Part shown: positions 1 to 56,474 of the stretch, piece by piece
How positions within the stretch are numbered: the first letter of the stretch is position 1
How the letters are laid out: every line of letters starts with the position of its first letter
Virus record (IMG/VR): IMGVR_UViG_3300006737_000004
Coordinates: 1 to 56,474 of that record
Origin: a virus
Taxonomy: Duplodnaviria; Caudoviricetes
Length of the DNA stretch: 56,474 bases
Direction: 5' to 3' (one strand)
Position numbers and translations under genes: made by a program
Notes under the pieces: generated by a model
The model's input: the letters and a program-made list of their open reading frames with translations, nothing else
What the model was told of the DNA's origin: nothing
Database searches by the model: none

Positions 1-123
1 ACTAATCCTCTAGCATTTTATCAGCCCACTCGAAGGCCTCATGCTTTATTTCTTCAACCCTAGCTCGCCCCTGATGAGCCGCCAAAAGCCCTGCAAGAGC
101 TTGTCCTGCAAGGTAAAGGCGTG
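1..123 (+). repeat. Terminal duplication, copy 1 (assembly circularisation overlap)
   Basis: 1-123 is identical to 56352-56474 and falls inside coding sequence. Confidence 0.9.
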
Positions 124-220
124 CTGTCAGGGGTTTATTTTTATTTTTAGCTGGTCTCCCTAGCTTCTTCTGTCGATACTGTTCCGCCTCTTCTTCAAGG
201 CTTGTTGTTTTTTTGTTCAC
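2..220 (-). CDS. Hypothetical protein
   Basis: 72-aa ORF, last gene of the minus arm; AGQALAGLLA...A.EWADKML pattern common in small phage proteins. Confidence 0.7.
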   Translation of the reverse strand: MNKKTTSLEEEAEQYRQKKLGRPAKNKNKPLTARLYLAGQALAGLLAAHQGRARVEEIKHEAFEWADKMLED

Positions 221-368
221 GTTCTTTTACCCATCCTAAGTTGCGGAAGTAGGCTTGATCAAAACCTAACTGCCAGTTCCTGTGTTCTCTAAACTTATAC
301 TGTTGGTTGTAGGGATTTGAAAGTTGACCTTGGATAAAAGCCAACCTCCCTTGTTCATATGGATTCAC
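195..368 (-). CDS. Ribosome modulation factor (RMF)-like small protein
   Basis: YEQGRLAF..G...NPY.......NWQLGF..A resembles the RMF pattern; likely GTG start at 368 overlapping the upstream stop (GTGA). Confidence 0.5.
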   Translation of the reverse strand: MNPYEQGRLAFIQGQLSNPYNQQYKFREHRNWQLGFDQAYFRNLGWVKEREQKNNKP

Positions 369-598
369 TTGCTTTTTTCCTTCATTACCTCTAGCATTTT
401 TTCCAGATACCATTGTGCTTTCTCCATATCTTGTACAGGGTTTTGTTTATACCTGTGTCTGTGTTGATACTTAATCATGTTGCCTTGACAGTAAGCGATA
501 AAACCTTCTGTCCCTAGCACCTGTTTGATATAGTCAATGCATTCTATACCACTCAGGTTATAGTGGGCAGGTTTATTTACTGGATCGTAGTCTGACAT
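365..598 (-). CDS. DUF3310 family protein (T7 gp1.7-like nucleotide kinase domain)
   Basis: DPVNKPAHY...IECIDYI...YCQGNMIKY..R...K.....D.EKA.WYL signature. Confidence 0.85.
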   Translation of the reverse strand: MSDYDPVNKPAHYNLSGIECIDYIKQVLGTEGFIAYCQGNMIKYQHRHRYKQNPVQDMEKAQWYLEKMLEVMKEKSK

Positions 599-2503
599 CT
601 AAGCTCCTATATCTACAATTTCACACACGTCACCAGTGCAAGCTAAAGTTTGACTACCTGCAGTAGTGTCCTCTTTCTCATACTCCGAAAGCTTGCTCCA
701 GTCAATAGTCTTTGGCATTAAATCTAAAAGATTTTTATAGTCGTTCTTGCCAACCTCTTGATACGGTGCTTGCTGATAAGTATGTTCGTTATAGGGCAAG
801 AAAGATACACCTGACATCTCATCAAAGTGCTCATAAACAAATGCACCTACACTGAACCACTCATCCTTACGGACATTCACAGTAATGCTAGGCTTATGCT
901 CACACCAATGACGTTGATACATTAACCAAGTCTCTAACTGTTCAATCGCAGTTAAGTCAGCAGTAAGGATCGCATTCTGTGGAGCCTTGACAGGAAAGCT
1001 AAACACAGTGGTAGCATCTGGCTTCATTACATCTGGCTCACTAGGGATACCCTGATCCTGCATGAAAGCGGTTAGAGGATCTTTGTTATCACCACGTACA
1101 GTACGGATATAATATGCAGAGTGACGAGGGTGAATGCCACTGGCAGAGTCAACCAACTGTGATACCGTACCAGATGGTTTAACGCAGCTAATTGCAGTAG
1201 AGGGCGGTATGTCAAAACGACTAGCAAATTCAGCATTAGTAGTAACAGCGACATTTCGTAAGTGCTCCAGTGTTTTAGGTAAACCTTTATTTTTACTTGT
1301 GAGAATCCTGTTATCCATTATCCCTGTGAGAGACACACCAAGCAGTCGTTCTTCTTCTGTATTACGCTGCCACACTTTTCGCAGGTATGGGAACTTGGTG
1401 TAGGTTGACTGAATTGTTCCAAGTATAGTTGCAATACGGACTTTTCGTTCAAGATCCTCAACAGTATCTGTAGCACGGACAACAACTTCCGTAAGATTGC
1501 AGAACTGATACGGACGAAGAATGATTTCACTGCATGGGTTAGTCCCAAAGTCCCAGTCAGGATCACGCCTACCATACTTAGCAGCTTGTTTCTTACTTGC
1601 TTCACGATTGAATATACCACGCTCTCCGCTCCCTGATTCTACTAGAGACATCCACTCACGCATAAAGGAAATGGCATCTGGTTTCTCTGTATAACTGACT
1701 GAGTTGTTAGCTAGTGCACGTTGAGGATCATTCTCCCACCAAGCACCTGACTTAGCATGACGCATACGATCATCACTCAGGTTGGATAGAGAAATCATAG
1801 CTGACCTACGTACACCACCTACAACTACTACCTCACCAATCTTACACATGATATCATGACACTCAATAGAAGATAGTTTACGACCCTGAGCATCTTTGAA
1901 TACTTTAATTACAAAGTTGAACAAGTCTATCAAAGGTGATGGTCCTGAAGCTCTGCCTCCAAAGGTTTTTAACCGAGCACCTGCAGGACGTACACGAGAA
2001 GTATCCCACTTGGGAATCTCACCACTATAGAGGAGTGCTATTAATTGTCTGAGAGCCTTTGCCCAACCTTCTTTACTATCCCTGACGGCGACGGTGGTTT
2101 CACTGTCGTAGAGGTCTGGAACTTCAGGAAGTCTGCTTATGAACTGGCGTTCTACGGAGAACCCTACCCCAGTTCCACAGAGGAGGATGAACATAGCTTC
2201 ATCGAAGGACTTAGGGTCATCTACGGGTAGATAACTACAGTTATAACCTGCGGTGTTATCTCTATCTAGGGCAGGACCACTGGTCATCATTGCCCTCATG
2301 GAAGGCATTACCTCTAGGTCAAGGATAGCATCCCTTATAGTGTTCACAAAAGAATCATTGCCTAGCTTGGGTCGTACTACATTATCCATGTATCGTTCAA
2401 CTGTCTCTGGCCAAGACTCTCTACGGTTTTCCTTATCCAACCACCTAGCATAACGAGATGTGTGGATAAAGGCTTGATAGTCTGTTGGTAAATAATTACT
2501 CAT
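599..2503 (-). CDS. nrdJ: Class II (adenosylcobalamin-dependent) ribonucleotide reductase, monomeric RTPR-type
   Basis: YNCSY, GTNPCSEI, CNLTE and CVKPSGT motifs, C-terminal CTGDVC; no beta-subunit gene. Confidence 0.93.
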   Translation of the reverse strand: MSNYLPTDYQAFIHTSRYARWLDKENRRESWPETVERYMDNVVRPKLGNDSFVNTIRDAILDLEVMPSMRAMMTSGPALDRDNTAGYNCSYLPVDDPKSFDEAMFILLCGTGVGFSVERQFISRLPEVPDLYDSETTVAVRDSKEGWAKALRQLIALLYSGEIPKWDTSRVRPAGARLKTFGGRASGPSPLIDLFNFVIKVFKDAQGRKLSSIECHDIMCKIGEVVVVGGVRRSAMISLSNLSDDRMRHAKSGAWWENDPQRALANNSVSYTEKPDAISFMREWMSLVESGSGERGIFNREASKKQAAKYGRRDPDWDFGTNPCSEIILRPYQFCNLTEVVVRATDTVEDLERKVRIATILGTIQSTYTKFPYLRKVWQRNTEEERLLGVSLTGIMDNRILTSKNKGLPKTLEHLRNVAVTTNAEFASRFDIPPSTAISCVKPSGTVSQLVDSASGIHPRHSAYYIRTVRGDNKDPLTAFMQDQGIPSEPDVMKPDATTVFSFPVKAPQNAILTADLTAIEQLETWLMYQRHWCEHKPSITVNVRKDEWFSVGAFVYEHFDEMSGVSFLPYNEHTYQQAPYQEVGKNDYKNLLDLMPKTIDWSKLSEYEKEDTTAGSQTLACTGDVCEIVDIGA

Positions 2504-2853
2504 CGTTTGTCCCCATTCCCTTTGAGTGTACCACGTTTCTTTCGATCTTGAAGTTTGTCTAAGTTATTCTTTGCAACCTCTCCCATGTTTACGTTAAGGT
2601 CTCTGCACAGTGCAGCAATGTACCACAGGCAGTCACCTACCTCATCTGCAATGGCGTCTCTGTCAAAGTTACCATCACGTAAGATCTTCTTTACTTTGTT
2701 AGCTACCTCACCTGCCTCTGCAGCAAGGCCTAGTGCAGGGTAGATAACCTGATGTTCTACCTTATAGATTGCAGTATCAGAAGCAGCCTCTTGGTAGAAG
2801 TCAAAGCCCATATCAGGGACATTCCAATAGTCTATTTGTTCTTTAGTCAGCAT
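2500..2853 (-). CDS. mazG: MazG-like nucleotide pyrophosphohydrolase
   Basis: LGLAAEAGEVANKVKK...DEVGDCLWY...N..KL..R..RG.L.G.GD.R; ATG at 2853 follows GAGG. Confidence 0.9.
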   Translation of the reverse strand: MLTKEQIDYWNVPDMGFDFYQEAASDTAIYKVEHQVIYPALGLAAEAGEVANKVKKILRDGNFDRDAIADEVGDCLWYIAALCRDLNVNMGEVAKNNLDKLQDRKKRGTLKGNGDKR

Positions 2854-3034
2854 GTTGAATGACCTCACATCCAGTTATTGTTACATCGTCTAAGTCGTAA
2901 AGGGCATCCTCAATTAAACCCTTTACAACATTGCAGTTATCCCCAGACAACTCTAGGAAATTTGCATCTTTGTCCACTAGCAGGTTTATAGTTACCTCGT
3001 AGGGGAAACTTAAGTTATACTGTTTTTTTCGCAT
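2843..3034 (-). CDS. Hypothetical protein
   Basis: 63-aa ORF filling the gap in the operon, overlapping the MazG start. Confidence 0.6.
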   Translation of the reverse strand: MRKKQYNLSFPYEVTINLLVDKDANFLELSGDNCNVVKGLIEDALYDLDDVTITGCEVIQHAD

Positions 3035-3041
3035 TAGTCAA
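3014..3041 (-). promoter_or_regulatory. Sigma70-type promoter upstream of mazG/nrdJ
   Basis: TTGACT-N16-TATAAC(T) on the minus strand. Confidence 0.55.
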
Positions 3042-3079
3042 GCTTTCCCTCCCCTATTCTAAGACTATTTATTAGTTCT

Positions 3080-3856
3080 TCACTTGCCATAGACATCTCG
3101 TAATCTCTCCAGTGAGACAAACTCTGGTTCATAATACCCACCTTGGATATTTCTTTTAACAATGACTCCCTTCCACCATTCATTGTTAGCTTGCCCTGCC
3201 CAACCTTCTTGGCCCCCTTTGAAGCAACCTGCGACCAAGCCGATAGTTGGACTAGGGTGAGCATCATCTTTAAAAAACATACTACGCTTATGACTGTGGC
3301 CAACAGTAGTAGAACAGTGGCGTTTCTGGATAAGCCCATAAGCGTGATGTAGACCAGACATAGCTGTACCATAGTTACCGCTAGAAATGTAATGAGCATA
3401 TGATACACCATCATAATCAACGATGGAGGGGGCTGAATTGTTATACTCGTGATACTCATCAAACCATACATCCGTCTGTAAGTGAGAGAAGCTTATACCG
3501 TAAGTAGCTCCCTCCAGTCTAGGGTCATTTGCAATAGCCCTCTTAATTCGGTTCTCGTGATTGCCCTCAAAGCCAAAGAAAGCAGGACGTTTCTTTTTCA
3601 TCAACCTGAACTTACGCCTTAGTCTCTCCATACTATCGTTGTAGTGGTTGATATCAGCCTCATAATTCTGAGCTACAATAGCTTGTGGATACCGAGTGTC
3701 ATAACTATTGAGGGACTTAAGGTCTGCACCATCCCCCAAGTCTACGACATAATCAGGCCTGATGTCATACAAAAAATCTGCCAACCAGTCAAATCTTTCA
3801 TTTGATATCGAGGGTTCTGAGTGTGCGCAAGTGAATACGACTGCTGTTTTACTCAT
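3080..3856 (-). CDS. Calcineurin-like metallophosphoesterase
   Basis: CAH (for DxH), LGDGAD, GNHE, AH and GHSH motifs. Confidence 0.85.
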   Translation of the reverse strand: MSKTAVVFTCAHSEPSISNERFDWLADFLYDIRPDYVVDLGDGADLKSLNSYDTRYPQAIVAQNYEADINHYNDSMERLRRKFRLMKKKRPAFFGFEGNHENRIKRAIANDPRLEGATYGISFSHLQTDVWFDEYHEYNNSAPSIVDYDGVSYAHYISSGNYGTAMSGLHHAYGLIQKRHCSTTVGHSHKRSMFFKDDAHPSPTIGLVAGCFKGGQEGWAGQANNEWWKGVIVKRNIQGGYYEPEFVSLERLRDVYGK

Positions 3857-4095
3857 GTCATGTGCTCCTTATACATCTCTCCAACCTCTAAGGGTTCGAT
3901 GCTTCTGTCAAAGTGTTTCTTCCATTCGTAGGCATCTTCAAAGTCGTCAAACCAAAAGTTAGCCTCTTCTATTTCTCCATCAATCTCGGTCTTGCAAACA
4001 AGAAAGTAACCAGAATCTTCTGGAGATAACTCATCTTCAGGTAAATCTTCAATTGCTGTCGGGCCTTGAGTTACTGCCCATACTTTTATTCCCAA
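3853..4095 (-). CDS. Hypothetical acidic protein
   Basis: 80-aa ORF whose stop overlaps the next start (ATGA). Confidence 0.65.
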   Translation of the reverse strand: MGIKVWAVTQGPTAIEDLPEDELSPEDSGYFLVCKTEIDGEIEEANFWFDDFEDAYEWKKHFDRSIEPLEVGEMYKEHMT

Positions 4096-4435
4096 TATTC
4101 CAACTCCTTAATAGTTCCATGTAGTGATCTATTCCAATCATCACCACCCAAGGTTTTCTGTCTGATCTAAAGAATACTACAGGTTCATGTGGTGTATGTC
4201 TAGATGCTTGTTCGATAAAACCGTATACAGTTTTTAGTTCTGCCTTCCGTCTCTTTACCTCAATGGAGAGCGGAATCTTTTTTCTAGCTGCAGGTGAGAG
4301 TTGAATGTCTTCTCCACTGTCACCCATGATAGTAGACTTGATGTCATCAGGTTCAAACTCAGGAAAGGTTTCCAACAGTCTGTCTCTAATCTCTTGCTGA
4401 CCAAGCCTACCTTTTTGTTTAGCTTGCTTTGTCAT
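4049..4435 (-). CDS. PD-(D/E)XK endonuclease, Holliday junction resolvase-like
   Basis: K.KGR..QQE, GEDI and SIEVK motifs. Confidence 0.8.
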   Translation of the reverse strand: MTKQAKQKGRLGQQEIRDRLLETFPEFEPDDIKSTIMGDSGEDIQLSPAARKKIPLSIEVKRRKAELKTVYGFIEQASRHTPHEPVVFFRSDRKPWVVMIGIDHYMELLRSWNIGNKSMGSNSRPDSN

Positions 4436-5282
4436 GTTTAACCTCTGGTACTTTGGGTTCTACCTCAACATGCACAAGAAACTCTGGACCTTTTGAATAC
4501 AAGAAGGTACGTAAGTTAGGCCAACACAACTTTTTGTATTCACAATATCCACACTGCATTGACAACTTCATGTTAGGGCTAGTCTTAGATTGAGGTACTG
4601 GAGAGATACGTGTAGCAGGTATATCACCAGCTACCATAGCCTTAGTCTCCTGCATCTCCTTCTCTTTGTGCTTCAGTTCCTCAGTGAAGTCATACACGTC
4701 TAAACATACATGACCATTCTGTTTATCAATTGCAAGGAAAGCCCCATGTGTTTTGTTTGTAACCAGTGGGTCATCCTTACCTGCATACACATAAGAACTT
4801 AGCTGAGATATGTAACCAAAGGGGTCATCTTCCCTGAGCTTACCGTCCTTAAACTTTTTAAATGCGTAGGAGCTGCAGGACTTTACATCAACAGTCATAC
4901 CGTCAATCACTGCATCTCTATGACCTTTGATACCATGTACATTTAGCCTATCTTGCTGACCTTGTACATCATGACCTGCTGCCTCAGCCATACTTAGTAT
5001 AAGTTCTTCGATCATGTCGCCGTAAAAGAACTTAAGTAGTGTGTTAGGTTGTAGTGGCTCTCCTTCTCCAGTTGAATTTATCCTATACCACAGCTTTCTT
5101 TTGCAGGGTGTACCGATAGAAGATAACGACAGATACCCCCTAGCTTTTTGGGGCTTAGAGAATCGGTTGTTTGCAGAACTAGCTACAGCCATAGCCATAC
5201 CAGTACTGATAGTTTTATTCCAACCACCTTCTCCTTGTATCACTCTGTAGATATCTCCTACAAGAGTTCCTATTTTAGACAT
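4419..5282 (-). CDS. PD-(D/E)XK exonuclease, Cas4/AddB-like with four-Cys staple
   Basis: S.SSIG.PC.RKLWY, GH.D, VDVKS, Y..QL..Y and CGYCEYKKLC; ATG at 5282 follows AGGAG. Confidence 0.8.
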   Translation of the reverse strand: MSKIGTLVGDIYRVIQGEGGWNKTISTGMAMAVASSANNRFSKPQKARGYLSLSSIGTPCKRKLWYRINSTGEGEPLQPNTLLKFFYGDMIEELILSMAEAAGHDVQGQQDRLNVHGIKGHRDAVIDGMTVDVKSCSSYAFKKFKDGKLREDDPFGYISQLSSYVYAGKDDPLVTNKTHGAFLAIDKQNGHVCLDVYDFTEELKHKEKEMQETKAMVAGDIPATRISPVPQSKTSPNMKLSMQCGYCEYKKLCWPNLRTFLYSKGPEFLVHVEVEPKVPEVKHDKAS

Positions 5283-5300
5283 ATCAACTCCTAATAAAAT

Positions 5301-5334
5301 TGGGGTGAGGAGAAAGGACAAAACCCCCACCCCA
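5301..5334 (-). promoter_or_regulatory. GC-rich stem-loop between the SSB and exonuclease genes
   Basis: TGGGGTG...CACCCCA inverted repeat in the intergenic gap; no clear U-tract. Confidence 0.4.
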
Positions 5335-5344
5335 TAGTTACACC

Positions 5345-5890
5345 TTAGAACAATACTGCTTCTTCTGTAGGTGCTGACTCAGGCTTCTTTGTAGAAGGGG
5401 GGGAGCCTCCATCGTCCTGAGGTTGAATATACTGGACGTGATCCAAAACGTGAACAGCTTCAAGGCGTGAACCTACGCTATCATATCTGGGTATATCATA
5501 GACAGCTACGGTCAACTCTACAGTAGACCCATTGCCAATGGAACCATCGCTATCGTAATCCCAAGTATCACCAGCAGGGTTTGTAACACTAGGTGCACCA
5601 CTGCTCCAATCCTTTCCAGTATTAAACTTACGATCAAACTTGACAATCAGCCCACGTCCCTCAGGATCGGGCTTAGGTTGTCTTCGTGATGTTGCGGTAA
5701 TCATACCTGCGGACTGCAGCTTACCAAGTTCAACATCGTCTAAGATGAGGTTGATCGTACATGCCCCATCAAAATCTTCATAGTTACCCCTTGCTTGGGG
5801 TGTTGGTTTCCATCCAGTGAGGTCACGGTTCTGTTCAAAAACTTTCGCCCACTCTGCAATACCAGTTACTTTTACTATTCGTGTAGCCAT
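5345..5890 (-). CDS. Single-stranded DNA-binding protein (T7 gp2.5-like OB fold)
   Basis: G..EWAKVF, IGNGS.V.L.V and RLEAV.V motifs, acidic tail ending in Phe; adjacent to DNA polymerase. Confidence 0.75.
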   Translation of the reverse strand: MATRIVKVTGIAEWAKVFEQNRDLTGWKPTPQARGNYEDFDGACTINLILDDVELGKLQSAGMITATSRRQPKPDPEGRGLIVKFDRKFNTGKDWSSGAPSVTNPAGDTWDYDSDGSIGNGSTVELTVAVYDIPRYDSVGSRLEAVHVLDHVQYIQPQDDGGSPPSTKKPESAPTEEAVLF

Positions 5891-5905
5891 TGCTACCTCC
5901 TTTGT

Positions 5906-7738
5906 TTAGTGCACATCTGCATAGGTTTGACCATACTGTACGTCAATACCTAAGTCAACATTTAATTTCAACTGTTCGTTAAGTTTTTCTATAGCCCATT
6001 GTAGAACTGATGTGTGAACACTCTCTTCTCCTTTTCTGATTACGTTAATACTCTCGTCGTGAAACTGGCCAACTATATTAGACCTCTTTGATCTATATAG
6101 TGCAACCCACCTGTCAAAGCAATAGGCTCCAGTACTTTGATTGATAGTAGAGAAAGCATCCTTCTCAAACCTCAAGCTATGCCAGAACTTACTGACAGGA
6201 TTCTGTACCCACATCTCATCATTGATACGGCGTACAGTCTGGTCACTGACAAACTTCTGAACAGACCAGTTACGTTTCCAATAGGCATCAATAAGCTTTT
6301 GTGCATTCTGTATTGTCATGCCAGTTGTCCTTGATAACTTAGCTGCACCAACACCATAAGTGGCTGAGTAGTTTACCACCTTGTAGTTTTTGCGTAGATC
6401 TTTCAACTCAGGTAACTCTCCATTATTATACCTATCAATTTGATTTTGAGTAACAGACCCTGCATGTTTTGCCAAGTCTAAATGTGGATCAAACCCATCC
6501 TGTGACATCTCTGCAACATAGTCTGGATCATACGGATACATATAGTGACGCTTAGTAGTATCTTCAAGTGATGTCATGTCAGCACCACATAAAAGATGTC
6601 CGTCAGGTGCAATCAAACAGCCACGTATTTCTTTACCCCAAGGCTTATCTATCCCAGGAAGATTAACCAGGGGTCTCTTGTGTCTGAAGCGAAGAGTATT
6701 TGTAAGTCCAGAGATTTCTGCCCTAACGTACCCATCACGTTCAGATGAAAGAAAACGTTTAACGATACCTCTCCTATGCTGAAGTACAGTCATACCATCA
6801 AGTACACCTACTTGTGGATTGTCAGGTATAAGGAGTTTTACAGATGGGGTAAGTTCACGATTGCTGTTACGCACCTGTGGTACAGGCCCATTAGTACCAT
6901 CATCAAAAGTACAGGGTTGCCAACCAAGAGACTTCAGCCAATCCTTAACTTGGTCAGGAGACTTGGGGTTAGACTCTTCGACACCCTTGACTACAGGTAT
7001 TTCTCCATCATAAGTTAGTGGGTAGTCATTGTCCTCACAAAGTTTATGCCAACGATTACCATGTGCAGATAGTGATCCATCTTTTTTGAGCATGTTCTTT
7101 GGTTTAGTCTTGATAGACATCAGCTTACGCATGGGCATCACAGCCACTAACTCTGCAACCTTCTTGTTCTCTAGCTCAGTAAGGTGAACTAGTAACTGCT
7201 CTGCCTTAGGCACATCAAGCTTCCAACATTGCAACTCTGCTTCTTTAGCACAGTCCATCTTAAACTCAAGGTAACGAAAGAACTTGTTCAACTGACCCTT
7301 GTCTTTATAGATAAACATAAATCGAGCAAGCAAGTTTTTCCATAACTTCCAACTAATCTTGACATCTTCTACACAACGATGAGCATACACCTCTGGTGCA
7401 AGGTTTACCCAATCATCAATCTTAGGTTTAGGAATACCAAAGTCCTCACCAAAAGAGTCTAGGTCGTGACGAGACCTGCTAAAGTTTAGTACCCAAGACA
7501 TAGGTAGGGTATCAAACAACTGAGCTTTCACCTTGATACCAAGGATCTTCTCAAGCAATGGCACATCATACCTCACAATGTTATGCCCAACCAAACCCTT
7601 TTGATTTAGGATCAGATCACGCATGTCGCTATAGTCATACAGAGTGTCGTAATTAGTACCATCAGATGTGTAAGACAGACAGTGTATTTTAGTAGCATCA
7701 TCCAACAGGTTGTCAGCTTCTACATCAAATACAATCAT
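5906..7738 (-). CDS. polA: Family A DNA polymerase with 3'-5' exonuclease domain
   Basis: FDVE, GHN...YD and C.ED exonuclease motifs; GAD...LE (A), RKNYKVVNYSATYG (B) and FHDE (C). Confidence 0.95.
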   Translation of the reverse strand: MIVFDVEADNLLDDATKIHCLSYTSDGTNYDTLYDYSDMRDLILNQKGLVGHNIVRYDVPLLEKILGIKVKAQLFDTLPMSWVLNFSRSRHDLDSFGEDFGIPKPKIDDWVNLAPEVYAHRCVEDVKISWKLWKNLLARFMFIYKDKGQLNKFFRYLEFKMDCAKEAELQCWKLDVPKAEQLLVHLTELENKKVAELVAVMPMRKLMSIKTKPKNMLKKDGSLSAHGNRWHKLCEDNDYPLTYDGEIPVVKGVEESNPKSPDQVKDWLKSLGWQPCTFDDGTNGPVPQVRNSNRELTPSVKLLIPDNPQVGVLDGMTVLQHRRGIVKRFLSSERDGYVRAEISGLTNTLRFRHKRPLVNLPGIDKPWGKEIRGCLIAPDGHLLCGADMTSLEDTTKRHYMYPYDPDYVAEMSQDGFDPHLDLAKHAGSVTQNQIDRYNNGELPELKDLRKNYKVVNYSATYGVGAAKLSRTTGMTIQNAQKLIDAYWKRNWSVQKFVSDQTVRRINDEMWVQNPVSKFWHSLRFEKDAFSTINQSTGAYCFDRWVALYRSKRSNIVGQFHDESINVIRKGEESVHTSVLQWAIEKLNEQLKLNVDLGIDVQYGQTYADVH

Positions 7739-9342
7739 GCAGCCATATCTCCTTGTACATACGGAACATCTTCCGTTAAGATAGTTGTATCAGGATCGTA
7801 ATATACTGACCCTGCGTGACCCAACTTAGCAAATGGACGATTCTTATCCACAATAAAGTTGGTAGTGTTCTGAAGAATCTCATCTTCTGATTCAACATCA
7901 CGTTCAATCTTTACACATATAATTGCTTCCTCTTCAAGTGATGCAGCATACTTTGTCCTACCATCATCGTTGACCTGTGATATAAAGATCACACCAATGT
8001 TCAGCTCCTTTGATAACTGAGCCATCCGTGAACCTAAAGTGGTGAGGGTACTGGTAGCGCCATCAACACCAGAGTTAGACAAGTAAGCCAACCGTTGTAC
8101 GTGATCGACAAACACATAGTCTGCACCGAATACAGTGGCAGCAGTACGTGTGTGGTCTAGCAGCTTGAGAGGGTCATCATGTGAACGCATCTCAAACACA
8201 ATGGTACGATTGTTCTCTGTGTCTGCTGCTATCTGACCTGCTTTGATTACCTCTTCGATAGAGACATTGTTGGCACGAGCATCATCATCTGTACGGACAT
8301 TACAACCAAGGTGGTAGGTTGCCATAGCCCTATAGGTAGTAGACTTCATCTCTTCCATATGAAGCAATGCAATCTTTGTCTCAGGATCACGAAGCAAACC
8401 AGTCTCAAAGTATCTGATTACCTCAGTCTTACCTGTACCCCTTGGCGCTTTGATGAACGTCACTCCACCCTTAACCATGCCCCTGATCTTATCATCAAGA
8501 CCTGAGTGACCTGTTGGGGTATACTCGTAGGGGTTTTCATTACGGATAGCTGCTTCCACATCCTGATCTGAGATGAAGAAGTTGTCAGGGGAATACTTCT
8601 GAGGCTTCATAGCTGCCCACATCAAGTCCTTACCATCACCTGCAGTCAGGAAGTCATTGGCATCCTTGTGCTTAGACATAGGTACATAGAAGAACTTGTC
8701 AGGTATGGTAGAGTAGATCTTATCTGCTGCAGCTTTACCTGCTGTATCTAACTCCCCTGCATAGATAACGTTCTCGAAAGAGTTAAGATACTCGTAGTTC
8801 TTTTGCAGGAACTTCTCACCAATAGATGCACTAGGCAAAGACTTGACAGGAAATTTCTCACCAAGGATTTCATACAGACTTGCTGCATCAAACTCACCCT
8901 CGGTAAGGTACAGTCGTTTACTTGTACCTGCATTGAACTCAGGCCCAAACAGGTGGGTCATCCCTAGTCCAGTGTCCTTGACCCAAGTCTTAGACTTATC
9001 ATTGAAAGCCCTGTACTTGGTTGTGTGTGGGTACTTGTAGGCGTAGCGTATAGGCTCACCATTCTCGCCAAGCTGTATCTGTATACCATACAACTGGCAT
9101 ACGTCAGGCTTGATACCCCTGATACCTTCGTAAGTACCAGACTTAACAGGTATGTCCATTATGTTTATCCTTTCCTTTACTGGATATTGATCTTTAACCC
9201 AATCAAATGTAGGCTCGGAACTAGGGTAGGAGTTGCCGCAACTGTGACAAAACCCATACCCCTCATCATTCCAATTAAACGCATCACTTGAACCACAGTC
9301 CTCAAAGGGACATGCCAAGTGGGGTGTATCTCCTTCAGCCAT
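7735..9342 (-). CDS. T7 gp4-like primase-helicase
   Basis: Zn ribbon CPFEDC...CHSC, TOPRIM TEGEFDA, KDAND, Walker A APRGTGKT, FVDH and ISQ. Confidence 0.93.
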   Translation of the reverse strand: MAEGDTPHLACPFEDCGSSDAFNWNDEGYGFCHSCGNSYPSSEPTFDWVKDQYPVKERINIMDIPVKSGTYEGIRGIKPDVCQLYGIQIQLGENGEPIRYAYKYPHTTKYRAFNDKSKTWVKDTGLGMTHLFGPEFNAGTSKRLYLTEGEFDAASLYEILGEKFPVKSLPSASIGEKFLQKNYEYLNSFENVIYAGELDTAGKAAADKIYSTIPDKFFYVPMSKHKDANDFLTAGDGKDLMWAAMKPQKYSPDNFFISDQDVEAAIRNENPYEYTPTGHSGLDDKIRGMVKGGVTFIKAPRGTGKTEVIRYFETGLLRDPETKIALLHMEEMKSTTYRAMATYHLGCNVRTDDDARANNVSIEEVIKAGQIAADTENNRTIVFEMRSHDDPLKLLDHTRTAATVFGADYVFVDHVQRLAYLSNSGVDGATSTLTTLGSRMAQLSKELNIGVIFISQVNDDGRTKYAASLEEEAIICVKIERDVESEDEILQNTTNFIVDKNRPFAKLGHAGSVYYDPDTTILTEDVPYVQGDMAA

Positions 9343-9553
9343 TCTTATCCTTTCCTCGTTGTCTTTCCTCTTTTGTCATTGGTCTGATGTAAGGTACTAC
9401 CTTACCTGAGTTCCAACGTTTAGCTTCCTCTTCTGCTTCGTCCAGATTATTGAACACCCACACCTTATGGTCTTCTGTCCAAGGGTTCTCCTTACGGACA
9501 TAAGTAAACTCACCTAGTTCAATCTCAATCTCTACTACATAGGGCATCTTCAA
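9335..9553 (-). CDS. Hypothetical protein
   Basis: 72-aa ORF in the operon; VF...EAEEEAK.W pattern. Confidence 0.65.
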   Translation of the reverse strand: MKMPYVVEIEIELGEFTYVRKENPWTEDHKVWVFNNLDEAEEEAKRWNSGKVVPYIRPMTKEERQRGKDKNG

Positions 9554-9713
9554 GAACCTCCTCTAAAATATAACCTTTGGGCCAACAATCGCAGTGAGAT
9601 ATTCTATGACCCCCTGATCCACCGTGGGTATTTTTCTTGCTGCAGGTAGGGCATACAAACCAAAGCTTATTACCCTGCCTAGTTACTTCAAATGTTGGCA
9701 TCATGTGTATCAC
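9525..9713 (-). CDS. Small Zn-ribbon protein
   Basis: CPTC...H...GHR.SHC.C...GY. Confidence 0.6.
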   Translation of the reverse strand: MIHMMPTFEVTRQGNKLWFVCPTCSKKNTHGGSGGHRISHCDCWPKGYILEEVLEDALCSRD

Positions 9714-9867
9714 TCCTATCTAGTTCTGTCTCTAGACCAGCTTTGACTAGGGATACAAAGCCCACGTTAAAGATAGCCATGAAAGTCTCTGGGTCACACT
9801 CGACTTGTAGTGTAGCTGAACCATCTTCATGCTCTTCGATCTCTGTTATTTTTACTTCACTCATCAT
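9688..9867 (-). CDS. Hypothetical protein (59 aa, not in ORF track)
   Basis: Read manually: MMSEVKITEIEEHEDGSATLQVECDPETFMAIFNVGFVSLVKAGLETELDRSDTHDANI; start overlaps the end of thyX, GGGAG upstream. Confidence 0.7.
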   Translation of the reverse strand: MMSEVKITEIEEHEDGSATLQVECDPETFMAIFNVGFVSLVKAGLETELDRSDTHDANI

Positions 9868-10657
9868 TCACTCTCCCTTTAGCTAGTGCCATCCATGACA
9901 CAGGAAATAGCTCATGCATCTTAACACTGATCTGATTAGCAACCTCTTGTGTCTCAGCTTGAGTGTCACTGGCACAACGCAGTAGGCACATATCAGAGAA
10001 GGCATCCAGTGATCCTGACCAGTACCATTCGGTCATTGTAGACTGTGGCAGTACCATACGTGCCTGTTCTGGGCAGACACCAACTTCTAGTAAACTCCTG
10101 TAAGTTGAAAGCACTTCTTCTGTGTGCAGGTAATCAACTTCTTGAGCCACAGAAAATTCGGGTACATGCTCACCTTCTTTGTACTCTATTCCCGCTTCAG
10201 GACCAACAGTTTCGTTCCAGTAATCTTTTATGTGCTTGAGATTATAAGCATCTATATATTCAAGGGGGATAGTTCCCTCACTACCCTGCTTCTTATCCTT
10301 AGACTTACCACGCCACACATCAGGTACATAAAACTCAGGCTCATCATCTACATACCTACGACTAATCTCATTCCATCGTAGGAACTTGTGCTTGACTAGC
10401 TGTCGTGCTACAAACATTGGTGCTTTGACATGGAAGGTAGCAAAGGCATGACCGAAGGGTGACATATGTTTGTGCTTGGCTAAGTAACGGATCAGCTTGG
10501 TATCATGGTCAGATAGTCGCTGCTCTAGTACATCTAAGTTACCCTCTCCGTCTACCTCTGCCCAATCCCATTCACTCTGCTTACCAAAGCTGACCCTAGC
10601 TGCGTTTACAACAGACAGGTCACTGCCCATGTGGTCTATGTATGTTGCTGTAATCAT
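9857..10657 (-). CDS. thyX: FAD-dependent thymidylate synthase
   Basis: VVNAARVSF, H.SPF.H, FVARQLVKHK...NEISRRY and EQARMVLP. Confidence 0.95.
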   Translation of the reverse strand: MITATYIDHMGSDLSVVNAARVSFGKQSEWDWAEVDGEGNLDVLEQRLSDHDTKLIRYLAKHKHMSPFGHAFATFHVKAPMFVARQLVKHKFLRWNEISRRYVDDEPEFYVPDVWRGKSKDKKQGSEGTIPLEYIDAYNLKHIKDYWNETVGPEAGIEYKEGEHVPEFSVAQEVDYLHTEEVLSTYRSLLEVGVCPEQARMVLPQSTMTEWYWSGSLDAFSDMCLLRCASDTQAETQEVANQISVKMHELFPVSWMALAKGRVNDE

Positions 10658-10866
10658 TTTGTTGGCCTCGCTTTAGGTCTGATAGACTTTGAAATAATAT
10701 TACTCTGATTACACTGAGCCATTGCCCCACGATCCATTGGGTATAGGGTGTCGTGAATAGGCGTGAGGGCATCACTACATCTTTCATGGCTAGTATAAAG
10801 TATCTTAGACTGAAGTGGTTCACCTGCAAGGGTGTATGTCAGTATCATTACTGTGAAGTATTCCAT
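10654..10866 (-). CDS. Small protein, possibly exported, with C-terminal RPKARP
   Basis: Hydrophobic N-terminus, two Cys, ends SIRPKARPTK; GGAG upstream. Confidence 0.65.
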   Translation of the reverse strand: MEYFTVMILTYTLAGEPLQSKILYTSHERCSDALTPIHDTLYPMDRGAMAQCNQSNIISKSIRPKARPTK

Positions 10867-10876
10867 CTGTCAACTC

Positions 10877-11086
10877 CTAAAAATCTTCTTCTGCATCACC
10901 AAAGAGTTCATTCCACTCTTCACTGGTGATACCTGTCTTTATAAACTCCATCTCATCTGGTGTCAAGTTTGGCATTGCATCTTGTATCAGTGACCCCCTT
11001 TCCCAATCAGTAATCTGTTCTCTAGTCACGTCAATGTCTAGGGTGTTCTTCTTACCTGACAAAGGGCTTGTCCTAGTTAGCTTCAT
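10877..11086 (-). CDS. Conserved phage hypothetical protein
   Basis: S..SG..NT.D...T...W..G.LIQDAMPNL.PDE.EFI.TG pattern; AGGAG upstream. Confidence 0.7.
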   Translation of the reverse strand: MKLTRTSPLSGKKNTLDIDVTREQITDWERGSLIQDAMPNLTPDEMEFIKTGITSEEWNELFGDAEEDF

Positions 11087-11210
11087 CTTTATCTCCTTTA
11101 TGCTTTTGCTTACGGGTTGTCAACGGTTTCTTTTTGTTCGGTATAGCTTGAGGTTTATACTTAGGTTGCCTCAAGTCTTTTGCCATAGGGTTCTTAATGT
11201 AACCTTTCAT
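11073..11210 (-). CDS. ArfA-like small basic protein (45 aa, not in ORF track)
   Basis: Read manually: MKGYIKNPMAKDLRQPKYKPQAIPNKKKPLTTRKQKHKGDKDEAN; matches KG.IK.N....L..P.[FY].....NKK...RK.KH of ArfA. Confidence 0.55.
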   Translation of the reverse strand: MKGYIKNPMAKDLRQPKYKPQAIPNKKKPLTTRKQKHKGDKDEAN

Positions 11211-11367
11211 TTGTCCACTTGCTCCTTGCTTCCTCAAGAGCTAAATTAAATTCTGCGTTGTCTGCCAGAAAATCCAAGAGGTCTGCTAACTCATCTGCAT
11301 AGTCATCATACAGACCACCCTCTCTAAAGATGCTTGCCCATCTCCTAAAAGATTCAGGGGGTATCAT
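11194..11367 (-). CDS. Hypothetical protein (57 aa, not in ORF track)
   Basis: Read manually: MIPPESFRRWASIFREGGLYDDYADELADLLDFLADNAEFNLALEEARSKWTNERLH; starts just after the recombinase stop. Confidence 0.65.
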   Translation of the reverse strand: MIPPESFRRWASIFREGGLYDDYADELADLLDFLADNAEFNLALEEARSKWTNERLH

Positions 11368-11369
11368 TC

Positions 11370-12254
11370 TCATTCTCTTTCTCTCCTTTCTAGTGCAGAC
11401 TTAGCTGCTTTTAAACTGAACTTGTTGTATGGGTTAAGGCTACTCACATTCTTATGCCCTGTCACAGATTGAATTGCAAGGTGGTCTACCTCACTCTCAA
11501 TCATCTGAACAATAGCAGTCTTACGTAAGTCACCCACCTGTAGTTCATCAGGTAGCCCTGCAATAGCCTTAACTTCTCTGAGTGCATGGGTCATCTGAAT
11601 AACTGTCATCGGTCTGTAGACTGTACCCTGTGGCCTGTGATGGGGTACTACAAATGGTTGGAAACTCCAGTCCTGTTCCTGTTGCACTAGCATCTCGTAC
11701 AGATTATCAGGGATAGGTAGTTCCACTGTAGCACCACGCTTGGTTTGAGTTATTGTTACCTGCTTGTTCTCAAGGTCAACATCTTCCCATAACAAATTAC
11801 GTATGTCAATTGGACGTTGACCCCACTCATAACACATCAGCACAATCAGTCCAATGTTTCTCCACTCAAACTTTGTGAAGGCTACATCTAAGAACGACAT
11901 GACTTGACTGTGTGTCCAGACGACAGATCGTGGAGTGCTGCTACGTTTCTTTACTCGTGCCATTGGGTTGTACGGTATGTAGTCCAACGAAACTAGGTAG
12001 TTCATGAGTACCGAAAAGATACGAGCGCAGTGGTTGGCGTTAGAGGTTGAAGTTTCTAGCTCCCAGATATCATACATCTCAGTACACATAACGACATTGA
12101 TATTCTTAATGCTGATATTACCGAGTATCCTACCCATGATAGGCATTGAGCAGAACGAATGCATCTTATTTTCGTAGCCCTTTTGTGAAGAAGCTGCGAG
12201 TGATGCAAACTGTCTACTGTTCAAGTATCTTTCTGTTGCTGTTCTAAGTCTCAT
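11370..12254 (-). CDS. Tyrosine recombinase / integrase
   Basis: Catalytic set R (GQRPID), K (QTKRG), GDLRKT (for HxLR), TGH and Y (LNPY); strong AGGAGG RBS. Confidence 0.88.
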   Translation of the reverse strand: MRLRTATERYLNSRQFASLAASSQKGYENKMHSFCSMPIMGRILGNISIKNINVVMCTEMYDIWELETSTSNANHCARIFSVLMNYLVSLDYIPYNPMARVKKRSSTPRSVVWTHSQVMSFLDVAFTKFEWRNIGLIVLMCYEWGQRPIDIRNLLWEDVDLENKQVTITQTKRGATVELPIPDNLYEMLVQQEQDWSFQPFVVPHHRPQGTVYRPMTVIQMTHALREVKAIAGLPDELQVGDLRKTAIVQMIESEVDHLAIQSVTGHKNVSSLNPYNKFSLKAAKSALERRERE

Positions 12255-12270
12255 AAAACCTCCTACTTAT

Positions 12271-12328
12271 GTATACTTAAGTAGTTTATTATCTTAGAAA
12301 TAATAATTACTTTAGTATACTTAAGTAT
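12271..12328. repeat. AT-rich imperfect inverted repeat with two TACTTAAGTA palindromes upstream of the recombinase
   Basis: TACTTAAGTA at 12274-12283 and 12318-12327; arms GTATACTTAAGTAG...TTACTTTAGTATAC. Confidence 0.75.
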
Positions 12329-12330
12329 TA

Positions 12331-12357
12331 GTTATACTATATACACACAGATGTCAA
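12331..12357 (-). promoter_or_regulatory. Sigma70-type promoter for the recombinase/replication operon
   Basis: TTGACA-N15-TATAAC(T) on the minus strand (short spacer). Confidence 0.5.
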
Positions 12358-12374
12358 GTACCTGTGCTAAATTG

Positions 12375-13352
12375 TCACATGAACCTCTTGTTCCACACCC
12401 TGTTAGCATAGTTATCAAGGTAACTATTGTACTGACTAGCGTCCTCAATCTGGCACTCTTCCATCAAGCTGTACGATGTGAACCCATAAGTCTGAAGCAA
12501 CTCTGCTACTTCTTCTGGATAGTTACAGATGATATCGAGCAGATCATCCTTGTCTTTATTATCATAACTCCAAGATCCAGAAGTAACCTTCGTCTTATAC
12601 GGGTATGACCAAGAGCTATCAATGACCGATGGATCACGGGTAAACACTAGCTTAGACCAGTCAGCAGCAAGTAGTGCAGTCACTAAAAGGTCAAGGTATT
12701 CAAGGTCTTGCGTCTCGTTCTTAGTGTGCTGACCGTAGTAACCCACACTGATATTGGTACACTCAGAGATTGTATAAGAGTACTCATTGCTGTCAGTGTA
12801 TGAACCACCATCGTCTCCCTTAAGTTGTGGAAGTCCAAGGGCATCCGAGAAAGATTTAGCAAAGGCATCGGAGCAAGTACGCAATCCCATCTGGTGTGTA
12901 ACAATAGACTTGTCACCGTACCTGTCGAAGGATATCACTGAGTCGATCTGTTGCAACCAATCAGGGTCATCGAACACAAGAGCAGCACTACCCCTGCAAC
13001 CAATCTCCTCTGCTGCATGGACAACATAGACACCCTCAATACCATGTTCAATCATACACAACAGGATGTACACACCAGTTGTACAGTCTGCACCAAGACA
13101 GTTGGAAGTCTTAGGGTCTGCTACAGACACAACCTCATTCATCACAATCAACTGTTGCATACCCTCAGAGTTATGCACTGTGTCATGGTGTGCAGCAAAG
13201 CACAGGTTAGGCTTGTCACCCACCTTGAGGATATAGTTACCGTGGATATCTGGCACACCAAAGGTAGGTTCCAGAAACCGTTCACAAAATTCTCGCTGCG
13301 TCTGTGTACCCTCAGGTCTTTTGTAACGCAGCATTTCTATTAGGCTATACAT
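12375..13352 (-). CDS. M28/M20-like Zn-dependent peptidase
   Basis: AHHDTV, LGADC..GV, AEEIGC.GS, FDR, TD and H...E motifs. Confidence 0.85.
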   Translation of the reverse strand: MYSLIEMLRYKRPEGTQTQREFCERFLEPTFGVPDIHGNYILKVGDKPNLCFAAHHDTVHNSEGMQQLIVMNEVVSVADPKTSNCLGADCTTGVYILLCMIEHGIEGVYVVHAAEEIGCRGSAALVFDDPDWLQQIDSVISFDRYGDKSIVTHQMGLRTCSDAFAKSFSDALGLPQLKGDDGGSYTDSNEYSYTISECTNISVGYYGQHTKNETQDLEYLDLLVTALLAADWSKLVFTRDPSVIDSSWSYPYKTKVTSGSWSYDNKDKDDLLDIICNYPEEVAELLQTYGFTSYSLMEECQIEDASQYNSYLDNYANRVWNKRFM

Positions 13353-14920
13353 TATTTATTTTCCTTTCTGCAAGAAGTATCTTTGTCATTTTTGTACCAC
13401 ACACCTTTAACACAATGCCAAAGATCGTCATCAATCTCTTCTGTAGAGACAACCTCACCATCCTCAGTGGTACACATAAGGTTATTGGGGTACACTTCAC
13501 AGTCCCACTCTGACCGAAAGTAGTGTCTGTCATAGGTCTTGGGATCAATATGCTCTCCATCATACTCACACCATAATGTATCCTCTTCTTTCCAGTACTC
13601 ATCATCAGAGGAGCAGTAAACAAACTCATCCCTATACTCAACAGCAATTCTGGATACTCTCTCACACCTGACAGAACCATTGTACAGGTAGTACGCATCC
13701 GTAGCTTCACTCTCATGGTACGACTGACCTTCATACTCACAGTAGAAGTGGGTATCGTTGTGGCAACTCTCGCAGTAGTGGTTGTCAGTACACTCCGAGT
13801 AATAGTAGTCATCCTCGCACAAACCTTCACCACACTCACAACAGCGGTATTCGTAATCATTAAGAACACCCCTGTATGTACTGGCATCTACCTCACCATC
13901 ACGAGAGACTACTAGGTGAGTACCATTGTCATAGAGTTTCTGCGGACAGGGGTCAAGGTAGGGTGCAATGAAACCCTCACCATCTCCGTAGGGGATACGC
14001 TTGAGCCTAGCACCTTCCCAATCTGCACTAAGGGAGTAACCCTTACCTATCATATGATTGTGGATGAAGTCAAGTGCTTGCTCTGATACACCATAGATCG
14101 GCCCTGCACTGGGAGTTTCCCCCTCGTTGAGATAGACCACACAACGTGCAGCGATGTCTCCATTCTGGTCAGTTGCATAGATAACTTCAAAGTCACCACT
14201 TGCATACGCTGTAACTGGATGAACTGGTAGGTCATCGAAGTCATACCGCATACAACTGTGTGAACTGTGCTTTCTATTACAAGAAGTGTGGATATTCTCT
14301 GCAGGTGATTGTCTCCCTGAGTAAGCAAGTGTAAATGCATCTGCCTCCTGTGATACATGAAGGTTGAAATCCCGCTCTGCAAACTCCTGCAAGAACTTAT
14401 CAACAAGAGATATAATGTTCTTATGTGGAAGCTCAGGGAACATGGCAGAGAACGCACGTCCTGGACGCATGGCAACCTGCCTGTCATCATCACGTTGTTG
14501 CTGAGTAAGGTATACAGCTACCTTACCTGATGCAATCTTTGACCGCATGGGTTGAAAAGCACGAAGCCTATACATCCACTTGAGGTTATCTATCTCAATT
14601 TCTAACTCGTATCGAAACTGATGGTCAAGCCAGTTGAACAGACGTTCATCCTGACGAAACCAATGATCGTACTCGTTGTACTTACCCCAACCACGCAAGA
14701 CCAAATCGTTCTCATCCTCATCAGTCTCGTACACACGCTTGGCAATGAAGCCATTGGTACGTACATCAGGTTGAATGAAGTACTCACTACCGTTGTCCAG
14801 TTTGATAGTACCTGCATTAAAGTTACCATTCATGGGGCGATAAGGTTTGTGCATAGTGATCGCACTCTTTATCTCCAAGGGTATGTGCTGTTCATTCACT
14901 GGCATAAAATCATAAGCCAT
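13352..14920 (-). CDS. Early protein with C-terminal Cys-rich (Zn-finger-like) repeats
   Basis: SCM...PV.AY...ARCVV...IYG core then repeated CxxC/CxY units; AAGGAG RBS; coupled to the peptidase (TAATG). Confidence 0.75.
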   Translation of the reverse strand: MAYDFMPVNEQHIPLEIKSAITMHKPYRPMNGNFNAGTIKLDNGSEYFIQPDVRTNGFIAKRVYETDEDENDLVLRGWGKYNEYDHWFRQDERLFNWLDHQFRYELEIEIDNLKWMYRLRAFQPMRSKIASGKVAVYLTQQQRDDDRQVAMRPGRAFSAMFPELPHKNIISLVDKFLQEFAERDFNLHVSQEADAFTLAYSGRQSPAENIHTSCNRKHSSHSCMRYDFDDLPVHPVTAYASGDFEVIYATDQNGDIAARCVVYLNEGETPSAGPIYGVSEQALDFIHNHMIGKGYSLSADWEGARLKRIPYGDGEGFIAPYLDPCPQKLYDNGTHLVVSRDGEVDASTYRGVLNDYEYRCCECGEGLCEDDYYYSECTDNHYCESCHNDTHFYCEYEGQSYHESEATDAYYLYNGSVRCERVSRIAVEYRDEFVYCSSDDEYWKEEDTLWCEYDGEHIDPKTYDRHYFRSEWDCEVYPNNLMCTTEDGEVVSTEEIDDDLWHCVKGVWYKNDKDTSCRKENK

Positions 14921-14977
14921 GTGTTACTCCTTTCGTTAAGGTTGCTCACCCCAATACTAGATCAGGGTGAAGTTATG

Positions 14978-15472
14978 TTACTGCAACAGTCTTCCCACCG
15001 ATTGTACAAAAGTATCAATGCGCTGAGACTGCTCACGTTTCTGCTCTTTGAGATCCTCAATCTGACCACGCAAGTCCATGAGCAGTGCCTTCAAGTCACC
15101 ATTCTCATTCTTGACCATGCGATAGTTTCTATTCACTGCCTTGGGTGTGACCTGAGCCGTTATCATATTGAAACCACGATGCTTGTTGCGATAGCCCAAG
15201 TCTTTACGCCACCCACACACAACAGGTGCACGCACACCATACTTTTCGGTAACCTCATTACCTGTGTGATGCTCATAGTACTGGCACACCTCATGCTTGA
15301 ATGACAGTACATACTTTGGATAAGTGTTAGGAACATACCCAACTCTTGACGCAAGATGAGGTACAGTACTCATCGGAATACCAAAGTTTGCAGATGCCTC
15401 TTTCTGAGTGTGGTTTTCCAGATACTTTACCACTGCGAGACACATTGCGTCAGAATATTTTTTACTAGCCAT
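14978..15472 (-). CDS. Tandem helix-turn-helix protein with coiled coil
   Basis: Two KY...K..V..Y...HT..E....[FY]G[IV]....V units followed by a heptad-rich helix. Confidence 0.65.
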   Translation of the reverse strand: MASKKYSDAMCLAVVKYLENHTQKEASANFGIPMSTVPHLASRVGYVPNTYPKYVLSFKHEVCQYYEHHTGNEVTEKYGVRAPVVCGWRKDLGYRNKHRGFNMITAQVTPKAVNRNYRMVKNENGDLKALLMDLRGQIEDLKEQKREQSQRIDTFVQSVGRLLQ

Positions 15473-15557
15473 GATTTTGTCCTTTCATTCATGGAATACA
15501 GTAGTGAAACACTACCCCACAGTACACCCCACCGCAAGATGTACTGTCAGGTAAAGT

Positions 15558-15989
15558 TTAGTCCATCCTTGTCACGAAGTACCCATCCTCAGTTGACAAG
15601 GCTACGATAGCATAGGGATAGATGTAAGAGTACTCAACCTTTGAATCATCCTTACTTGTATCTACCTTAGCTATCCAGTGCAGGTCAGGATCTTCTGGGT
15701 ACTTGTACACCCCACTGTCAGATACACTGCCGCCCTTCATCTCGAACAGACCCCATCCATACTTGTCACGCATGAAGTCCACAAGACTTTCTTCTTCTTC
15801 TTCTGATTCCTCAGCGATAAAACCTAGCAGCTCTGCAATTTCTCTTTCCTCATCGGCAAGCATCACTTTTAGCATATTACCCAGACTGTTCCTGCTGTAT
15901 TCCTCTAGCCATCTGCCAACTAGACCCACCATATCCCTAAACATCTCAGGTGTATGGTTCGGGTACGCTTCTTTGTTGTACTGTATCAT
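15558..15989 (-). CDS. Hypothetical early protein
   Basis: 143-aa ORF, GGAGG RBS, Y.YPEDPDL...Y.Y.YAIV...RMD. Confidence 0.7.
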   Translation of the reverse strand: MIQYNKEAYPNHTPEMFRDMVGLVGRWLEEYSRNSLGNMLKVMLADEEREIAELLGFIAEESEEEEESLVDFMRDKYGWGLFEMKGGSVSDSGVYKYPEDPDLHWIAKVDTSKDDSKVEYSYIYPYAIVALSTEDGYFVTRMD

Positions 15990-16291
15990 TCGATTACCTC
16001 CACTCTAACAATTTGATAGCGAACAGTATCCAACCAATCAGGTTTAAAGTTTGGATCATTCACCAGTTCAAGCTCATGTTCTTGTGCATCTTCCTCATCC
16101 ACATAAACATAAACAGTTTTCCCATCATCCACTGACCATGAACTGAGGGTCGAATAAAAGCTATATTTTGCAGAGTGATCTAGCATACCTATCTCAGCAC
16201 TGTCTAGGGTACTGTAGATACCTACCACCCCATAGCCTTCATCCCATCGTGACGAACACTTTAACATAAAGACTTTCATTGCACGTTCCAC
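15986..16291 (-). CDS. Hypothetical early protein (WDEG paralogue 1)
   Basis: MKVFML...WDEGYGVVGIYST. Confidence 0.7.
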   Translation of the reverse strand: MERAMKVFMLKCSSRWDEGYGVVGIYSTLDSAEIGMLDHSAKYSFYSTLSSWSVDDGKTVYVYVDEEDAQEHELELVNDPNFKPDWLDTVRYQIVRVEVIE

Positions 16292-16614
16292 TTACAAGCA
16301 AAGTATTGGAAGGAATCCCAACGAGTTTCTACATCAAAGGAATAGCCATCACTTTCTCTTAGCTCTTGGATTTTCTCCAATGAATAGCCCAACCATTCCT
16401 TATGTTCCTTGGCAACATTCCCGCACTTGTGACCCCACCAAGTATCGTTATCATCTTCGACCCAAAACAGATCATCATTTTCTTCGACAAAGATTGAGGG
16501 ATTTTTATAGACCCCAAGTATGTATGACCCTTCATCCCAATTTGTGGAAGTTTCCAGTATCCAAATACCCATCTTCAATACCCTTCCTGTTTCAACCATT
16601 GCGCCATCTGACAT
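16276..16614 (-). CDS. Hypothetical early protein (WDEG paralogue 2)
   Basis: MGIWIL...WDEGSYILGVYKN; true start may be the internal Met. Confidence 0.65.
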   Translation of the reverse strand: MSDGAMVETGRVLKMGIWILETSTNWDEGSYILGVYKNPSIFVEENDDLFWVEDDNDTWWGHKCGNVAKEHKEWLGYSLEKIQELRESDGYSFDVETRWDSFQYFACKWNVQ

Positions 16615-16844
16615 GCAGCTTTAGACACATCATAATCCGCAGCAAGATACCCACCATCCACTTCTAGATCGGTATCACCAAATTCGGGATGCTCACGCAA
16701 GGTTTGACGAACACAATCTTCCAGTGATCCGCCTATATAATGCACAAATTGCACCCCATACTCACACTCATACCACCCATCCAATAGGTAATATGGCTTC
16801 TTCATATGGCTACGCTTGACCATATTGATTTTATATTCCTTCAT
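16575..16844 (-). CDS. Hypothetical early protein
   Basis: 89-aa ORF with AAGGA RBS. Confidence 0.65.
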   Translation of the reverse strand: MKEYKINMVKRSHMKKPYYLLDGWYECEYGVQFVHYIGGSLEDCVRQTLREHPEFGDTDLEVDGGYLAADYDVSKAACQMAQWLKQEGY

Positions 16845-16873
16845 TCACTTTTCCTTTCTGTTAAATGGACATA

Positions 16874-16910
16874 GGAAAACACCCCATGCGTCAACATAGG
16901 GTGCTTATCC
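16874..16910 (-). promoter_or_regulatory. Intergenic RNA hairpin (possible RNase III processing site)
   Basis: Minus strand GGATAAGCACCCTATG-TTGACG-CATGGGGTGTTTTCC. Confidence 0.45.
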
Positions 16911-16935
16911 AATCTTCATTTGTCATTCGCTTTGA

Positions 16936-17454
16936 TTATGCGGCTTGCTTTGCAGATGCAATCGCTTTCACTTGTGCCATAGGCGTGCCAGTATCCTTTG
17001 AAAACTTTTCCATGTAGTTCCAAAACTGTTCGCGAATTTGCTCTGGTGTTTTTGGTTCGGTCTCTTTCTTGACCACGGGAAACGCTTTCTTGAAAACATC
17101 CGAATTTATGCGAACCTTGCCAAGAACACGCAAGCCCTCGATCTGGTCAGTGTTAGCGCCGCCATTATCTGACATTTTGAACACCACACCAGATTTATTT
17201 TTGGAGTTAAATTTCCATTCCACACCTTCAAAAACCTTAGCCATGATACGCTTTAAAGGTGCGGCATATTGCAAGCGGTCGCCCTCTATTACTTTGATGA
17301 TACCAGATTTGCGACCGTTGGTGATGCAAAGCAATTTTGCAATCTCTGTAGTGTTGCCGTTATTGAATTGCTCAAAAGCCCGCACAACAGTTGGCAGAAA
17401 ATTATACTCTGCGCCGCGTACATTACTTGCCCAATTTGCTACATTATTTGACAT
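16936..17454 (-). CDS. Hypothetical protein, first gene of the early arm
   Basis: 172-aa ORF with GAGG RBS directly after the non-coding region. Confidence 0.75.
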   Translation of the reverse strand: MSNNVANWASNVRGAEYNFLPTVVRAFEQFNNGNTTEIAKLLCITNGRKSGIIKVIEGDRLQYAAPLKRIMAKVFEGVEWKFNSKNKSGVVFKMSDNGGANTDQIEGLRVLGKVRINSDVFKKAFPVVKKETEPKTPEQIREQFWNYMEKFSKDTGTPMAQVKAIASAKQAA

Positions 17455-17480
17455 GATTTTTTCCTCTCATATGTCATAAA

Positions 17481-17530
17481 TTGCCAGTTAATACAACACA
17501 CTAGGATTAATGTGTTGTACATGCTGGCAA
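17481..17530 (-). promoter_or_regulatory. Long hairpin with 4x4 internal loop in the early leader (RNase III-like site)
   Basis: TTGCCAG-N4-TACAACACA-loop-TGTGTTGTA-N4-CTGGCAA. Confidence 0.55.
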
Positions 17531-17835
17531 CATGCAACCCTAATTGTTACGGTCTCAAAACGCTATCGCATATTTTGAGCAATTTTCGCGGGTATCCTAT
17601 TGCGTTTGCTGATCACTGGCCTAAGCTGTAAAGGCACTCTCAAAACTCCAACTATATGTTGGCACGTTGAGGCTAGTCACAAACGGCTAATTTTTTGTAT
17701 CGGATTTTCTGTCATTATTTGCGCCGCCCTACTCAATAGGGTTGTCACGCTAGGGGAAATGCAGGTCATAAACCCCGTTCAGTATTTTTTCGACTAGGCG
17801 CAATACTTACATCTTGCGTAAACCATTATCGGGAT

Positions 17836-17993
17836 TGTCAAGCCCTAGGTCTAACCCCAGTCAATTTCTAGCAATGTCAAATAGCGTTGATCGGTTACCC
17901 CTACTTTAGCCTAGTCAACTGAGCGCCGACCGTCTGGCTGTTTTGGGCGATTTCTTGGCCTATAGAGTGCTCATATATCCAAATGAATGTCAA
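17836..17993 (-). promoter_or_regulatory. Cluster of candidate early promoters
   Basis: Five TTGAC[AT] -35 hexamers on the minus strand (17836, 17859, 17875, 17914, 17988); -10 boxes poorly defined. Confidence 0.35.
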
Positions 17994-18803
17994 TGACTAT
18001 GACGGATAGGTTTCCTATACTAAAGGATAGGTGCTTATTTTTTTTAATAATAGCTCGCGCGAGAAAATCCGACTCTGAAAACCAAAACAATTTTTGACCG
18101 TTTGGTAAAATATAAAAAAGAGTATATACCAAAGGATAGTCAAGTGCTATTTAGTATCTAGTTGGAGTCGAGTTTTCCAAACGGATATAAATGTTCTCAG
18201 TCAAGAGAAATAAAGTATAGAATGTTCCAAGAATGTTCTAAATTGTCCAGTGTTTGTTTACTGTTTGTTCTCTGCTATTTTTTTAGGTCAGTAGTGCTTA
18301 CCTAGATAAGTCATTGATTTCATTAGAAAAGATTTGGACAAGACGGAACAAATAGGGGGAAAGGTTTTTTAGGTAGGGTAGCGACCAAAAACAGGTTTCG
18401 GCGCTGTACGGGCTTAAAATCGGGGTCTAGTATAGGTGAGGGATAGGTCTGCTATACTTATTATCCCGTCAACTATCCAGAGGTATAGGTTCTAAACTAT
18501 TTGGTATAGGATTATACTAATGGATAGCCAGTGTATCCCAAAGGATAGGTGATGTGACCATAAGATTAGGGGGGTGGTGTCTATATATAATGAGTTATCC
18601 GAAAGGGGTGCTTCACTACTACGAACGGATATGTGATCACAAATTGGTATAGCTTTGGTCTATACTAATGGATAGGGGCAATGTCTTATTGTATATATAC
18701 GCTAGTAATAACAGGTAGTTAGCTAATAATAAAGAGTATGTCGGCTATACGAAGGGATAGGAAGGCTATACTTAGGGGGGGCATGAGCCATACGGGGGTA
18801 TAG
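17994..18803. repeat. Array of CTAT[AC]C-N4-G[GT]ATAG imperfect palindromes
   Basis: Good copies start at 18015, 18124, 18473, 18512, 18533, 18660, 18745 and 18788, with further degenerate copies. Confidence 0.8.
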
Positions 18804-19116
18804 GGTAGCGTATACACCCATTATGACAGAGATGGGGAAATTCAAGTCGTTAACCACAGCAGTAATTACCCATGTTTTCCCATATAATCCCTACTATTAT
18901 CAAATAAATCAGAATAATAGGCTACTTCTGTTAAAGGAGCTGTAGGAGGGGCTACAGTAACCTAACTTCTGTAGGCTACCTGGGGCTATAAAAGTTCTTT
19001 CACCCTATTCCTGGAGCTTCTGAGGGAGTCTCAGGGGTATTTCTACCTGTTATCCTAAATTTTAAGGGCGTCTTTTGTATCTTCTCTATAAAATTACAAA
19101 TAATAGAAATAAATAC

Positions 19117-19144
19117 TTGACAAGAGGGGGTACTTTAGTATAAC
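19117..19144 (+). promoter_or_regulatory. Sigma70-type promoter of the late arm
   Basis: TTGACA-N16-TATAAC with an AT-rich upstream tract. Confidence 0.6.
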
Positions 19145-19152
19145 ATAAGTAT

Positions 19153-19223
19153 ATACTTAAGTATCCTTAAGGATTTTATTATTCTTTTATATTATTATTA
19201 GTACTTAAGTAGTACTTAAGTAT
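19153..19223. repeat. Three TACTTAAGTA palindromes plus a TCCTTAAGGA variant in an AT-rich tract
   Basis: Copies at 19154-19163, 19202-19211 and 19213-19222; variant at 19164-19173. Confidence 0.75.
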
Positions 19224-19283
19224 TATAGCACTTTGTCACTTTTAAGATGTACAAATTTTTTTTGTCGTCCCCTTTGAAAAGGG

Positions 19284-19312
19284 TTGACTTTATGGTTACT
19301 ATGGAGTATAAC
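19284..19312 (+). promoter_or_regulatory. Sigma70-type promoter, probably giving a leaderless or near-leaderless mRNA
   Basis: TTGACT-N17-TATAAC with ATG at 19317. Confidence 0.6.
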
Positions 19313-19316
19313 TAGC

Positions 19317-19580
19317 ATGTCTAAACCAAAAATGTATTCTTCAGACAGAGTTCTGGAAGAATTCTATAGTGCACTAGCAAGTGAAGACGAAGGTAGACTT
19401 CGCAGAGTGCACATACCAAGATCAGATGTATTTTATGTAAGAGAAAAAATATATCAAGATACAGGCATCAAGTACACTTTAGATCACGTAGAGAGAGCTA
19501 TGTATCTAGAAGGAATGCTTGAGGCCCGTGATGTATTTGAACCTCATAGAAAGAGAAATTATGGCTCACACGATAATTGA
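19317..19580 (+). CDS. Conserved hypothetical protein, first gene of the late arm
   Basis: VLEEFY.AL...HIPRSDVFYVR...Y.LD.VERAMYLEGM; ATG at 19317 preferred over the track's TTG, which is the -35 box. Confidence 0.75.
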   Translation: MSKPKMYSSDRVLEEFYSALASEDEGRLRRVHIPRSDVFYVREKIYQDTGIKYTLDHVERAMYLEGMLEARDVFEPHRKRNYGSHDN

Positions 19581-19764
19581 TGACTACAAAATATTCCCAC
19601 GACTGATGATGTTCGTGGTTACACTACTTACGTACCAATCTGTACACTGGTATATGTCTTTACCTGATCCCACTACTGGACAGGCTGGACTTGTATCTGT
19701 ATGCATGGGTGCACTAACAGGTTGCTTCGGTATCTGGATGAACAAAGAAGCAAAGAACAACTAA
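19561..19764 (+). CDS. Small two-TM membrane protein (holin/antiholin-like)
   Basis: IFPRLMM..., WYMSL.DPT..QAGLVSV..GA.TG.FGIW. Confidence 0.7.
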   Translation: MAHTIIDDYKIFPRLMMFVVTLLTYQSVHWYMSLPDPTTGQAGLVSVCMGALTGCFGIWMNKEAKNN

Positions 19765-19775
19765 GGAAACAAACA

Positions 19776-20132
19776 ATGAAAACTTTAATCGCAGCAACTA
19801 CCCTATCTCTACTTGCAACTGCAGCCACTTCAGCAGATCTCTTTGGAGGACTGTCTGTAGATACAGAAACAGATGTGAGCTACACAACTGGTGTAGAGAC
19901 ATGGGCAGCAAACTTTACTCCTTCTGTAGGTTGGGGTATGTTTGGTCTTGATATGAGCATGGCTACTACTGTAGATCTCATGGGACTGGACGAAGATGAA
20001 ATCTTTAAGGGGTTAGATTTTAAAGCGGAGTATGAACTCCTAAGTACAGGCATTATGACCTACGGCAAAGTATCTTCAGATGCAGACTTTAACTTTGGTA
20101 ATGTAACTGTTGGTGCTAAACTATCTTTCTAA
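19776..20132 (+). CDS. Secreted, outer-membrane beta-barrel-like protein
   Basis: Signal peptide MKTLIAATTLSLLATAATSA, alternating amphipathic strands, C-terminal VTVGAKLSF. Confidence 0.65.
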   Translation: MKTLIAATTLSLLATAATSADLFGGLSVDTETDVSYTTGVETWAANFTPSVGWGMFGLDMSMATTVDLMGLDEDEIFKGLDFKAEYELLSTGIMTYGKVSSDADFNFGNVTVGAKLSF

Positions 20133-20145
20133 GAGGTAAAGCAAA

Positions 20146-20532
20146 ATGATACAAGCATTCATAGGACCAATATCAAGTTTAGTAGGAACGTGGCTCAACG
20201 GTAAAGTTGAAACAAAGGCTGCAGAAACTAAAGCAAAGGTTGCCAAAGCTGAAGCTGAAGCACAGATTATGCTCAGTCGGGCTACAAGTGAAGCTGATTG
20301 GGAAAAGATTATGGCTCAAGGTAGCCAGAACTCTTGGAAAGACGAGTGGCTAACTATTTTATTTTCGATCCCTCTAATCCTAGTCTTCGTTGGAGATTTT
20401 GGTAGGGAGATTGTAGCTAATGGATTTGTGGCTTTGGAGACAATGCCTGAGTGGTATCAGTATACCTTGGGCGTAATTGTAGCTGCCTCCTTTGGAGTAC
20501 GTTCAGCTACTAAGTTTTTTGGAAAGAAATAA
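20146..20532 (+). CDS. Holin-like protein (3TM, GTA-holin-like)
   Basis: SWKDEW.T..FSIPL.L.F...GF.AL..MPEWYQY.L...V.ASFG.R; close to the endolysin. Confidence 0.75.
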   Translation: MIQAFIGPISSLVGTWLNGKVETKAAETKAKVAKAEAEAQIMLSRATSEADWEKIMAQGSQNSWKDEWLTILFSIPLILVFVGDFGREIVANGFVALETMPEWYQYTLGVIVAASFGVRSATKFFGKK

Positions 20533-20533
20533 G

Positions 20534-20905
20534 ATGCCAGGACCAGCAGCACCATTAGTATACGCAATACTTTCTTATGTAGCTAAAGAAGGTTTGAAAG
20601 CAGCAGTAAAAAAATACGGACCTAAAGAAGTAAAGAAGGCTCAAAAATTAGTAACAAAGTATAAAAAAACTTTAGATGCTGAAGATCAAGCTGCTGATTA
20701 TAACTATAGAAGTAATAAAGCTAGAGTTACGAGATCTAACAATTCTTTAAATAAAGAAATAACAGATATCCTTGGTCCTGACGCTAGTTCAAAAGATAAA
20801 ATTAATATAAGAACTTTGCTACAAAATACATCAGATAAATTTAATAAGGGCGGTCTAGTTAAAAAGGGACATACTGACCACAGAAAAAAAGGAATGTTTA
20901 GGTAA
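20534..20905 (+). CDS. Basic protein ending in FNKGG plus basic tail
   Basis: ATG at 20534; Lys-rich; C-terminus DKFNKGGLVKKGHTDHRKKGMFR. Confidence 0.7.
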   Translation: MPGPAAPLVYAILSYVAKEGLKAAVKKYGPKEVKKAQKLVTKYKKTLDAEDQAADYNYRSNKARVTRSNNSLNKEITDILGPDASSKDKINIRTLLQNTSDKFNKGGLVKKGHTDHRKKGMFR

Positions 20906-21357
20906 TGGCTTTTAAACTCAGTGCAAGAAGTATTAAGAAACTTGAAGGTGTAGAGAAAGACCTAGTAGCAGTTGTTATGGATGCTATTAAGTTGACTAAG
21001 GTAGACTTTGGAGTTACGTATGGTGTACGAACTCTTGCTGAACAGGAGAAGTTATACGCATCTGGTAGATCACAGACTATGAAAAGTAAACACCTAGATG
21101 GTAGAGCAGTAGACCTAGTTGCATACTTTGGCTCAGACATCTCGTGGGAACTAAATGTATATGATGACATCTGTGATGCAATGGCTGAAGCAGCTAGACG
21201 TAACAGTGTAGCAATCAAGTGGGGAGCAGCTTGGTCCGAAGGAGATATCCGAATGTATCAAGGTAGTGCAGAAGATGCCATGAATGCATATGTAGATCTT
21301 CGTCGTTCCCAAGGTCGTAGACCATTTATTGATGCCCCACACTTTGAAATGATTTGA
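20905..21357 (+). CDS. Endolysin, peptidase M15 family (L-Ala-D-Glu peptidase-like)
   Basis: F.LS.RS...L.GV, G.RT..EQ..L...G.S.TM.SKH..G.AVD, WG..W and D.PHFE. Confidence 0.9.
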   Translation: MAFKLSARSIKKLEGVEKDLVAVVMDAIKLTKVDFGVTYGVRTLAEQEKLYASGRSQTMKSKHLDGRAVDLVAYFGSDISWELNVYDDICDAMAEAARRNSVAIKWGAAWSEGDIRMYQGSAEDAMNAYVDLRRSQGRRPFIDAPHFEMI

Positions 21358-21444
21358 CGGTATAAACCTTTCTATAGTAGTTTATAATAGAAGGTGGGGG
21401 TAAACAGAGAACCGTCCTTGTTCCCCCTACAGATTGGACCTAAC

Positions 21445-21741
21445 ATGGCAATACCTGAACGAGTTAAAACTAAGATGAAGTCTGCAGGACTGAAGTCAGT
21501 GAATAAACCACAACGACTAAGTGATGGTAGTGGTAAGTCTCATCATGTTATGGCTAGTGAAGGTGGTAAGTATAAGTATATTAAGTTCGGTGAAAAAGGT
21601 GCATCTACTGCAGGTAAACCTAAAGCTGGCGAGTCTGACAGAATGAAAAAGAAACGTGCAAGTTTTAAAGCCCGTCATGCTAAGAATATTAAAAAGGGTA
21701 AAATGTCAGCAGCTTATTGGGCAAATAAAGTAAAATGGTAA
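21445..21741 (+). CDS. Small Lys-rich conserved phage protein
   Basis: NKP.R...KSH.V.A......I.FG..G...R.SFKARHA......MSAAYWA.KVKW; ATG at 21445. Confidence 0.75.
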   Translation: MAIPERVKTKMKSAGLKSVNKPQRLSDGSGKSHHVMASEGGKYKYIKFGEKGASTAGKPKAGESDRMKKKRASFKARHAKNIKKGKMSAAYWANKVKW

Positions 21742-21953
21742 GTTTGATATCCCACTTCCCTTTACCTGCTATGCCTTTTGATACGCATACAAATATAGTT
21801 TTTGAATCTGGTAAAAGTGAACTGATAAAAGAAACGGCAGCAGCCGTAGACAAAAAGGCAGATAAGTACAGATATGAAAGTGCTTATGCCTATCATCCTT
21901 ATAATAAACAACAACTAAGACAGGGTGAAACCGTAGACTTTGTAGTAGCATAA
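21735..21953 (+). CDS. Hypothetical protein
   Basis: 72-aa ORF overlapping the previous stop; ends GETVDFVVA. Confidence 0.6.
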   Translation: MVSLISHFPLPAMPFDTHTNIVFESGKSELIKETAAAVDKKADKYRYESAYAYHPYNKQQLRQGETVDFVVA

Positions 21954-21964
21954 GGAGAACAATC

Positions 21965-22117
21965 ATGCCTACAGTAGGAAAAAAAGAATACCCTTACACA
22001 AATAAGGGAATGGCTCAAGCAAAAGCTGCAGCCAAGAAATCAGGTAAACCGACGAAGAAAAAATCTGGTTATAACAAAGGTGGCATGGCTAAATGCGGTG
22101 CTTCATATAAAGGGTAA
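21965..22117 (+). CDS. Small Lys-rich protein with YNKGG (50 aa, not in ORF track)
   Basis: Read manually: MPTVGKKEYPYTNKGMAQAKAAAKKSGKPTKKKSGYNKGGMAKCGASYKG; AAGGAG RBS. Confidence 0.8.
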   Translation: MPTVGKKEYPYTNKGMAQAKAAAKKSGKPTKKKSGYNKGGMAKCGASYKG

Positions 22118-22122
22118 AACAA

Positions 22123-22656
22123 ATGGCCATATCACTACGTACATATCTAAACAACAAACTAAAAGAAAAGGGCATGACGGTTGCCCAAGCTAAAAAGAAT
22201 GCGGGTAAATACAAAAGTATTGCTGCAGCTAAAAAAGCAGGAGCACTTTACTACACAGATAAGAACGGTAAAGTAATGGCTGCTGTATATGCAGAAGATC
22301 TTAAAAAGCCTATTCGTCCAAGAGCACGACCAGAACCTAAAGTAGCAAAGACTGCTGCCCAACCTAAAGTAACAACTACCACTATTAATGATGGTAAAGG
22401 TAGGGGTGATGGTACAGTAGAGATGATCAAACGTAGATTAGATCCAAAGTCTCCACAAAACAAACCCAAGCCTAAAGCTAAAGTTAGTTTAAAACGTAAA
22501 GTATTAAATGTAAAAAACCCTTTCCTAAAAAATGATAAGGCTAAAGCATCTAAATGGAAAACTTGGATTAGTAAGAATAAAAGTAAATACGTAAAGGATA
22601 ATGGAAACCTTGATATGAATCAAGCTATGAAAGACTTTAAGAAGTCTATTAAGTAA
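22123..22656 (+). CDS. Lys-rich protein with RPRARP motif
   Basis: 177 aa, very basic; KYKSIAAAKKAG.LYY.DK.GK. Confidence 0.75.
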   Translation: MAISLRTYLNNKLKEKGMTVAQAKKNAGKYKSIAAAKKAGALYYTDKNGKVMAAVYAEDLKKPIRPRARPEPKVAKTAAQPKVTTTTINDGKGRGDGTVEMIKRRLDPKSPQNKPKPKAKVSLKRKVLNVKNPFLKNDKAKASKWKTWISKNKSKYVKDNGNLDMNQAMKDFKKSIK

Positions 22657-23013
22657 ATGCCCATACGTAATGGATCAAAATTTGTAACTCATGCAACTGC
22701 ATTAACGGGTACATCTGACACCGATTGTTATGTTGTACCCAAAAACTTTTCTTCGCATGTAGAACATCTATTAATTACTAATAGTGATAGTAGCAATAGA
22801 AACTACACTATTAAGTTTTATGAAAAAATAACTAACACAACACACACATTATACACAGCACATGCTGTATCAGGTAAAAGTGCTGAGTCAGTATTTACTG
22901 TAGATAAACCATTATTTCTTCATGCAGAGGATAAAATTATTGTTGCTGCAGGTACAGGAAATACTTTAACTGTAGTAGTTGCAGCAGAAGAGTTTTACGA
23001 TCCTAACCGTTAA
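22657..23013 (+). CDS. Small beta-rich structural protein (related to 40993-41337)
   Basis: Y.VP......LITN...L.L..EDKI.V pattern. Confidence 0.65.
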   Translation: MPIRNGSKFVTHATALTGTSDTDCYVVPKNFSSHVEHLLITNSDSSNRNYTIKFYEKITNTTHTLYTAHAVSGKSAESVFTVDKPLFLHAEDKIIVAAGTGNTLTVVVAAEEFYDPNR

Positions 23014-23026
23014 GTGCATAACGGGC

Positions 23027-23055
23027 TTGCAATAATGTCTGTAGTATGGTATAAC
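23027..23055 (+). promoter_or_regulatory. Sigma70-type promoter for the DUF1127 gene and downstream operon
   Basis: TTGCAA-N17-TATAAC(T) with an extended TG. Confidence 0.6.
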
Positions 23056-23120
23056 TAAGTATGATATAACTATCTCCACAAGGGTAAGGAATACTTACCT
23101 AAACATAAAGGAGATAGAAA

Positions 23121-23261
23121 ATGTTTAAACGATTTGTAAAAACAATCCAAAAAAGCCAAGAACGTAAAGTGGCCCTCTGGCAACTGCAGAATATGTCAGA
23201 TAGACAACTACGTGATATAGGAGTATCTCGTGCCGAAATCCAAAGCAAAGTCTACAGTTAA
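23121..23261 (+). CDS. DUF1127 (YjiS-like) small protein (46 aa, not in ORF track)
   Basis: Read manually: MFKRFVKTIQKSQERKVALWQLQNMSDRQLRDIGVSRAEIQSKVYS; L..MSDR.L.DIG.SR.EI signature; AAGGAG RBS. Confidence 0.88.
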   Translation: MFKRFVKTIQKSQERKVALWQLQNMSDRQLRDIGVSRAEIQSKVYS

Positions 23262-23415
23262 TGCGGCAGGAAATTATACTAACCCTGCTATGCGCAAGCG
23301 TCTTGTCTCATCCATTAAATCTGGCGGCAAAGGTGGAAAACCTGGACAGTGGTCGGCTCGTAAAGCACAAATGGTCGCAAAGCAGTATAAAGCAAAAGGT
23401 GGAGGGTATAAATAA
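23230..23415 (+). CDS. Small basic protein (YT.P..R...GGKPGQWSARKAQ family)
   Basis: NYTNPAMRKRL...IK.GGKGGKPGQWSARKAQM.A.QYK.KGGGY. Confidence 0.75.
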   Translation: MPKSKAKSTVNAAGNYTNPAMRKRLVSSIKSGGKGGKPGQWSARKAQMVAKQYKAKGGGYK

Positions 23416-23589
23416 ATGAAGGTTGATGCTCCAAAAGGATATCACTGGATGAGACAACCTAAGGGTGGATTCAAACTTATGAAACACAAAGGTAAGTTTG
23501 TTTCACACAAGGGTGCAAGTTTAAAAGCAGATTTTCCAATACAAAAGGTACACAGTGATGGCTCTAGCAAAAAGTCAAAAAAGTCTTAA
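23416..23589 (+). CDS. Small basic protein (57 aa, not in ORF track)
   Basis: Read manually: MKVDAPKGYHWMRQPKGGFKLMKHKGKFVSHKGASLKADFPIQKVHSDGSSKKSKKS; GGAGG RBS. Confidence 0.75.
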   Translation: MKVDAPKGYHWMRQPKGGFKLMKHKGKFVSHKGASLKADFPIQKVHSDGSSKKSKKS

Positions 23590-23833
23590 GTCTTGGACTA
23601 AACAAAAATGGCGAACTAAAAGTGGCAAGCCTAGTGCTAAAACTGGTGAACGTTATTTACCTGATAAGGCTATTAAGTCTCTTAGCAGCAGTGAGTATGC
23701 CGCTACAACCAGAGCTAAACGAAAAGGCACGAAGGCAGGTAAGCAGCATGTGGCTCAGCCTAAAAACATTGCAAAGAAAACTAGACCCTTTAGAGCCGCC
23801 AAGGGTGGAGTGGTAAGAAAGAAAAAGAAATGA
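23555..23833 (+). CDS. Small basic protein (SL..W.KQ.W.T..G...RYLP family) ending AAKGG plus basic tail
   Basis: SQKSLKSWTKQKWRTKSGK...ERYLP.KA...L...E...T...KR.G...GKQ.V. Confidence 0.75.
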   Translation: MMALAKSQKSLKSWTKQKWRTKSGKPSAKTGERYLPDKAIKSLSSSEYAATTRAKRKGTKAGKQHVAQPKNIAKKTRPFRAAKGGVVRKKKK

Positions 23834-24195
23834 GTCGTAACCTTACAGAAAAACAACAAAAGTTTTTAGATGTACTCTTTGAGGAAGCCCAAGGCAGTCC
23901 AGTCAAAGCCCTTAAGCTTGCTGGATATGCTGAGGGTACATCTTCTACCACGGTTATGAATACTCTGATTGATGAAGTTGCAGAACTGACTAAACGTTTT
24001 ATTGCAACTCGTGGACCACAGGCAGCTTGGTCTATGATGGAGATCATGAGTAATCCTACTAACCTTGGTAATAAAGAAAAGATGGCTGCTGCAAAAGACT
24101 TTCTTGATCGAGCTGGTTTTGCTAAGACTGAAAAGGTTGAAGTTAAGTCAGAAAGTCCACTGTTTATTTTGCCACCAAAGACTGATGAAGACTAA
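23830..24195 (+). CDS. terS: Terminase small subunit
   Basis: LTEKQQKFL...A.KLAGY HTH, AAKD.LDR.G; upstream of TerL. Confidence 0.8.
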   Translation: MSRNLTEKQQKFLDVLFEEAQGSPVKALKLAGYAEGTSSTTVMNTLIDEVAELTKRFIATRGPQAAWSMMEIMSNPTNLGNKEKMAAAKDFLDRAGFAKTEKVEVKSESPLFILPPKTDED

Positions 24196-24601
24196 TAAAA
24201 CTTGGAAGCTACCTGCCCCTGAAATAGTGGGGAACGAAAAAGTTTGGCATCCTGTAATTAGGATAGGTCGAACAGTTCCATTTGGGTACGAAGAAGACCC
24301 TAGTGATCCTGATATCCTACTTCCTGTAGAAGATGAACTAGAACTCTTTGAACAGGCTAAGAAATTTCTAAAGCAGTACAGCTATCGTGATGTAGCCAAC
24401 TGGTTAAGTAATGAATCGGGTAGGTATTTATCCCACGTAGGATTATATAAGAGAGTTAAACTTGAGCACAAACGTAAGAAAGAGGCTGCAAACCAACGCT
24501 ACCTTGCCGAGCGATACAAAACGGCGCTCGCCAAAGCGGAAAAGCTTGAAGAAAAAGTCCGAAGAGGTGGTATCGGCTCAGCCAAAGCCCCCATTAATTG
24601 A
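24185..24601 (+). CDS. Putative DNA-binding protein between the terminase genes
   Basis: R.VPFGY...L.P...EL...SYR.VA.WL....GR..SH.GL resembles a serine-recombinase DNA-binding subdomain; ATG at 24185. Confidence 0.6.
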   Translation: MKTNKTWKLPAPEIVGNEKVWHPVIRIGRTVPFGYEEDPSDPDILLPVEDELELFEQAKKFLKQYSYRDVANWLSNESGRYLSHVGLYKRVKLEHKRKKEAANQRYLAERYKTALAKAEKLEEKVRRGGIGSAKAPIN

Positions 24602-26009
24602 TGTAGAACAGGCTCAAAGAGAGATAATCTTTCAGCCTAACTCTGGTCCACAGACAGACTTTTTATCTGCTACAGAACAGGAAGTGCTATATGGGGGATC
24701 TGCTGGTGGTGGTAAATCATATGCAATGGTTGCTGACCCAGTACGATATCTAAATAACCCACAAGCAAGAATGCTGCTTGTACGGAGAAGTACAGAAGAA
24801 TTACGTGAACTTATTTCAGTTTCAAAAGAGTTGTACCCAAAAGCAATTCCTGGAATTAAGTTTATGGAACGAGACAAGACTTGGGTAGCTCCCTCAGGTG
24901 CAACACTCTGGATGTCTTACCTTGACCGTGACGATGACGTAATGCGTTACCAAGGTCAGGCCTTTAACTGGATTGGATTTGACGAACTTACTCAGTGGCC
25001 TACCCCGTATCCGTGGAACTATATGCGCTCACGTTTAAGAAGTACTTCAGCTAGTGGACTACCGTTATACATGCGTGCAACTAGCAATCCAGGAGGACCA
25101 GGACACGCTTGGGTGAAGAAGACCTTTATTGATCCTGGATCTCATAATAAGGCTTTCTGGGCTACAGACATAGATAGCGGTAACATTATCGCTTGGCCGA
25201 AAGGTCACAGCAGGGAGGGTGAGCCTCTGTTCAAAAGGAAATTTATACCAGCCACCCTCTTTGATAATCCCTATCTCGCAGAAGATGGTATGTATGAAGC
25301 CAACCTTTTGTCGTTACCTGAACACCAACGTAGGCAATTGCTTGAAGGTGATTGGGATATAAATGAAGGAGCTGCATTTCCTGAGTTTAACCGTAACATA
25401 CACGTAGTAGAACCCTACGACATACCAAACAGTTGGGTAAAGTTTAGGGCTTGTGACTATGGTTATGGTTCTCACACAGGTGTACTCTGGTTTACCGTAA
25501 CCCCCTCTGAGCAGGTTGTTGTGTACAGGGAGTTATATGTATCTAAGGTTACTGCTGATAGCTTGGCAGATATGATCCTAGAAATAGAAGATGGGGAGAA
25601 AATGCGGTATGGAGTTTTGGACTCTAGTCTTTGGCATAATCGTGGTGATACTGGCCCTAGCCTTGCTGAACAAATGATTATAAAAGGTTGTAGGTGGAGA
25701 CCCTCAGATCGCTCCCGTGGATCAAGGGTGTCAGGGAAGAACGAAATACACAGGAGGTTACAGGTAGATGAATTTACTGAGGAACCAAGGATGGTATTTT
25801 TTAATACTTGTAAGCATACCATCTCTCAACTACCTGCCATACCTTTGGATAAAAATAATCCAGAAGATGTAAACACAAATGCAGAAGACCACTTGTATGA
25901 TGCCTTACGATATGGTATTATGACTAGACCAAGAAGTAGTCTATTTGACTTCGATCCTAATGTAACTAGGACAGGATTTCAAGCTTCAGACGCAACGTTT
26001 GGCTATTAA
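24462..26009 (+). CDS. terL: Terminase large subunit
   Basis: GGSAGGGKS Walker A, FDELT Walker B, SNPGG, DYG and DH.YDALRY; true start may be downstream of 24462. Confidence 0.95.
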   Translation: MSTNVRKRLQTNATLPSDTKRRSPKRKSLKKKSEEVVSAQPKPPLIDVEQAQREIIFQPNSGPQTDFLSATEQEVLYGGSAGGGKSYAMVADPVRYLNNPQARMLLVRRSTEELRELISVSKELYPKAIPGIKFMERDKTWVAPSGATLWMSYLDRDDDVMRYQGQAFNWIGFDELTQWPTPYPWNYMRSRLRSTSASGLPLYMRATSNPGGPGHAWVKKTFIDPGSHNKAFWATDIDSGNIIAWPKGHSREGEPLFKRKFIPATLFDNPYLAEDGMYEANLLSLPEHQRRQLLEGDWDINEGAAFPEFNRNIHVVEPYDIPNSWVKFRACDYGYGSHTGVLWFTVTPSEQVVVYRELYVSKVTADSLADMILEIEDGEKMRYGVLDSSLWHNRGDTGPSLAEQMIIKGCRWRPSDRSRGSRVSGKNEIHRRLQVDEFTEEPRMVFFNTCKHTISQLPAIPLDKNNPEDVNTNAEDHLYDALRYGIMTRPRSSLFDFDPNVTRTGFQASDATFGY

Positions 26010-26018
26010 GGATAAAAT

Positions 26019-28115
26019 ATGGAAGAAGAATTTGAAGATATGATCATGGATATGGAAGGCTCTGCTTCTGTTGAAGATGTAAAAGAAGAAGAACTTTCTG
26101 ATCCTAAGGCTGGACAAATAATCAGTTTTGTAGGGGAAAAGTACTCCAAAGCTGAGACTGCAAGGAAAACAGAAGAGCAGCGTTGGGTCCAAGCCTACCG
26201 AAACTACCGTGGTATTTACGGACCAGATGTGCAATTCACTTCAACTGAGAAGTCTCAAGTATTTGTTAAAGTAACTAAGACAAAAGTCCTAGCTGCATAT
26301 GGACAAATTGCAGAAGTTTTATTTGGTGGCAACAAGTTTCCAATTAGTATTGATCCCACTGTCCTTCCAGATGGGGTAGAAGAGACAGTAAACTTTGAAA
26401 CTAACCCAGAGCAAATGAAAGCTCAAGAGGGTCTACCTAGCCTCCTTCCTGGAGAGACTCTTCCAGAATTACAAGAACGCCTTGCAGGAATAAAGGAAGA
26501 CCTTCAACCAGTGATGGACAAGGTAGAATCTGGGTCTGCTAAGACTCCTACCTCTCCACAGTTCTTTCCTGCAGAAGTTGCAGCTAAGAAGATGGAAAAG
26601 AAAATCCATGACCAGTTAGAAGAATCTCACGCAAAGAAGCACCTACGGGCAGCAGCTTTTGAATCAGCTTTGTTTGGTACTGGTATTATGAAAGGTCCGT
26701 TTGCTGTAGACAAAGAATATGCAAACTGGGATGAAGAAGGTAATTACTCTCCTACTTTTAAAACTATCCCACAGACTACAAGTGTTTCTATCTGGAACTT
26801 CTATCCTGATCCAGATGCAGCAACAATGGAAGAAGCTGAGTATGTTGTGGAGCGTCATAAGATGTCACGTTCTCAACTACGAGCACTTAAGAATCGTCCA
26901 TACTTCCGTAAGAATGCACTAGACAATGCATTGAGTATTGGAGAGTCCTACACAAAAGAGTGGTGGGAACAGGCTATGGAAGATGAAGCAAATGAGTCTA
27001 AGTCAGAACGTTTTGAAGTTCTTGAGTTCTGGGGTTTTGTAGATACAGATATCCTAGAAGAGCAGGATATTGACATTCCTAAAGAGCTTAAGGATGCAGA
27101 GCAGTTAAGTGTTAATGTCTGGATCTGTAACGGTCAAGTACTTCGTTTGGTAATGAACCCCTTCACTCCTGCTTACATTCCGTACTTTGCTGCCCCTTAT
27201 GAAATGAACCCTTACAGCATATTTGGTGTAGGTATTGCAGAAAATATGGATGATACCCAAACTCTTATGAATGGGTTTATGCGTATGGCAGTAGATAACG
27301 CAGCACTATCAGGAAACTTACTTATCGAAGTAGATGAAACTAACCTAGTTCCTGGCCAAGACCTCTCTGTATACCCTGGAAAAGTTTTCCGTAGGCAGGG
27401 CGGTGCAATGGGTCAGGCAATCTTCGGAACAAAGTTTCCTAATGTAAGTTCAGAAAACATGATGATGTTTGATAAATCAAGGGTATTAGCAGATGAGAGT
27501 ACAGGATTTCCTTCGTTCGCACATGGGCAAACTGGAGTATCAGGAGTGGGAAGGACTGCTTCTGGCATCAGTATGCTTATGTCTGCAGCTAACGGCAGTA
27601 TACGAAATGTTGTCAAGAACATAGATGACTACTTGCTTGCACCACTAGGTAAAGCCTTCTTTAACTTTAATATGCAGTTTGACTTTGACCAAGAGATTAA
27701 AGGCGATCTAGAAATTAAAGCTCGTGGTACTGAAAGCTTAATGGCTAATGAAGTACGTAGTCAACGACTAATGCAATTCCTGCAAGTTGTACAAAATCCA
27801 GCACTAGCACCATTTGCTCGTATGGATTACATTGTACGTGAGATTGCTAAGTCTATGGATCTTGATCCTGATAAAGTTGGAAACAATATGGCACAAGCAG
27901 CAGTACAGGCTGAGATCCTAAAAGAGTTCCAAGCACAGAACCCACCACAACCAGAACCAGGAGTTCCACCACAGGCTGGTCCTCAGGGCGCTCCTGCTGG
28001 TGCACAGGTGCAGGATACCTCTGGAGCAGGGGGTGGGACTATAGGAACTGGTACAGCGCCTCAGCCAGGAGAACAGGGCTTCTCAGGTAACACTGGCCCA
28101 CAACAGGTACAATGA
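26019..28115 (+). CDS. Portal protein
   Basis: Follows TerL; W...YRNY.G, FGTG..K, FYPDP.A and RTASG.SML; Pro/Gln-rich tail. Confidence 0.9.
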   Translation: MEEEFEDMIMDMEGSASVEDVKEEELSDPKAGQIISFVGEKYSKAETARKTEEQRWVQAYRNYRGIYGPDVQFTSTEKSQVFVKVTKTKVLAAYGQIAEVLFGGNKFPISIDPTVLPDGVEETVNFETNPEQMKAQEGLPSLLPGETLPELQERLAGIKEDLQPVMDKVESGSAKTPTSPQFFPAEVAAKKMEKKIHDQLEESHAKKHLRAAAFESALFGTGIMKGPFAVDKEYANWDEEGNYSPTFKTIPQTTSVSIWNFYPDPDAATMEEAEYVVERHKMSRSQLRALKNRPYFRKNALDNALSIGESYTKEWWEQAMEDEANESKSERFEVLEFWGFVDTDILEEQDIDIPKELKDAEQLSVNVWICNGQVLRLVMNPFTPAYIPYFAAPYEMNPYSIFGVGIAENMDDTQTLMNGFMRMAVDNAALSGNLLIEVDETNLVPGQDLSVYPGKVFRRQGGAMGQAIFGTKFPNVSSENMMMFDKSRVLADESTGFPSFAHGQTGVSGVGRTASGISMLMSAANGSIRNVVKNIDDYLLAPLGKAFFNFNMQFDFDQEIKGDLEIKARGTESLMANEVRSQRLMQFLQVVQNPALAPFARMDYIVREIAKSMDLDPDKVGNNMAQAAVQAEILKEFQAQNPPQPEPGVPPQAGPQGAPAGAQVQDTSGAGGGTIGTGTAPQPGEQGFSGNTGPQQVQ

Positions 28116-28324
28116 AACTGGTCGTGAATAATACTTTAAAACCTTTTGTAAATAACCCTGAGCTATATAACCCTTTCCTTGAAGAGATTGATGAAAGGAT
28201 TATGTTTGCTCAGATAGCTCTTGAACAATCTAGAGAACCCGATGAGTTGTTTAGATTACAGGGTGAGATACGTGCACTCAGGTCACTATTAAGATTAAGA
28301 GATAAAATCAATGGCAGCTCCTAA
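28112..28324 (+). CDS. Portal-associated hypothetical protein
   Basis: LEQ......FRLQGEI.AL..L..LRD pattern typical of the gene after portal. Confidence 0.7.
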   Translation: MKLVVNNTLKPFVNNPELYNPFLEEIDERIMFAQIALEQSREPDELFRLQGEIRALRSLLRLRDKINGSS

Positions 28325-31300
28325 TACATCTTTAAGACCTAAAGCTAGGCCTGAGTCTCAGACAGAGCGTATGCTCAAACCTAAGACTATAGCTCAAGTT
28401 AAGGAAGACTTGCAGCAAAAACAACTTGCAGCAGATTTTGGAGATGTTGAATTTAGAGCCGATTTAGAACCACAATTTTCTTGGAATCCTCTAGCTAGAC
28501 TAGGGTACGATCCGAAGAAAGCTAAAGTCTTACCCTCTAGCCTTCTCGAACCTAACAATGCGTATGCAATTCCTGATAGTTCAACTGTAGAACGTATTAC
28601 AAATGCATCAGAATTTAAAAGAAGTGACCCTTTAGAGGTTGAAAGAATTAATCCAGGAGATGTAGTTACTAAAGGTCCAACTGCAGTTTCTCCTGTCTGG
28701 TCTCACGAATTTACTCATAAAGGTATTGAAAGGTTAAAAGAATACTTAGATGAAGATCCAGAATTTTTTAAAGGGAAGTATGGAGAAAAAACTTTTAATT
28801 TAATTAATAAAATTTCTAAAGGGGGTAAAGAAGCAAAGGATGGTAATGAACGGGTCACTGAATTTTTTGATTACTTAGAAGACACTATTAATGTTCCTGG
28901 ATATACCGTTTCAAAAAAACAAATAGACAAAAGTTTAGAAATTCCTGAGATTAAACCAGAAACGCAAAAACTTTTAAAAGAAAAAGATTTTAATGAAGAC
29001 GGTCAGATTTCTGCTATGGAATTTGCACAGGATACTTTTCTTGCTAATTCCTCTTGGGGAGGAGATAGAGAAGAGTTTCAAAAATACCTTAAGTCACCTA
29101 ATAAGAAAAGAAAAAAATATCTAAAAAGTTTATTTCCAGGTCTTATGGGAGCTGTACAGGCAGCACAAGATTTACTTGAAGCTCAAGGAGAAGTGCCAAA
29201 GGTTAAGAAAAAAACTTTAAGTTTTTGGGAAAAGGTAGCAAAACATTTTGGATATAGTAGATTAGGTTTTAACGAAGGTGGAGATGTAATAGGCCCAAAG
29301 TCTGAGCTAGAAAGACAACGAGAAGTAAATATAGCTGAACAAATGGCTACTCTCCCTAAGAAAAAAGATGAGTATAAACCATCCGTAGATCCTCAGAAAG
29401 AAGAGATTATAAAAAAGTATAATCTAGACGGTGCTAGATCTGGTTGGCAAGTTGGACCTACTACATTTCATACTATTTATGAAAACCTTCCAACTAACTT
29501 TAGACTTCTTACAGAGTTTATCCTTGGTAAAGATACACCTATCACTATGGCAGATTTTACTAAAGATGAACTAGTTTCAATGATAGCTCTTTCAGAGAAT
29601 CAGGAAAAAAATAAACTTAACCTTAAAAACAGAAAGTTAAAAGATCAACCTGAAAATGTAACAACAGTTACTACTTATAAACTTAAACCTACTGATAGGT
29701 ATCCTGATTGGGTTGAAAGTAATCCATACTTTAGAGCTATGGCACACAGTCTTTTTAGCCCTGAATACCAAGTACGTACAACTTTAGGTAGGTATGATAC
29801 AGAAGATACTCCTTCAAGTCTCATAGTAAAAGATGCATACGATATGAATATTGGACAAAGGAGCTTACCTAAACTTAGTAACCGTAAAGATTTAGCAGAA
29901 GTGTTAGACTACATGCGAATTGATCCTGAAATGGCAGGAGAGTTTATAGCAAATGTTTTCAGACCTAACCCAGAAGATTCAAGAAAGATTGACTTAGTAA
30001 TACCAAAAAGAAAAAAGGTTGAAAATTTTAACGAAGGTGGTGATGTATCAGCTCAAATGCAATCTTTGATGATACCTTCTGCAGATAACGATATTCGTCC
30101 AGAAGATTATGTTCAGTATAGAGAAGATAACTTTACTCCAGCAAGCTTTGCAGAAGACTCTTGGGAAGATACGAAGAAAAGATTTATGGATGCAGGTAGG
30201 ATTGATGTAAATCCCGATGATCCTGCTATCTTCACTGCATATAAACGTGCTGTTGATTATCTTAAAGATACAGGGCTTGCAGGTTTAGGTTTAGCTGATA
30301 CTGCATTTAAATATGCTGTAGGTTCTGCAGCTCAGGTTATGCCTACAGAAGCTTTAGAAAAACGTATGGCTAGAGATCTTTACTCTATGCCAGAAGCTTT
30401 TGCTGGAGCAGCAGGTGCTAGAAGCCTAACTCAACTTGATGATGCAGCAGATGCATTTCTTGAAGGGTCTCTGCACGTAGCACGTAAAGCAGGTCAAATG
30501 AAACCTGACCCCAATACACTTGCAAGTTTTGCTGGAGCTGTGCCTCCTACATATATACAGAGAGATACTCCACTTTCTGAAATGGGAGAGTACCAACTTG
30601 ATTATTTTCGTCAAGTAGAACCCACCGAAAAAACAAAACTGAAAGACTTAGAACTCCTCCAATTTAGAGAACCTATTTCAGAGTTTATAAAAAACTTAAC
30701 TATACCTAAAAAAGGTATGATAGGATCAGAGTTTTTAAACCAAATAAAAAAGAATCCCTCTATCCCAGAGACTTCTTTACAAGAGGGTATTATAGATCCC
30801 AGTAAAAGATATACTAAGGAGGAGTTACTTGGGGCCATAGGAGTAGGAAAAAATACTCAAGGCACTTTTAGATCTGCTGCAAATATTTCTCCTTATAGAA
30901 TAAAACAATTTGAAGGCAATCAAAGACAAACAAAAGATGCAGGGTTTCAAGGTGGAAGAGAGGTTGAGTATTTTGATATACCCATAGATACGACTATTGG
31001 ATATCCTGGGAAACGTTTTAGGGCTAATTATCAACATTATAGTCCAGAAACTTTAGTTCATGTTAGAGGTTCTATTGTAAGTCCTTATAGACAAATTGAG
31101 TTTTCTCCTAGAAAAATAAAAGAGTTTGACAAGATTATTGGGGGTAAAAATTACTTACTCGGAGAAGAGCTTCAGTCTGACCTTCTTACTAAAGGTTATG
31201 CAAAACCAAATAATTTTTTTGACGCTGTATTTTCTGAAGCTACAAAAAACTGGGAATCTGCTAATCTTGTTACTTACCAAGAAGCTCTTGGTGATATAGA

Positions 31301-34127
31301 TAAAGAAATTAAAAAGGTTTTAAAGCTTCTTGATGATCCATCTTCAGCCCACCTTTCTCCTGGAAGAGTTTCCAGTAATCCTAAGTTTTATCATTTTTCT
31401 TCAGAGTACACCAACAAGGTAAACTTTGAAGATAGAAAGAGGGGATTAAAAGGTCTTGCAAGTCTAGATAGAATTGATTATGACGAGCTTTCAGATCTTC
31501 TTATTAAAACAAGTGCAACTGAAAAAGACATAGATCAGGTTTTTGAAACGTTAAAAGCTGATGCACTATTAGAACCAATACTCCTAAGAAAATCTGCAAT
31601 AGATTCAATGTGGGAGAATGATCCTGAAGCTGCAGTATTCTTTGAAGGTGGGCTAGACGACGTTGATTTTCTTACTCACGACGAGCTTGTAAATTTACCA
31701 GAAGTTAATTCAATAAATGATAAAGGTATAAAAGAAGACTTTTTAAACTATCATAATAAACGGCAGCAAGCTCTTGACAGTGCAACTGAAGAATACTTAA
31801 ATTTTTTACAGTCTCAAATAGATAAGTTAAAAATAAATGATACAATAGATGCTAAAGATTTAGCCGAACTTCATGAAAATATGATAATGGCTCAGTCTTA
31901 TACTCCAGATACTTCAGAGATTGGCCTACCTCCAATACGTAAAAATAAACAAGCTGTAGATGAAGCACTTAAAGTTCTTATTGCCAAAGCAGCACAATCA
32001 GGTGTAGACAAAATTGTCATACCTCCAGCAAGTCGTATTGCTTTAGCTAGGGGTAGAGATCTTGAGAAAGATAAGGGTGATAGGTTTTATAGAACTTATG
32101 TAACTGACTTAAACAAATCCTTAAAGGAGCTTGAAGAAAACTACCCTGTTGTAATACACAGGGATGTTGAAATGCCTTATGGTATCAGGGGAGAAGCAAG
32201 TACTGATGAGCTTATAGGATTTGAAGATATAGATCAAAATCTAGGTTTTGATGCGGAAAATGACCCAGAAATAACAAATCTCCTTAATGAAATGGCAGGA
32301 GATATTGATATGGAAGCTATTGGTCAACAAATAACTGAATTAGTAGATCAAAACTTAAACGATGTCAATCAAGTTGTAGTAACTGAACCCTTAGGTAATG
32401 AACTTCTACCTCCTAGTCAAAGGAAAAAAACAGTTGATGTAAGTGACAAAGGTACAATTATAGATATCTCAGAACTAGTTAATAGATTTAAAGTAGAACA
32501 ACCAAGACAGTTTGCCCAAGGAGGCGTAGCAATGAATAAACAAATGGAAATGGCTTTTATGCAACAAGGTGGATTGCAGGATGACGGGATGAATCAAGAT
32601 CCTGTATCTGGTAATGAAGTACCCTCTGGGTCGATGGCTTCAGAAGTACGAGATGATATCTCTGCCCAGTTGTCTGAAGGTGAATATGTTGTACCTGCTG
32701 ATGTTGTTCGTTATCTTGGAGTAAAACACTTTGAAGACTTGAGAGATAAAGCTAAAAACGGACTTAATAAAATGGAAACTGATGGTCGTATTGGTGGAGA
32801 ACCCGTACCTGTTGGTGGACCTAAAGCAGGTCTACGACCAGATGAGATGCAAGAAATACAAAAGATGTTTGAAGGTGGTATGGTAGCTGGAGCTGCAAAT
32901 GGAGCAGACTTTAGTTTCTATAATCCTACAGGATCAACTGTAGAAGAAGCTGTAACCACTCCTGGACCTGCAGGTAGACCTATGTACAGTGGAGAGTTTA
33001 GCTTTGAGCAACCTGGAGCTGGTTTAGCTACACCACCACCTGAAGTAACAATACCTGAAACACCAGAACAAAAAGCTGTAACACTGTATGGACCAAGTGG
33101 TGAAGTTATAGCTTTGATGCTACCTAGAGACCAAACTATGTATGACCAACTTATTGCTCAAGGTTATGGACTTACAGCACCACAAATAGAAAAAGAAAGA
33201 AGTGATAAAGATAAAGATAAAGAAGTACAAACTGATCCAAATGCTTGGATGGATAAGTATGACTATAATAATCTAGACAATTTAGCTACACAAACAGAAG
33301 ATCTTTTAACTGCTGAAAAAGGTTTTATAGGTAAAGTACTTGGTGGAGGGGTTATAGGCATGTTTATTTCTGCCAGTAATGCAGCTCAGGCAGCAGCTAA
33401 CATAGCAATTCTTAAATCTAATGGACAAGAAGCTGAGGCAGAAAGATTAAAAACTTTGTGGGATGGTTACGTAAAACAGAATAAGATTGACGTACTCCCC
33501 AGTTTCACTTATAATGGTGATCAATTAACAAGACAAATTGTACAAAATAATCCAGGAAAAGACCTTGGACTACAGTTTGGAGATACGGATGTAAACGGAG
33601 ATCCAATCTTTAAAAATCAAAAAGACTTTGATGACTTTGCTCAAAGTGTTGCACCAGAAGGTATGACTTTTATTCCTGATAAAGGGAAATACATAAGGCC
33701 AGAAGGAGTATCTTATGAACCAGAAGAGCTTCCAAGACCCAAAGCTAGACCTACTTCTTATCAACCCCCTAAACCTGAAGTATCAGATTCTTCAGCCTTA
33801 CAAACAGGTCCAGAAATAAGAGGCAGGAAACGACCTCAACCCAAAACTGCACCTATTGATGACCCTCTTGAACAAATACAGGACGCTGCTAATAGAAAAA
33901 GCAGAGAAGCTCATCTCCCTGGCCCCCGTAAGTCAGATATACCTTCTTCTTCTTCTATAGAAGATAGGACAGATATAGTTTCAGAATCTTTAGCTGATAA
34001 ACAAGCAAAACAAGCAAAACAAAAAGCTATAAAGAGAACAGAAGAAACTCTTAAAGCTATGGAAAGAGGTGTTCAAAGGGGATTTAAAAAAGGCGGCTTG
34101 ATGAAAAAGAAAAAGAGTAAAAAATAA
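28311..34127 (+). CDS. Giant multi-module protein, probably a virion internal/cargo protein
   Basis: 1938 aa; HEFTH motif, EELQSD domain, DPVSGNEVP...DD...LSEGEYVVPADVVRY domain; six [FM]xxGG motifs. Confidence 0.8.
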   Translation: MAAPNTSLRPKARPESQTERMLKPKTIAQVKEDLQQKQLAADFGDVEFRADLEPQFSWNPLARLGYDPKKAKVLPSSLLEPNNAYAIPDSSTVERITNASEFKRSDPLEVERINPGDVVTKGPTAVSPVWSHEFTHKGIERLKEYLDEDPEFFKGKYGEKTFNLINKISKGGKEAKDGNERVTEFFDYLEDTINVPGYTVSKKQIDKSLEIPEIKPETQKLLKEKDFNEDGQISAMEFAQDTFLANSSWGGDREEFQKYLKSPNKKRKKYLKSLFPGLMGAVQAAQDLLEAQGEVPKVKKKTLSFWEKVAKHFGYSRLGFNEGGDVIGPKSELERQREVNIAEQMATLPKKKDEYKPSVDPQKEEIIKKYNLDGARSGWQVGPTTFHTIYENLPTNFRLLTEFILGKDTPITMADFTKDELVSMIALSENQEKNKLNLKNRKLKDQPENVTTVTTYKLKPTDRYPDWVESNPYFRAMAHSLFSPEYQVRTTLGRYDTEDTPSSLIVKDAYDMNIGQRSLPKLSNRKDLAEVLDYMRIDPEMAGEFIANVFRPNPEDSRKIDLVIPKRKKVENFNEGGDVSAQMQSLMIPSADNDIRPEDYVQYREDNFTPASFAEDSWEDTKKRFMDAGRIDVNPDDPAIFTAYKRAVDYLKDTGLAGLGLADTAFKYAVGSAAQVMPTEALEKRMARDLYSMPEAFAGAAGARSLTQLDDAADAFLEGSLHVARKAGQMKPDPNTLASFAGAVPPTYIQRDTPLSEMGEYQLDYFRQVEPTEKTKLKDLELLQFREPISEFIKNLTIPKKGMIGSEFLNQIKKNPSIPETSLQEGIIDPSKRYTKEELLGAIGVGKNTQGTFRSAANISPYRIKQFEGNQRQTKDAGFQGGREVEYFDIPIDTTIGYPGKRFRANYQHYSPETLVHVRGSIVSPYRQIEFSPRKIKEFDKIIGGKNYLLGEELQSDLLTKGYAKPNNFFDAVFSEATKNWESANLVTYQEALGDIDKEIKKVLKLLDDPSSAHLSPGRVSSNPKFYHFSSEYTNKVNFEDRKRGLKGLASLDRIDYDELSDLLIKTSATEKDIDQVFETLKADALLEPILLRKSAIDSMWENDPEAAVFFEGGLDDVDFLTHDELVNLPEVNSINDKGIKEDFLNYHNKRQQALDSATEEYLNFLQSQIDKLKINDTIDAKDLAELHENMIMAQSYTPDTSEIGLPPIRKNKQAVDEALKVLIAKAAQSGVDKIVIPPASRIALARGRDLEKDKGDRFYRTYVTDLNKSLKELEENYPVVIHRDVEMPYGIRGEASTDELIGFEDIDQNLGFDAENDPEITNLLNEMAGDIDMEAIGQQITELVDQNLNDVNQVVVTEPLGNELLPPSQRKKTVDVSDKGTIIDISELVNRFKVEQPRQFAQGGVAMNKQMEMAFMQQGGLQDDGMNQDPVSGNEVPSGSMASEVRDDISAQLSEGEYVVPADVVRYLGVKHFEDLRDKAKNGLNKMETDGRIGGEPVPVGGPKAGLRPDEMQEIQKMFEGGMVAGAANGADFSFYNPTGSTVEEAVTTPGPAGRPMYSGEFSFEQPGAGLATPPPEVTIPETPEQKAVTLYGPSGEVIALMLPRDQTMYDQLIAQGYGLTAPQIEKERSDKDKDKEVQTDPNAWMDKYDYNNLDNLATQTEDLLTAEKGFIGKVLGGGVIGMFISASNAAQAAANIAILKSNGQEAEAERLKTLWDGYVKQNKIDVLPSFTYNGDQLTRQIVQNNPGKDLGLQFGDTDVNGDPIFKNQKDFDDFAQSVAPEGMTFIPDKGKYIRPEGVSYEPEELPRPKARPTSYQPPKPEVSDSSALQTGPEIRGRKRPQPKTAPIDDPLEQIQDAANRKSREAHLPGPRKSDIPSSSSIEDRTDIVSESLADKQAKQAKQKAIKRTEETLKAMERGVQRGFKKGGLMKKKKSKK

Positions 34128-34160
34128 AACTGGGTTAATACCCTATACTAGGAACGATAA

Positions 34161-34200
34161 GGCTACTCGGCTACGGCTGACCCCAACATAAAGGAGATAG
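34161..34200 (+). promoter_or_regulatory. Leader hairpin and RBS of the scaffold gene
   Basis: TCGGC-TACG-GCTGA (C-UACG-G tetraloop) then AAGGAG. Confidence 0.5.
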
Positions 34201-34203
34201 GAT

Positions 34204-35109
34204 ATGCCTGAACTAACAGAAATGGAAACACCAAAGACTGCAGGATTTGTTGAACGTGGATCAAACTACATGAAGCGTAAACAAGAAATGAAAGATGAAG
34301 AAGAGGAGATCAAACGTCTTGAAGCTGAACAGCGAGGAGAATCTGAATCAGAAGAAGAAGAAACAACTGAAGAAGAAACTACCGAAGCGAAAGAGGCCGA
34401 TACAAAAGATAAAGAAGAGACGTTATCTCCAGAAGAAAAGTCTTTCAAAAAACGCTATGGTGATCTAAGACGACACATGCAGCAGAAGGAAAAGGAGTGG
34501 GATGCTAAACTTGAGAACCTACAAAAGGCTTCTGAAAAAGCGGGTATCATACCACCCAAGTCTGATGAAGACATAGAGGAGTGGGCTAAGGAGTATCCTG
34601 ATGTAGCTGGAATTGTAGAAACTATTGCAGCTAAGAAAGCCCAAGAAATGTTTGAAAGGGCTAACACTCGGATTAAGGAACTTGATGAGGCTCAATCAGA
34701 AGCTAATCGAGTAAAGGCAGAAAATGAAATACGTAAAACTCATTCAGACTTTGACGAGCTACGAGATTCAGACGGATTTCATGATTGGGCTGACGAACAA
34801 CCTAAGTGGGTTCGTGATGCTTTGTATGAAAACTCTGACGATCCAGCATCTGTGGTCCGTATAATTGATCTGTATAAAGCAGACAAAGGTCTTACCACTA
34901 AGGATAAGAAAGCTAAAACAAAAGAAGCAGCTAAGACAGTTACTAAACGTAGTAGAACGGAAGTAGATGTAGCTGATGCTAACGACATGATTCGGGAATC
35001 AGATGTTGCAAAAATGTCTGACAAAGAATTTGAAGAACGTTCAGATGATATTAATACAGCAATGCGCAATGGAAAATTCATCTATGACGTGTCTGGTTCT
35101 GCCAGATAA
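34204..35109 (+). CDS. Capsid scaffolding protein
   Basis: Acidic coiled coil, FKKRYGDLRRH, H.DF......F..W, C-terminal MS..EFE...I..A...G; directly upstream of the capsid gene. Confidence 0.8.
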   Translation: MPELTEMETPKTAGFVERGSNYMKRKQEMKDEEEEIKRLEAEQRGESESEEEETTEEETTEAKEADTKDKEETLSPEEKSFKKRYGDLRRHMQQKEKEWDAKLENLQKASEKAGIIPPKSDEDIEEWAKEYPDVAGIVETIAAKKAQEMFERANTRIKELDEAQSEANRVKAENEIRKTHSDFDELRDSDGFHDWADEQPKWVRDALYENSDDPASVVRIIDLYKADKGLTTKDKKAKTKEAAKTVTKRSRTEVDVADANDMIRESDVAKMSDKEFEERSDDINTAMRNGKFIYDVSGSAR

Positions 35110-35112
35110 CTG

Positions 35113-35140
35113 TTGACAAATAGAATTTCAACAGTATAAC
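35113..35140 (+). promoter_or_regulatory. Sigma70-type promoter for the major capsid gene
   Basis: TTGACA-N16-TATAAC(T). Confidence 0.65.
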
Positions 35141-35147
35141 TAGGGAT

Positions 35148-35344
35148 ATAGAACAAAAGCCTCATTCTGACTACCTTTTGTTCTAACCCAAATTCCAATA
35201 AAGTCTAAACTAGAAGAACTACCTGTTCAAGTATAGGCCCATGTATGCATAGGTTGGCCAACCTTAAGTACATGCACCCTAGAAAAACAACAGCCTCTTA
35301 TTGGTATTAGCTTTTAACAAAGCCAACTATCAGGAGGATTTATC
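35148..35344 (+). ncRNA. Structured ~200-nt 5' leader of the major capsid mRNA (candidate cis-regulatory RNA)
   Basis: Stems GAACAAAAG/CTTTTGTTC, TAGG/CCTA, CATGTA/TACATG and AGGTT/AACCT; repeated AGCCTC and ACTACCT boxes. Confidence 0.45.
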
Positions 35345-36418
35345 ATGGCTTTTACAACAGCAAGTGGACACGGTAACTTACCTAACGGTAATTTTAGTTC
35401 CGTAATCTACTCCAAAAAAGTACAGCTTGCATTCCGCAAGAGCACTGTATGTGGTGACATCACCAACTCAGATTATTTTGGCGAGATTTCTGCCCAAGGC
35501 GATACCGTTAAAATCATCAAAGAACCTGAAATTTCCGTAAGCTCATATGCTCGTGGTACTCAGGTTTCAGCACAAGATCTTGATGACGAAGATTTTTCAT
35601 TGGTCGTAGACAAAGCTAACTACTTTGCCTTTAAGATTGATGATATCGAAGAAGCTCACTCACATGTGAACTTCATGGATCTTGCAACTAATCGTGCAGC
35701 TTATCGTTTGGCTGATCAGCATGACCAAGAGGTTCTTGGCTACTTGTCTGGTTTCAAACAGTCATCTTTGCACTCACAAGCAGACACAGCTAATGATGTT
35801 GTAAACGGTTCTAAAGCTGTTTCAACTGCTGGTTCAAATGAATTGCTTTCAAGCATGCAATTGAAAAAGTCTGACTTTGGCAACATTACAACTAGCTCTG
35901 CTGGAGATCACTCGATCCCACTAGCAGCTCGTTTGCCAGGTGCTACTGCACTTCCAACTGCTACAGCTTCACCAGCAATGGTTGTTGCTCGTATGGCTCG
36001 TTTGCTTGACCAACAACAAGTAGACAAAGCTGGACGGTGGATTGTAGTTGATCCAGTATTCATGGAACTCCTTGCAGATGAAGACTCACGTTTCTTCAAT
36101 GCAGACTTCGGTGAATCAGGTGGACTACGTAATGGTCTTGCAGTGAATAATTTCCACGGCTTCCGTGTTTATTCTTCAAGCAATTTGCCAGCAATTGGTA
36201 CAGGTCCAGGTACAACTGGTTCTGCAAACCAAAATGCTAACTATGGTGTTATTGTTGCAGGTCATGATTCTGCTGTTGCAACCGCAGAGCAAATCAACAA
36301 GACTGAAACTTACCGTGATCCTGACAGCTTTGCTGACATCGTTCGTGGTATGCACCTATATGGCCGCAAGATCCTTCGCCCAGAAGCTCTTGTTAACGCC
36401 AAGTATAACGCAGCGTAA
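35345..36418 (+). CDS. Major capsid protein (HK97 fold)
   Basis: LPNGNFS..IYSK, ITN.DY.GEI...GDTV.I, F.IDDIE and FADIVRG...YGRK.LRPE; AGGAGG RBS. Confidence 0.92.
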   Translation: MAFTTASGHGNLPNGNFSSVIYSKKVQLAFRKSTVCGDITNSDYFGEISAQGDTVKIIKEPEISVSSYARGTQVSAQDLDDEDFSLVVDKANYFAFKIDDIEEAHSHVNFMDLATNRAAYRLADQHDQEVLGYLSGFKQSSLHSQADTANDVVNGSKAVSTAGSNELLSSMQLKKSDFGNITTSSAGDHSIPLAARLPGATALPTATASPAMVVARMARLLDQQQVDKAGRWIVVDPVFMELLADEDSRFFNADFGESGGLRNGLAVNNFHGFRVYSSSNLPAIGTGPGTTGSANQNANYGVIVAGHDSAVATAEQINKTETYRDPDSFADIVRGMHLYGRKILRPEALVNAKYNAA

Positions 36419-36432
36419 GGAGGGTATATATT

Positions 36433-36918
36433 ATGGCATTAGGTGATAACACACTCCAAGCGGCACGGGGAAACCAAAACCCTGGCCGTAATCCGTACAT
36501 GGTCCAAACTGTATTGAATTGGGCTACAGCTTTGTCAGACAAAGGTTCTGCTCTTGCAGCTTCCGATGTTGTTCCTGTCATTGCTGTACCTAAAGGTACT
36601 ATGGTCATGAACGCAGGTATCGAAGTTGACACTGCATCCGATGGTTCTACTTTTACAGTAGACTTGGGTATGGTTGATGCTGATGCATTTGTTGATGGTT
36701 TCGATGCTACATCTGCAGCAGCAGTAGTCGCACAGAATCCTGCAGCATATCAGCCCGTAATGGCTGTTGCTGATGACAACATTGATGTAACTATTGCTAC
36801 CCTTTCAGGTGGTGCTGTTTCATCAGGTAAGTTCCGTGTTTGGGCTGTTCTTATGGACTGCTCTGACATGGGTAATGACGGTGTTGCTAACGAAGTAACT
36901 CGTGATTATCTTGCTTAA
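36433..36918 (+). CDS. Capsid decoration/cement-like structural protein
   Basis: Beta-rich, directly after the capsid gene; D.FVDG.D and GK.RVWA. Confidence 0.65.
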   Translation: MALGDNTLQAARGNQNPGRNPYMVQTVLNWATALSDKGSALAASDVVPVIAVPKGTMVMNAGIEVDTASDGSTFTVDLGMVDADAFVDGFDATSAAAVVAQNPAAYQPVMAVADDNIDVTIATLSGGAVSSGKFRVWAVLMDCSDMGNDGVANEVTRDYLA

Positions 36919-36928
36919 TTAAAACTAA

Positions 36929-36960
36929 CTAGAGAGTCTGCTTTAGGGTGGCCTCTTTAG
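36929..36960 (+). terminator. Putative stem-loop attenuator after the capsid genes
   Basis: CTAGAGAGTCTGC-TTTAG-GGTGGCCTCTTTAG imperfect hairpin. Confidence 0.35.
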
Positions 36961-36979
36961 ACTATGTTAAGGAAGCACA

Positions 36980-37687
36980 ATGGCATATAATTATTTAGGT
37001 CTTACAAACGAAGTCTTAGCTAGATTTAATGAGGTTGCTTTAACTGAAGCAGGTTTTACCTCTTCTCGCGGATTTCAAACACAGTGTAAAAATGCTGTTA
37101 ATGATGCTATTTATTATATTAATACTCGTGAATACAGTTGGCCTTATAATCATGCTACACAAACAGAAACACTTGTAGCAGGTACAACTAGATACGACAC
37201 ACCTGCAACAGCTAAACACGTAGATTACGATACTTTTAGAATTGTTGAAAATACTACACTAGGGTCTCAAGGAAGATCCTTGGTTGTTTTAGATTATAAA
37301 GACTATTTAAATAGGTACATTGAACAAGAAGATAAATCTGATGTAGGGGGCGTACCTACTCATGTATTTAGAACCCCAGATAATAATTTTGGTTTATATC
37401 CCTATCCAGATAAAGCGTACTCTTTAAAGTATGAATACTATAACTATACTACTGCATTAAGTGCAGCTACAGATGTACCTACAATCCCAGAGCAATATCG
37501 TTCAGTTATTGTAGATGGTGCAACTGCTTTTGGGTATCAATATAGAGGAGAATCTGGAGAGTATCAATTAAATTTTCAAAGGCTTTTAGATGGTATCAAG
37601 AGTATGCAAAGTCTTTTATCTAACAGATCTGAGTATATTAGATCAACTGTAATCTTAAAAAACTCTTCGGGAAGAGCAGTAATTTAA
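36980..37687 (+). CDS. Tail adaptor / tail tubular protein A
   Basis: YL.L.NEVL.R.NEV, VN.AI..IN....WP and L.P.PDKAY; position after capsid genes. Confidence 0.8.
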   Translation: MAYNYLGLTNEVLARFNEVALTEAGFTSSRGFQTQCKNAVNDAIYYINTREYSWPYNHATQTETLVAGTTRYDTPATAKHVDYDTFRIVENTTLGSQGRSLVVLDYKDYLNRYIEQEDKSDVGGVPTHVFRTPDNNFGLYPYPDKAYSLKYEYYNYTTALSAATDVPTIPEQYRSVIVDGATAFGYQYRGESGEYQLNFQRLLDGIKSMQSLLSNRSEYIRSTVILKNSSGRAVI

Positions 37688-39205
37688 ATGGCAGATGAGT
37701 CTCGTATTAACCCTTTTGTTTTTCCATTAGAGGGTGGTTTAGTTCTTGACCGTTCTACTTTTTCTATGGAACCTGGAATGGCATTAGAGTTAGAAAACTT
37801 TGAGCCTGACGTTGGTGGTGGGTATAGACGAATAAACGGATATACTAAGTGGAATACTAACATAGTACCACAAACCTCTGCCTCTACTGAAGCAGTACTA
37901 ATGTCTGCATATTTTGCAGGAAATAGTAAAGTAATTGCCGCAAGGGGTCAGAAAGTATTTGAGGCTGCTAGTGGTAGTGGTTCTTGGACGGAGATAGATA
38001 CGGGCAGAAGTAATGCAATACGGTACTCCTATGACAGATACAACCTAAGTGGTACAGAGTATATTGTGTGGGCTGATGGTGCTAATCATGCAACAAAGTA
38101 TGATGGCAGTACACTAACAGACCTTAATGCTACTGGTGCTCCAAGCAATCCTAAGTACGTAAAACACTTTAAGAATGCACTCTTCTTTGCAGGTATGTCA
38201 GCTTCACCAGAAGAAGTAGTATTTACTGCCCCATATACTGACAGTGATTTTACTGCAGCTAATGGTGCAGGTAGTATACGAGTTGATAGTAAAATTACAG
38301 CACTGTTCCCTTTTCGTGATGAACTATACATCTTTGCAGAAGAACGTATATACAAACTTGTGGGAAATACAGTTGCTGATTTTGCAATGCAACCTGTTAC
38401 ACGAGACATTGGTTGTCTTAATGGACACACTGTACAAGAACTTGCAGGTGAGATTGTTTTCCTTGGTCGTGACGGTTTAAGAACGGTTGCTGGTACTGCT
38501 AAAATTAATGATGTTGAGTTAGGCACAATTAGTAAGCCAGTACAGGAGTTGTTTGAAGGCGAGACAGACGTTGATGATTTTAATAGTCTAGTTATTCCTG
38601 ATAAAACACAATATCGTATTTTCTTTTCTAAACCAAATAGCACACTAGAAAGTACAGCTACAGGTGTTATTGCTGTACGTAAAGCACAGGGTTATGAGTT
38701 TGCTAAGATAAAAGGTGTACAACCAGCATCTACAGACTCAGCCAGTGTACAAGGTACTACCTACGTTATTCATGGTGGATACGATGGATACGTGTATCGC
38801 CAAGAACAAGGCAATAAATTTGATACACGAAATATTATAGGTCGTTATCGTAGCCCAGATATTACAGCAGGTGATGCAGGAATACGTAAGAACTTCCAAC
38901 GTGTTATTATTAACTACTCACCCACAGGTACAGTAAACTCTGATTTATTTTTACGGTACGACTATGAAGACCCTAATGTTCCAAGGCCAGCAGCTTACCC
39001 ATTTGACTCTACAAAAGTTGTAGCTATCTATGGAACGTCACTATACAACACTGCTACTTATGGTGGTCAAACAAACCCACTTGTAAGGCAACCCGTAGAG
39101 GGTTCAGGTTTTGCAGTAGCACTTCGTGTTGTAGATAATGCAGAGTCATCCCCATACTCTCTCAAGGGTTTTCAGCTAGAATTTGACGCAGGAGCAAGAC
39201 GTTAA
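37688..39205 (+). CDS. Tail nozzle / tail tubular protein B
   Basis: GGL....., A..L.NFE....GGYRRI.G and IGC....TVQE..G...FL..DG.R; beta-propeller-like. Confidence 0.8.
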
Positions 39206-40983
39206 TGGCAGGTTATACAAGACAGTCTACATATACAGACGGTGATATTATTCAGGCAGCAGACTCCAATGATGAGTTTGATCAGGTTCTTGCTGCTTTT
39301 AATAATGCCTCTGGACACAAACATGATGGTACTGCAGCAGAAGGGCCAGTTATTGGTTTAATTGGTGATGCTGGTTCTACTACACCTAAAAATAAAGTTG
39401 TTGTAGATGATACAAACAATCAAGTAGAGTTTAACATTGATGTATCTGGTACGTCTACTGAACAGTTTGTAGTTAAAGATGGTGTTATCGAACCTACTAC
39501 GGATAATGACATTGATCTTGGCTCAAGTAGTAAAGAGTTTAAAAATGCTTACTTTGATGGTACAGTAACTACAGATGCTCTTGTAGCTGATACTGCAGAC
39601 ATTAATGGTGGTACAGTAGACGGTGTAACTATCGGTGGAGCTAGTGCAGGAGACATTACTTTTGCTAACTTATCAGATGGTACAATTACTGTAACAGCAT
39701 TTGTTGATGAAGATAATATGTCTTCTAATTCTGCTACACTTCTCCCAACTCAACAGTCTGTTAAAGCATATGTAGATGCCCAAGTAACTGCACAGGATTT
39801 AGACTTTCAAGCAGACTCAGGTGGTGCTCTTAACATTGACCTAGACAGTGAGACTTTATCACTAGCAGGTGGTACTGGCATTGACACAGCAGGTTCTGGT
39901 AATGAAGTTACCTTTGCTATTGACAGTACTGTTGCAACTTTAACAGGGTCACAAACTCTTACAAATAAAACCTTGACAAGCCCTGTGTTGAACGGTACAA
40001 TAAGTGGAACATCCATTAAAGATGAAGATGATTTATCTTCTGATAGTGCTTCTCACCTAGCTACCCAACAATCAATTAAGGCTTATGTAGATGCTCAAGT
40101 AACTGCTCAAGACTTAGACTTCCAAGGTGACTCTGGTGGAGCACTGTCAATTGACTTAGATAGTGAAACACTAGACATTGCAGGTGGTACAGGTATTGAT
40201 ACTTCTGGCTCTAGTAATACTCTTACTGTAGCAATTGATAGTACTGTAGCAACACTGTCAGGTACACAAACACTAACTAATAAATCTATTGATGCCACAC
40301 AACTTACAGGTACTGTAGCAAATGCACGACTAGACGCAGAGCTACAAGCACTAGCTGGACTAACCTCTGCTGCTGATAAAGGTATTCAATTCACTGGTTC
40401 AGGTTCTGCAGGTACATACGACCTTACTACTGCAGGTAAAGCACTACTTGATGATGCAAGTGCATCTGCACAGAGAACTACACTAGGACTAGGCACAGCA
40501 GCAGTTACAGATACAGGTATTAGTAACGGTAACGTAGCAGTCTTTACCAGTGGTGCAGCAGATAATGACTTCCTTCGTATTGATGGTACAGCTATTGAAG
40601 GTAGATCAGCAACAGAAGTATTAAGTGACATTGGTGGTCAAGCAGCATTAACGTTTGGTATTTCTAACACAAATGCTGTAAAGATTGACAGTGCATCTGT
40701 AGCTGACGATGAGTATGCAAGATTCACAGCCAGTGGTCTTGAGAGTCGTTCTACTGCTGAAGTTCTTAGTGACATTGGTGGTCAAGCCTCACTTACATTT
40801 GGCATTTCAAATACGAATGCAGTTAAGATAGACAGTGCATCAGTAGCAGATGATGAATACGCAAGGTTCACATCTAGTGGATTAGAAAGTAGATCAACCT
40901 CAGAAGTTCTTAGTGACATAGGAGCTACAACAGCAGCAGCCGCAGCAGATGAGGCAACAGCATTAGCAATTGCTCTAGGATAG
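39205..40983 (+). CDS. Tail fibre (anchor fibre with internal repeats)
   Basis: MAGYTRQ...A...N.EF....AF....GH.HDG anchor, TQQS.KAYVD repeats, C-terminal ALAIALG. Confidence 0.8.
39706..40284 (+). repeat. Internal duplication (~88 aa, two copies) in the tail fibre
   Basis: [50 protein letters not shown]...[16 protein letters not shown] occurs twice. Confidence 0.85.
40602..40925 (+). repeat. 48-aa tandem repeat (about 2.2 copies) in the tail fibre
   Basis: [44 protein letters not shown]. Confidence 0.85.
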
Positions 40984-40992
40984 GAAAAGGAT

Positions 40993-41337
40993 ATGGCAAA
41001 CACATTTAAGGCGGTAACTAAAGCAGGTATTACATCAGAAGATGTAATTTATACTGTTGCAAGTTCCACTACCAGTATTATACTAGGGCTTGTCCTTGGT
41101 AACACAACAGGAAGTCAGGTTACTGTAACTGTAACTCTTAGCTCAGATACATCTAACAGGGCAGGTGCAAACAATGAAGCTAACCAAGATGTTGAGATTG
41201 TGACAAATGCAGCAGTACCTGCAGGATCATCTCTCAGTGTACTGGATGGTAAGATTGTAATGGAGACTACAGACATACTTAAAGTCACAGCCACTGGTGC
41301 TACTGACGTTATTGTGTCCATGATGGAGATTACCTAA
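40993..41337 (+). CDS. Tail-fibre adaptor-like structural protein
   Basis: MANTFK...YTV....T.II.GL...N...GK.V.ET.D.L.V; follows the ALAIALG fibre. Confidence 0.7.
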   Translation: MANTFKAVTKAGITSEDVIYTVASSTTSIILGLVLGNTTGSQVTVTVTLSSDTSNRAGANNEANQDVEIVTNAAVPAGSSLSVLDGKIVMETTDILKVTATGATDVIVSMMEIT

Positions 41338-42650
41338 TGACCAGTAAGGCATTTGAATTAGCACAGCTTGGCGATGCTGTAACGGTTGATAGTTCTGGCA
41401 ATTTAGGCTTGGGAACTAGCAGCCCAACAGCTATCCTTGATGTTAGGCGTGGAGATGCTAGTGGCAAAATAGCTGAGTTTCACACCTCAACAGGATACGG
41501 ACTTGAGTTAGGGTCAAGCCAAACTGAGGCTTATGTTGCCTCTGGTTCAAGCCAAGCATTACTATTTAAAACCAATGACACAAGTGAGAGGATGCGCCTG
41601 ACAGCCGATGGAAAATTGGGCGTGGGAACTAGCAGCCCTGACGCATTAACCCATATTTACAGTGGTGCATCTGGCGTAACAAACCCTCACTCCTACACAA
41701 AGCTGCACGTTGAGAGTGCTGACCACAATGCTATTCAGCTAAGTGGTAGCTCTGGTGGGGAACAATGGATTTGGTTTGCTGATGACACAACAGCAACCCC
41801 TGTTGGTGGGCTGACTTATTATCATGGTGAGAATTACATGGGCTTCCGTGTGAATAGTGCGGAGAGGGCCAGAATAGACAGCAGTGGCAATCTGCGAGTG
41901 GCTAAAACCACTTCTGCCCTTGCTGATGTGGGTCATGAACTTAGTAACGAAGGATATGCGTACCACACCAGAGATGGCGGTACTGCAATGTACATCAACC
42001 GCAAATCAAGTGATGGTAGTATAATTGATTTTTATAGAGATTCTTATGTGGGGAGTATCGGTATTCAGTCTACTGGCTTTTATATTGACGGTGAATCTGG
42101 GCATACGGGTCTTAGGTTCGGTGCTAATACTTTTATACCCAGAGACAACCAAGCAGACGCAGATAACGTGGTTGATTTGGGGGCAGCGTCAGCCCGTTTC
42201 GATGATGTCCACGCCACTAACGGCACTATCCAAACCTCTGACCGCAACGAAAAGCAGGACATTGCAGAACTGACAGATGCAGAAAAACGTGTAGCTGTAG
42301 CTGCCAAAGGTCTGATGCGGAAGTTCCGTTGGAAGTCAGCCGTAACAGAAAAAGGTGAAGCAGCCCGTACCCACTTTGGTATCATAGCTCAAGACCTACA
42401 AGCTGCCTTTGCAGCAGAAAGCCTAGATGCAGGTGACTATGCTATGTTCATCTCAAGCACATGGTGGGAAACACAGACAGAAGTCCCTGCCGTAGAAGCT
42501 GACGAAGAAAAGGGCATTGAAGCAGCAGATGCTTACACCCGAACAGACACCTACAACACAGAAGAAGAAGCACCAGAGGGTGCAACAAAGAAAACAAGAC
42601 TAGGTGTTAGGTATTCTGAGCTACTAGCATTTATAATAGGAGCTTTATAA
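41337..42650 (+). CDS. Tail fibre / receptor-binding protein 1 with S74 intramolecular chaperone
   Basis: GLGT.SP...L.V and ERMR repeats; TSDRNEKQDI, HFGIIAQ and GVRY.EL.AFII. Confidence 0.88.
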   Translation: MTSKAFELAQLGDAVTVDSSGNLGLGTSSPTAILDVRRGDASGKIAEFHTSTGYGLELGSSQTEAYVASGSSQALLFKTNDTSERMRLTADGKLGVGTSSPDALTHIYSGASGVTNPHSYTKLHVESADHNAIQLSGSSGGEQWIWFADDTTATPVGGLTYYHGENYMGFRVNSAERARIDSSGNLRVAKTTSALADVGHELSNEGYAYHTRDGGTAMYINRKSSDGSIIDFYRDSYVGSIGIQSTGFYIDGESGHTGLRFGANTFIPRDNQADADNVVDLGAASARFDDVHATNGTIQTSDRNEKQDIAELTDAEKRVAVAAKGLMRKFRWKSAVTEKGEAARTHFGIIAQDLQAAFAAESLDAGDYAMFISSTWWETQTEVPAVEADEEKGIEAADAYTRTDTYNTEEEAPEGATKKTRLGVRYSELLAFIIGAL

Positions 42651-44293
42651 TGGCAGGATATATTGGATCAAAAATGTCCGTCACTTTAGTTGGTGGCGGT
42701 ACATTTAATAGTGATGTTACCTTTGAAGATAATGCAGATATTATAACAGCTAGTGCAGGTACTTCTAACTTTCGTGCAGGTGTAAACGCAGGGAACTCTA
42801 TTGCTTCTGGTGGTAACTATAATGTAGTAGTGGGCGATGAGGCTGGTACTGCAATTACGACAGGTGATTACAATGTGGCTGTTGGTTATATTGCAGGTGA
42901 TGCAATCACTACTGGTGAGAGAAACGTAATCGCAGGTTATAGTGCAGGTGGTGCTTTAACGGTAGGTGGATCAAATACAGCCATTGGTGACAGAGCATTA
43001 TTGGCAGATACGCAGGGTTCAAGTTCTGTTGCCATTGGTAGAAATGCGTTATTTGCTCAAAACTTTACATCAGCTACTACTGTTTACAATGTTGCCATTG
43101 GCAGGGATGCAGGTGCATCAATATCTACAGGCATACAAAACACCCTGATCGGTGGTCTGACAGGTGATGCCTTAACTGTTGGCACTAAAAATAATGCTAT
43201 GGGTTATCGTGCACTCAGTTTCGATACACAAGGCAGCAAATCAGTTGCGATTGGAAACTTTTCATTAGCTAGTCAAAACTTTACGTCAGCTACTGATACT
43301 TACAATACTGCTGTTGGACATGCCGCAGGTGAAGGCATTACGACAGGCGTACAGAATACTCTTACTGGCGGTCTGGCAGGAGATGCTTTAACGGATGCAG
43401 ATTATAATGTGGCAATCGGTTATGCAGCATTAACTTCAGACACACTAGGCAGTAGGTCGGTAGCTATAGGTACTAATGCTCTTAATGCACAAAACTTTAC
43501 CTCTGCTACAAATACTTACAATACGGCTGTGGGTAATAATGCAGGTGAATCAATTACGACAGGTACAGGAAACACCTTTCTAGGTGCTAGTGCAGGTGAT
43601 GGTACTGATAATGGTAATAATAATACTGCTGTTGGTTATATAGCACTTAATGCCAACTGTGGTGACGAAAACACAGCGGTTGGCGAAAATGCTTTAGGCC
43701 GTTGCACAGGTTCTACCAATACAGCAGTGGGCAAAGATGCAGGTGAATATGTAACAAGCGGTTCTAACAATATTCTTTTAGGGCCAGACACAGGAGTTTC
43801 AGGAAGCCCCGGTGGTCAGATTACTACTGGTACTAATAATATCGTGGTAGGTGACGAAAATAATGATGCTGCTTACATCCAAATAGATTGGACTGTAGCC
43901 TCTGACCAACGTGACAAGACAGACTTTACAGCACTAGACTTAGGCTTAGACTTTGTTAAGGCGTTGTCTCCTGTTACTTACAAGTGGGATAAACGTTCTA
44001 AGTATGGTGATAAGCGTGCGGATGATTATGATCTTAATGCACAGACACCAGACGGTACGCACAAAGAAGATTGGTTAGACATAGGCTTCAAAGCACAAGA
44101 AGTAGAGGCACTAGAAATAGCTGCTGGGTATAAGATTGCTGACAAAACAAACTTAGTAACATCACTTACTTCTGATGGTAAACAATATGGGATGCAGTAC
44201 AGCAAGTTTGTACCAATCCTAGTCAAAGCCATACAAGAACTGTCTGCTAAGAATGCTGCACTAGAAGCTCGTATAGCTACATTGGAAGGTTAA
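42650..44293 (+). CDS. Tail fibre / receptor-binding protein 2 (YadA-like beta-roll repeats) with S74 chaperone
   Basis: N[TV]A[VI]G..A 14-aa repeats; SDQRDK, GFKAQEV and LVKAIQEL. Confidence 0.88.
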   Translation: MAGYIGSKMSVTLVGGGTFNSDVTFEDNADIITASAGTSNFRAGVNAGNSIASGGNYNVVVGDEAGTAITTGDYNVAVGYIAGDAITTGERNVIAGYSAGGALTVGGSNTAIGDRALLADTQGSSSVAIGRNALFAQNFTSATTVYNVAIGRDAGASISTGIQNTLIGGLTGDALTVGTKNNAMGYRALSFDTQGSKSVAIGNFSLASQNFTSATDTYNTAVGHAAGEGITTGVQNTLTGGLAGDALTDADYNVAIGYAALTSDTLGSRSVAIGTNALNAQNFTSATNTYNTAVGNNAGESITTGTGNTFLGASAGDGTDNGNNNTAVGYIALNANCGDENTAVGENALGRCTGSTNTAVGKDAGEYVTSGSNNILLGPDTGVSGSPGGQITTGTNNIVVGDENNDAAYIQIDWTVASDQRDKTDFTALDLGLDFVKALSPVTYKWDKRSKYGDKRADDYDLNAQTPDGTHKEDWLDIGFKAQEVEALEIAAGYKIADKTNLVTSLTSDGKQYGMQYSKFVPILVKAIQELSAKNAALEARIATLEG

Positions 44294-44296
44294 GAT

Positions 44297-44569
44297 ATGA
44301 CTAGAGAAACAGATGAAATTAGCAAAGCACATGAAGCATGTCTTGGTGGGGCAGACACTATTAATACAGTAATTGCCACACACAATAAAGGTAGTGATGC
44401 AACAGATGATGATTTCGCATGGGAGTTAACACATGATGAAAAGAAAGATCGTGTGTCTCGAAGTGTAAGTTATTTGAAGTATCAGAAAGATACCTATGCA
44501 GATTGGGGTGATAAAGATTTTACCGCAATTAATGCAGCAATTACGGCGGCTGATGCTTTTACAGGATAG
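44297..44569 (+). CDS. Small fibre-associated protein
   Basis: Follows fibre 2; V.R.V.YL...W...D.TAINAAI shared with 46842-47063. Confidence 0.65.
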   Translation: MTRETDEISKAHEACLGGADTINTVIATHNKGSDATDDDFAWELTHDEKKDRVSRSVSYLKYQKDTYADWGDKDFTAINAAITAADAFTG

Positions 44570-44584
44570 TTGGAGATATAACTA

Positions 44585-46831
44585 ATGTCAGGATACATAG
44601 GTACAATACCTACACCACAGGCTACACAAACTAGAGATGTGTTTACAGCAACAGCATCACAAACAACCTTTGCTACAAGTGGTTACACGGTTGGTTTTTT
44701 AGATGTCTATGTTAACGGTGTACATTTTAAAAACGGCACAGACTACACAGCAACTAATGGCTCAGATGTGGTTATGGCCTCTGGTTTGGATGCTGATGAT
44801 TATGTAGAAGTTGTTGCTTTTAGTACATTCTCTACAAGTGACACTGTGTCAGCCTCAGGTGGTGGAACGTTTAGTGGTGATGTTACATTCGCAGATGGTG
44901 CAGACCTTGTTACCGCCAGTGCAGGTACATCCAACTTCAGAGCAGGGGTAAATGCTGGAAACTCAATTCAGTCTGGCGGCAATTACAACGTGGTTGTGGG
45001 TGATGAGGCAGGGACTGCTATTACTACTGGCGATAATAATACAATGTTAGGGTATAGTGCTGGTGTAGCTTTAACCACGGGTTTACGAAATACGTTACTT
45101 GGTGCTACCGCTGGAGATGCCATTGTGGGTGCTGAACGTAATACGGCTGTGGGGTATGGCGCATTACATACTGAAACTGAGGGTGATAGAAGTACTGCTG
45201 TTGGTGTATTTGCTTTAAGCACTCAAAATACATCAGGTGGTGGTAATGTCTATAATACGGCTGTTGGGTATGGAGCAGGTAATGTAATAACCACAGGTAC
45301 AAACAACACCTTAATCGGTGGCCTTGCAGGTGATGCAATTACGACAGGGACTTACAACACCGCACTCGGTTCTAATGCATTAGGTGCTAACACCACCGCA
45401 TCCTACAGTGTGGCACTCGGTTCTTTTTCTTTGTACAGCAACACCACTGGCGCAGCAAATGTAGCATCAGGGTACTATTCGTTACACAACACCACCACTG
45501 GAACTCAAAATGCAGCCTCTGGGTACTATTCGGGGTACAGCAATTCTACGGGTAACTACAATTCGTTTTTTGGCGGTCAAGCGGGATATTCAAACACCAC
45601 TGCATCAAACAATGCAGCTGTGGGTTGGGCTGCACTATATGACAATACGACAGGTCATAGTAATTCTGCTCTTGGCGATAGTGCATTACAAAATAATACG
45701 ACAGGGAATTACAATGTAGGTATAGGTCGTAATGCACTGGATTCAAACACCACCGCAAGTAACAACACTGCCGTTGGGTATCAGGCACTTTACGATAACA
45801 CCACTGGTGACGACATGGTTGCAGTTGGTTGGCAAGCCTTAGCCAACAACACAACTGGTCAAGACAACGTGGCGATAGGGCTACAGGCAGCAGTCAATAA
45901 CACGACAGGTAACAACAATGTTGCTGTAGGGTTAGCCGCTTTGCATCAAAACACCACCGCATCAAACAACGTAGCCGTGGGGTATAGGTCACAGTATTCA
46001 ACTACTACTGGAGATAAAAATATCTCTTTGGGTGGTGACAGCATGTACACTAATACTACTGGCGTAAAAAATGTAGCCGTTGGGCATGATTCTTTAGTGC
46101 TAAATACCACTGGTAGCTACAATACGGCCGTGGGGGATCTAGCATTATCTGCCAACACCACTGCATCACAAACTGTTGCTATTGGCAGTTCAGCAGGTAA
46201 ATCTTTAACAACAAATGGTGCAGGAACTTTTGTAGGTAATGACGCAGGTAGAGACGCAACAGGCAGTACAAACGCATTTTTTGGGCATGACAGTGGTAGA
46301 CTTATTACAAGTGGTGCTAAAAACGTTGTTATTGGATCATATGACGGCAACGAAAACGGCCTAGACATACGCACCTCTGACAACAACGTTGTGCTGTCGG
46401 ATGGAGATGGTAATATTATTCTTTCATACCAAAGCTCTGGTAATACTACGAAAATGCAATATGTGTATAGCAATACAACTTCTTCTGCCGCAAATGTAGC
46501 TATACTTTCTAGTGGAACAATTGCTAGGTCAACTTCATCTCTGCGTTATAAGAATACAGTAAACGATGCCACACATGGCTTAACAGAACTGCTTGCACTT
46601 CGACCTGTTACTTACAAGGGCAACAACGATGGCGACACAGTATTCGGTGGTTTGATTGCTGAAGAAGTCCACGATGCAGGGCTTACAGAGTTTGTAACCT
46701 ACAACGATGACAATGAGCCAGATGCACTAGCATATGGAAACATGGTATCCCTCTGCATCAAAGCAATACAAGAACAACAGGAAACCATCACGGCTTTAAA
46801 AGCACGTATCACTACCCTAGAAAACGCATAA
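44585..46831 (+). CDS. Tail fibre / receptor-binding protein 3 (NTTG beta-roll repeats) with S74 chaperone
   Basis: MSGYIG anchor, many N.A.G..AL..NTT repeats; SSLRYK, GLIAEEV and IKAIQEQ. Confidence 0.88.
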   Translation: MSGYIGTIPTPQATQTRDVFTATASQTTFATSGYTVGFLDVYVNGVHFKNGTDYTATNGSDVVMASGLDADDYVEVVAFSTFSTSDTVSASGGGTFSGDVTFADGADLVTASAGTSNFRAGVNAGNSIQSGGNYNVVVGDEAGTAITTGDNNTMLGYSAGVALTTGLRNTLLGATAGDAIVGAERNTAVGYGALHTETEGDRSTAVGVFALSTQNTSGGGNVYNTAVGYGAGNVITTGTNNTLIGGLAGDAITTGTYNTALGSNALGANTTASYSVALGSFSLYSNTTGAANVASGYYSLHNTTTGTQNAASGYYSGYSNSTGNYNSFFGGQAGYSNTTASNNAAVGWAALYDNTTGHSNSALGDSALQNNTTGNYNVGIGRNALDSNTTASNNTAVGYQALYDNTTGDDMVAVGWQALANNTTGQDNVAIGLQAAVNNTTGNNNVAVGLAALHQNTTASNNVAVGYRSQYSTTTGDKNISLGGDSMYTNTTGVKNVAVGHDSLVLNTTGSYNTAVGDLALSANTTASQTVAIGSSAGKSLTTNGAGTFVGNDAGRDATGSTNAFFGHDSGRLITSGAKNVVIGSYDGNENGLDIRTSDNNVVLSDGDGNIILSYQSSGNTTKMQYVYSNTTSSAANVAILSSGTIARSTSSLRYKNTVNDATHGLTELLALRPVTYKGNNDGDTVFGGLIAEEVHDAGLTEFVTYNDDNEPDALAYGNMVSLCIKAIQEQQETITALKARITTLENA

Positions 46832-46841
46832 GGAAAAAGAA

Positions 46842-47063
46842 ATGACTGACACACCAACTAAAGAAGAAATCGCACAGCACTACACAGCAATGGGTCACTC
46901 TGTTGATCTGCTAAATGCTGGTAAACCATCTGACATGGAAGCAGACGATTGGACTGCAACCAAGGCTCGTAATGTAGAGCATCTACAGTTGATGGTGGCA
47001 AAGGACTTCTGGACTTCAGAAGATATGACTGTGGTGAATAAAGCTATCGCAGATAATAAGTAA
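46842..47063 (+). CDS. Small fibre-associated protein
   Basis: EIAQHY.AM..SV.L...RNVEHL..MV.K..WT.EDMT..N.AI. Confidence 0.7.
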   Translation: MTDTPTKEEIAQHYTAMGHSVDLLNAGKPSDMEADDWTATKARNVEHLQLMVAKDFWTSEDMTVVNKAIADNK

Positions 47064-47085
47064 CTTAACATAAAGGAGAAAGCTA

Positions 47086-47307
47086 ATGGCAGAGAAAAAA
47101 ACAAACGTCATTACTGTTAACGATAAAGAATACACAGAAGATCAACTTACAGATCAGCAAAAGGGTATGATTAATCATATTACTGATCTAGAACGTAAGA
47201 TTGGTTCTACACAATTTAATCTTGATCAGTTACAAGTTGGTCGTCAAGCCTTCTTGGATATGCTTACAAAATCTCTAGAGGAAGAAGTAACCTCTGAACC
47301 AGAATAA
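47086..47307 (+). CDS. Small coiled-coil protein (tail-associated)
   Basis: I...KEY....L...QK..I.H..DL..K....F.LDQL; AAGGAG RBS. Confidence 0.7.
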   Translation: MAEKKTNVITVNDKEYTEDQLTDQQKGMINHITDLERKIGSTQFNLDQLQVGRQAFLDMLTKSLEEEVTSEPE

Positions 47308-47327
47308 AATATAAAGGCTGAATAAAT

Positions 47328-47600
47328 ATGACTAAAGATAGCTGGCATTTAAGTAAATCTGTACCCATCTCTTTTATACTGGCTATCATTGGTCAGACTG
47401 TAGCACTTGTTTGGTATGTATCTAGTTTAGATAATAACATTCAAAATAATCAACGTGAACTTATTAGGCATGAGACTAGAATAGAAGCCTTAGAAAAGGT
47501 AGTTCAAAGTCAGGCTGTAACTCTTGGACGTATGGATGAGAATATTAAGGCTATACGACACTCAGTGGAAAAGATGGCGAATAGGGATACGGAACAGTAA
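47328..47600 (+). CDS. Membrane-anchored coiled-coil protein
   Basis: WHLSKSVP, one TM segment, then heptads and R.DEN. Confidence 0.7.
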   Translation: MTKDSWHLSKSVPISFILAIIGQTVALVWYVSSLDNNIQNNQRELIRHETRIEALEKVVQSQAVTLGRMDENIKAIRHSVEKMANRDTEQ

Positions 47601-47641
47601 ATAACTGGAGTCTTTCTTTTAGGTAATTTAAGCAGGGGGGA

Positions 47642-48109
47642 GTGCTTATGATTGATCCAGTAACAGCTATAGCTGGTGCAACCGCAGCTTTTAATGCCAT
47701 AAAGAAAGGCATACAGGTTGGAAGAGACCTGCAGGATATGGGCAGTCAACTCTCTCAATGGGCAGGCGCTGTAGCAGACCTGGACTTTGCAGACAGACAA
47801 ACCCAAAAGCCACCTTGGTATAAGGCTCTAGGTGGTGGTGTTGAAGCACAGGCAATGGAGATATGGCAAGCTAAACAAAAAGCTGAGTCCATGCGTAAAG
47901 AATTAAAAGACTACATATCGGTTATGTATGGCCCATCTAAGTGGCAAGAGATACTTGAGATAGAAGCCAAGTTAAGAAAACAAAAGAAAGAACACGAGCA
48001 CAGACAAATAGAAATTAAGCAAAAAATAATAGAGTGGTCAGCAGGTATAGCTGTATTTATTATTTGCACTGGATGTTTGTTTGGATTTGTATATTTAGGG
48101 ACTAGATAA
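47642..48109 (+). CDS. Membrane protein
   Basis: MIDP.TA.A.A.AAF..IK N-terminus and a C-terminal TM helix. Confidence 0.7.
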   Translation: MLMIDPVTAIAGATAAFNAIKKGIQVGRDLQDMGSQLSQWAGAVADLDFADRQTQKPPWYKALGGGVEAQAMEIWQAKQKAESMRKELKDYISVMYGPSKWQEILEIEAKLRKQKKEHEHRQIEIKQKIIEWSAGIAVFIICTGCLFGFVYLGTR

Positions 48110-50547
48110 TGATGAATTTAGATGCAGAACACAACTTAGCTAATAAGTTTCTTGGGTATACTGGTGAAAAATCTAGACCAGCTCTTGATGGTTTTTACAA
48201 GTCGAATCCAGGTGCTGCTGCACGTATGGGAGAGTATAGTAAAGCTATTACTGGCATGGCCAAAGGTGGATACTACGGTGGATATACAGGTATTCCTGGT
48301 GGTGAGAGGGGAAGAACTCCCCCAAGTGTAGCTCCTAAACAAGAGGTAGTACGTCCTAAAGCTAGACCAACCCCTGCTCCTACACCTAAACCTGTAAGTA
48401 AACCTAATGTTCCTACTATTAGACCCAGAGCAAGACCTACAGAAGCACAAAATATTTCTTTCGCCTCTTCATACCCCGAACCTAAAAGTATAACCACCTT
48501 TACAGATAACTCAGGTGCAACTGTTGCAGAGTCTACTGATAGTAAGACCACAACCATTAACCGTTCTAGTCAATCTGGTGACAACTTAATTCGTCAAGCT
48601 ATAGAACTTAATGTACCAATTGAGTTTTCTGAAAACGGTCAGTCAGCCTCTGTATCTAATGCAACTATGGAGAAGCTTGCTACATCTAAATTTGGGATTA
48701 AAAGTGGGATGCTTATGGCTGAACACAAACGAAGAAACCCTGCAGGAGGCTACAGTTCTTTCCACTTGGGTATTGGGCCAGAAGGAAACCTTAACATCTT
48801 TGACCCTAAGAACATGGATGTTACTGGTGGTAAGATGAAGGTGGGCTACAAGAGTACCTTTAATGAAGGTGGTGCTGTTCGTGGTTACGTAGAGGGTGGA
48901 GACAATATAAGCTATAAAGAAGATATTATACCTAAGTTTGGTAAAACTGTAGAAGAAACTATGCAACCTACACAAGCTGATGTATCTTATATCGCACCTA
49001 CTGCAGATCAAGATATAGACCCAACTGCAGGTCAAGTAAGTACTACAGCGCCTACTGCTGAAGTAGCAACTGTTGACACGACAGCTCAAGCTACTATGCC
49101 TATAACAGCTCCTGCTGCTACCTATGGTGCTGCTGCCGTAGCTCCTGAAGTGGGAAAGGTAACAGCAGGTATGCAACCTGTTGAGGGTGAAGTAAGTCAG
49201 GAAGCACAAGTAACTGCTGCTCAACAGAATGAGTCTGCAGTGTCTGGTATGCAAGCTGCTCAAGGTGCTGCTAACATTATGCAGAATCCTGTACAGCGAG
49301 AGATTCAACAGGGTGAACTTGTTAGTGGTGCTGCAGACGCTCAGAAGGCCGCACAGTTTACTGAACAGGTACAGGCTGCTACAGCTACCCCAACAAGTCA
49401 AGCTACTGTACAGGGTCAGCTAGAGGGGCTTATGCAACAGTTTGAGGGTGGTGCTACACCTGCATGGGCTGCTGGAGCTATGCGTAATGCTACTGCTGCT
49501 ATGGCTGCTAGAGGACTAGGTGCTTCTAGTATGGCAGGACAAGCTCTTGTACAAGCTGCTATGGAATCTGCCTTACCTATTGCCCAAGCTGATGCACAAA
49601 CAGTTGCACAATTTGAAGCACAGAACTTGTCAAACCGTCAACAACGTGCTATGCTTGCTGCACAACAACGTGCTACATTTATGGGACAGGAGTTTGATCA
49701 AGCATTCCAAGCTCGTGTACAAAACTCAGCTCGTATTGGTGACATTGCTAATATGAACTTTACTGCAGAGCAGAACATTGCTCTTGAGAACTCTCGTGCA
49801 GTAAACACTATGAACCTAGCCAACTTAGGTAATCGTCAGGCTATGGTTATGGCAGAGGCTGCTGCACTATCACAACTTGATATGTCTAACTTGAATAACA
49901 GGCAACAAGCCGCAGTACAAAATGCTCAGTCGTTTATGCAAATGGATATGACTAACGTAGCTAATGCACAGCAGACAGCTTTGTTTAAGACTCAACAGAA
50001 TGTTCAGGCTTTGTTCACTGATCAAGCTGCTACTAACGCTGCTGCACAGTTTAATGCTTCGAGTGAGAACCAGACTAACCAGTTCTTCTCACAACTCTCA
50101 AGCCAGACTTCACAGTTTAATACAGCACAAACCAATGCAATGAGCCAGTTTAATGTCGATGCAACTAACTCTATACGGCAGTTCAATGCAAACTTGCAGA
50201 ACCAGAGAGATCAGTTTAACGCTAACAATGGATTGGTTGTAGCTCAGGCTAATGCTCAGTGGAGACAAAACATTGCAACACTTAATACTGCTGCACAGAA
50301 CGAGAGTAATATGAACTATGCAAAGACCATTAACTCTTTAACCTCAAGTAACTTGGATCAGATCTGGCAACGTGAGAGAGACTTGATGCAGTATAACTTT
50401 CAATCCTCTGAAGATTCTAAAGATCGTGCACTACAAATCTTATTGGCAGATAAAAGTTTAGAAGAGTTGAAGGAATCTATTAAATATTCAGAAGACAAAG
50501 GTAAGACTAAGTTTATTTTTGACCTGTTGTTTAATGCTTTTGATTAG
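48109..50547 (+). CDS. Internal virion (ejection) protein, Gln/Ala/Asn-rich
   Basis: P.WA.GA.R...M..RGLGASS.AG.A...A..ESA.PIA and QFNA repeats; three xxxGG and two RPxARP motifs. Confidence 0.8.
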   Translation: MMNLDAEHNLANKFLGYTGEKSRPALDGFYKSNPGAAARMGEYSKAITGMAKGGYYGGYTGIPGGERGRTPPSVAPKQEVVRPKARPTPAPTPKPVSKPNVPTIRPRARPTEAQNISFASSYPEPKSITTFTDNSGATVAESTDSKTTTINRSSQSGDNLIRQAIELNVPIEFSENGQSASVSNATMEKLATSKFGIKSGMLMAEHKRRNPAGGYSSFHLGIGPEGNLNIFDPKNMDVTGGKMKVGYKSTFNEGGAVRGYVEGGDNISYKEDIIPKFGKTVEETMQPTQADVSYIAPTADQDIDPTAGQVSTTAPTAEVATVDTTAQATMPITAPAATYGAAAVAPEVGKVTAGMQPVEGEVSQEAQVTAAQQNESAVSGMQAAQGAANIMQNPVQREIQQGELVSGAADAQKAAQFTEQVQAATATPTSQATVQGQLEGLMQQFEGGATPAWAAGAMRNATAAMAARGLGASSMAGQALVQAAMESALPIAQADAQTVAQFEAQNLSNRQQRAMLAAQQRATFMGQEFDQAFQARVQNSARIGDIANMNFTAEQNIALENSRAVNTMNLANLGNRQAMVMAEAAALSQLDMSNLNNRQQAAVQNAQSFMQMDMTNVANAQQTALFKTQQNVQALFTDQAATNAAAQFNASSENQTNQFFSQLSSQTSQFNTAQTNAMSQFNVDATNSIRQFNANLQNQRDQFNANNGLVVAQANAQWRQNIATLNTAAQNESNMNYAKTINSLTSSNLDQIWQRERDLMQYNFQSSEDSKDRALQILLADKSLEELKESIKYSEDKGKTKFIFDLLFNAFD

Positions 50548-50555
50548 GAAAATAA

Positions 50556-51392
50556 ATGGCACTTTATAAAAGACCCTCTGTAACAAATCTTAGGACACAA
50601 CTTTTGGTTAAGGGGCAAAAAGCTCCAACAAGAAAGTCTCTTGTAGAAAGAGGTGTAGTAAGACCACGAAGTAGGCCTAGCTCTTTAGAAGTTGATCCTC
50701 TAGCTAGGCTTTCAGGACTAGCTGGTAGTATTGTACGTGAAGCAGATCAGGCAGAGAAACGAAGGACTAAAAGAAAAGCCACTTTAAGTTCTGGTTCTTT
50801 AGAAGAAACAAATGCAAACCTTAGAGCAAAGCTAGAATCAAAAAGTGATGAAGATATTATTGATGTATCTCCCTCAGCCGAAGCTCCAGATCAAGAATTT
50901 GTAAATAAAGATGTTATTGATGTATCTCCTTCGGCTGAAGCTGCAGATCAAGAGTTTGTAAAGGTCACAATACCTGAGTATCCTGAAGATCTTTCTCCAA
51001 AGAAAATTCAAAGTATTATTAAGAGAGAAGCAAAACTTAGAAACATATCTGCTACCTCTGCCTTAGCTATTTATAAAGCTGAAGGGTTTAACTCTTATCA
51101 GTCCAGTATTACAGAGGGGTCTCAGAAAAAGGTAGGGGGTCGTGAAGCTTCTTATGGACCATTCCAATTATATGTAGGTGGTGGACTAGGTAATGAGTAT
51201 GAAGAACAGACTGGTAGAAGTTTGTCATTAGATAATACTTTAGAGGGCATAACAAAACAGATACAGTTTGCACTAGATAAGGCAGCAGAAGGTAAGTCAT
51301 GGAAGCCTTGGTCTGGACATGAAGCTGCTGGACTTGATCCTACTGAAGGTCTTAACAGTGCAAAACCTGTCTTTAACTGGAAAGAAAACTAA
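50556..51392 (+). CDS. Internal virion protein with lysozyme-like (transglycosylase) domain
   Basis: I..EA...A.AI..AEG...SYGPFQL..GGG.G...W.PW. Confidence 0.7.
   Translation: MALYKRPSVTNLRTQLLVKGQKAPTRKSLVERGVVRPRSRPSSLEVDPLARLSGLAGSIVREADQAEKRRTKRKATLSSGSLEETNANLRAKLESKSDEDIIDVSPSAEAPDQEFVNKDVIDVSPSAEAADQEFVKVTIPEYPEDLSPKKIQSIIKREAKLRNISATSALAIYKAEGFNSYQSSITEGSQKKVGGREASYGPFQLYVGGGLGNEYEEQTGRSLSLDNTLEGITKQIQFALDKAAEGKSWKPWSGHEAAGLDPTEGLNSAKPVFNWKEN
50853..50960 (+). repeat. 57-bp tandem duplication
   Basis: DIIDVSPSAEAPDQEFV and DVIDVSPSAEAADQEFV. Confidence 0.85.
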
Positions 51393-51916
51393 TGAGTATA
51401 ATATTTGCAGCACCTATTCCAGGTCAATCACTGACATCAGAACCTAAGAACTTGCCGTTCGAAAGGCCACCAGAAACTGCTGATCCATACGAAGCTCTTA
51501 ACATGCACATAGATCACATCACTCAGCCTAAAGCTTTAAAGAGTGCGTTTCATTTTATGGAAGAGGGTTTAGATCTTGTATCATTAGTAGAGGGTGTGCT
51601 TCGTAGTGCTGTCATGGCAGGTAAACATAGTTTAGATGTTAGCTTAGTTATTGCACCAGTATTACATGAGTACATCAGAGGTCTTGCAATAGACTCAGAG
51701 GTAGAATTTAAAGAGGGTTTTGAAGAGGATCAAGAAGAAGAAGATGGGATTCAATATCAAAGAGATTCTGAACACGCTTTAAAAATGTTAAGAGAAATGA
51801 AAAAAGAAAAAGGTATGCCTGTTGAAGAAGTACAGCAAGAGCCACAAGAAGAAGTAATGGTGGAACCTGAAGAAGAAACAGAAGTACCACAAGGGTTAAT
51901 GGCTAGGAGAATATAA
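51392..51916 (+). CDS. Internal virion protein
   Basis: APIPGQSLT.EP.N.P.ERPP, G.H..DV...IAPV and C-terminal GLMARR. Confidence 0.7.
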   Translation: MSIIFAAPIPGQSLTSEPKNLPFERPPETADPYEALNMHIDHITQPKALKSAFHFMEEGLDLVSLVEGVLRSAVMAGKHSLDVSLVIAPVLHEYIRGLAIDSEVEFKEGFEEDQEEEDGIQYQRDSEHALKMLREMKKEKGMPVEEVQQEPQEEVMVEPEEETEVPQGLMARRI

Positions 51917-52893
51917 TGGGATTTAGTTGGGCAGGTGCTTCAGATTCACTGGAGAAAAACCTAGAGCGTGTCAGAGAAAAAGAAATTAGAGAAGAAGAGA
52001 TAGCTCTTAAGCGTGAAAATGCTTTGTTTGAGCTTGCAATAACTAAAGAAAGTGATCGGGCTAAGTATAAGACAGGGGATAAATATACAAAAGCTGCGGA
52101 AGATACATTAAAATTAAAAACCCAATTAGAGGGTTTAGATCTAGATGAAGAGACTTTAAAATTTTATCAACCTGTTTTAGAAGATCCTTTTGCAGCCTCA
52201 GATATTATAGACTTTATAGGTAAAGCAAAAGAGGACGGTTTAAACATTAGCTACTCTATGCTCCCTTCTTTAATGCAAGTTGTCAAGTCCAGTGCAACAG
52301 AAGAAACTAAAATGGATTATGTTTCTATGATTACTGGTGCTGACCTTTCAGATAAAGAAGAGTATTACAATCTTGCTCAAGAAATTACTGCTATGACAAG
52401 TTCTCCAGGAAGGACTGCTTTCGTCGTACCTAGTGCAGATTTTGGGGTAGATACAACAAAACAGATGGAGAAGTACGAAACCCAATTTGATTTAGCTGTA
52501 AACAGTTTATTACCTTTAGCCAGAGAAAAACTGATATCTTTGCCAGAGATTAGCGGAGACAGAAATAGACTAATGGCAGCAATAGACGGAGTGGAAAAAG
52601 GTTCAGGTTCTACATTATCTACTGCTCAAAACGTACTAATGGATATGTTTTTTAATACGAACACTTTTGAGGTGATGGCTGAAAGAAACCCAAATATTTT
52701 CTTTGATTACAAAAAGAATCCTCTTCTTAACCCATACTTACAGGCTGAAGAAGCGATACCTAGTCCTACAGGTACTGTTTTAACTCAAGAAGATATTGAT
52801 AGCAGCCCTAATTTACAAAGTTTAAATGCTCAACCTGGTGATAAAATTATAAATGGAGTTTTACATGACGCCAACGGAAACCCAAAGCAGTGA
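51916..52893 (+). CDS. Putative internal virion protein
   Basis: 325 aa, helical, within the ejection-protein cluster. Confidence 0.65.
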   Translation: MGFSWAGASDSLEKNLERVREKEIREEEIALKRENALFELAITKESDRAKYKTGDKYTKAAEDTLKLKTQLEGLDLDEETLKFYQPVLEDPFAASDIIDFIGKAKEDGLNISYSMLPSLMQVVKSSATEETKMDYVSMITGADLSDKEEYYNLAQEITAMTSSPGRTAFVVPSADFGVDTTKQMEKYETQFDLAVNSLLPLAREKLISLPEISGDRNRLMAAIDGVEKGSGSTLSTAQNVLMDMFFNTNTFEVMAERNPNIFFDYKKNPLLNPYLQAEEAIPSPTGTVLTQEDIDSSPNLQSLNAQPGDKIINGVLHDANGNPKQ

Positions 52894-55800
52894 TCCCTTT
52901 GCAAATGTAACACTGGGATCTGAAACTAAAGACCCGTTTGCAGATGTTACACTAGGCCCATCTCAAAAATTAAAACTTCCTGAAGCAGGAACATACTCTC
53001 AAGATGATATGGCAGATGATGATGCTATGTACTCTATTATTGAGGGATATATGGCAGACAGATATGGTTCTCAATCTTTTGAGGGAGAGAGTAGAGAGTC
53101 TGTTGTAGATAGTTTTTTAAATAATCGTAGGGGTGTAGTCTCAGGCAACAGTGTGCGTGGGTTGTCTGAAATGGATTACATCAACGACATACAAGATGAC
53201 ACTGAAAAGAAAGCACGAGCTGCTGCTGCATACCAGTTGTATGAAAATATGGCTGGTATTTTTAGTGATGAGACTACCTTTGGAGAAAAAGCAGAAGGTG
53301 TAATGGATTTTACTAGGAGTGTAATCTTAGATCCAGTAAACCTAGTAGGTGGTTTGATAGGTAAAGCTGCTGCAAATGTTTCCCTTCGTGTAGGTACATC
53401 TGCTGCTAAACGTGCAGCTTATGAAGCTATGAAAAAGGGAGGTTCTAAAAAAGTTGTTGATGCAGCAGGTACGAAAGTATTTACTGATGGTTTGAAGGTA
53501 GCTCGTACAACAAGTAAGGCTAGGATATCAAACTACGCCCAACAAACTCTAGGAAAAACTGCAGCTCAGAGGTTAGCTACTAAATCTGCCCTTGCAGAAA
53601 TTGGAATTGTCACTGCAATAGATGCTACAATGGGTGCTGGTATGGAGTACCTGTATCAAGATGGTCTTATTGATGTCGATGCACAAGAAGATATGAACTG
53701 GGCTTCCGTTGGTATAGCTGCAGCAGGTGGTATTATACTAGGTGGTATACAAGCTGGATTAATTGCAAGGCGTGGTACAAGTGGTACTGTTGTACAAGAG
53801 TTTGCAGAACCAGAAGTTGAAGGGGTATTAGCTGATGTATCTCAAGCTATTGCTAAGTATCTGGAACAAGATGTTGTACCTATTGGTCCAGATTGGAAAG
53901 TTAAACTCGAAAAAGGTGCAGTGCTTTCTAAAGATAGTTTAGATTTTAGTTCTGACTTTTTTAAAGTTTTAATGTTGGGTCATAAAAAAGATGATGAAGT
54001 TGTATTTAAAGGATTAACTCAGACTCTCTTCGAAAAGGGTTTTGTGTGGTCGCCTCGTTTTGAGGGGGATCGTTTTACAAATTGGGTTGCAGACATTGTT
54101 TCAGACGCAAGTAATAAAGAAGCACAGGATTTACTAGACTCGATAGAGAAAGCTACAGGAAATAAGATAGAAGTTCGTGGAGATAGCGGTCAAGTAATAC
54201 CAAGATCTGAAGTAACTGGTAGAGACATTGGAGACATTCTTTCTTATAAGATGTCAGAGTATGGCAAAGCTCTTGGTGTTGTAGGTCAGTCAGCTAAACA
54301 ACTTGGGATATCTATTTCAGATGCAGAGCTAAAAGATTTATATCAAGCTGCTCTTGATAATGGTCTTATAAAAAGTAGTAAGAGTGTTAAAAAAGATCCT
54401 AGTATTTTATCAGAAGGATTTCAGAAAGGTCAAAATAGATTAATAAGGTTGTTGGTAGCCCACCCCTCTACAAGTGCCCTCAATGTAATTGGTTGGGGAG
54501 CTAATACCGCCCTACAAAGTAGCTCTGATATGGTAAGTGCTTTGCTATATGCAGGTAGAGGAACTGTTCAAAGACTTGTTGGTGATGTAGAGGCTGGTAA
54601 AAATTCTCAACAACTTGCTTCAGCTCTTATCAAAGCTAATGCATCAAGAGTAAAATTCTTTTTTGATCCTGACATGACTTATACAGCATTTCAAGCTGCA
54701 CTTACAAGAAACTCAGAGGCACTTCAAAGATTAGATAGTGTACTCCCAGGAGGTGTAGAAGGTGTAAATAATGTTATAACAGGGGGTAAATTTTCTGCTA
54801 ATCAAAAGCTGTTGGGCCTTGCGATAGACGACAAGATTGACCTTGTTCAAAAATTAACTCTTGTACAGGCACAAGATTCATTTACAAAATCTCAAGAGTT
54901 TCTATTTCAGATGGATAAAAAACTTAGGGTAGCTACAGGTAAAGGTTGGAATGAGTTTAATACGGCTGATAAAATTGGGAGTATGACTCGTGGAGAGTAC
55001 ATGGCAACTCAAGCATACAGAGACATAGAAGCAAGTGCAGTTGAAGATACCCTCGAAGCTATATTTTCTAAGTCTTATAAGGGTAGAGGTAGTATAGGTA
55101 AGATAGCTGGACTCTTAGAAGATGCTAGAAATTTTCCTATAATTGGTATGCAAATTCCTTTTGGAAGATTCTTTAATAACACTGTTGCATTTATGGGTAA
55201 GAATACTCCTGGAGTTAACTTGGCATTAAAGGGTGCTGGATTTTTTGATGATATGTCAAAGACAGAAGCTTTGTCTAGGTCTTTTGTTTCTCTTGGTATT
55301 TTATATACGTTAATAGAAAAAGAAAAAGATTATATAAGACAGGGGTTGCCTATGTATAGTGCAGTAGACCCCTTAACTGGAGAAACAATAAGTCAGCAGT
55401 ATGACTTTCCTATTTCAGCTTATAAGGCTGGAGCTAGGGTGTGGGCATTAGTTTTTATGGGTGAAACACAACAAGCTCGTGAAGCTGCTAAAAATTTTGG
55501 TTTAGATTTCGGACCTTCTGGGTTATTTAGAACACTAAATAAAAACCAAAGAGACCTTTATGAATCTATAGAGATGTTAGTAGATCCTGAAAGACGTGAT
55601 GTAAGAAAGGCTTTAGAAATTGCTTCAGTAAGTCTAGCATCTCAGTATGCAAACCCACTGACTCGACCTTTAGAACCTGTAAATATTGTTGCAGGTTTAG
55701 CTAGGGGAGAAGATGCTGCACCTATAGACAGGAGTCAAAACAGTAGGCTCATAAACAATGCACTTCGTTACGTAGATAATATCATACCCCTGTTTACAGG

Positions 55801-56356
55801 AGAGCCTCTCGCAGAAGCAAGAGAGAGTGCAGCAGCAGGTAGAGCAGACATACAATCTACAAAAGTATTAGGTGTTAGAACTATTAGGCTTACAGATACT
55901 CAACGTGTAATGGCACGTATGGGTCTGCCAGAGTTTGATATTAATGCTGCATATAAAATAAGAGAGCAAGTACCCGAAGCTGCTAATGCTTACAATGGTA
56001 TACTGTTTGATGTAATAGAAGCAGAATCAGGACTACTGTTAGAATCAGGTTGGTTTGAAACTTTAGATCCATCTGAAAAGTTGCATCACTGGAAACAAGA
56101 TGTTTTACCTAGAGCTAAAGAGTTAGCTAAAGTTTTTTTACGTATGCAATATTCAGATTTAGAAGATGTAATTCCATTACAGTTTGACCTAACCAGTAAG
56201 TACTCTAAAAAAGATGTCCAAAAAGCAACGAAAGAATTGAATCTCGGAGATATTGAAGACCTAGATCCAGCAGAACTCTTCATCTTACAGCAACACTTAG
56301 CTGTTCAAAAAGATCTGAAGGATCTAGACATCTTCAAGAAACAGATGGGGAACTAA
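52853..56356 (+). CDS. Large internal virion (ejection) protein
   Basis: 1167 aa, last gene of the arm; DP.N..G, LV.HP.T...N..GW and PFGRFFNN; start probably ATG at 52865. Confidence 0.75.
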   Translation: MEFYMTPTETQSSDPFANVTLGSETKDPFADVTLGPSQKLKLPEAGTYSQDDMADDDAMYSIIEGYMADRYGSQSFEGESRESVVDSFLNNRRGVVSGNSVRGLSEMDYINDIQDDTEKKARAAAAYQLYENMAGIFSDETTFGEKAEGVMDFTRSVILDPVNLVGGLIGKAAANVSLRVGTSAAKRAAYEAMKKGGSKKVVDAAGTKVFTDGLKVARTTSKARISNYAQQTLGKTAAQRLATKSALAEIGIVTAIDATMGAGMEYLYQDGLIDVDAQEDMNWASVGIAAAGGIILGGIQAGLIARRGTSGTVVQEFAEPEVEGVLADVSQAIAKYLEQDVVPIGPDWKVKLEKGAVLSKDSLDFSSDFFKVLMLGHKKDDEVVFKGLTQTLFEKGFVWSPRFEGDRFTNWVADIVSDASNKEAQDLLDSIEKATGNKIEVRGDSGQVIPRSEVTGRDIGDILSYKMSEYGKALGVVGQSAKQLGISISDAELKDLYQAALDNGLIKSSKSVKKDPSILSEGFQKGQNRLIRLLVAHPSTSALNVIGWGANTALQSSSDMVSALLYAGRGTVQRLVGDVEAGKNSQQLASALIKANASRVKFFFDPDMTYTAFQAALTRNSEALQRLDSVLPGGVEGVNNVITGGKFSANQKLLGLAIDDKIDLVQKLTLVQAQDSFTKSQEFLFQMDKKLRVATGKGWNEFNTADKIGSMTRGEYMATQAYRDIEASAVEDTLEAIFSKSYKGRGSIGKIAGLLEDARNFPIIGMQIPFGRFFNNTVAFMGKNTPGVNLALKGAGFFDDMSKTEALSRSFVSLGILYTLIEKEKDYIRQGLPMYSAVDPLTGETISQQYDFPISAYKAGARVWALVFMGETQQAREAAKNFGLDFGPSGLFRTLNKNQRDLYESIEMLVDPERRDVRKALEIASVSLASQYANPLTRPLEPVNIVAGLARGEDAAPIDRSQNSRLINNALRYVDNIIPLFTGEPLAEARESAAAGRADIQSTKVLGVRTIRLTDTQRVMARMGLPEFDINAAYKIREQVPEAANAYNGILFDVIEAESGLLLESGWFETLDPSEKLHHWKQDVLPRAKELAKVFLRMQYSDLEDVIPLQFDLTSKYSKKDVQKATKELNLGDIEDLDPAELFILQQHLAVQKDLKDLDIFKKQMGN

Positions 56357-56474
56357 TCCTCTAGCATTTTATCAGCCCACTCGAAGGCCTCATGCTTTAT
56401 TTCTTCAACCCTAGCTCGCCCCTGATGAGCCGCCAAAAGCCCTGCAAGAGCTTGTCCTGCAAGGTAAAGGCGTG
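56352..56474 (+). repeat. Terminal duplication, copy 2
   Basis: Identical to 1-123. Confidence 0.9.

Follow-up and report, generated by a model that had tools for sequence, protein, structure and literature searches.

A portable Gly-Gly motif at the ends and module joints of late proteins in an HMO-2011-type marine podophage

The window, the whole 56,474-nt stretch that was analysed, is a complete HMO-2011-type marine podophage. Its portal protein shows at least 85% identity to each of the 120 homologues among the matches listed. The next long gene 3' of the portal gene, beyond a 70-aa ORF, encodes a mosaic post-portal protein, and an 812-aa protein lies further along the same strand (Table 1). 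Both carry a short Gly-Gly motif, as do small basic proteins of 137, 50, and 92 aa. The tagged late proteins are plausible internal or ejected virion proteins; for the small ones, this is an assumption. No virion proteome for HMO-2011-type phages and no published description of a Gly-Gly end or joint motif were found in the literature.

Table 1. Motif copies and associated features in the window
Feature	Position	Strand	Context or basis
FNKGG, then LVKKGHTDHRKKGMFR (stop)	20840..20854	+	near C-terminus of basic 137-aa ORF 20492-20905
YNKGG, then MAKCGASYKG (stop)	22070..22084	+	basic 50-aa ORF 21965-22117; phrog_33179, E 4.6e-10
AAKGGVVRKKKK (stop)	23795..23830	+	tail on 80-aa core of conserved small basic protein, ORF 23555-23833
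Portal protein	26019..28115	+	PF23899 SU10_portal, E 2.4e-28
Post-portal mosaic ('polyvalent'-type) protein, 1938 aa	28311..34127	+	mosaic homology; 7 loose-motif copies
HEFTH (HExxH), N-terminal module	28704..28718	+	sequence read
FNEGG, aa 320	29268..29282	+	module junction; BLAST HSP starts
FNEGG, aa 573	30027..30041	+	module junction; BLAST HSP starts
FFEGG, aa 1110	31638..31652	+	new here; no clear breakpoint, one HSP start at aa 1115
FAQGG, site A	32511..32525	+	joint of variable N-terminal 1400 aa and conserved domain
MQQGG, site B	32559..32573	+	consensus A-F-M-[Q/N]-[E/Q]-G-G-L-K-D-D, 233 homologues
DPVSGNEVP.GS..EVRDDI.AQLSEGEYVVPADVV...GRIGGEP	32598..32804	+	nearly invariant core
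MFEGG, site C	32865..32879	+	after predicted helix
FKKGGLMKKKKSKK (stop), site D	34083..34124	+	C-terminal tail (FKKGG 34083)
812-aa protein	48109-50547	+	motif carrier
MAKGG, aa 50 of 812-aa protein	48256..48270	+	six-frame scan
FNEGGAVRGYVEGG, tandem pair	48859..48900	+	9-residue period (FNEGG 48859, YVEGG 48886)

The initial annotation listed eleven [FMY]xxGG copies and one AAKGG variant in five otherwise unrelated proteins. A six-frame scan finds all eleven at the positions it gave, each in a long plus-strand ORF, and the variant at 23795. The five carriers are those named above. They match different PHROGs or none, and nothing contradicts their being otherwise unrelated. Four copies stand ahead of basic C-terminal tails, as had been described. 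Four further loose matches lie on the late strand (FFEGG 31638, YSAGG 42938, YVGGG 51171, and MKKGG 53429).

Counting the motif in late versus early proteins and in relatives, a comparison that the annotation had suggested, shows enrichment in the late set. Chance was gauged with 300 within-protein shuffles that keep each protein's composition, applied to 36 late proteins (11,856 aa) and 27 early proteins (5,596 aa). In late proteins, the loose pattern [FMY]xxGG occurs 15 times versus a shuffled mean of 7.3, and 2 of 300 shuffles reach 15. With a following hydrophobic residue, [FMY]xxGG[LMVIA], the count is 10 versus 2.3 (0/300 reach 10). The form [FMY]x[KEQRN]GG[LMVIAD], refined post hoc after inspection of the data, gives 11 versus 0.64 (0/300 reach 11). 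It can be summarised as hydrophobic-[N/A]-[K/E/Q]-G-G-hydrophobic-[V/M]. The early proteins hold one match to each pattern, versus 2.5, 0.66, and 0.24 in shuffles, respectively. The GG dipeptide alone shows no excess (84 versus 80).

Six relatives were searched with the refined pattern unchanged. On the late strand, four of them give 4 versus 0.62, 5 versus 0.63, 6 versus 0.64, and 6 versus 0.41; the count is reached by 4/300 shuffles in the first and 0/300 in the other three. CRP-3 (2 versus 0.81) and HTVC033P (1 versus 0.70) show no late-strand enrichment. The early strand has no match in any of the six. A by-product of composition in Gly- and Lys-rich late proteins would suit the roughly twofold excess of the loose pattern, the incidental look of some loose matches (YSAGG in a Gly-rich fibre, YVGGG), and the post hoc choice of the refined form. 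It is extremely improbable, and for the core set already refuted: composition-keeping shuffles never reach the refined count in this genome, relatives show the pattern without re-tuning, and the motif is conserved position by position in 235 homologues and coincides with breakpoints. The motif is genuine, portable, and under selection, and its copies are restricted to a particular group of late proteins. At the DNA level, the two FNEGGDV copies agree at 20 of 21 bases. Codons differ among the motif copies as a whole, so selection acts on the protein and not on the DNA.

Portability is clearest in the small basic proteins. The 92-aa protein matches phrog_14910 over residues 2-80 only, and alignments to its orthologues in HMO-2011, CRP-1, and HTVC033P also end at residue 80. 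Among viral-contig orthologues, 67 of 79 end a few residues past the 80-aa core and have no tail. Others carry arrays of 2-4 tag copies (loci L014, L024, L026, and L079). The 50-aa ORF falls below the length threshold of the default ORF list, and its GG.AKCGASYKG ending recurs in CRP-1, CRP-13, and locus L024. The 137-aa ORF has a likelier ATG start at 20534 and matches no family in PHROG or Pfam scans. The copies of the larger 812-aa protein recur in relatives: MAKGG or MATGG stands at aa 49-67 of its syntenic counterparts in HMO-2011, CRP-13, and MW202701, and the 9-residue tandem pair is shared by HMO-2011, CRP-1, and MW202701.

In the 1938-aa protein, the motif marks module joints. Of 91 BLAST HSPs, 8 begin at aa 320-321, where the upstream modules are unrelated, and 18 begin at aa 572-582. 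The two FNEGG copies together thus take 26 of the 91 starts. Homologue P0005 lacks exactly the stretch between them. Different modules upstream of the junctions all terminate in F-N-x-G-G. Fourteen homologues start just past the aa-573 junction with a motif-free N-terminus, and 12 of these begin MAAL(E/K)(N/D). Placement at module borders and at basic C-terminal tails, as first proposed, is thereby supported by breakpoints, homologue conservation, and orthologue tails.

A conserved domain containing LSEGEYV follows these modules. Across 235 homologues, the post-portal protein retains four motif sites, A to D. A GG lies within 30 aa upstream of site B in 208 of the 210 homologues that have upstream sequence, with the site A consensus F74%-[N/A]-[K/E/Q]-G-G-x-V-M. 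The core has 43 invariant columns among 26 sequences whose overall identity is 30-62%. At site D, the C-terminus reads GG-hydrophobic-polybasic (the GG-L-M-polybasic type) in 189 of 235 homologues. The motif-flanked domain is the only constant part of this highly variable protein. It is also abundant, with 5511 clusters at 90% identity and 2916 at 50%.

In an AF2 monomer model of the C-terminal 544 aa, the domain has pLDDT block means of 45-75, and region 190-400 of the same model reaches 84-96. The low values fit a segment that may fold on a partner. Predicted helices end 1-2 residues before GG at two of four copies and 6 before at a third. In the N-terminal model, both FNEGG copies lie in the lowest-pLDDT coil (24 for residues 311-330, 28 for 571-580).

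The pattern hydrophobic-x-x-G-G-hydrophobic is a classical helix C-cap, the Schellman motif. The copies could therefore be structural punctuation that needs no reader: a strong helix stop and hinge that leaves adjacent modules independent, letting them be stored compactly and threaded singly through the portal and tail channel, with a shared recombination joint as a by-product. The pattern match, the helix ends and low-confidence coil in the models, the module-exchange breakpoints at the FNEGG copies, and the near-identical FNEGGDV DNA all agree with this. All known carriers, namely tape measure, cargo, and ejection proteins, pass a narrow channel. Punctuation does not explain why positions -2 and -1 are so strongly conserved, why motifs stand at extreme C-termini with only 6-10 basic residues after them, or why small proteins carry tandem arrays. 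Breakpoints at aa 738, 1008, 1205, and 1290 lack the motif, and the codon differences point to selection at the protein level. This explanation is considered quite unlikely.

All five relatives whose orthologous proteins retain motif copies have the LSEGEYV domain. HTVC033P has neither. CRP-3 has the domain, and its motif count is unenriched by the shuffle test. Co-occurrence, seen across 7 related genomes, makes the domain a candidate anchor or reader and probably reflects a single evolutionary event. The HExxH module had been put forward as another reader or cutter. It has no Pfam peptidase match, and of 109 homologues exceeding 1000 aa, 49 have HExxH of any kind. The post-portal proteins of HMO-2011 and CRP-1 begin at the conserved domain and keep the motifs with no such module. 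HExxH is thus ruled out as general reader or cutter. The first overall reading is partly supported: the real, selected, portable motif, its placement, and its link to tape measures stand.

That link had been drawn from similar motifs and the domain in phage tape measure and internal proteins. Two PHROGs with a tape measure annotation match the domain (phrog_3547, E 7.8e-6; phrog_5448, E 1.6e-4). Neither profile nor pairwise comparison with the single lambda and T5 sequences reaches significance. Direct reading of T5 pb2 (pb2* and pb2C) and lambda gpH (gpH* and gpHC) finds, as here, hydrophobic-x-x-G-G-hydrophobic followed by G-E-x-V; lambda gpH also has a second x-x-G-G copy after the G-E-x-V segment. 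The His of the T5 and lambda H-x-x-E 'peptidase' signature is absent here (LSEGEYV). Both tape measures exit the virion ahead of DNA, as the proteins of this phage may also do. Unlike T5 and lambda, this podophage lacks a tape measure and carries the module in a post-portal mosaic protein; single copies are also found on small basic proteins.

In T5, pb2 is cleaved after R1127, as located by mass spectrometry (available text of PMC10038345). R1127 is the first residue of R-A-E-G-G-M-M, which precedes GEHGTEVVTP, and R/AEGGMM is a motif copy. Lambda gpH is cut within a 'glycine-rich region', releasing a peptide of ~14 kDa; site and enzyme are given as not established in the available text of PMC12617516. 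A cut after F733 is computed to give a 79.8 kDa N-fragment and a 12.5 kDa released peptide. The former is presumably close to the reported size of gpH*. Lambda gpH terminates in M-R-D-G-G-L-F (residues 842-848). This lies inside residues 818-849, the only gpH segment ordered in virions, where it sits on the gpI plug (PMC12617516, available text).

The motif could accordingly be a processing site, at which a phage or host protease, or assembly-dependent self-cleavage, splits modules and trims basic tails after packaging. The T5 cut lies on a motif copy, many homologue tails here read R-A-E-G-G-L-M, and the lambda region has a like arrangement, with a broad cut window (residues 706-740). The motif occurs only where two modules meet and is missing from free N-termini. 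A T5-like cut at FAQGG would leave almost precisely the short version that in HMO-2011 and CRP-1 has a gene of its own. HExxH modules, found in the 49 long homologues, are predicted to autoprocess polyvalent proteins (PMC5512222, available text). No protease co-occurs with the motif, however, as HMO-2011 and CRP-1 show for HExxH, and Pfam and PHROG scans of 49 ORFs (36 late, 13 early) found no prohead protease. Immediately ahead of the putative scissile bond stands F, Y, M, L, or R, a range that no single specificity fits. An exposed linker alone may account for the T5 cleavage. Removal of 10-13 C-terminal residues would have no obvious purpose unless the tail served as a transient signal. The capsid targeting sequences of T4, which are removed, offer a model for such trimming. 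Overall, cleavage is a rather unlikely function.

An uncut docking or joint handle is tentatively favoured over cleavage, at somewhat less than even confidence. The motif would be a portable end-and-joint element of proteins stored in the head and ejected. Its two glycines would end a helix and turn the chain. The two hydrophobic residues on either side, in many cases accompanied by a polybasic tail, may fit one shared receptor located at the portal or close to it. The LSEGEYV domain, with three motif copies, could be the main anchor of the giant protein at the portal vertex, with the portal as its putative receptor. Single or tandem copies would bring the small basic proteins and the ejection-type 812-aa protein to the same place. 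Modules could be swapped or fused at the motif because the element is self-contained. Enrichment with strand restriction, site conservation, portability, and junction behaviour argue for a handle, as do the constant domain 3' of the portal gene, the lambda and crAss001 precedents, and the absence of a protease conserved together with the motif. Against it, sequence comparison gives no support for homology to crAss_CARG1 or to the single lambda and T5 proteins, the co-occurrence of domain and tags comes from 7 related genomes, neither AF2 model is good near the motifs, and T5 pb2 shows that cleavage can fall on a motif copy. A docking tag would be needed once per protein, so a linker or cut site accounts better for the conserved copies at internal joints. 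What follows the internal copies is acidic, not basic (FNEGGDV), which makes a single receptor for all copies doubtful.

The crAss001 precedent is cargo protein C1 (gp45), an internal protein whose compact domain, residues 425-552, is bound to the portal wing in the virion structure (Bayfield et al. 2023, PMC10172136, available text). Read directly, this segment has GG copies, ..LVEQGEVVYDDYVF.., and MFAYGG, like the domain here, and the C1 C-terminus is a GG-rich basic tail. Unlike here, several crAss copies have no hydrophobic residue at -3. In the ESM atlas, crAss_CARG1 (PF25725) appears in two of the three top named clusters for the domain (score 0.82), which serves as a lead only. Sequence homology is unsupported (hhalign probability 1.5%, BLASTP E 0.33), and a search of this genome with PF25725 has no hit at E<=10.

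Encapsulin cargo-loading peptides and T4 capsid targeting sequences are short portable terminal peptides that address unrelated cargo into an HK97-fold shell. In T4, the signal stands at the N-terminus and is removed by the prohead protease. The motif resembles them as a short portable terminal peptide, with a different consensus. It differs in its internal joint copies and in the lack of a protease in the 49 ORFs scanned, and shell binding here is hypothetical.

The 1938-aa protein also resembles phage-type polyvalent proteins, giant late-gene products with swappable modules (Iyer, Burroughs, Anand, de Souza, Aravind 2017, PMC5512222, available text). HExxH modules in its long homologues and presumed delivery with DNA are further likenesses. 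The polyvalent description in the available text of PMC5512222, in which the words 'glycine' and 'linker' do not occur, has no counterpart to the motif at joints, to the invariant LSEGEYV domain, or to the tagging of separate small proteins. A Pfam scan of the 1938-aa protein finds no polyvalent domain. Its close homologue P0007 carries LPD23 (PF18838), and P0089 carries CHAP/NlpC-P60.

The G-G peptide, written loosely as [FMY]xxGG and in refined form as [FMY]x[KEQRN]GG[LMVIAD], is a conserved element confined to the late strand. It marks the ends of modules and of whole proteins, is gained and lost on orthologues, and flanks a nearly invariant domain. We tentatively propose that it serves, without being cut, as a docking or joint handle and that the invariant domain would act as portal anchor.

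The window, 56,474 bases long, is the complete record of a virus and has direct terminal repeats. Across terminase and portal it shares 67-72% DNA identity with Roseobacter phages CRP-13, CRP-9, CRP-1, and CRP-2 and with Puniceispirillum phage HMO-2011. The plus-strand genes begin with a holin-like gene, a basic 137-aa ORF, an M15 endolysin, and several small basic ORFs. These are followed by the small and large terminase, an SU10-type portal, a 70-aa ORF, and the 1938-aa protein, and then by an acidic scaffold-like protein, a P22-like coat protein, an SU10-type adaptor, and fibres. The final block encodes proteins of 812, 278, 174, 325, and 1167 aa, for which PHROG and Pfam scans returned no family match.

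Coordinates of the genes and segments discussed in the text
Feature	Position	Strand	Remarks
Replication and nucleotide-metabolism genes	1 to ~17.5 kb	minus	
Cas4-domain exonuclease homologue	4419-5330	minus	phrog_1990, E 4.1e-38
Tyrosine integrase	11370-12254	minus	phrog_1, E 1.8e-40
Early 324-aa protein	12375-13349	minus	phrog_4191 'peptidase', E 2.2e-78
521-aa gene	13352-14920	minus	no family match
Lysis, packaging, and virion genes	from ~19 kb	plus	
137-aa tagged ORF	20492-20905	plus	probable true start, ATG at 20534
50-aa ORF	21965-22117		
92-aa ORF with 80-aa core	23555-23833	plus	very basic; phrog_14910
1938-aa protein	28311-34127	plus	
FNEGGDV coding stretches	29268-29288 and 30027-30047	plus	20 of 21 bases identical
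Conserved stretch FAQGG...MFEGG	aa 1395-1530 of the 1938-aa protein		
Acidic scaffold-like protein	34204-35109	plus	
C-terminal model	32493-34124	plus	pLDDT 84-96 at residues 190-400

A six-frame scan of the window recovered every motif copy at the coordinate listed in the initial annotation, together with four further loose matches at 31638, 42938, 51171, and 53429. The carriers are the 137-, 50-, and 92-aa ORFs, the 1938-aa protein, and the 812-aa protein. In four proteins the motif is C-terminal, as in an encapsulin-type cargo-loading peptide. Expected counts were derived from 300 shuffles that keep the composition of each protein. The loose pattern occurs 15 times in late proteins against 7.3 expected, about a twofold excess, and 2 of the 300 shuffles reach 15 or more. 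The refined pattern, which takes in neighbouring positions, occurs 11 times against 0.64 expected, a count reached by none of the shuffles; early proteins hold one copy against 0.24 expected. The GG dipeptide itself is not enriched in these shuffles.

The refined pattern was drawn up post hoc from data already seen and was therefore applied unchanged to six relatives. Four of them are enriched on the late strand, with 4, 5, 6, and 6 copies against 0.4-0.6 expected (counts reached in 0-4 of 300 shuffles), while CRP-3 and HTVC033P show no late-strand enrichment. None of the six carries a copy on the early strand. The late-versus-early comparison suggested by the initial annotation comes out in favour of late enrichment, in the window and in four relatives. 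That the core copies arose by chance is very improbable. The SEGG of p115 was rejected as an additional copy because its GG is not retained in three of five orthologues. The 137-aa ORF, which lies between the holin-like gene and the endolysin, has a weak NCBIfam match to the C-terminal end of the 'SAR2788 family' (31 bits, cut-off 50).

The conserved stretch of the 1938-aa protein has 5511 relatives among 90%-identity clusters and 2916 among 50%-identity clusters at E<=0.001. Proteins bearing it range from 176 to 2050 aa, and its position varies from the N-terminus to about residue 1440. Aligning 26 of these proteins, whose overall identity is just 30-62%, leaves 43 invariant columns from DPVSGN to GRIGGEP. 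Four motif sites are retained among 235 homologues. Site A, with the consensus F(74%)-[N/A]-[K/E/Q]-G-G-x-V-M, is present in 208 of the 210 homologues that have upstream sequence. Site B reads A-F-M-[Q/N]-[E/Q]-G-G-L-K-D-D. Site C reads M-[A/N]-x-G-G-[M/F]-V, and its frequency is not independent because the search pattern for this site itself demanded the motif. Site D is the C-terminal tail, [R/F/L/M/Y]-[N/A/K]-[K/E/T]-G-G-L-M-x-K-K-K, found in 189 of 235 homologues.

The window and five relatives have the domain and retain motif copies in orthologous proteins. HTVC033P has neither motif copies in orthologous proteins nor a domain detectable at E<=10, and CRP-3 has the domain without motif enrichment in the shuffle test. 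The co-occurrence of domain and motif in these seven related genomes is probably a single evolutionary event. The portal is also unusually conserved, with at least 85% identity among the 120 matches listed.

Searches of Pfam and NCBIfam with the domain and four other segments of the 1938-aa protein gave only weak EF-hand matches, with none to the domain itself in either database (Pfam searched at E<=5). PDB sequence searches with the domain, as a single sequence and as a profile, gave nothing or low-complexity noise. The predicted monomer of the domain is of low confidence, with block means of 45-75 (pLDDT). Downstream of the invariant segment, residues 190-400 of the C-terminal model form beta hairpins and then mostly helices. 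This part has no Foldseek match at E<=0.001, and a wide structure search gave only generic helical matches (Z<=6.5).

The tag is portable and varies among orthologues. The phrog_14910 profile spans only residues 2-80 of the 92-aa protein, and alignments with the orthologues in HMO-2011, CRP-1, and HTVC033P end at residue 80 (...KKT..FR). In CRP-13 the reading frame is longer, and its extension holds two motif copies. Of the 79 complete orthologues on viral contigs, 10 by pattern and 2 more by eye (loci L010 and L083) extend past the 80-aa core with G-G tails, and 67 have none; this share is biased upward because the loci are the best 80 of at least 598 and one search pattern contained the tail. 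Some tails form arrays, with four copies at locus L014, and some end in ...GGVVQAKCGASYKG, as does the 50-aa ORF of the window. In the 812-aa protein the motif forms a tandem pair with a nine-residue period, and the syntenic proteins in HMO-2011, CRP-1, and MW202701 have this pair too. Across at least 598 viral contigs the 80-aa core keeps 72-89% identity, and in HTVC033P, a distant pelagiphage, 79%. Such conservation is unusual for a phage protein of unknown function.

Module junctions were located by comparing the first 1400 aa of the 1938-aa protein with 234 other homologues, which gave 91 HSPs. Starts fall at the two FNEGG copies, 8 of 91 at aa 320-321 and 18 of 91 at aa 572-582. After each of several unrelated upstream sequences (...SKHGV, ...FTAKRA, ...NPQFR, and ...LNLQG) comes F-N-x-G-G or N-x-G-G, and the common downstream module follows. 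Fourteen homologues start within seven residues past the second FNEGG and lack the motif; 12 of them begin with MAAL(E/K)(N/D). The motif is thus present where an upstream part is joined and absent at a free N-terminus. Other breakpoints, at aa 738, 1008, 1205, and 1290, are without it. Homologue P0005 lacks exactly the segment that separates the two FNEGG copies. The microhomology between the two FNEGGDV coding stretches matches this exact deletion, and codons differ among the other motif copies. AF2 modelled residues 1-700 poorly (mean pLDDT 46.4), with both FNEGG copies in the lowest-confidence coil, at 24 (residues 311-330) and 28 (residues 571-580). A hinge that no partner reads is the third-ranked explanation of the motif and is unlikely.

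The likeness to tape-measure proteins noted in the initial annotation is in keeping with profile matches and with the order of elements. The conserved domain matches two PHROGs annotated as tape measure, phrog_3547 (E 7.8e-6) and phrog_5448 (E 1.6e-4). Direct reading shows one order of elements in the window, lambda gpH, and T5 pb2: x-x-G-G-hydrophobic precedes G-E-x-V, and another G-G copy comes after it. Comparison of the domain with the single gpH and pb2 sequences is not significant (hhalign probability 0.2%, BLASTP E 0.24).

T5 pb2 is cut after R1127, according to PMC10038345. The sequence at this point is R/AEGGMM (the stroke marks the cut), followed by GEHGTEVVTP, so cleavage is documented at one copy of the motif. 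In lambda, residues 733-785 of gpH include ...RGYATGGYVG..., and the protein ends in ...QMRDGGLFSGGGR. The 2025 Ur-lambda paper (PMC12617516) describes a ~14 kDa piece cut from the glycine-rich region of gpH, with site and enzyme unknown, and an ordered segment limited to residues 818-849 and bound to gpI. This segment, for which 9E7M/8IYK are deposited coordinates, contains M842-R-D-G-G-L-F. A hypothetical cut after F733 would give 79.8 and 12.5 kDa, only roughly compatible with the reported piece, and cuts anywhere in residues 706-740 fit at least equally well. A cleavage site is the second-ranked explanation and rather doubtful; the T5 cut, the junction-only distribution, and the HExxH modules of many homologues speak for it.

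The initial annotation had named the HExxH module, which in the 1938-aa protein is HEFTH at aa 132, as a candidate reader or cutter. This role does not hold across the group. In HMO-2011 and CRP-1 the post-portal protein begins directly with the conserved domain and lacks the module, and an HExxH of any kind, in two different types, is found in only 49 of 109 homologues longer than 1000 aa. Export through a double-glycine leader and C39 peptidase was rejected since none of the motifs forms an N-terminal leader, all being internal or C-terminal; no C39 peptidase was found in Pfam and PHROG scans of 49 ORFs. Adenovirus-protease sites have the form (M/L/I)XGG. These sites and the GlyGly-CTERM and PEP-CTERM sorting signals were rejected because spacing or length differs and a matching enzyme was not found. 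The docking or joint handle is ranked first because of the terminal tails, the tandem arrays, a constant domain within a freely varying protein, the lack of a co-conserved protease, and the ordered lambda C-terminus.

Cargo proteins offer further parallels. The crAss001 cargo protein C1 (gp45) has a compact domain, residues 425-552, that sits on the portal wing (PMC10172136; coordinates 7QOG). This region reads ..AFGGW..QGGDF..INEGG...LVEQGEVVYDDYVF...MFAYGG, and C1 ends in a G-G-rich basic tail. Homology of the conserved domain to crAss001 gp45 was negative in profile, pairwise (hhalign, BLASTP), and Pfam tests, and the crAss_CARG1 profile (PF25725) has no match in the window genome at E<=10. 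All sequences returned by a gp45 homologue search are at least 98% identical, too alike for a useful profile. In the ESM atlas, two of the three top named clusters for the domain are crAss_CARG1 (score 0.82, by the tool's own grading a lead only). The 1938-aa protein also resembles the polyvalent proteins of Iyer et al. 2017, being multi-modular, mosaic in its HSP pattern, and encoded just downstream of the portal after the 70-aa ORF. Recognised polyvalent domains include the zincin MPTase and LPD types. The window's protein contains the sequence HEFTH, but Pfam finds no match in it; LPD23, CHAP, and NlpC-P60 are confined to homologues P0007 and P0089. In these and other close relatives, modules are exchanged for LPD23, CHAP/NlpC-P60, or another zincin-like module, HE(I/L)QH. 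The family is a very mosaic, presumed cargo family of abundant marine phages.

A broader proposal, which we consider speculative and improbable at present, is that the G-G peptide and the G-E-x-V module form a widespread, undescribed code across HMO-2011-type and crAss-like podophages and the T5 and lambda tape measures. Such a code would mark out proteins for storage at the portal or the tail-tip channel and for release before the DNA, and in some lineages it would also specify cut positions. If it is shared, T5 pb2 cleavage, lambda gpH processing, crAss cargo docking, and polyvalent-protein loading would be one mechanism. A full-text literature search found no published description of the motif. 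The words 'glycine' and 'linker' are absent from Iyer et al. 2017 (PMC5512222), and 'glycine' is absent from the 2022 ejection-protein review and the phiRIO-1 paper.

Little is understood of the way in which phage heads recruit internal and ejected proteins, or of where and how tape measures are cut. A short, portable, conserved peptide that marks exactly such proteins is a direct experimental handle. Phages that carry it rank with the most abundant in the sea; the domain counts 5511 clusters at 90% identity. If the tag is sufficient for loading, in the form ...FKKGGLMKKKKSKK, it could become a tool to pack chosen proteins into phage particles.

Several early genes merit mention. The phrog_4191 protein has a weak M28/M42 aminopeptidase Pfam match below cut-off, and the 521-aa gene lies beside it. 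The phrog_4191 protein was rejected as a partner of the motif, as it resembles an exopeptidase type, is expressed from the early strand, and has no link to the motif that could be found. A Cas4-domain exonuclease homologue is also among the early genes. The genome is otherwise lytic-looking and of HMO-2011 type, and it encodes a tyrosine integrase; HMO-2011 and CRP-1 encode one as well, according to their records.
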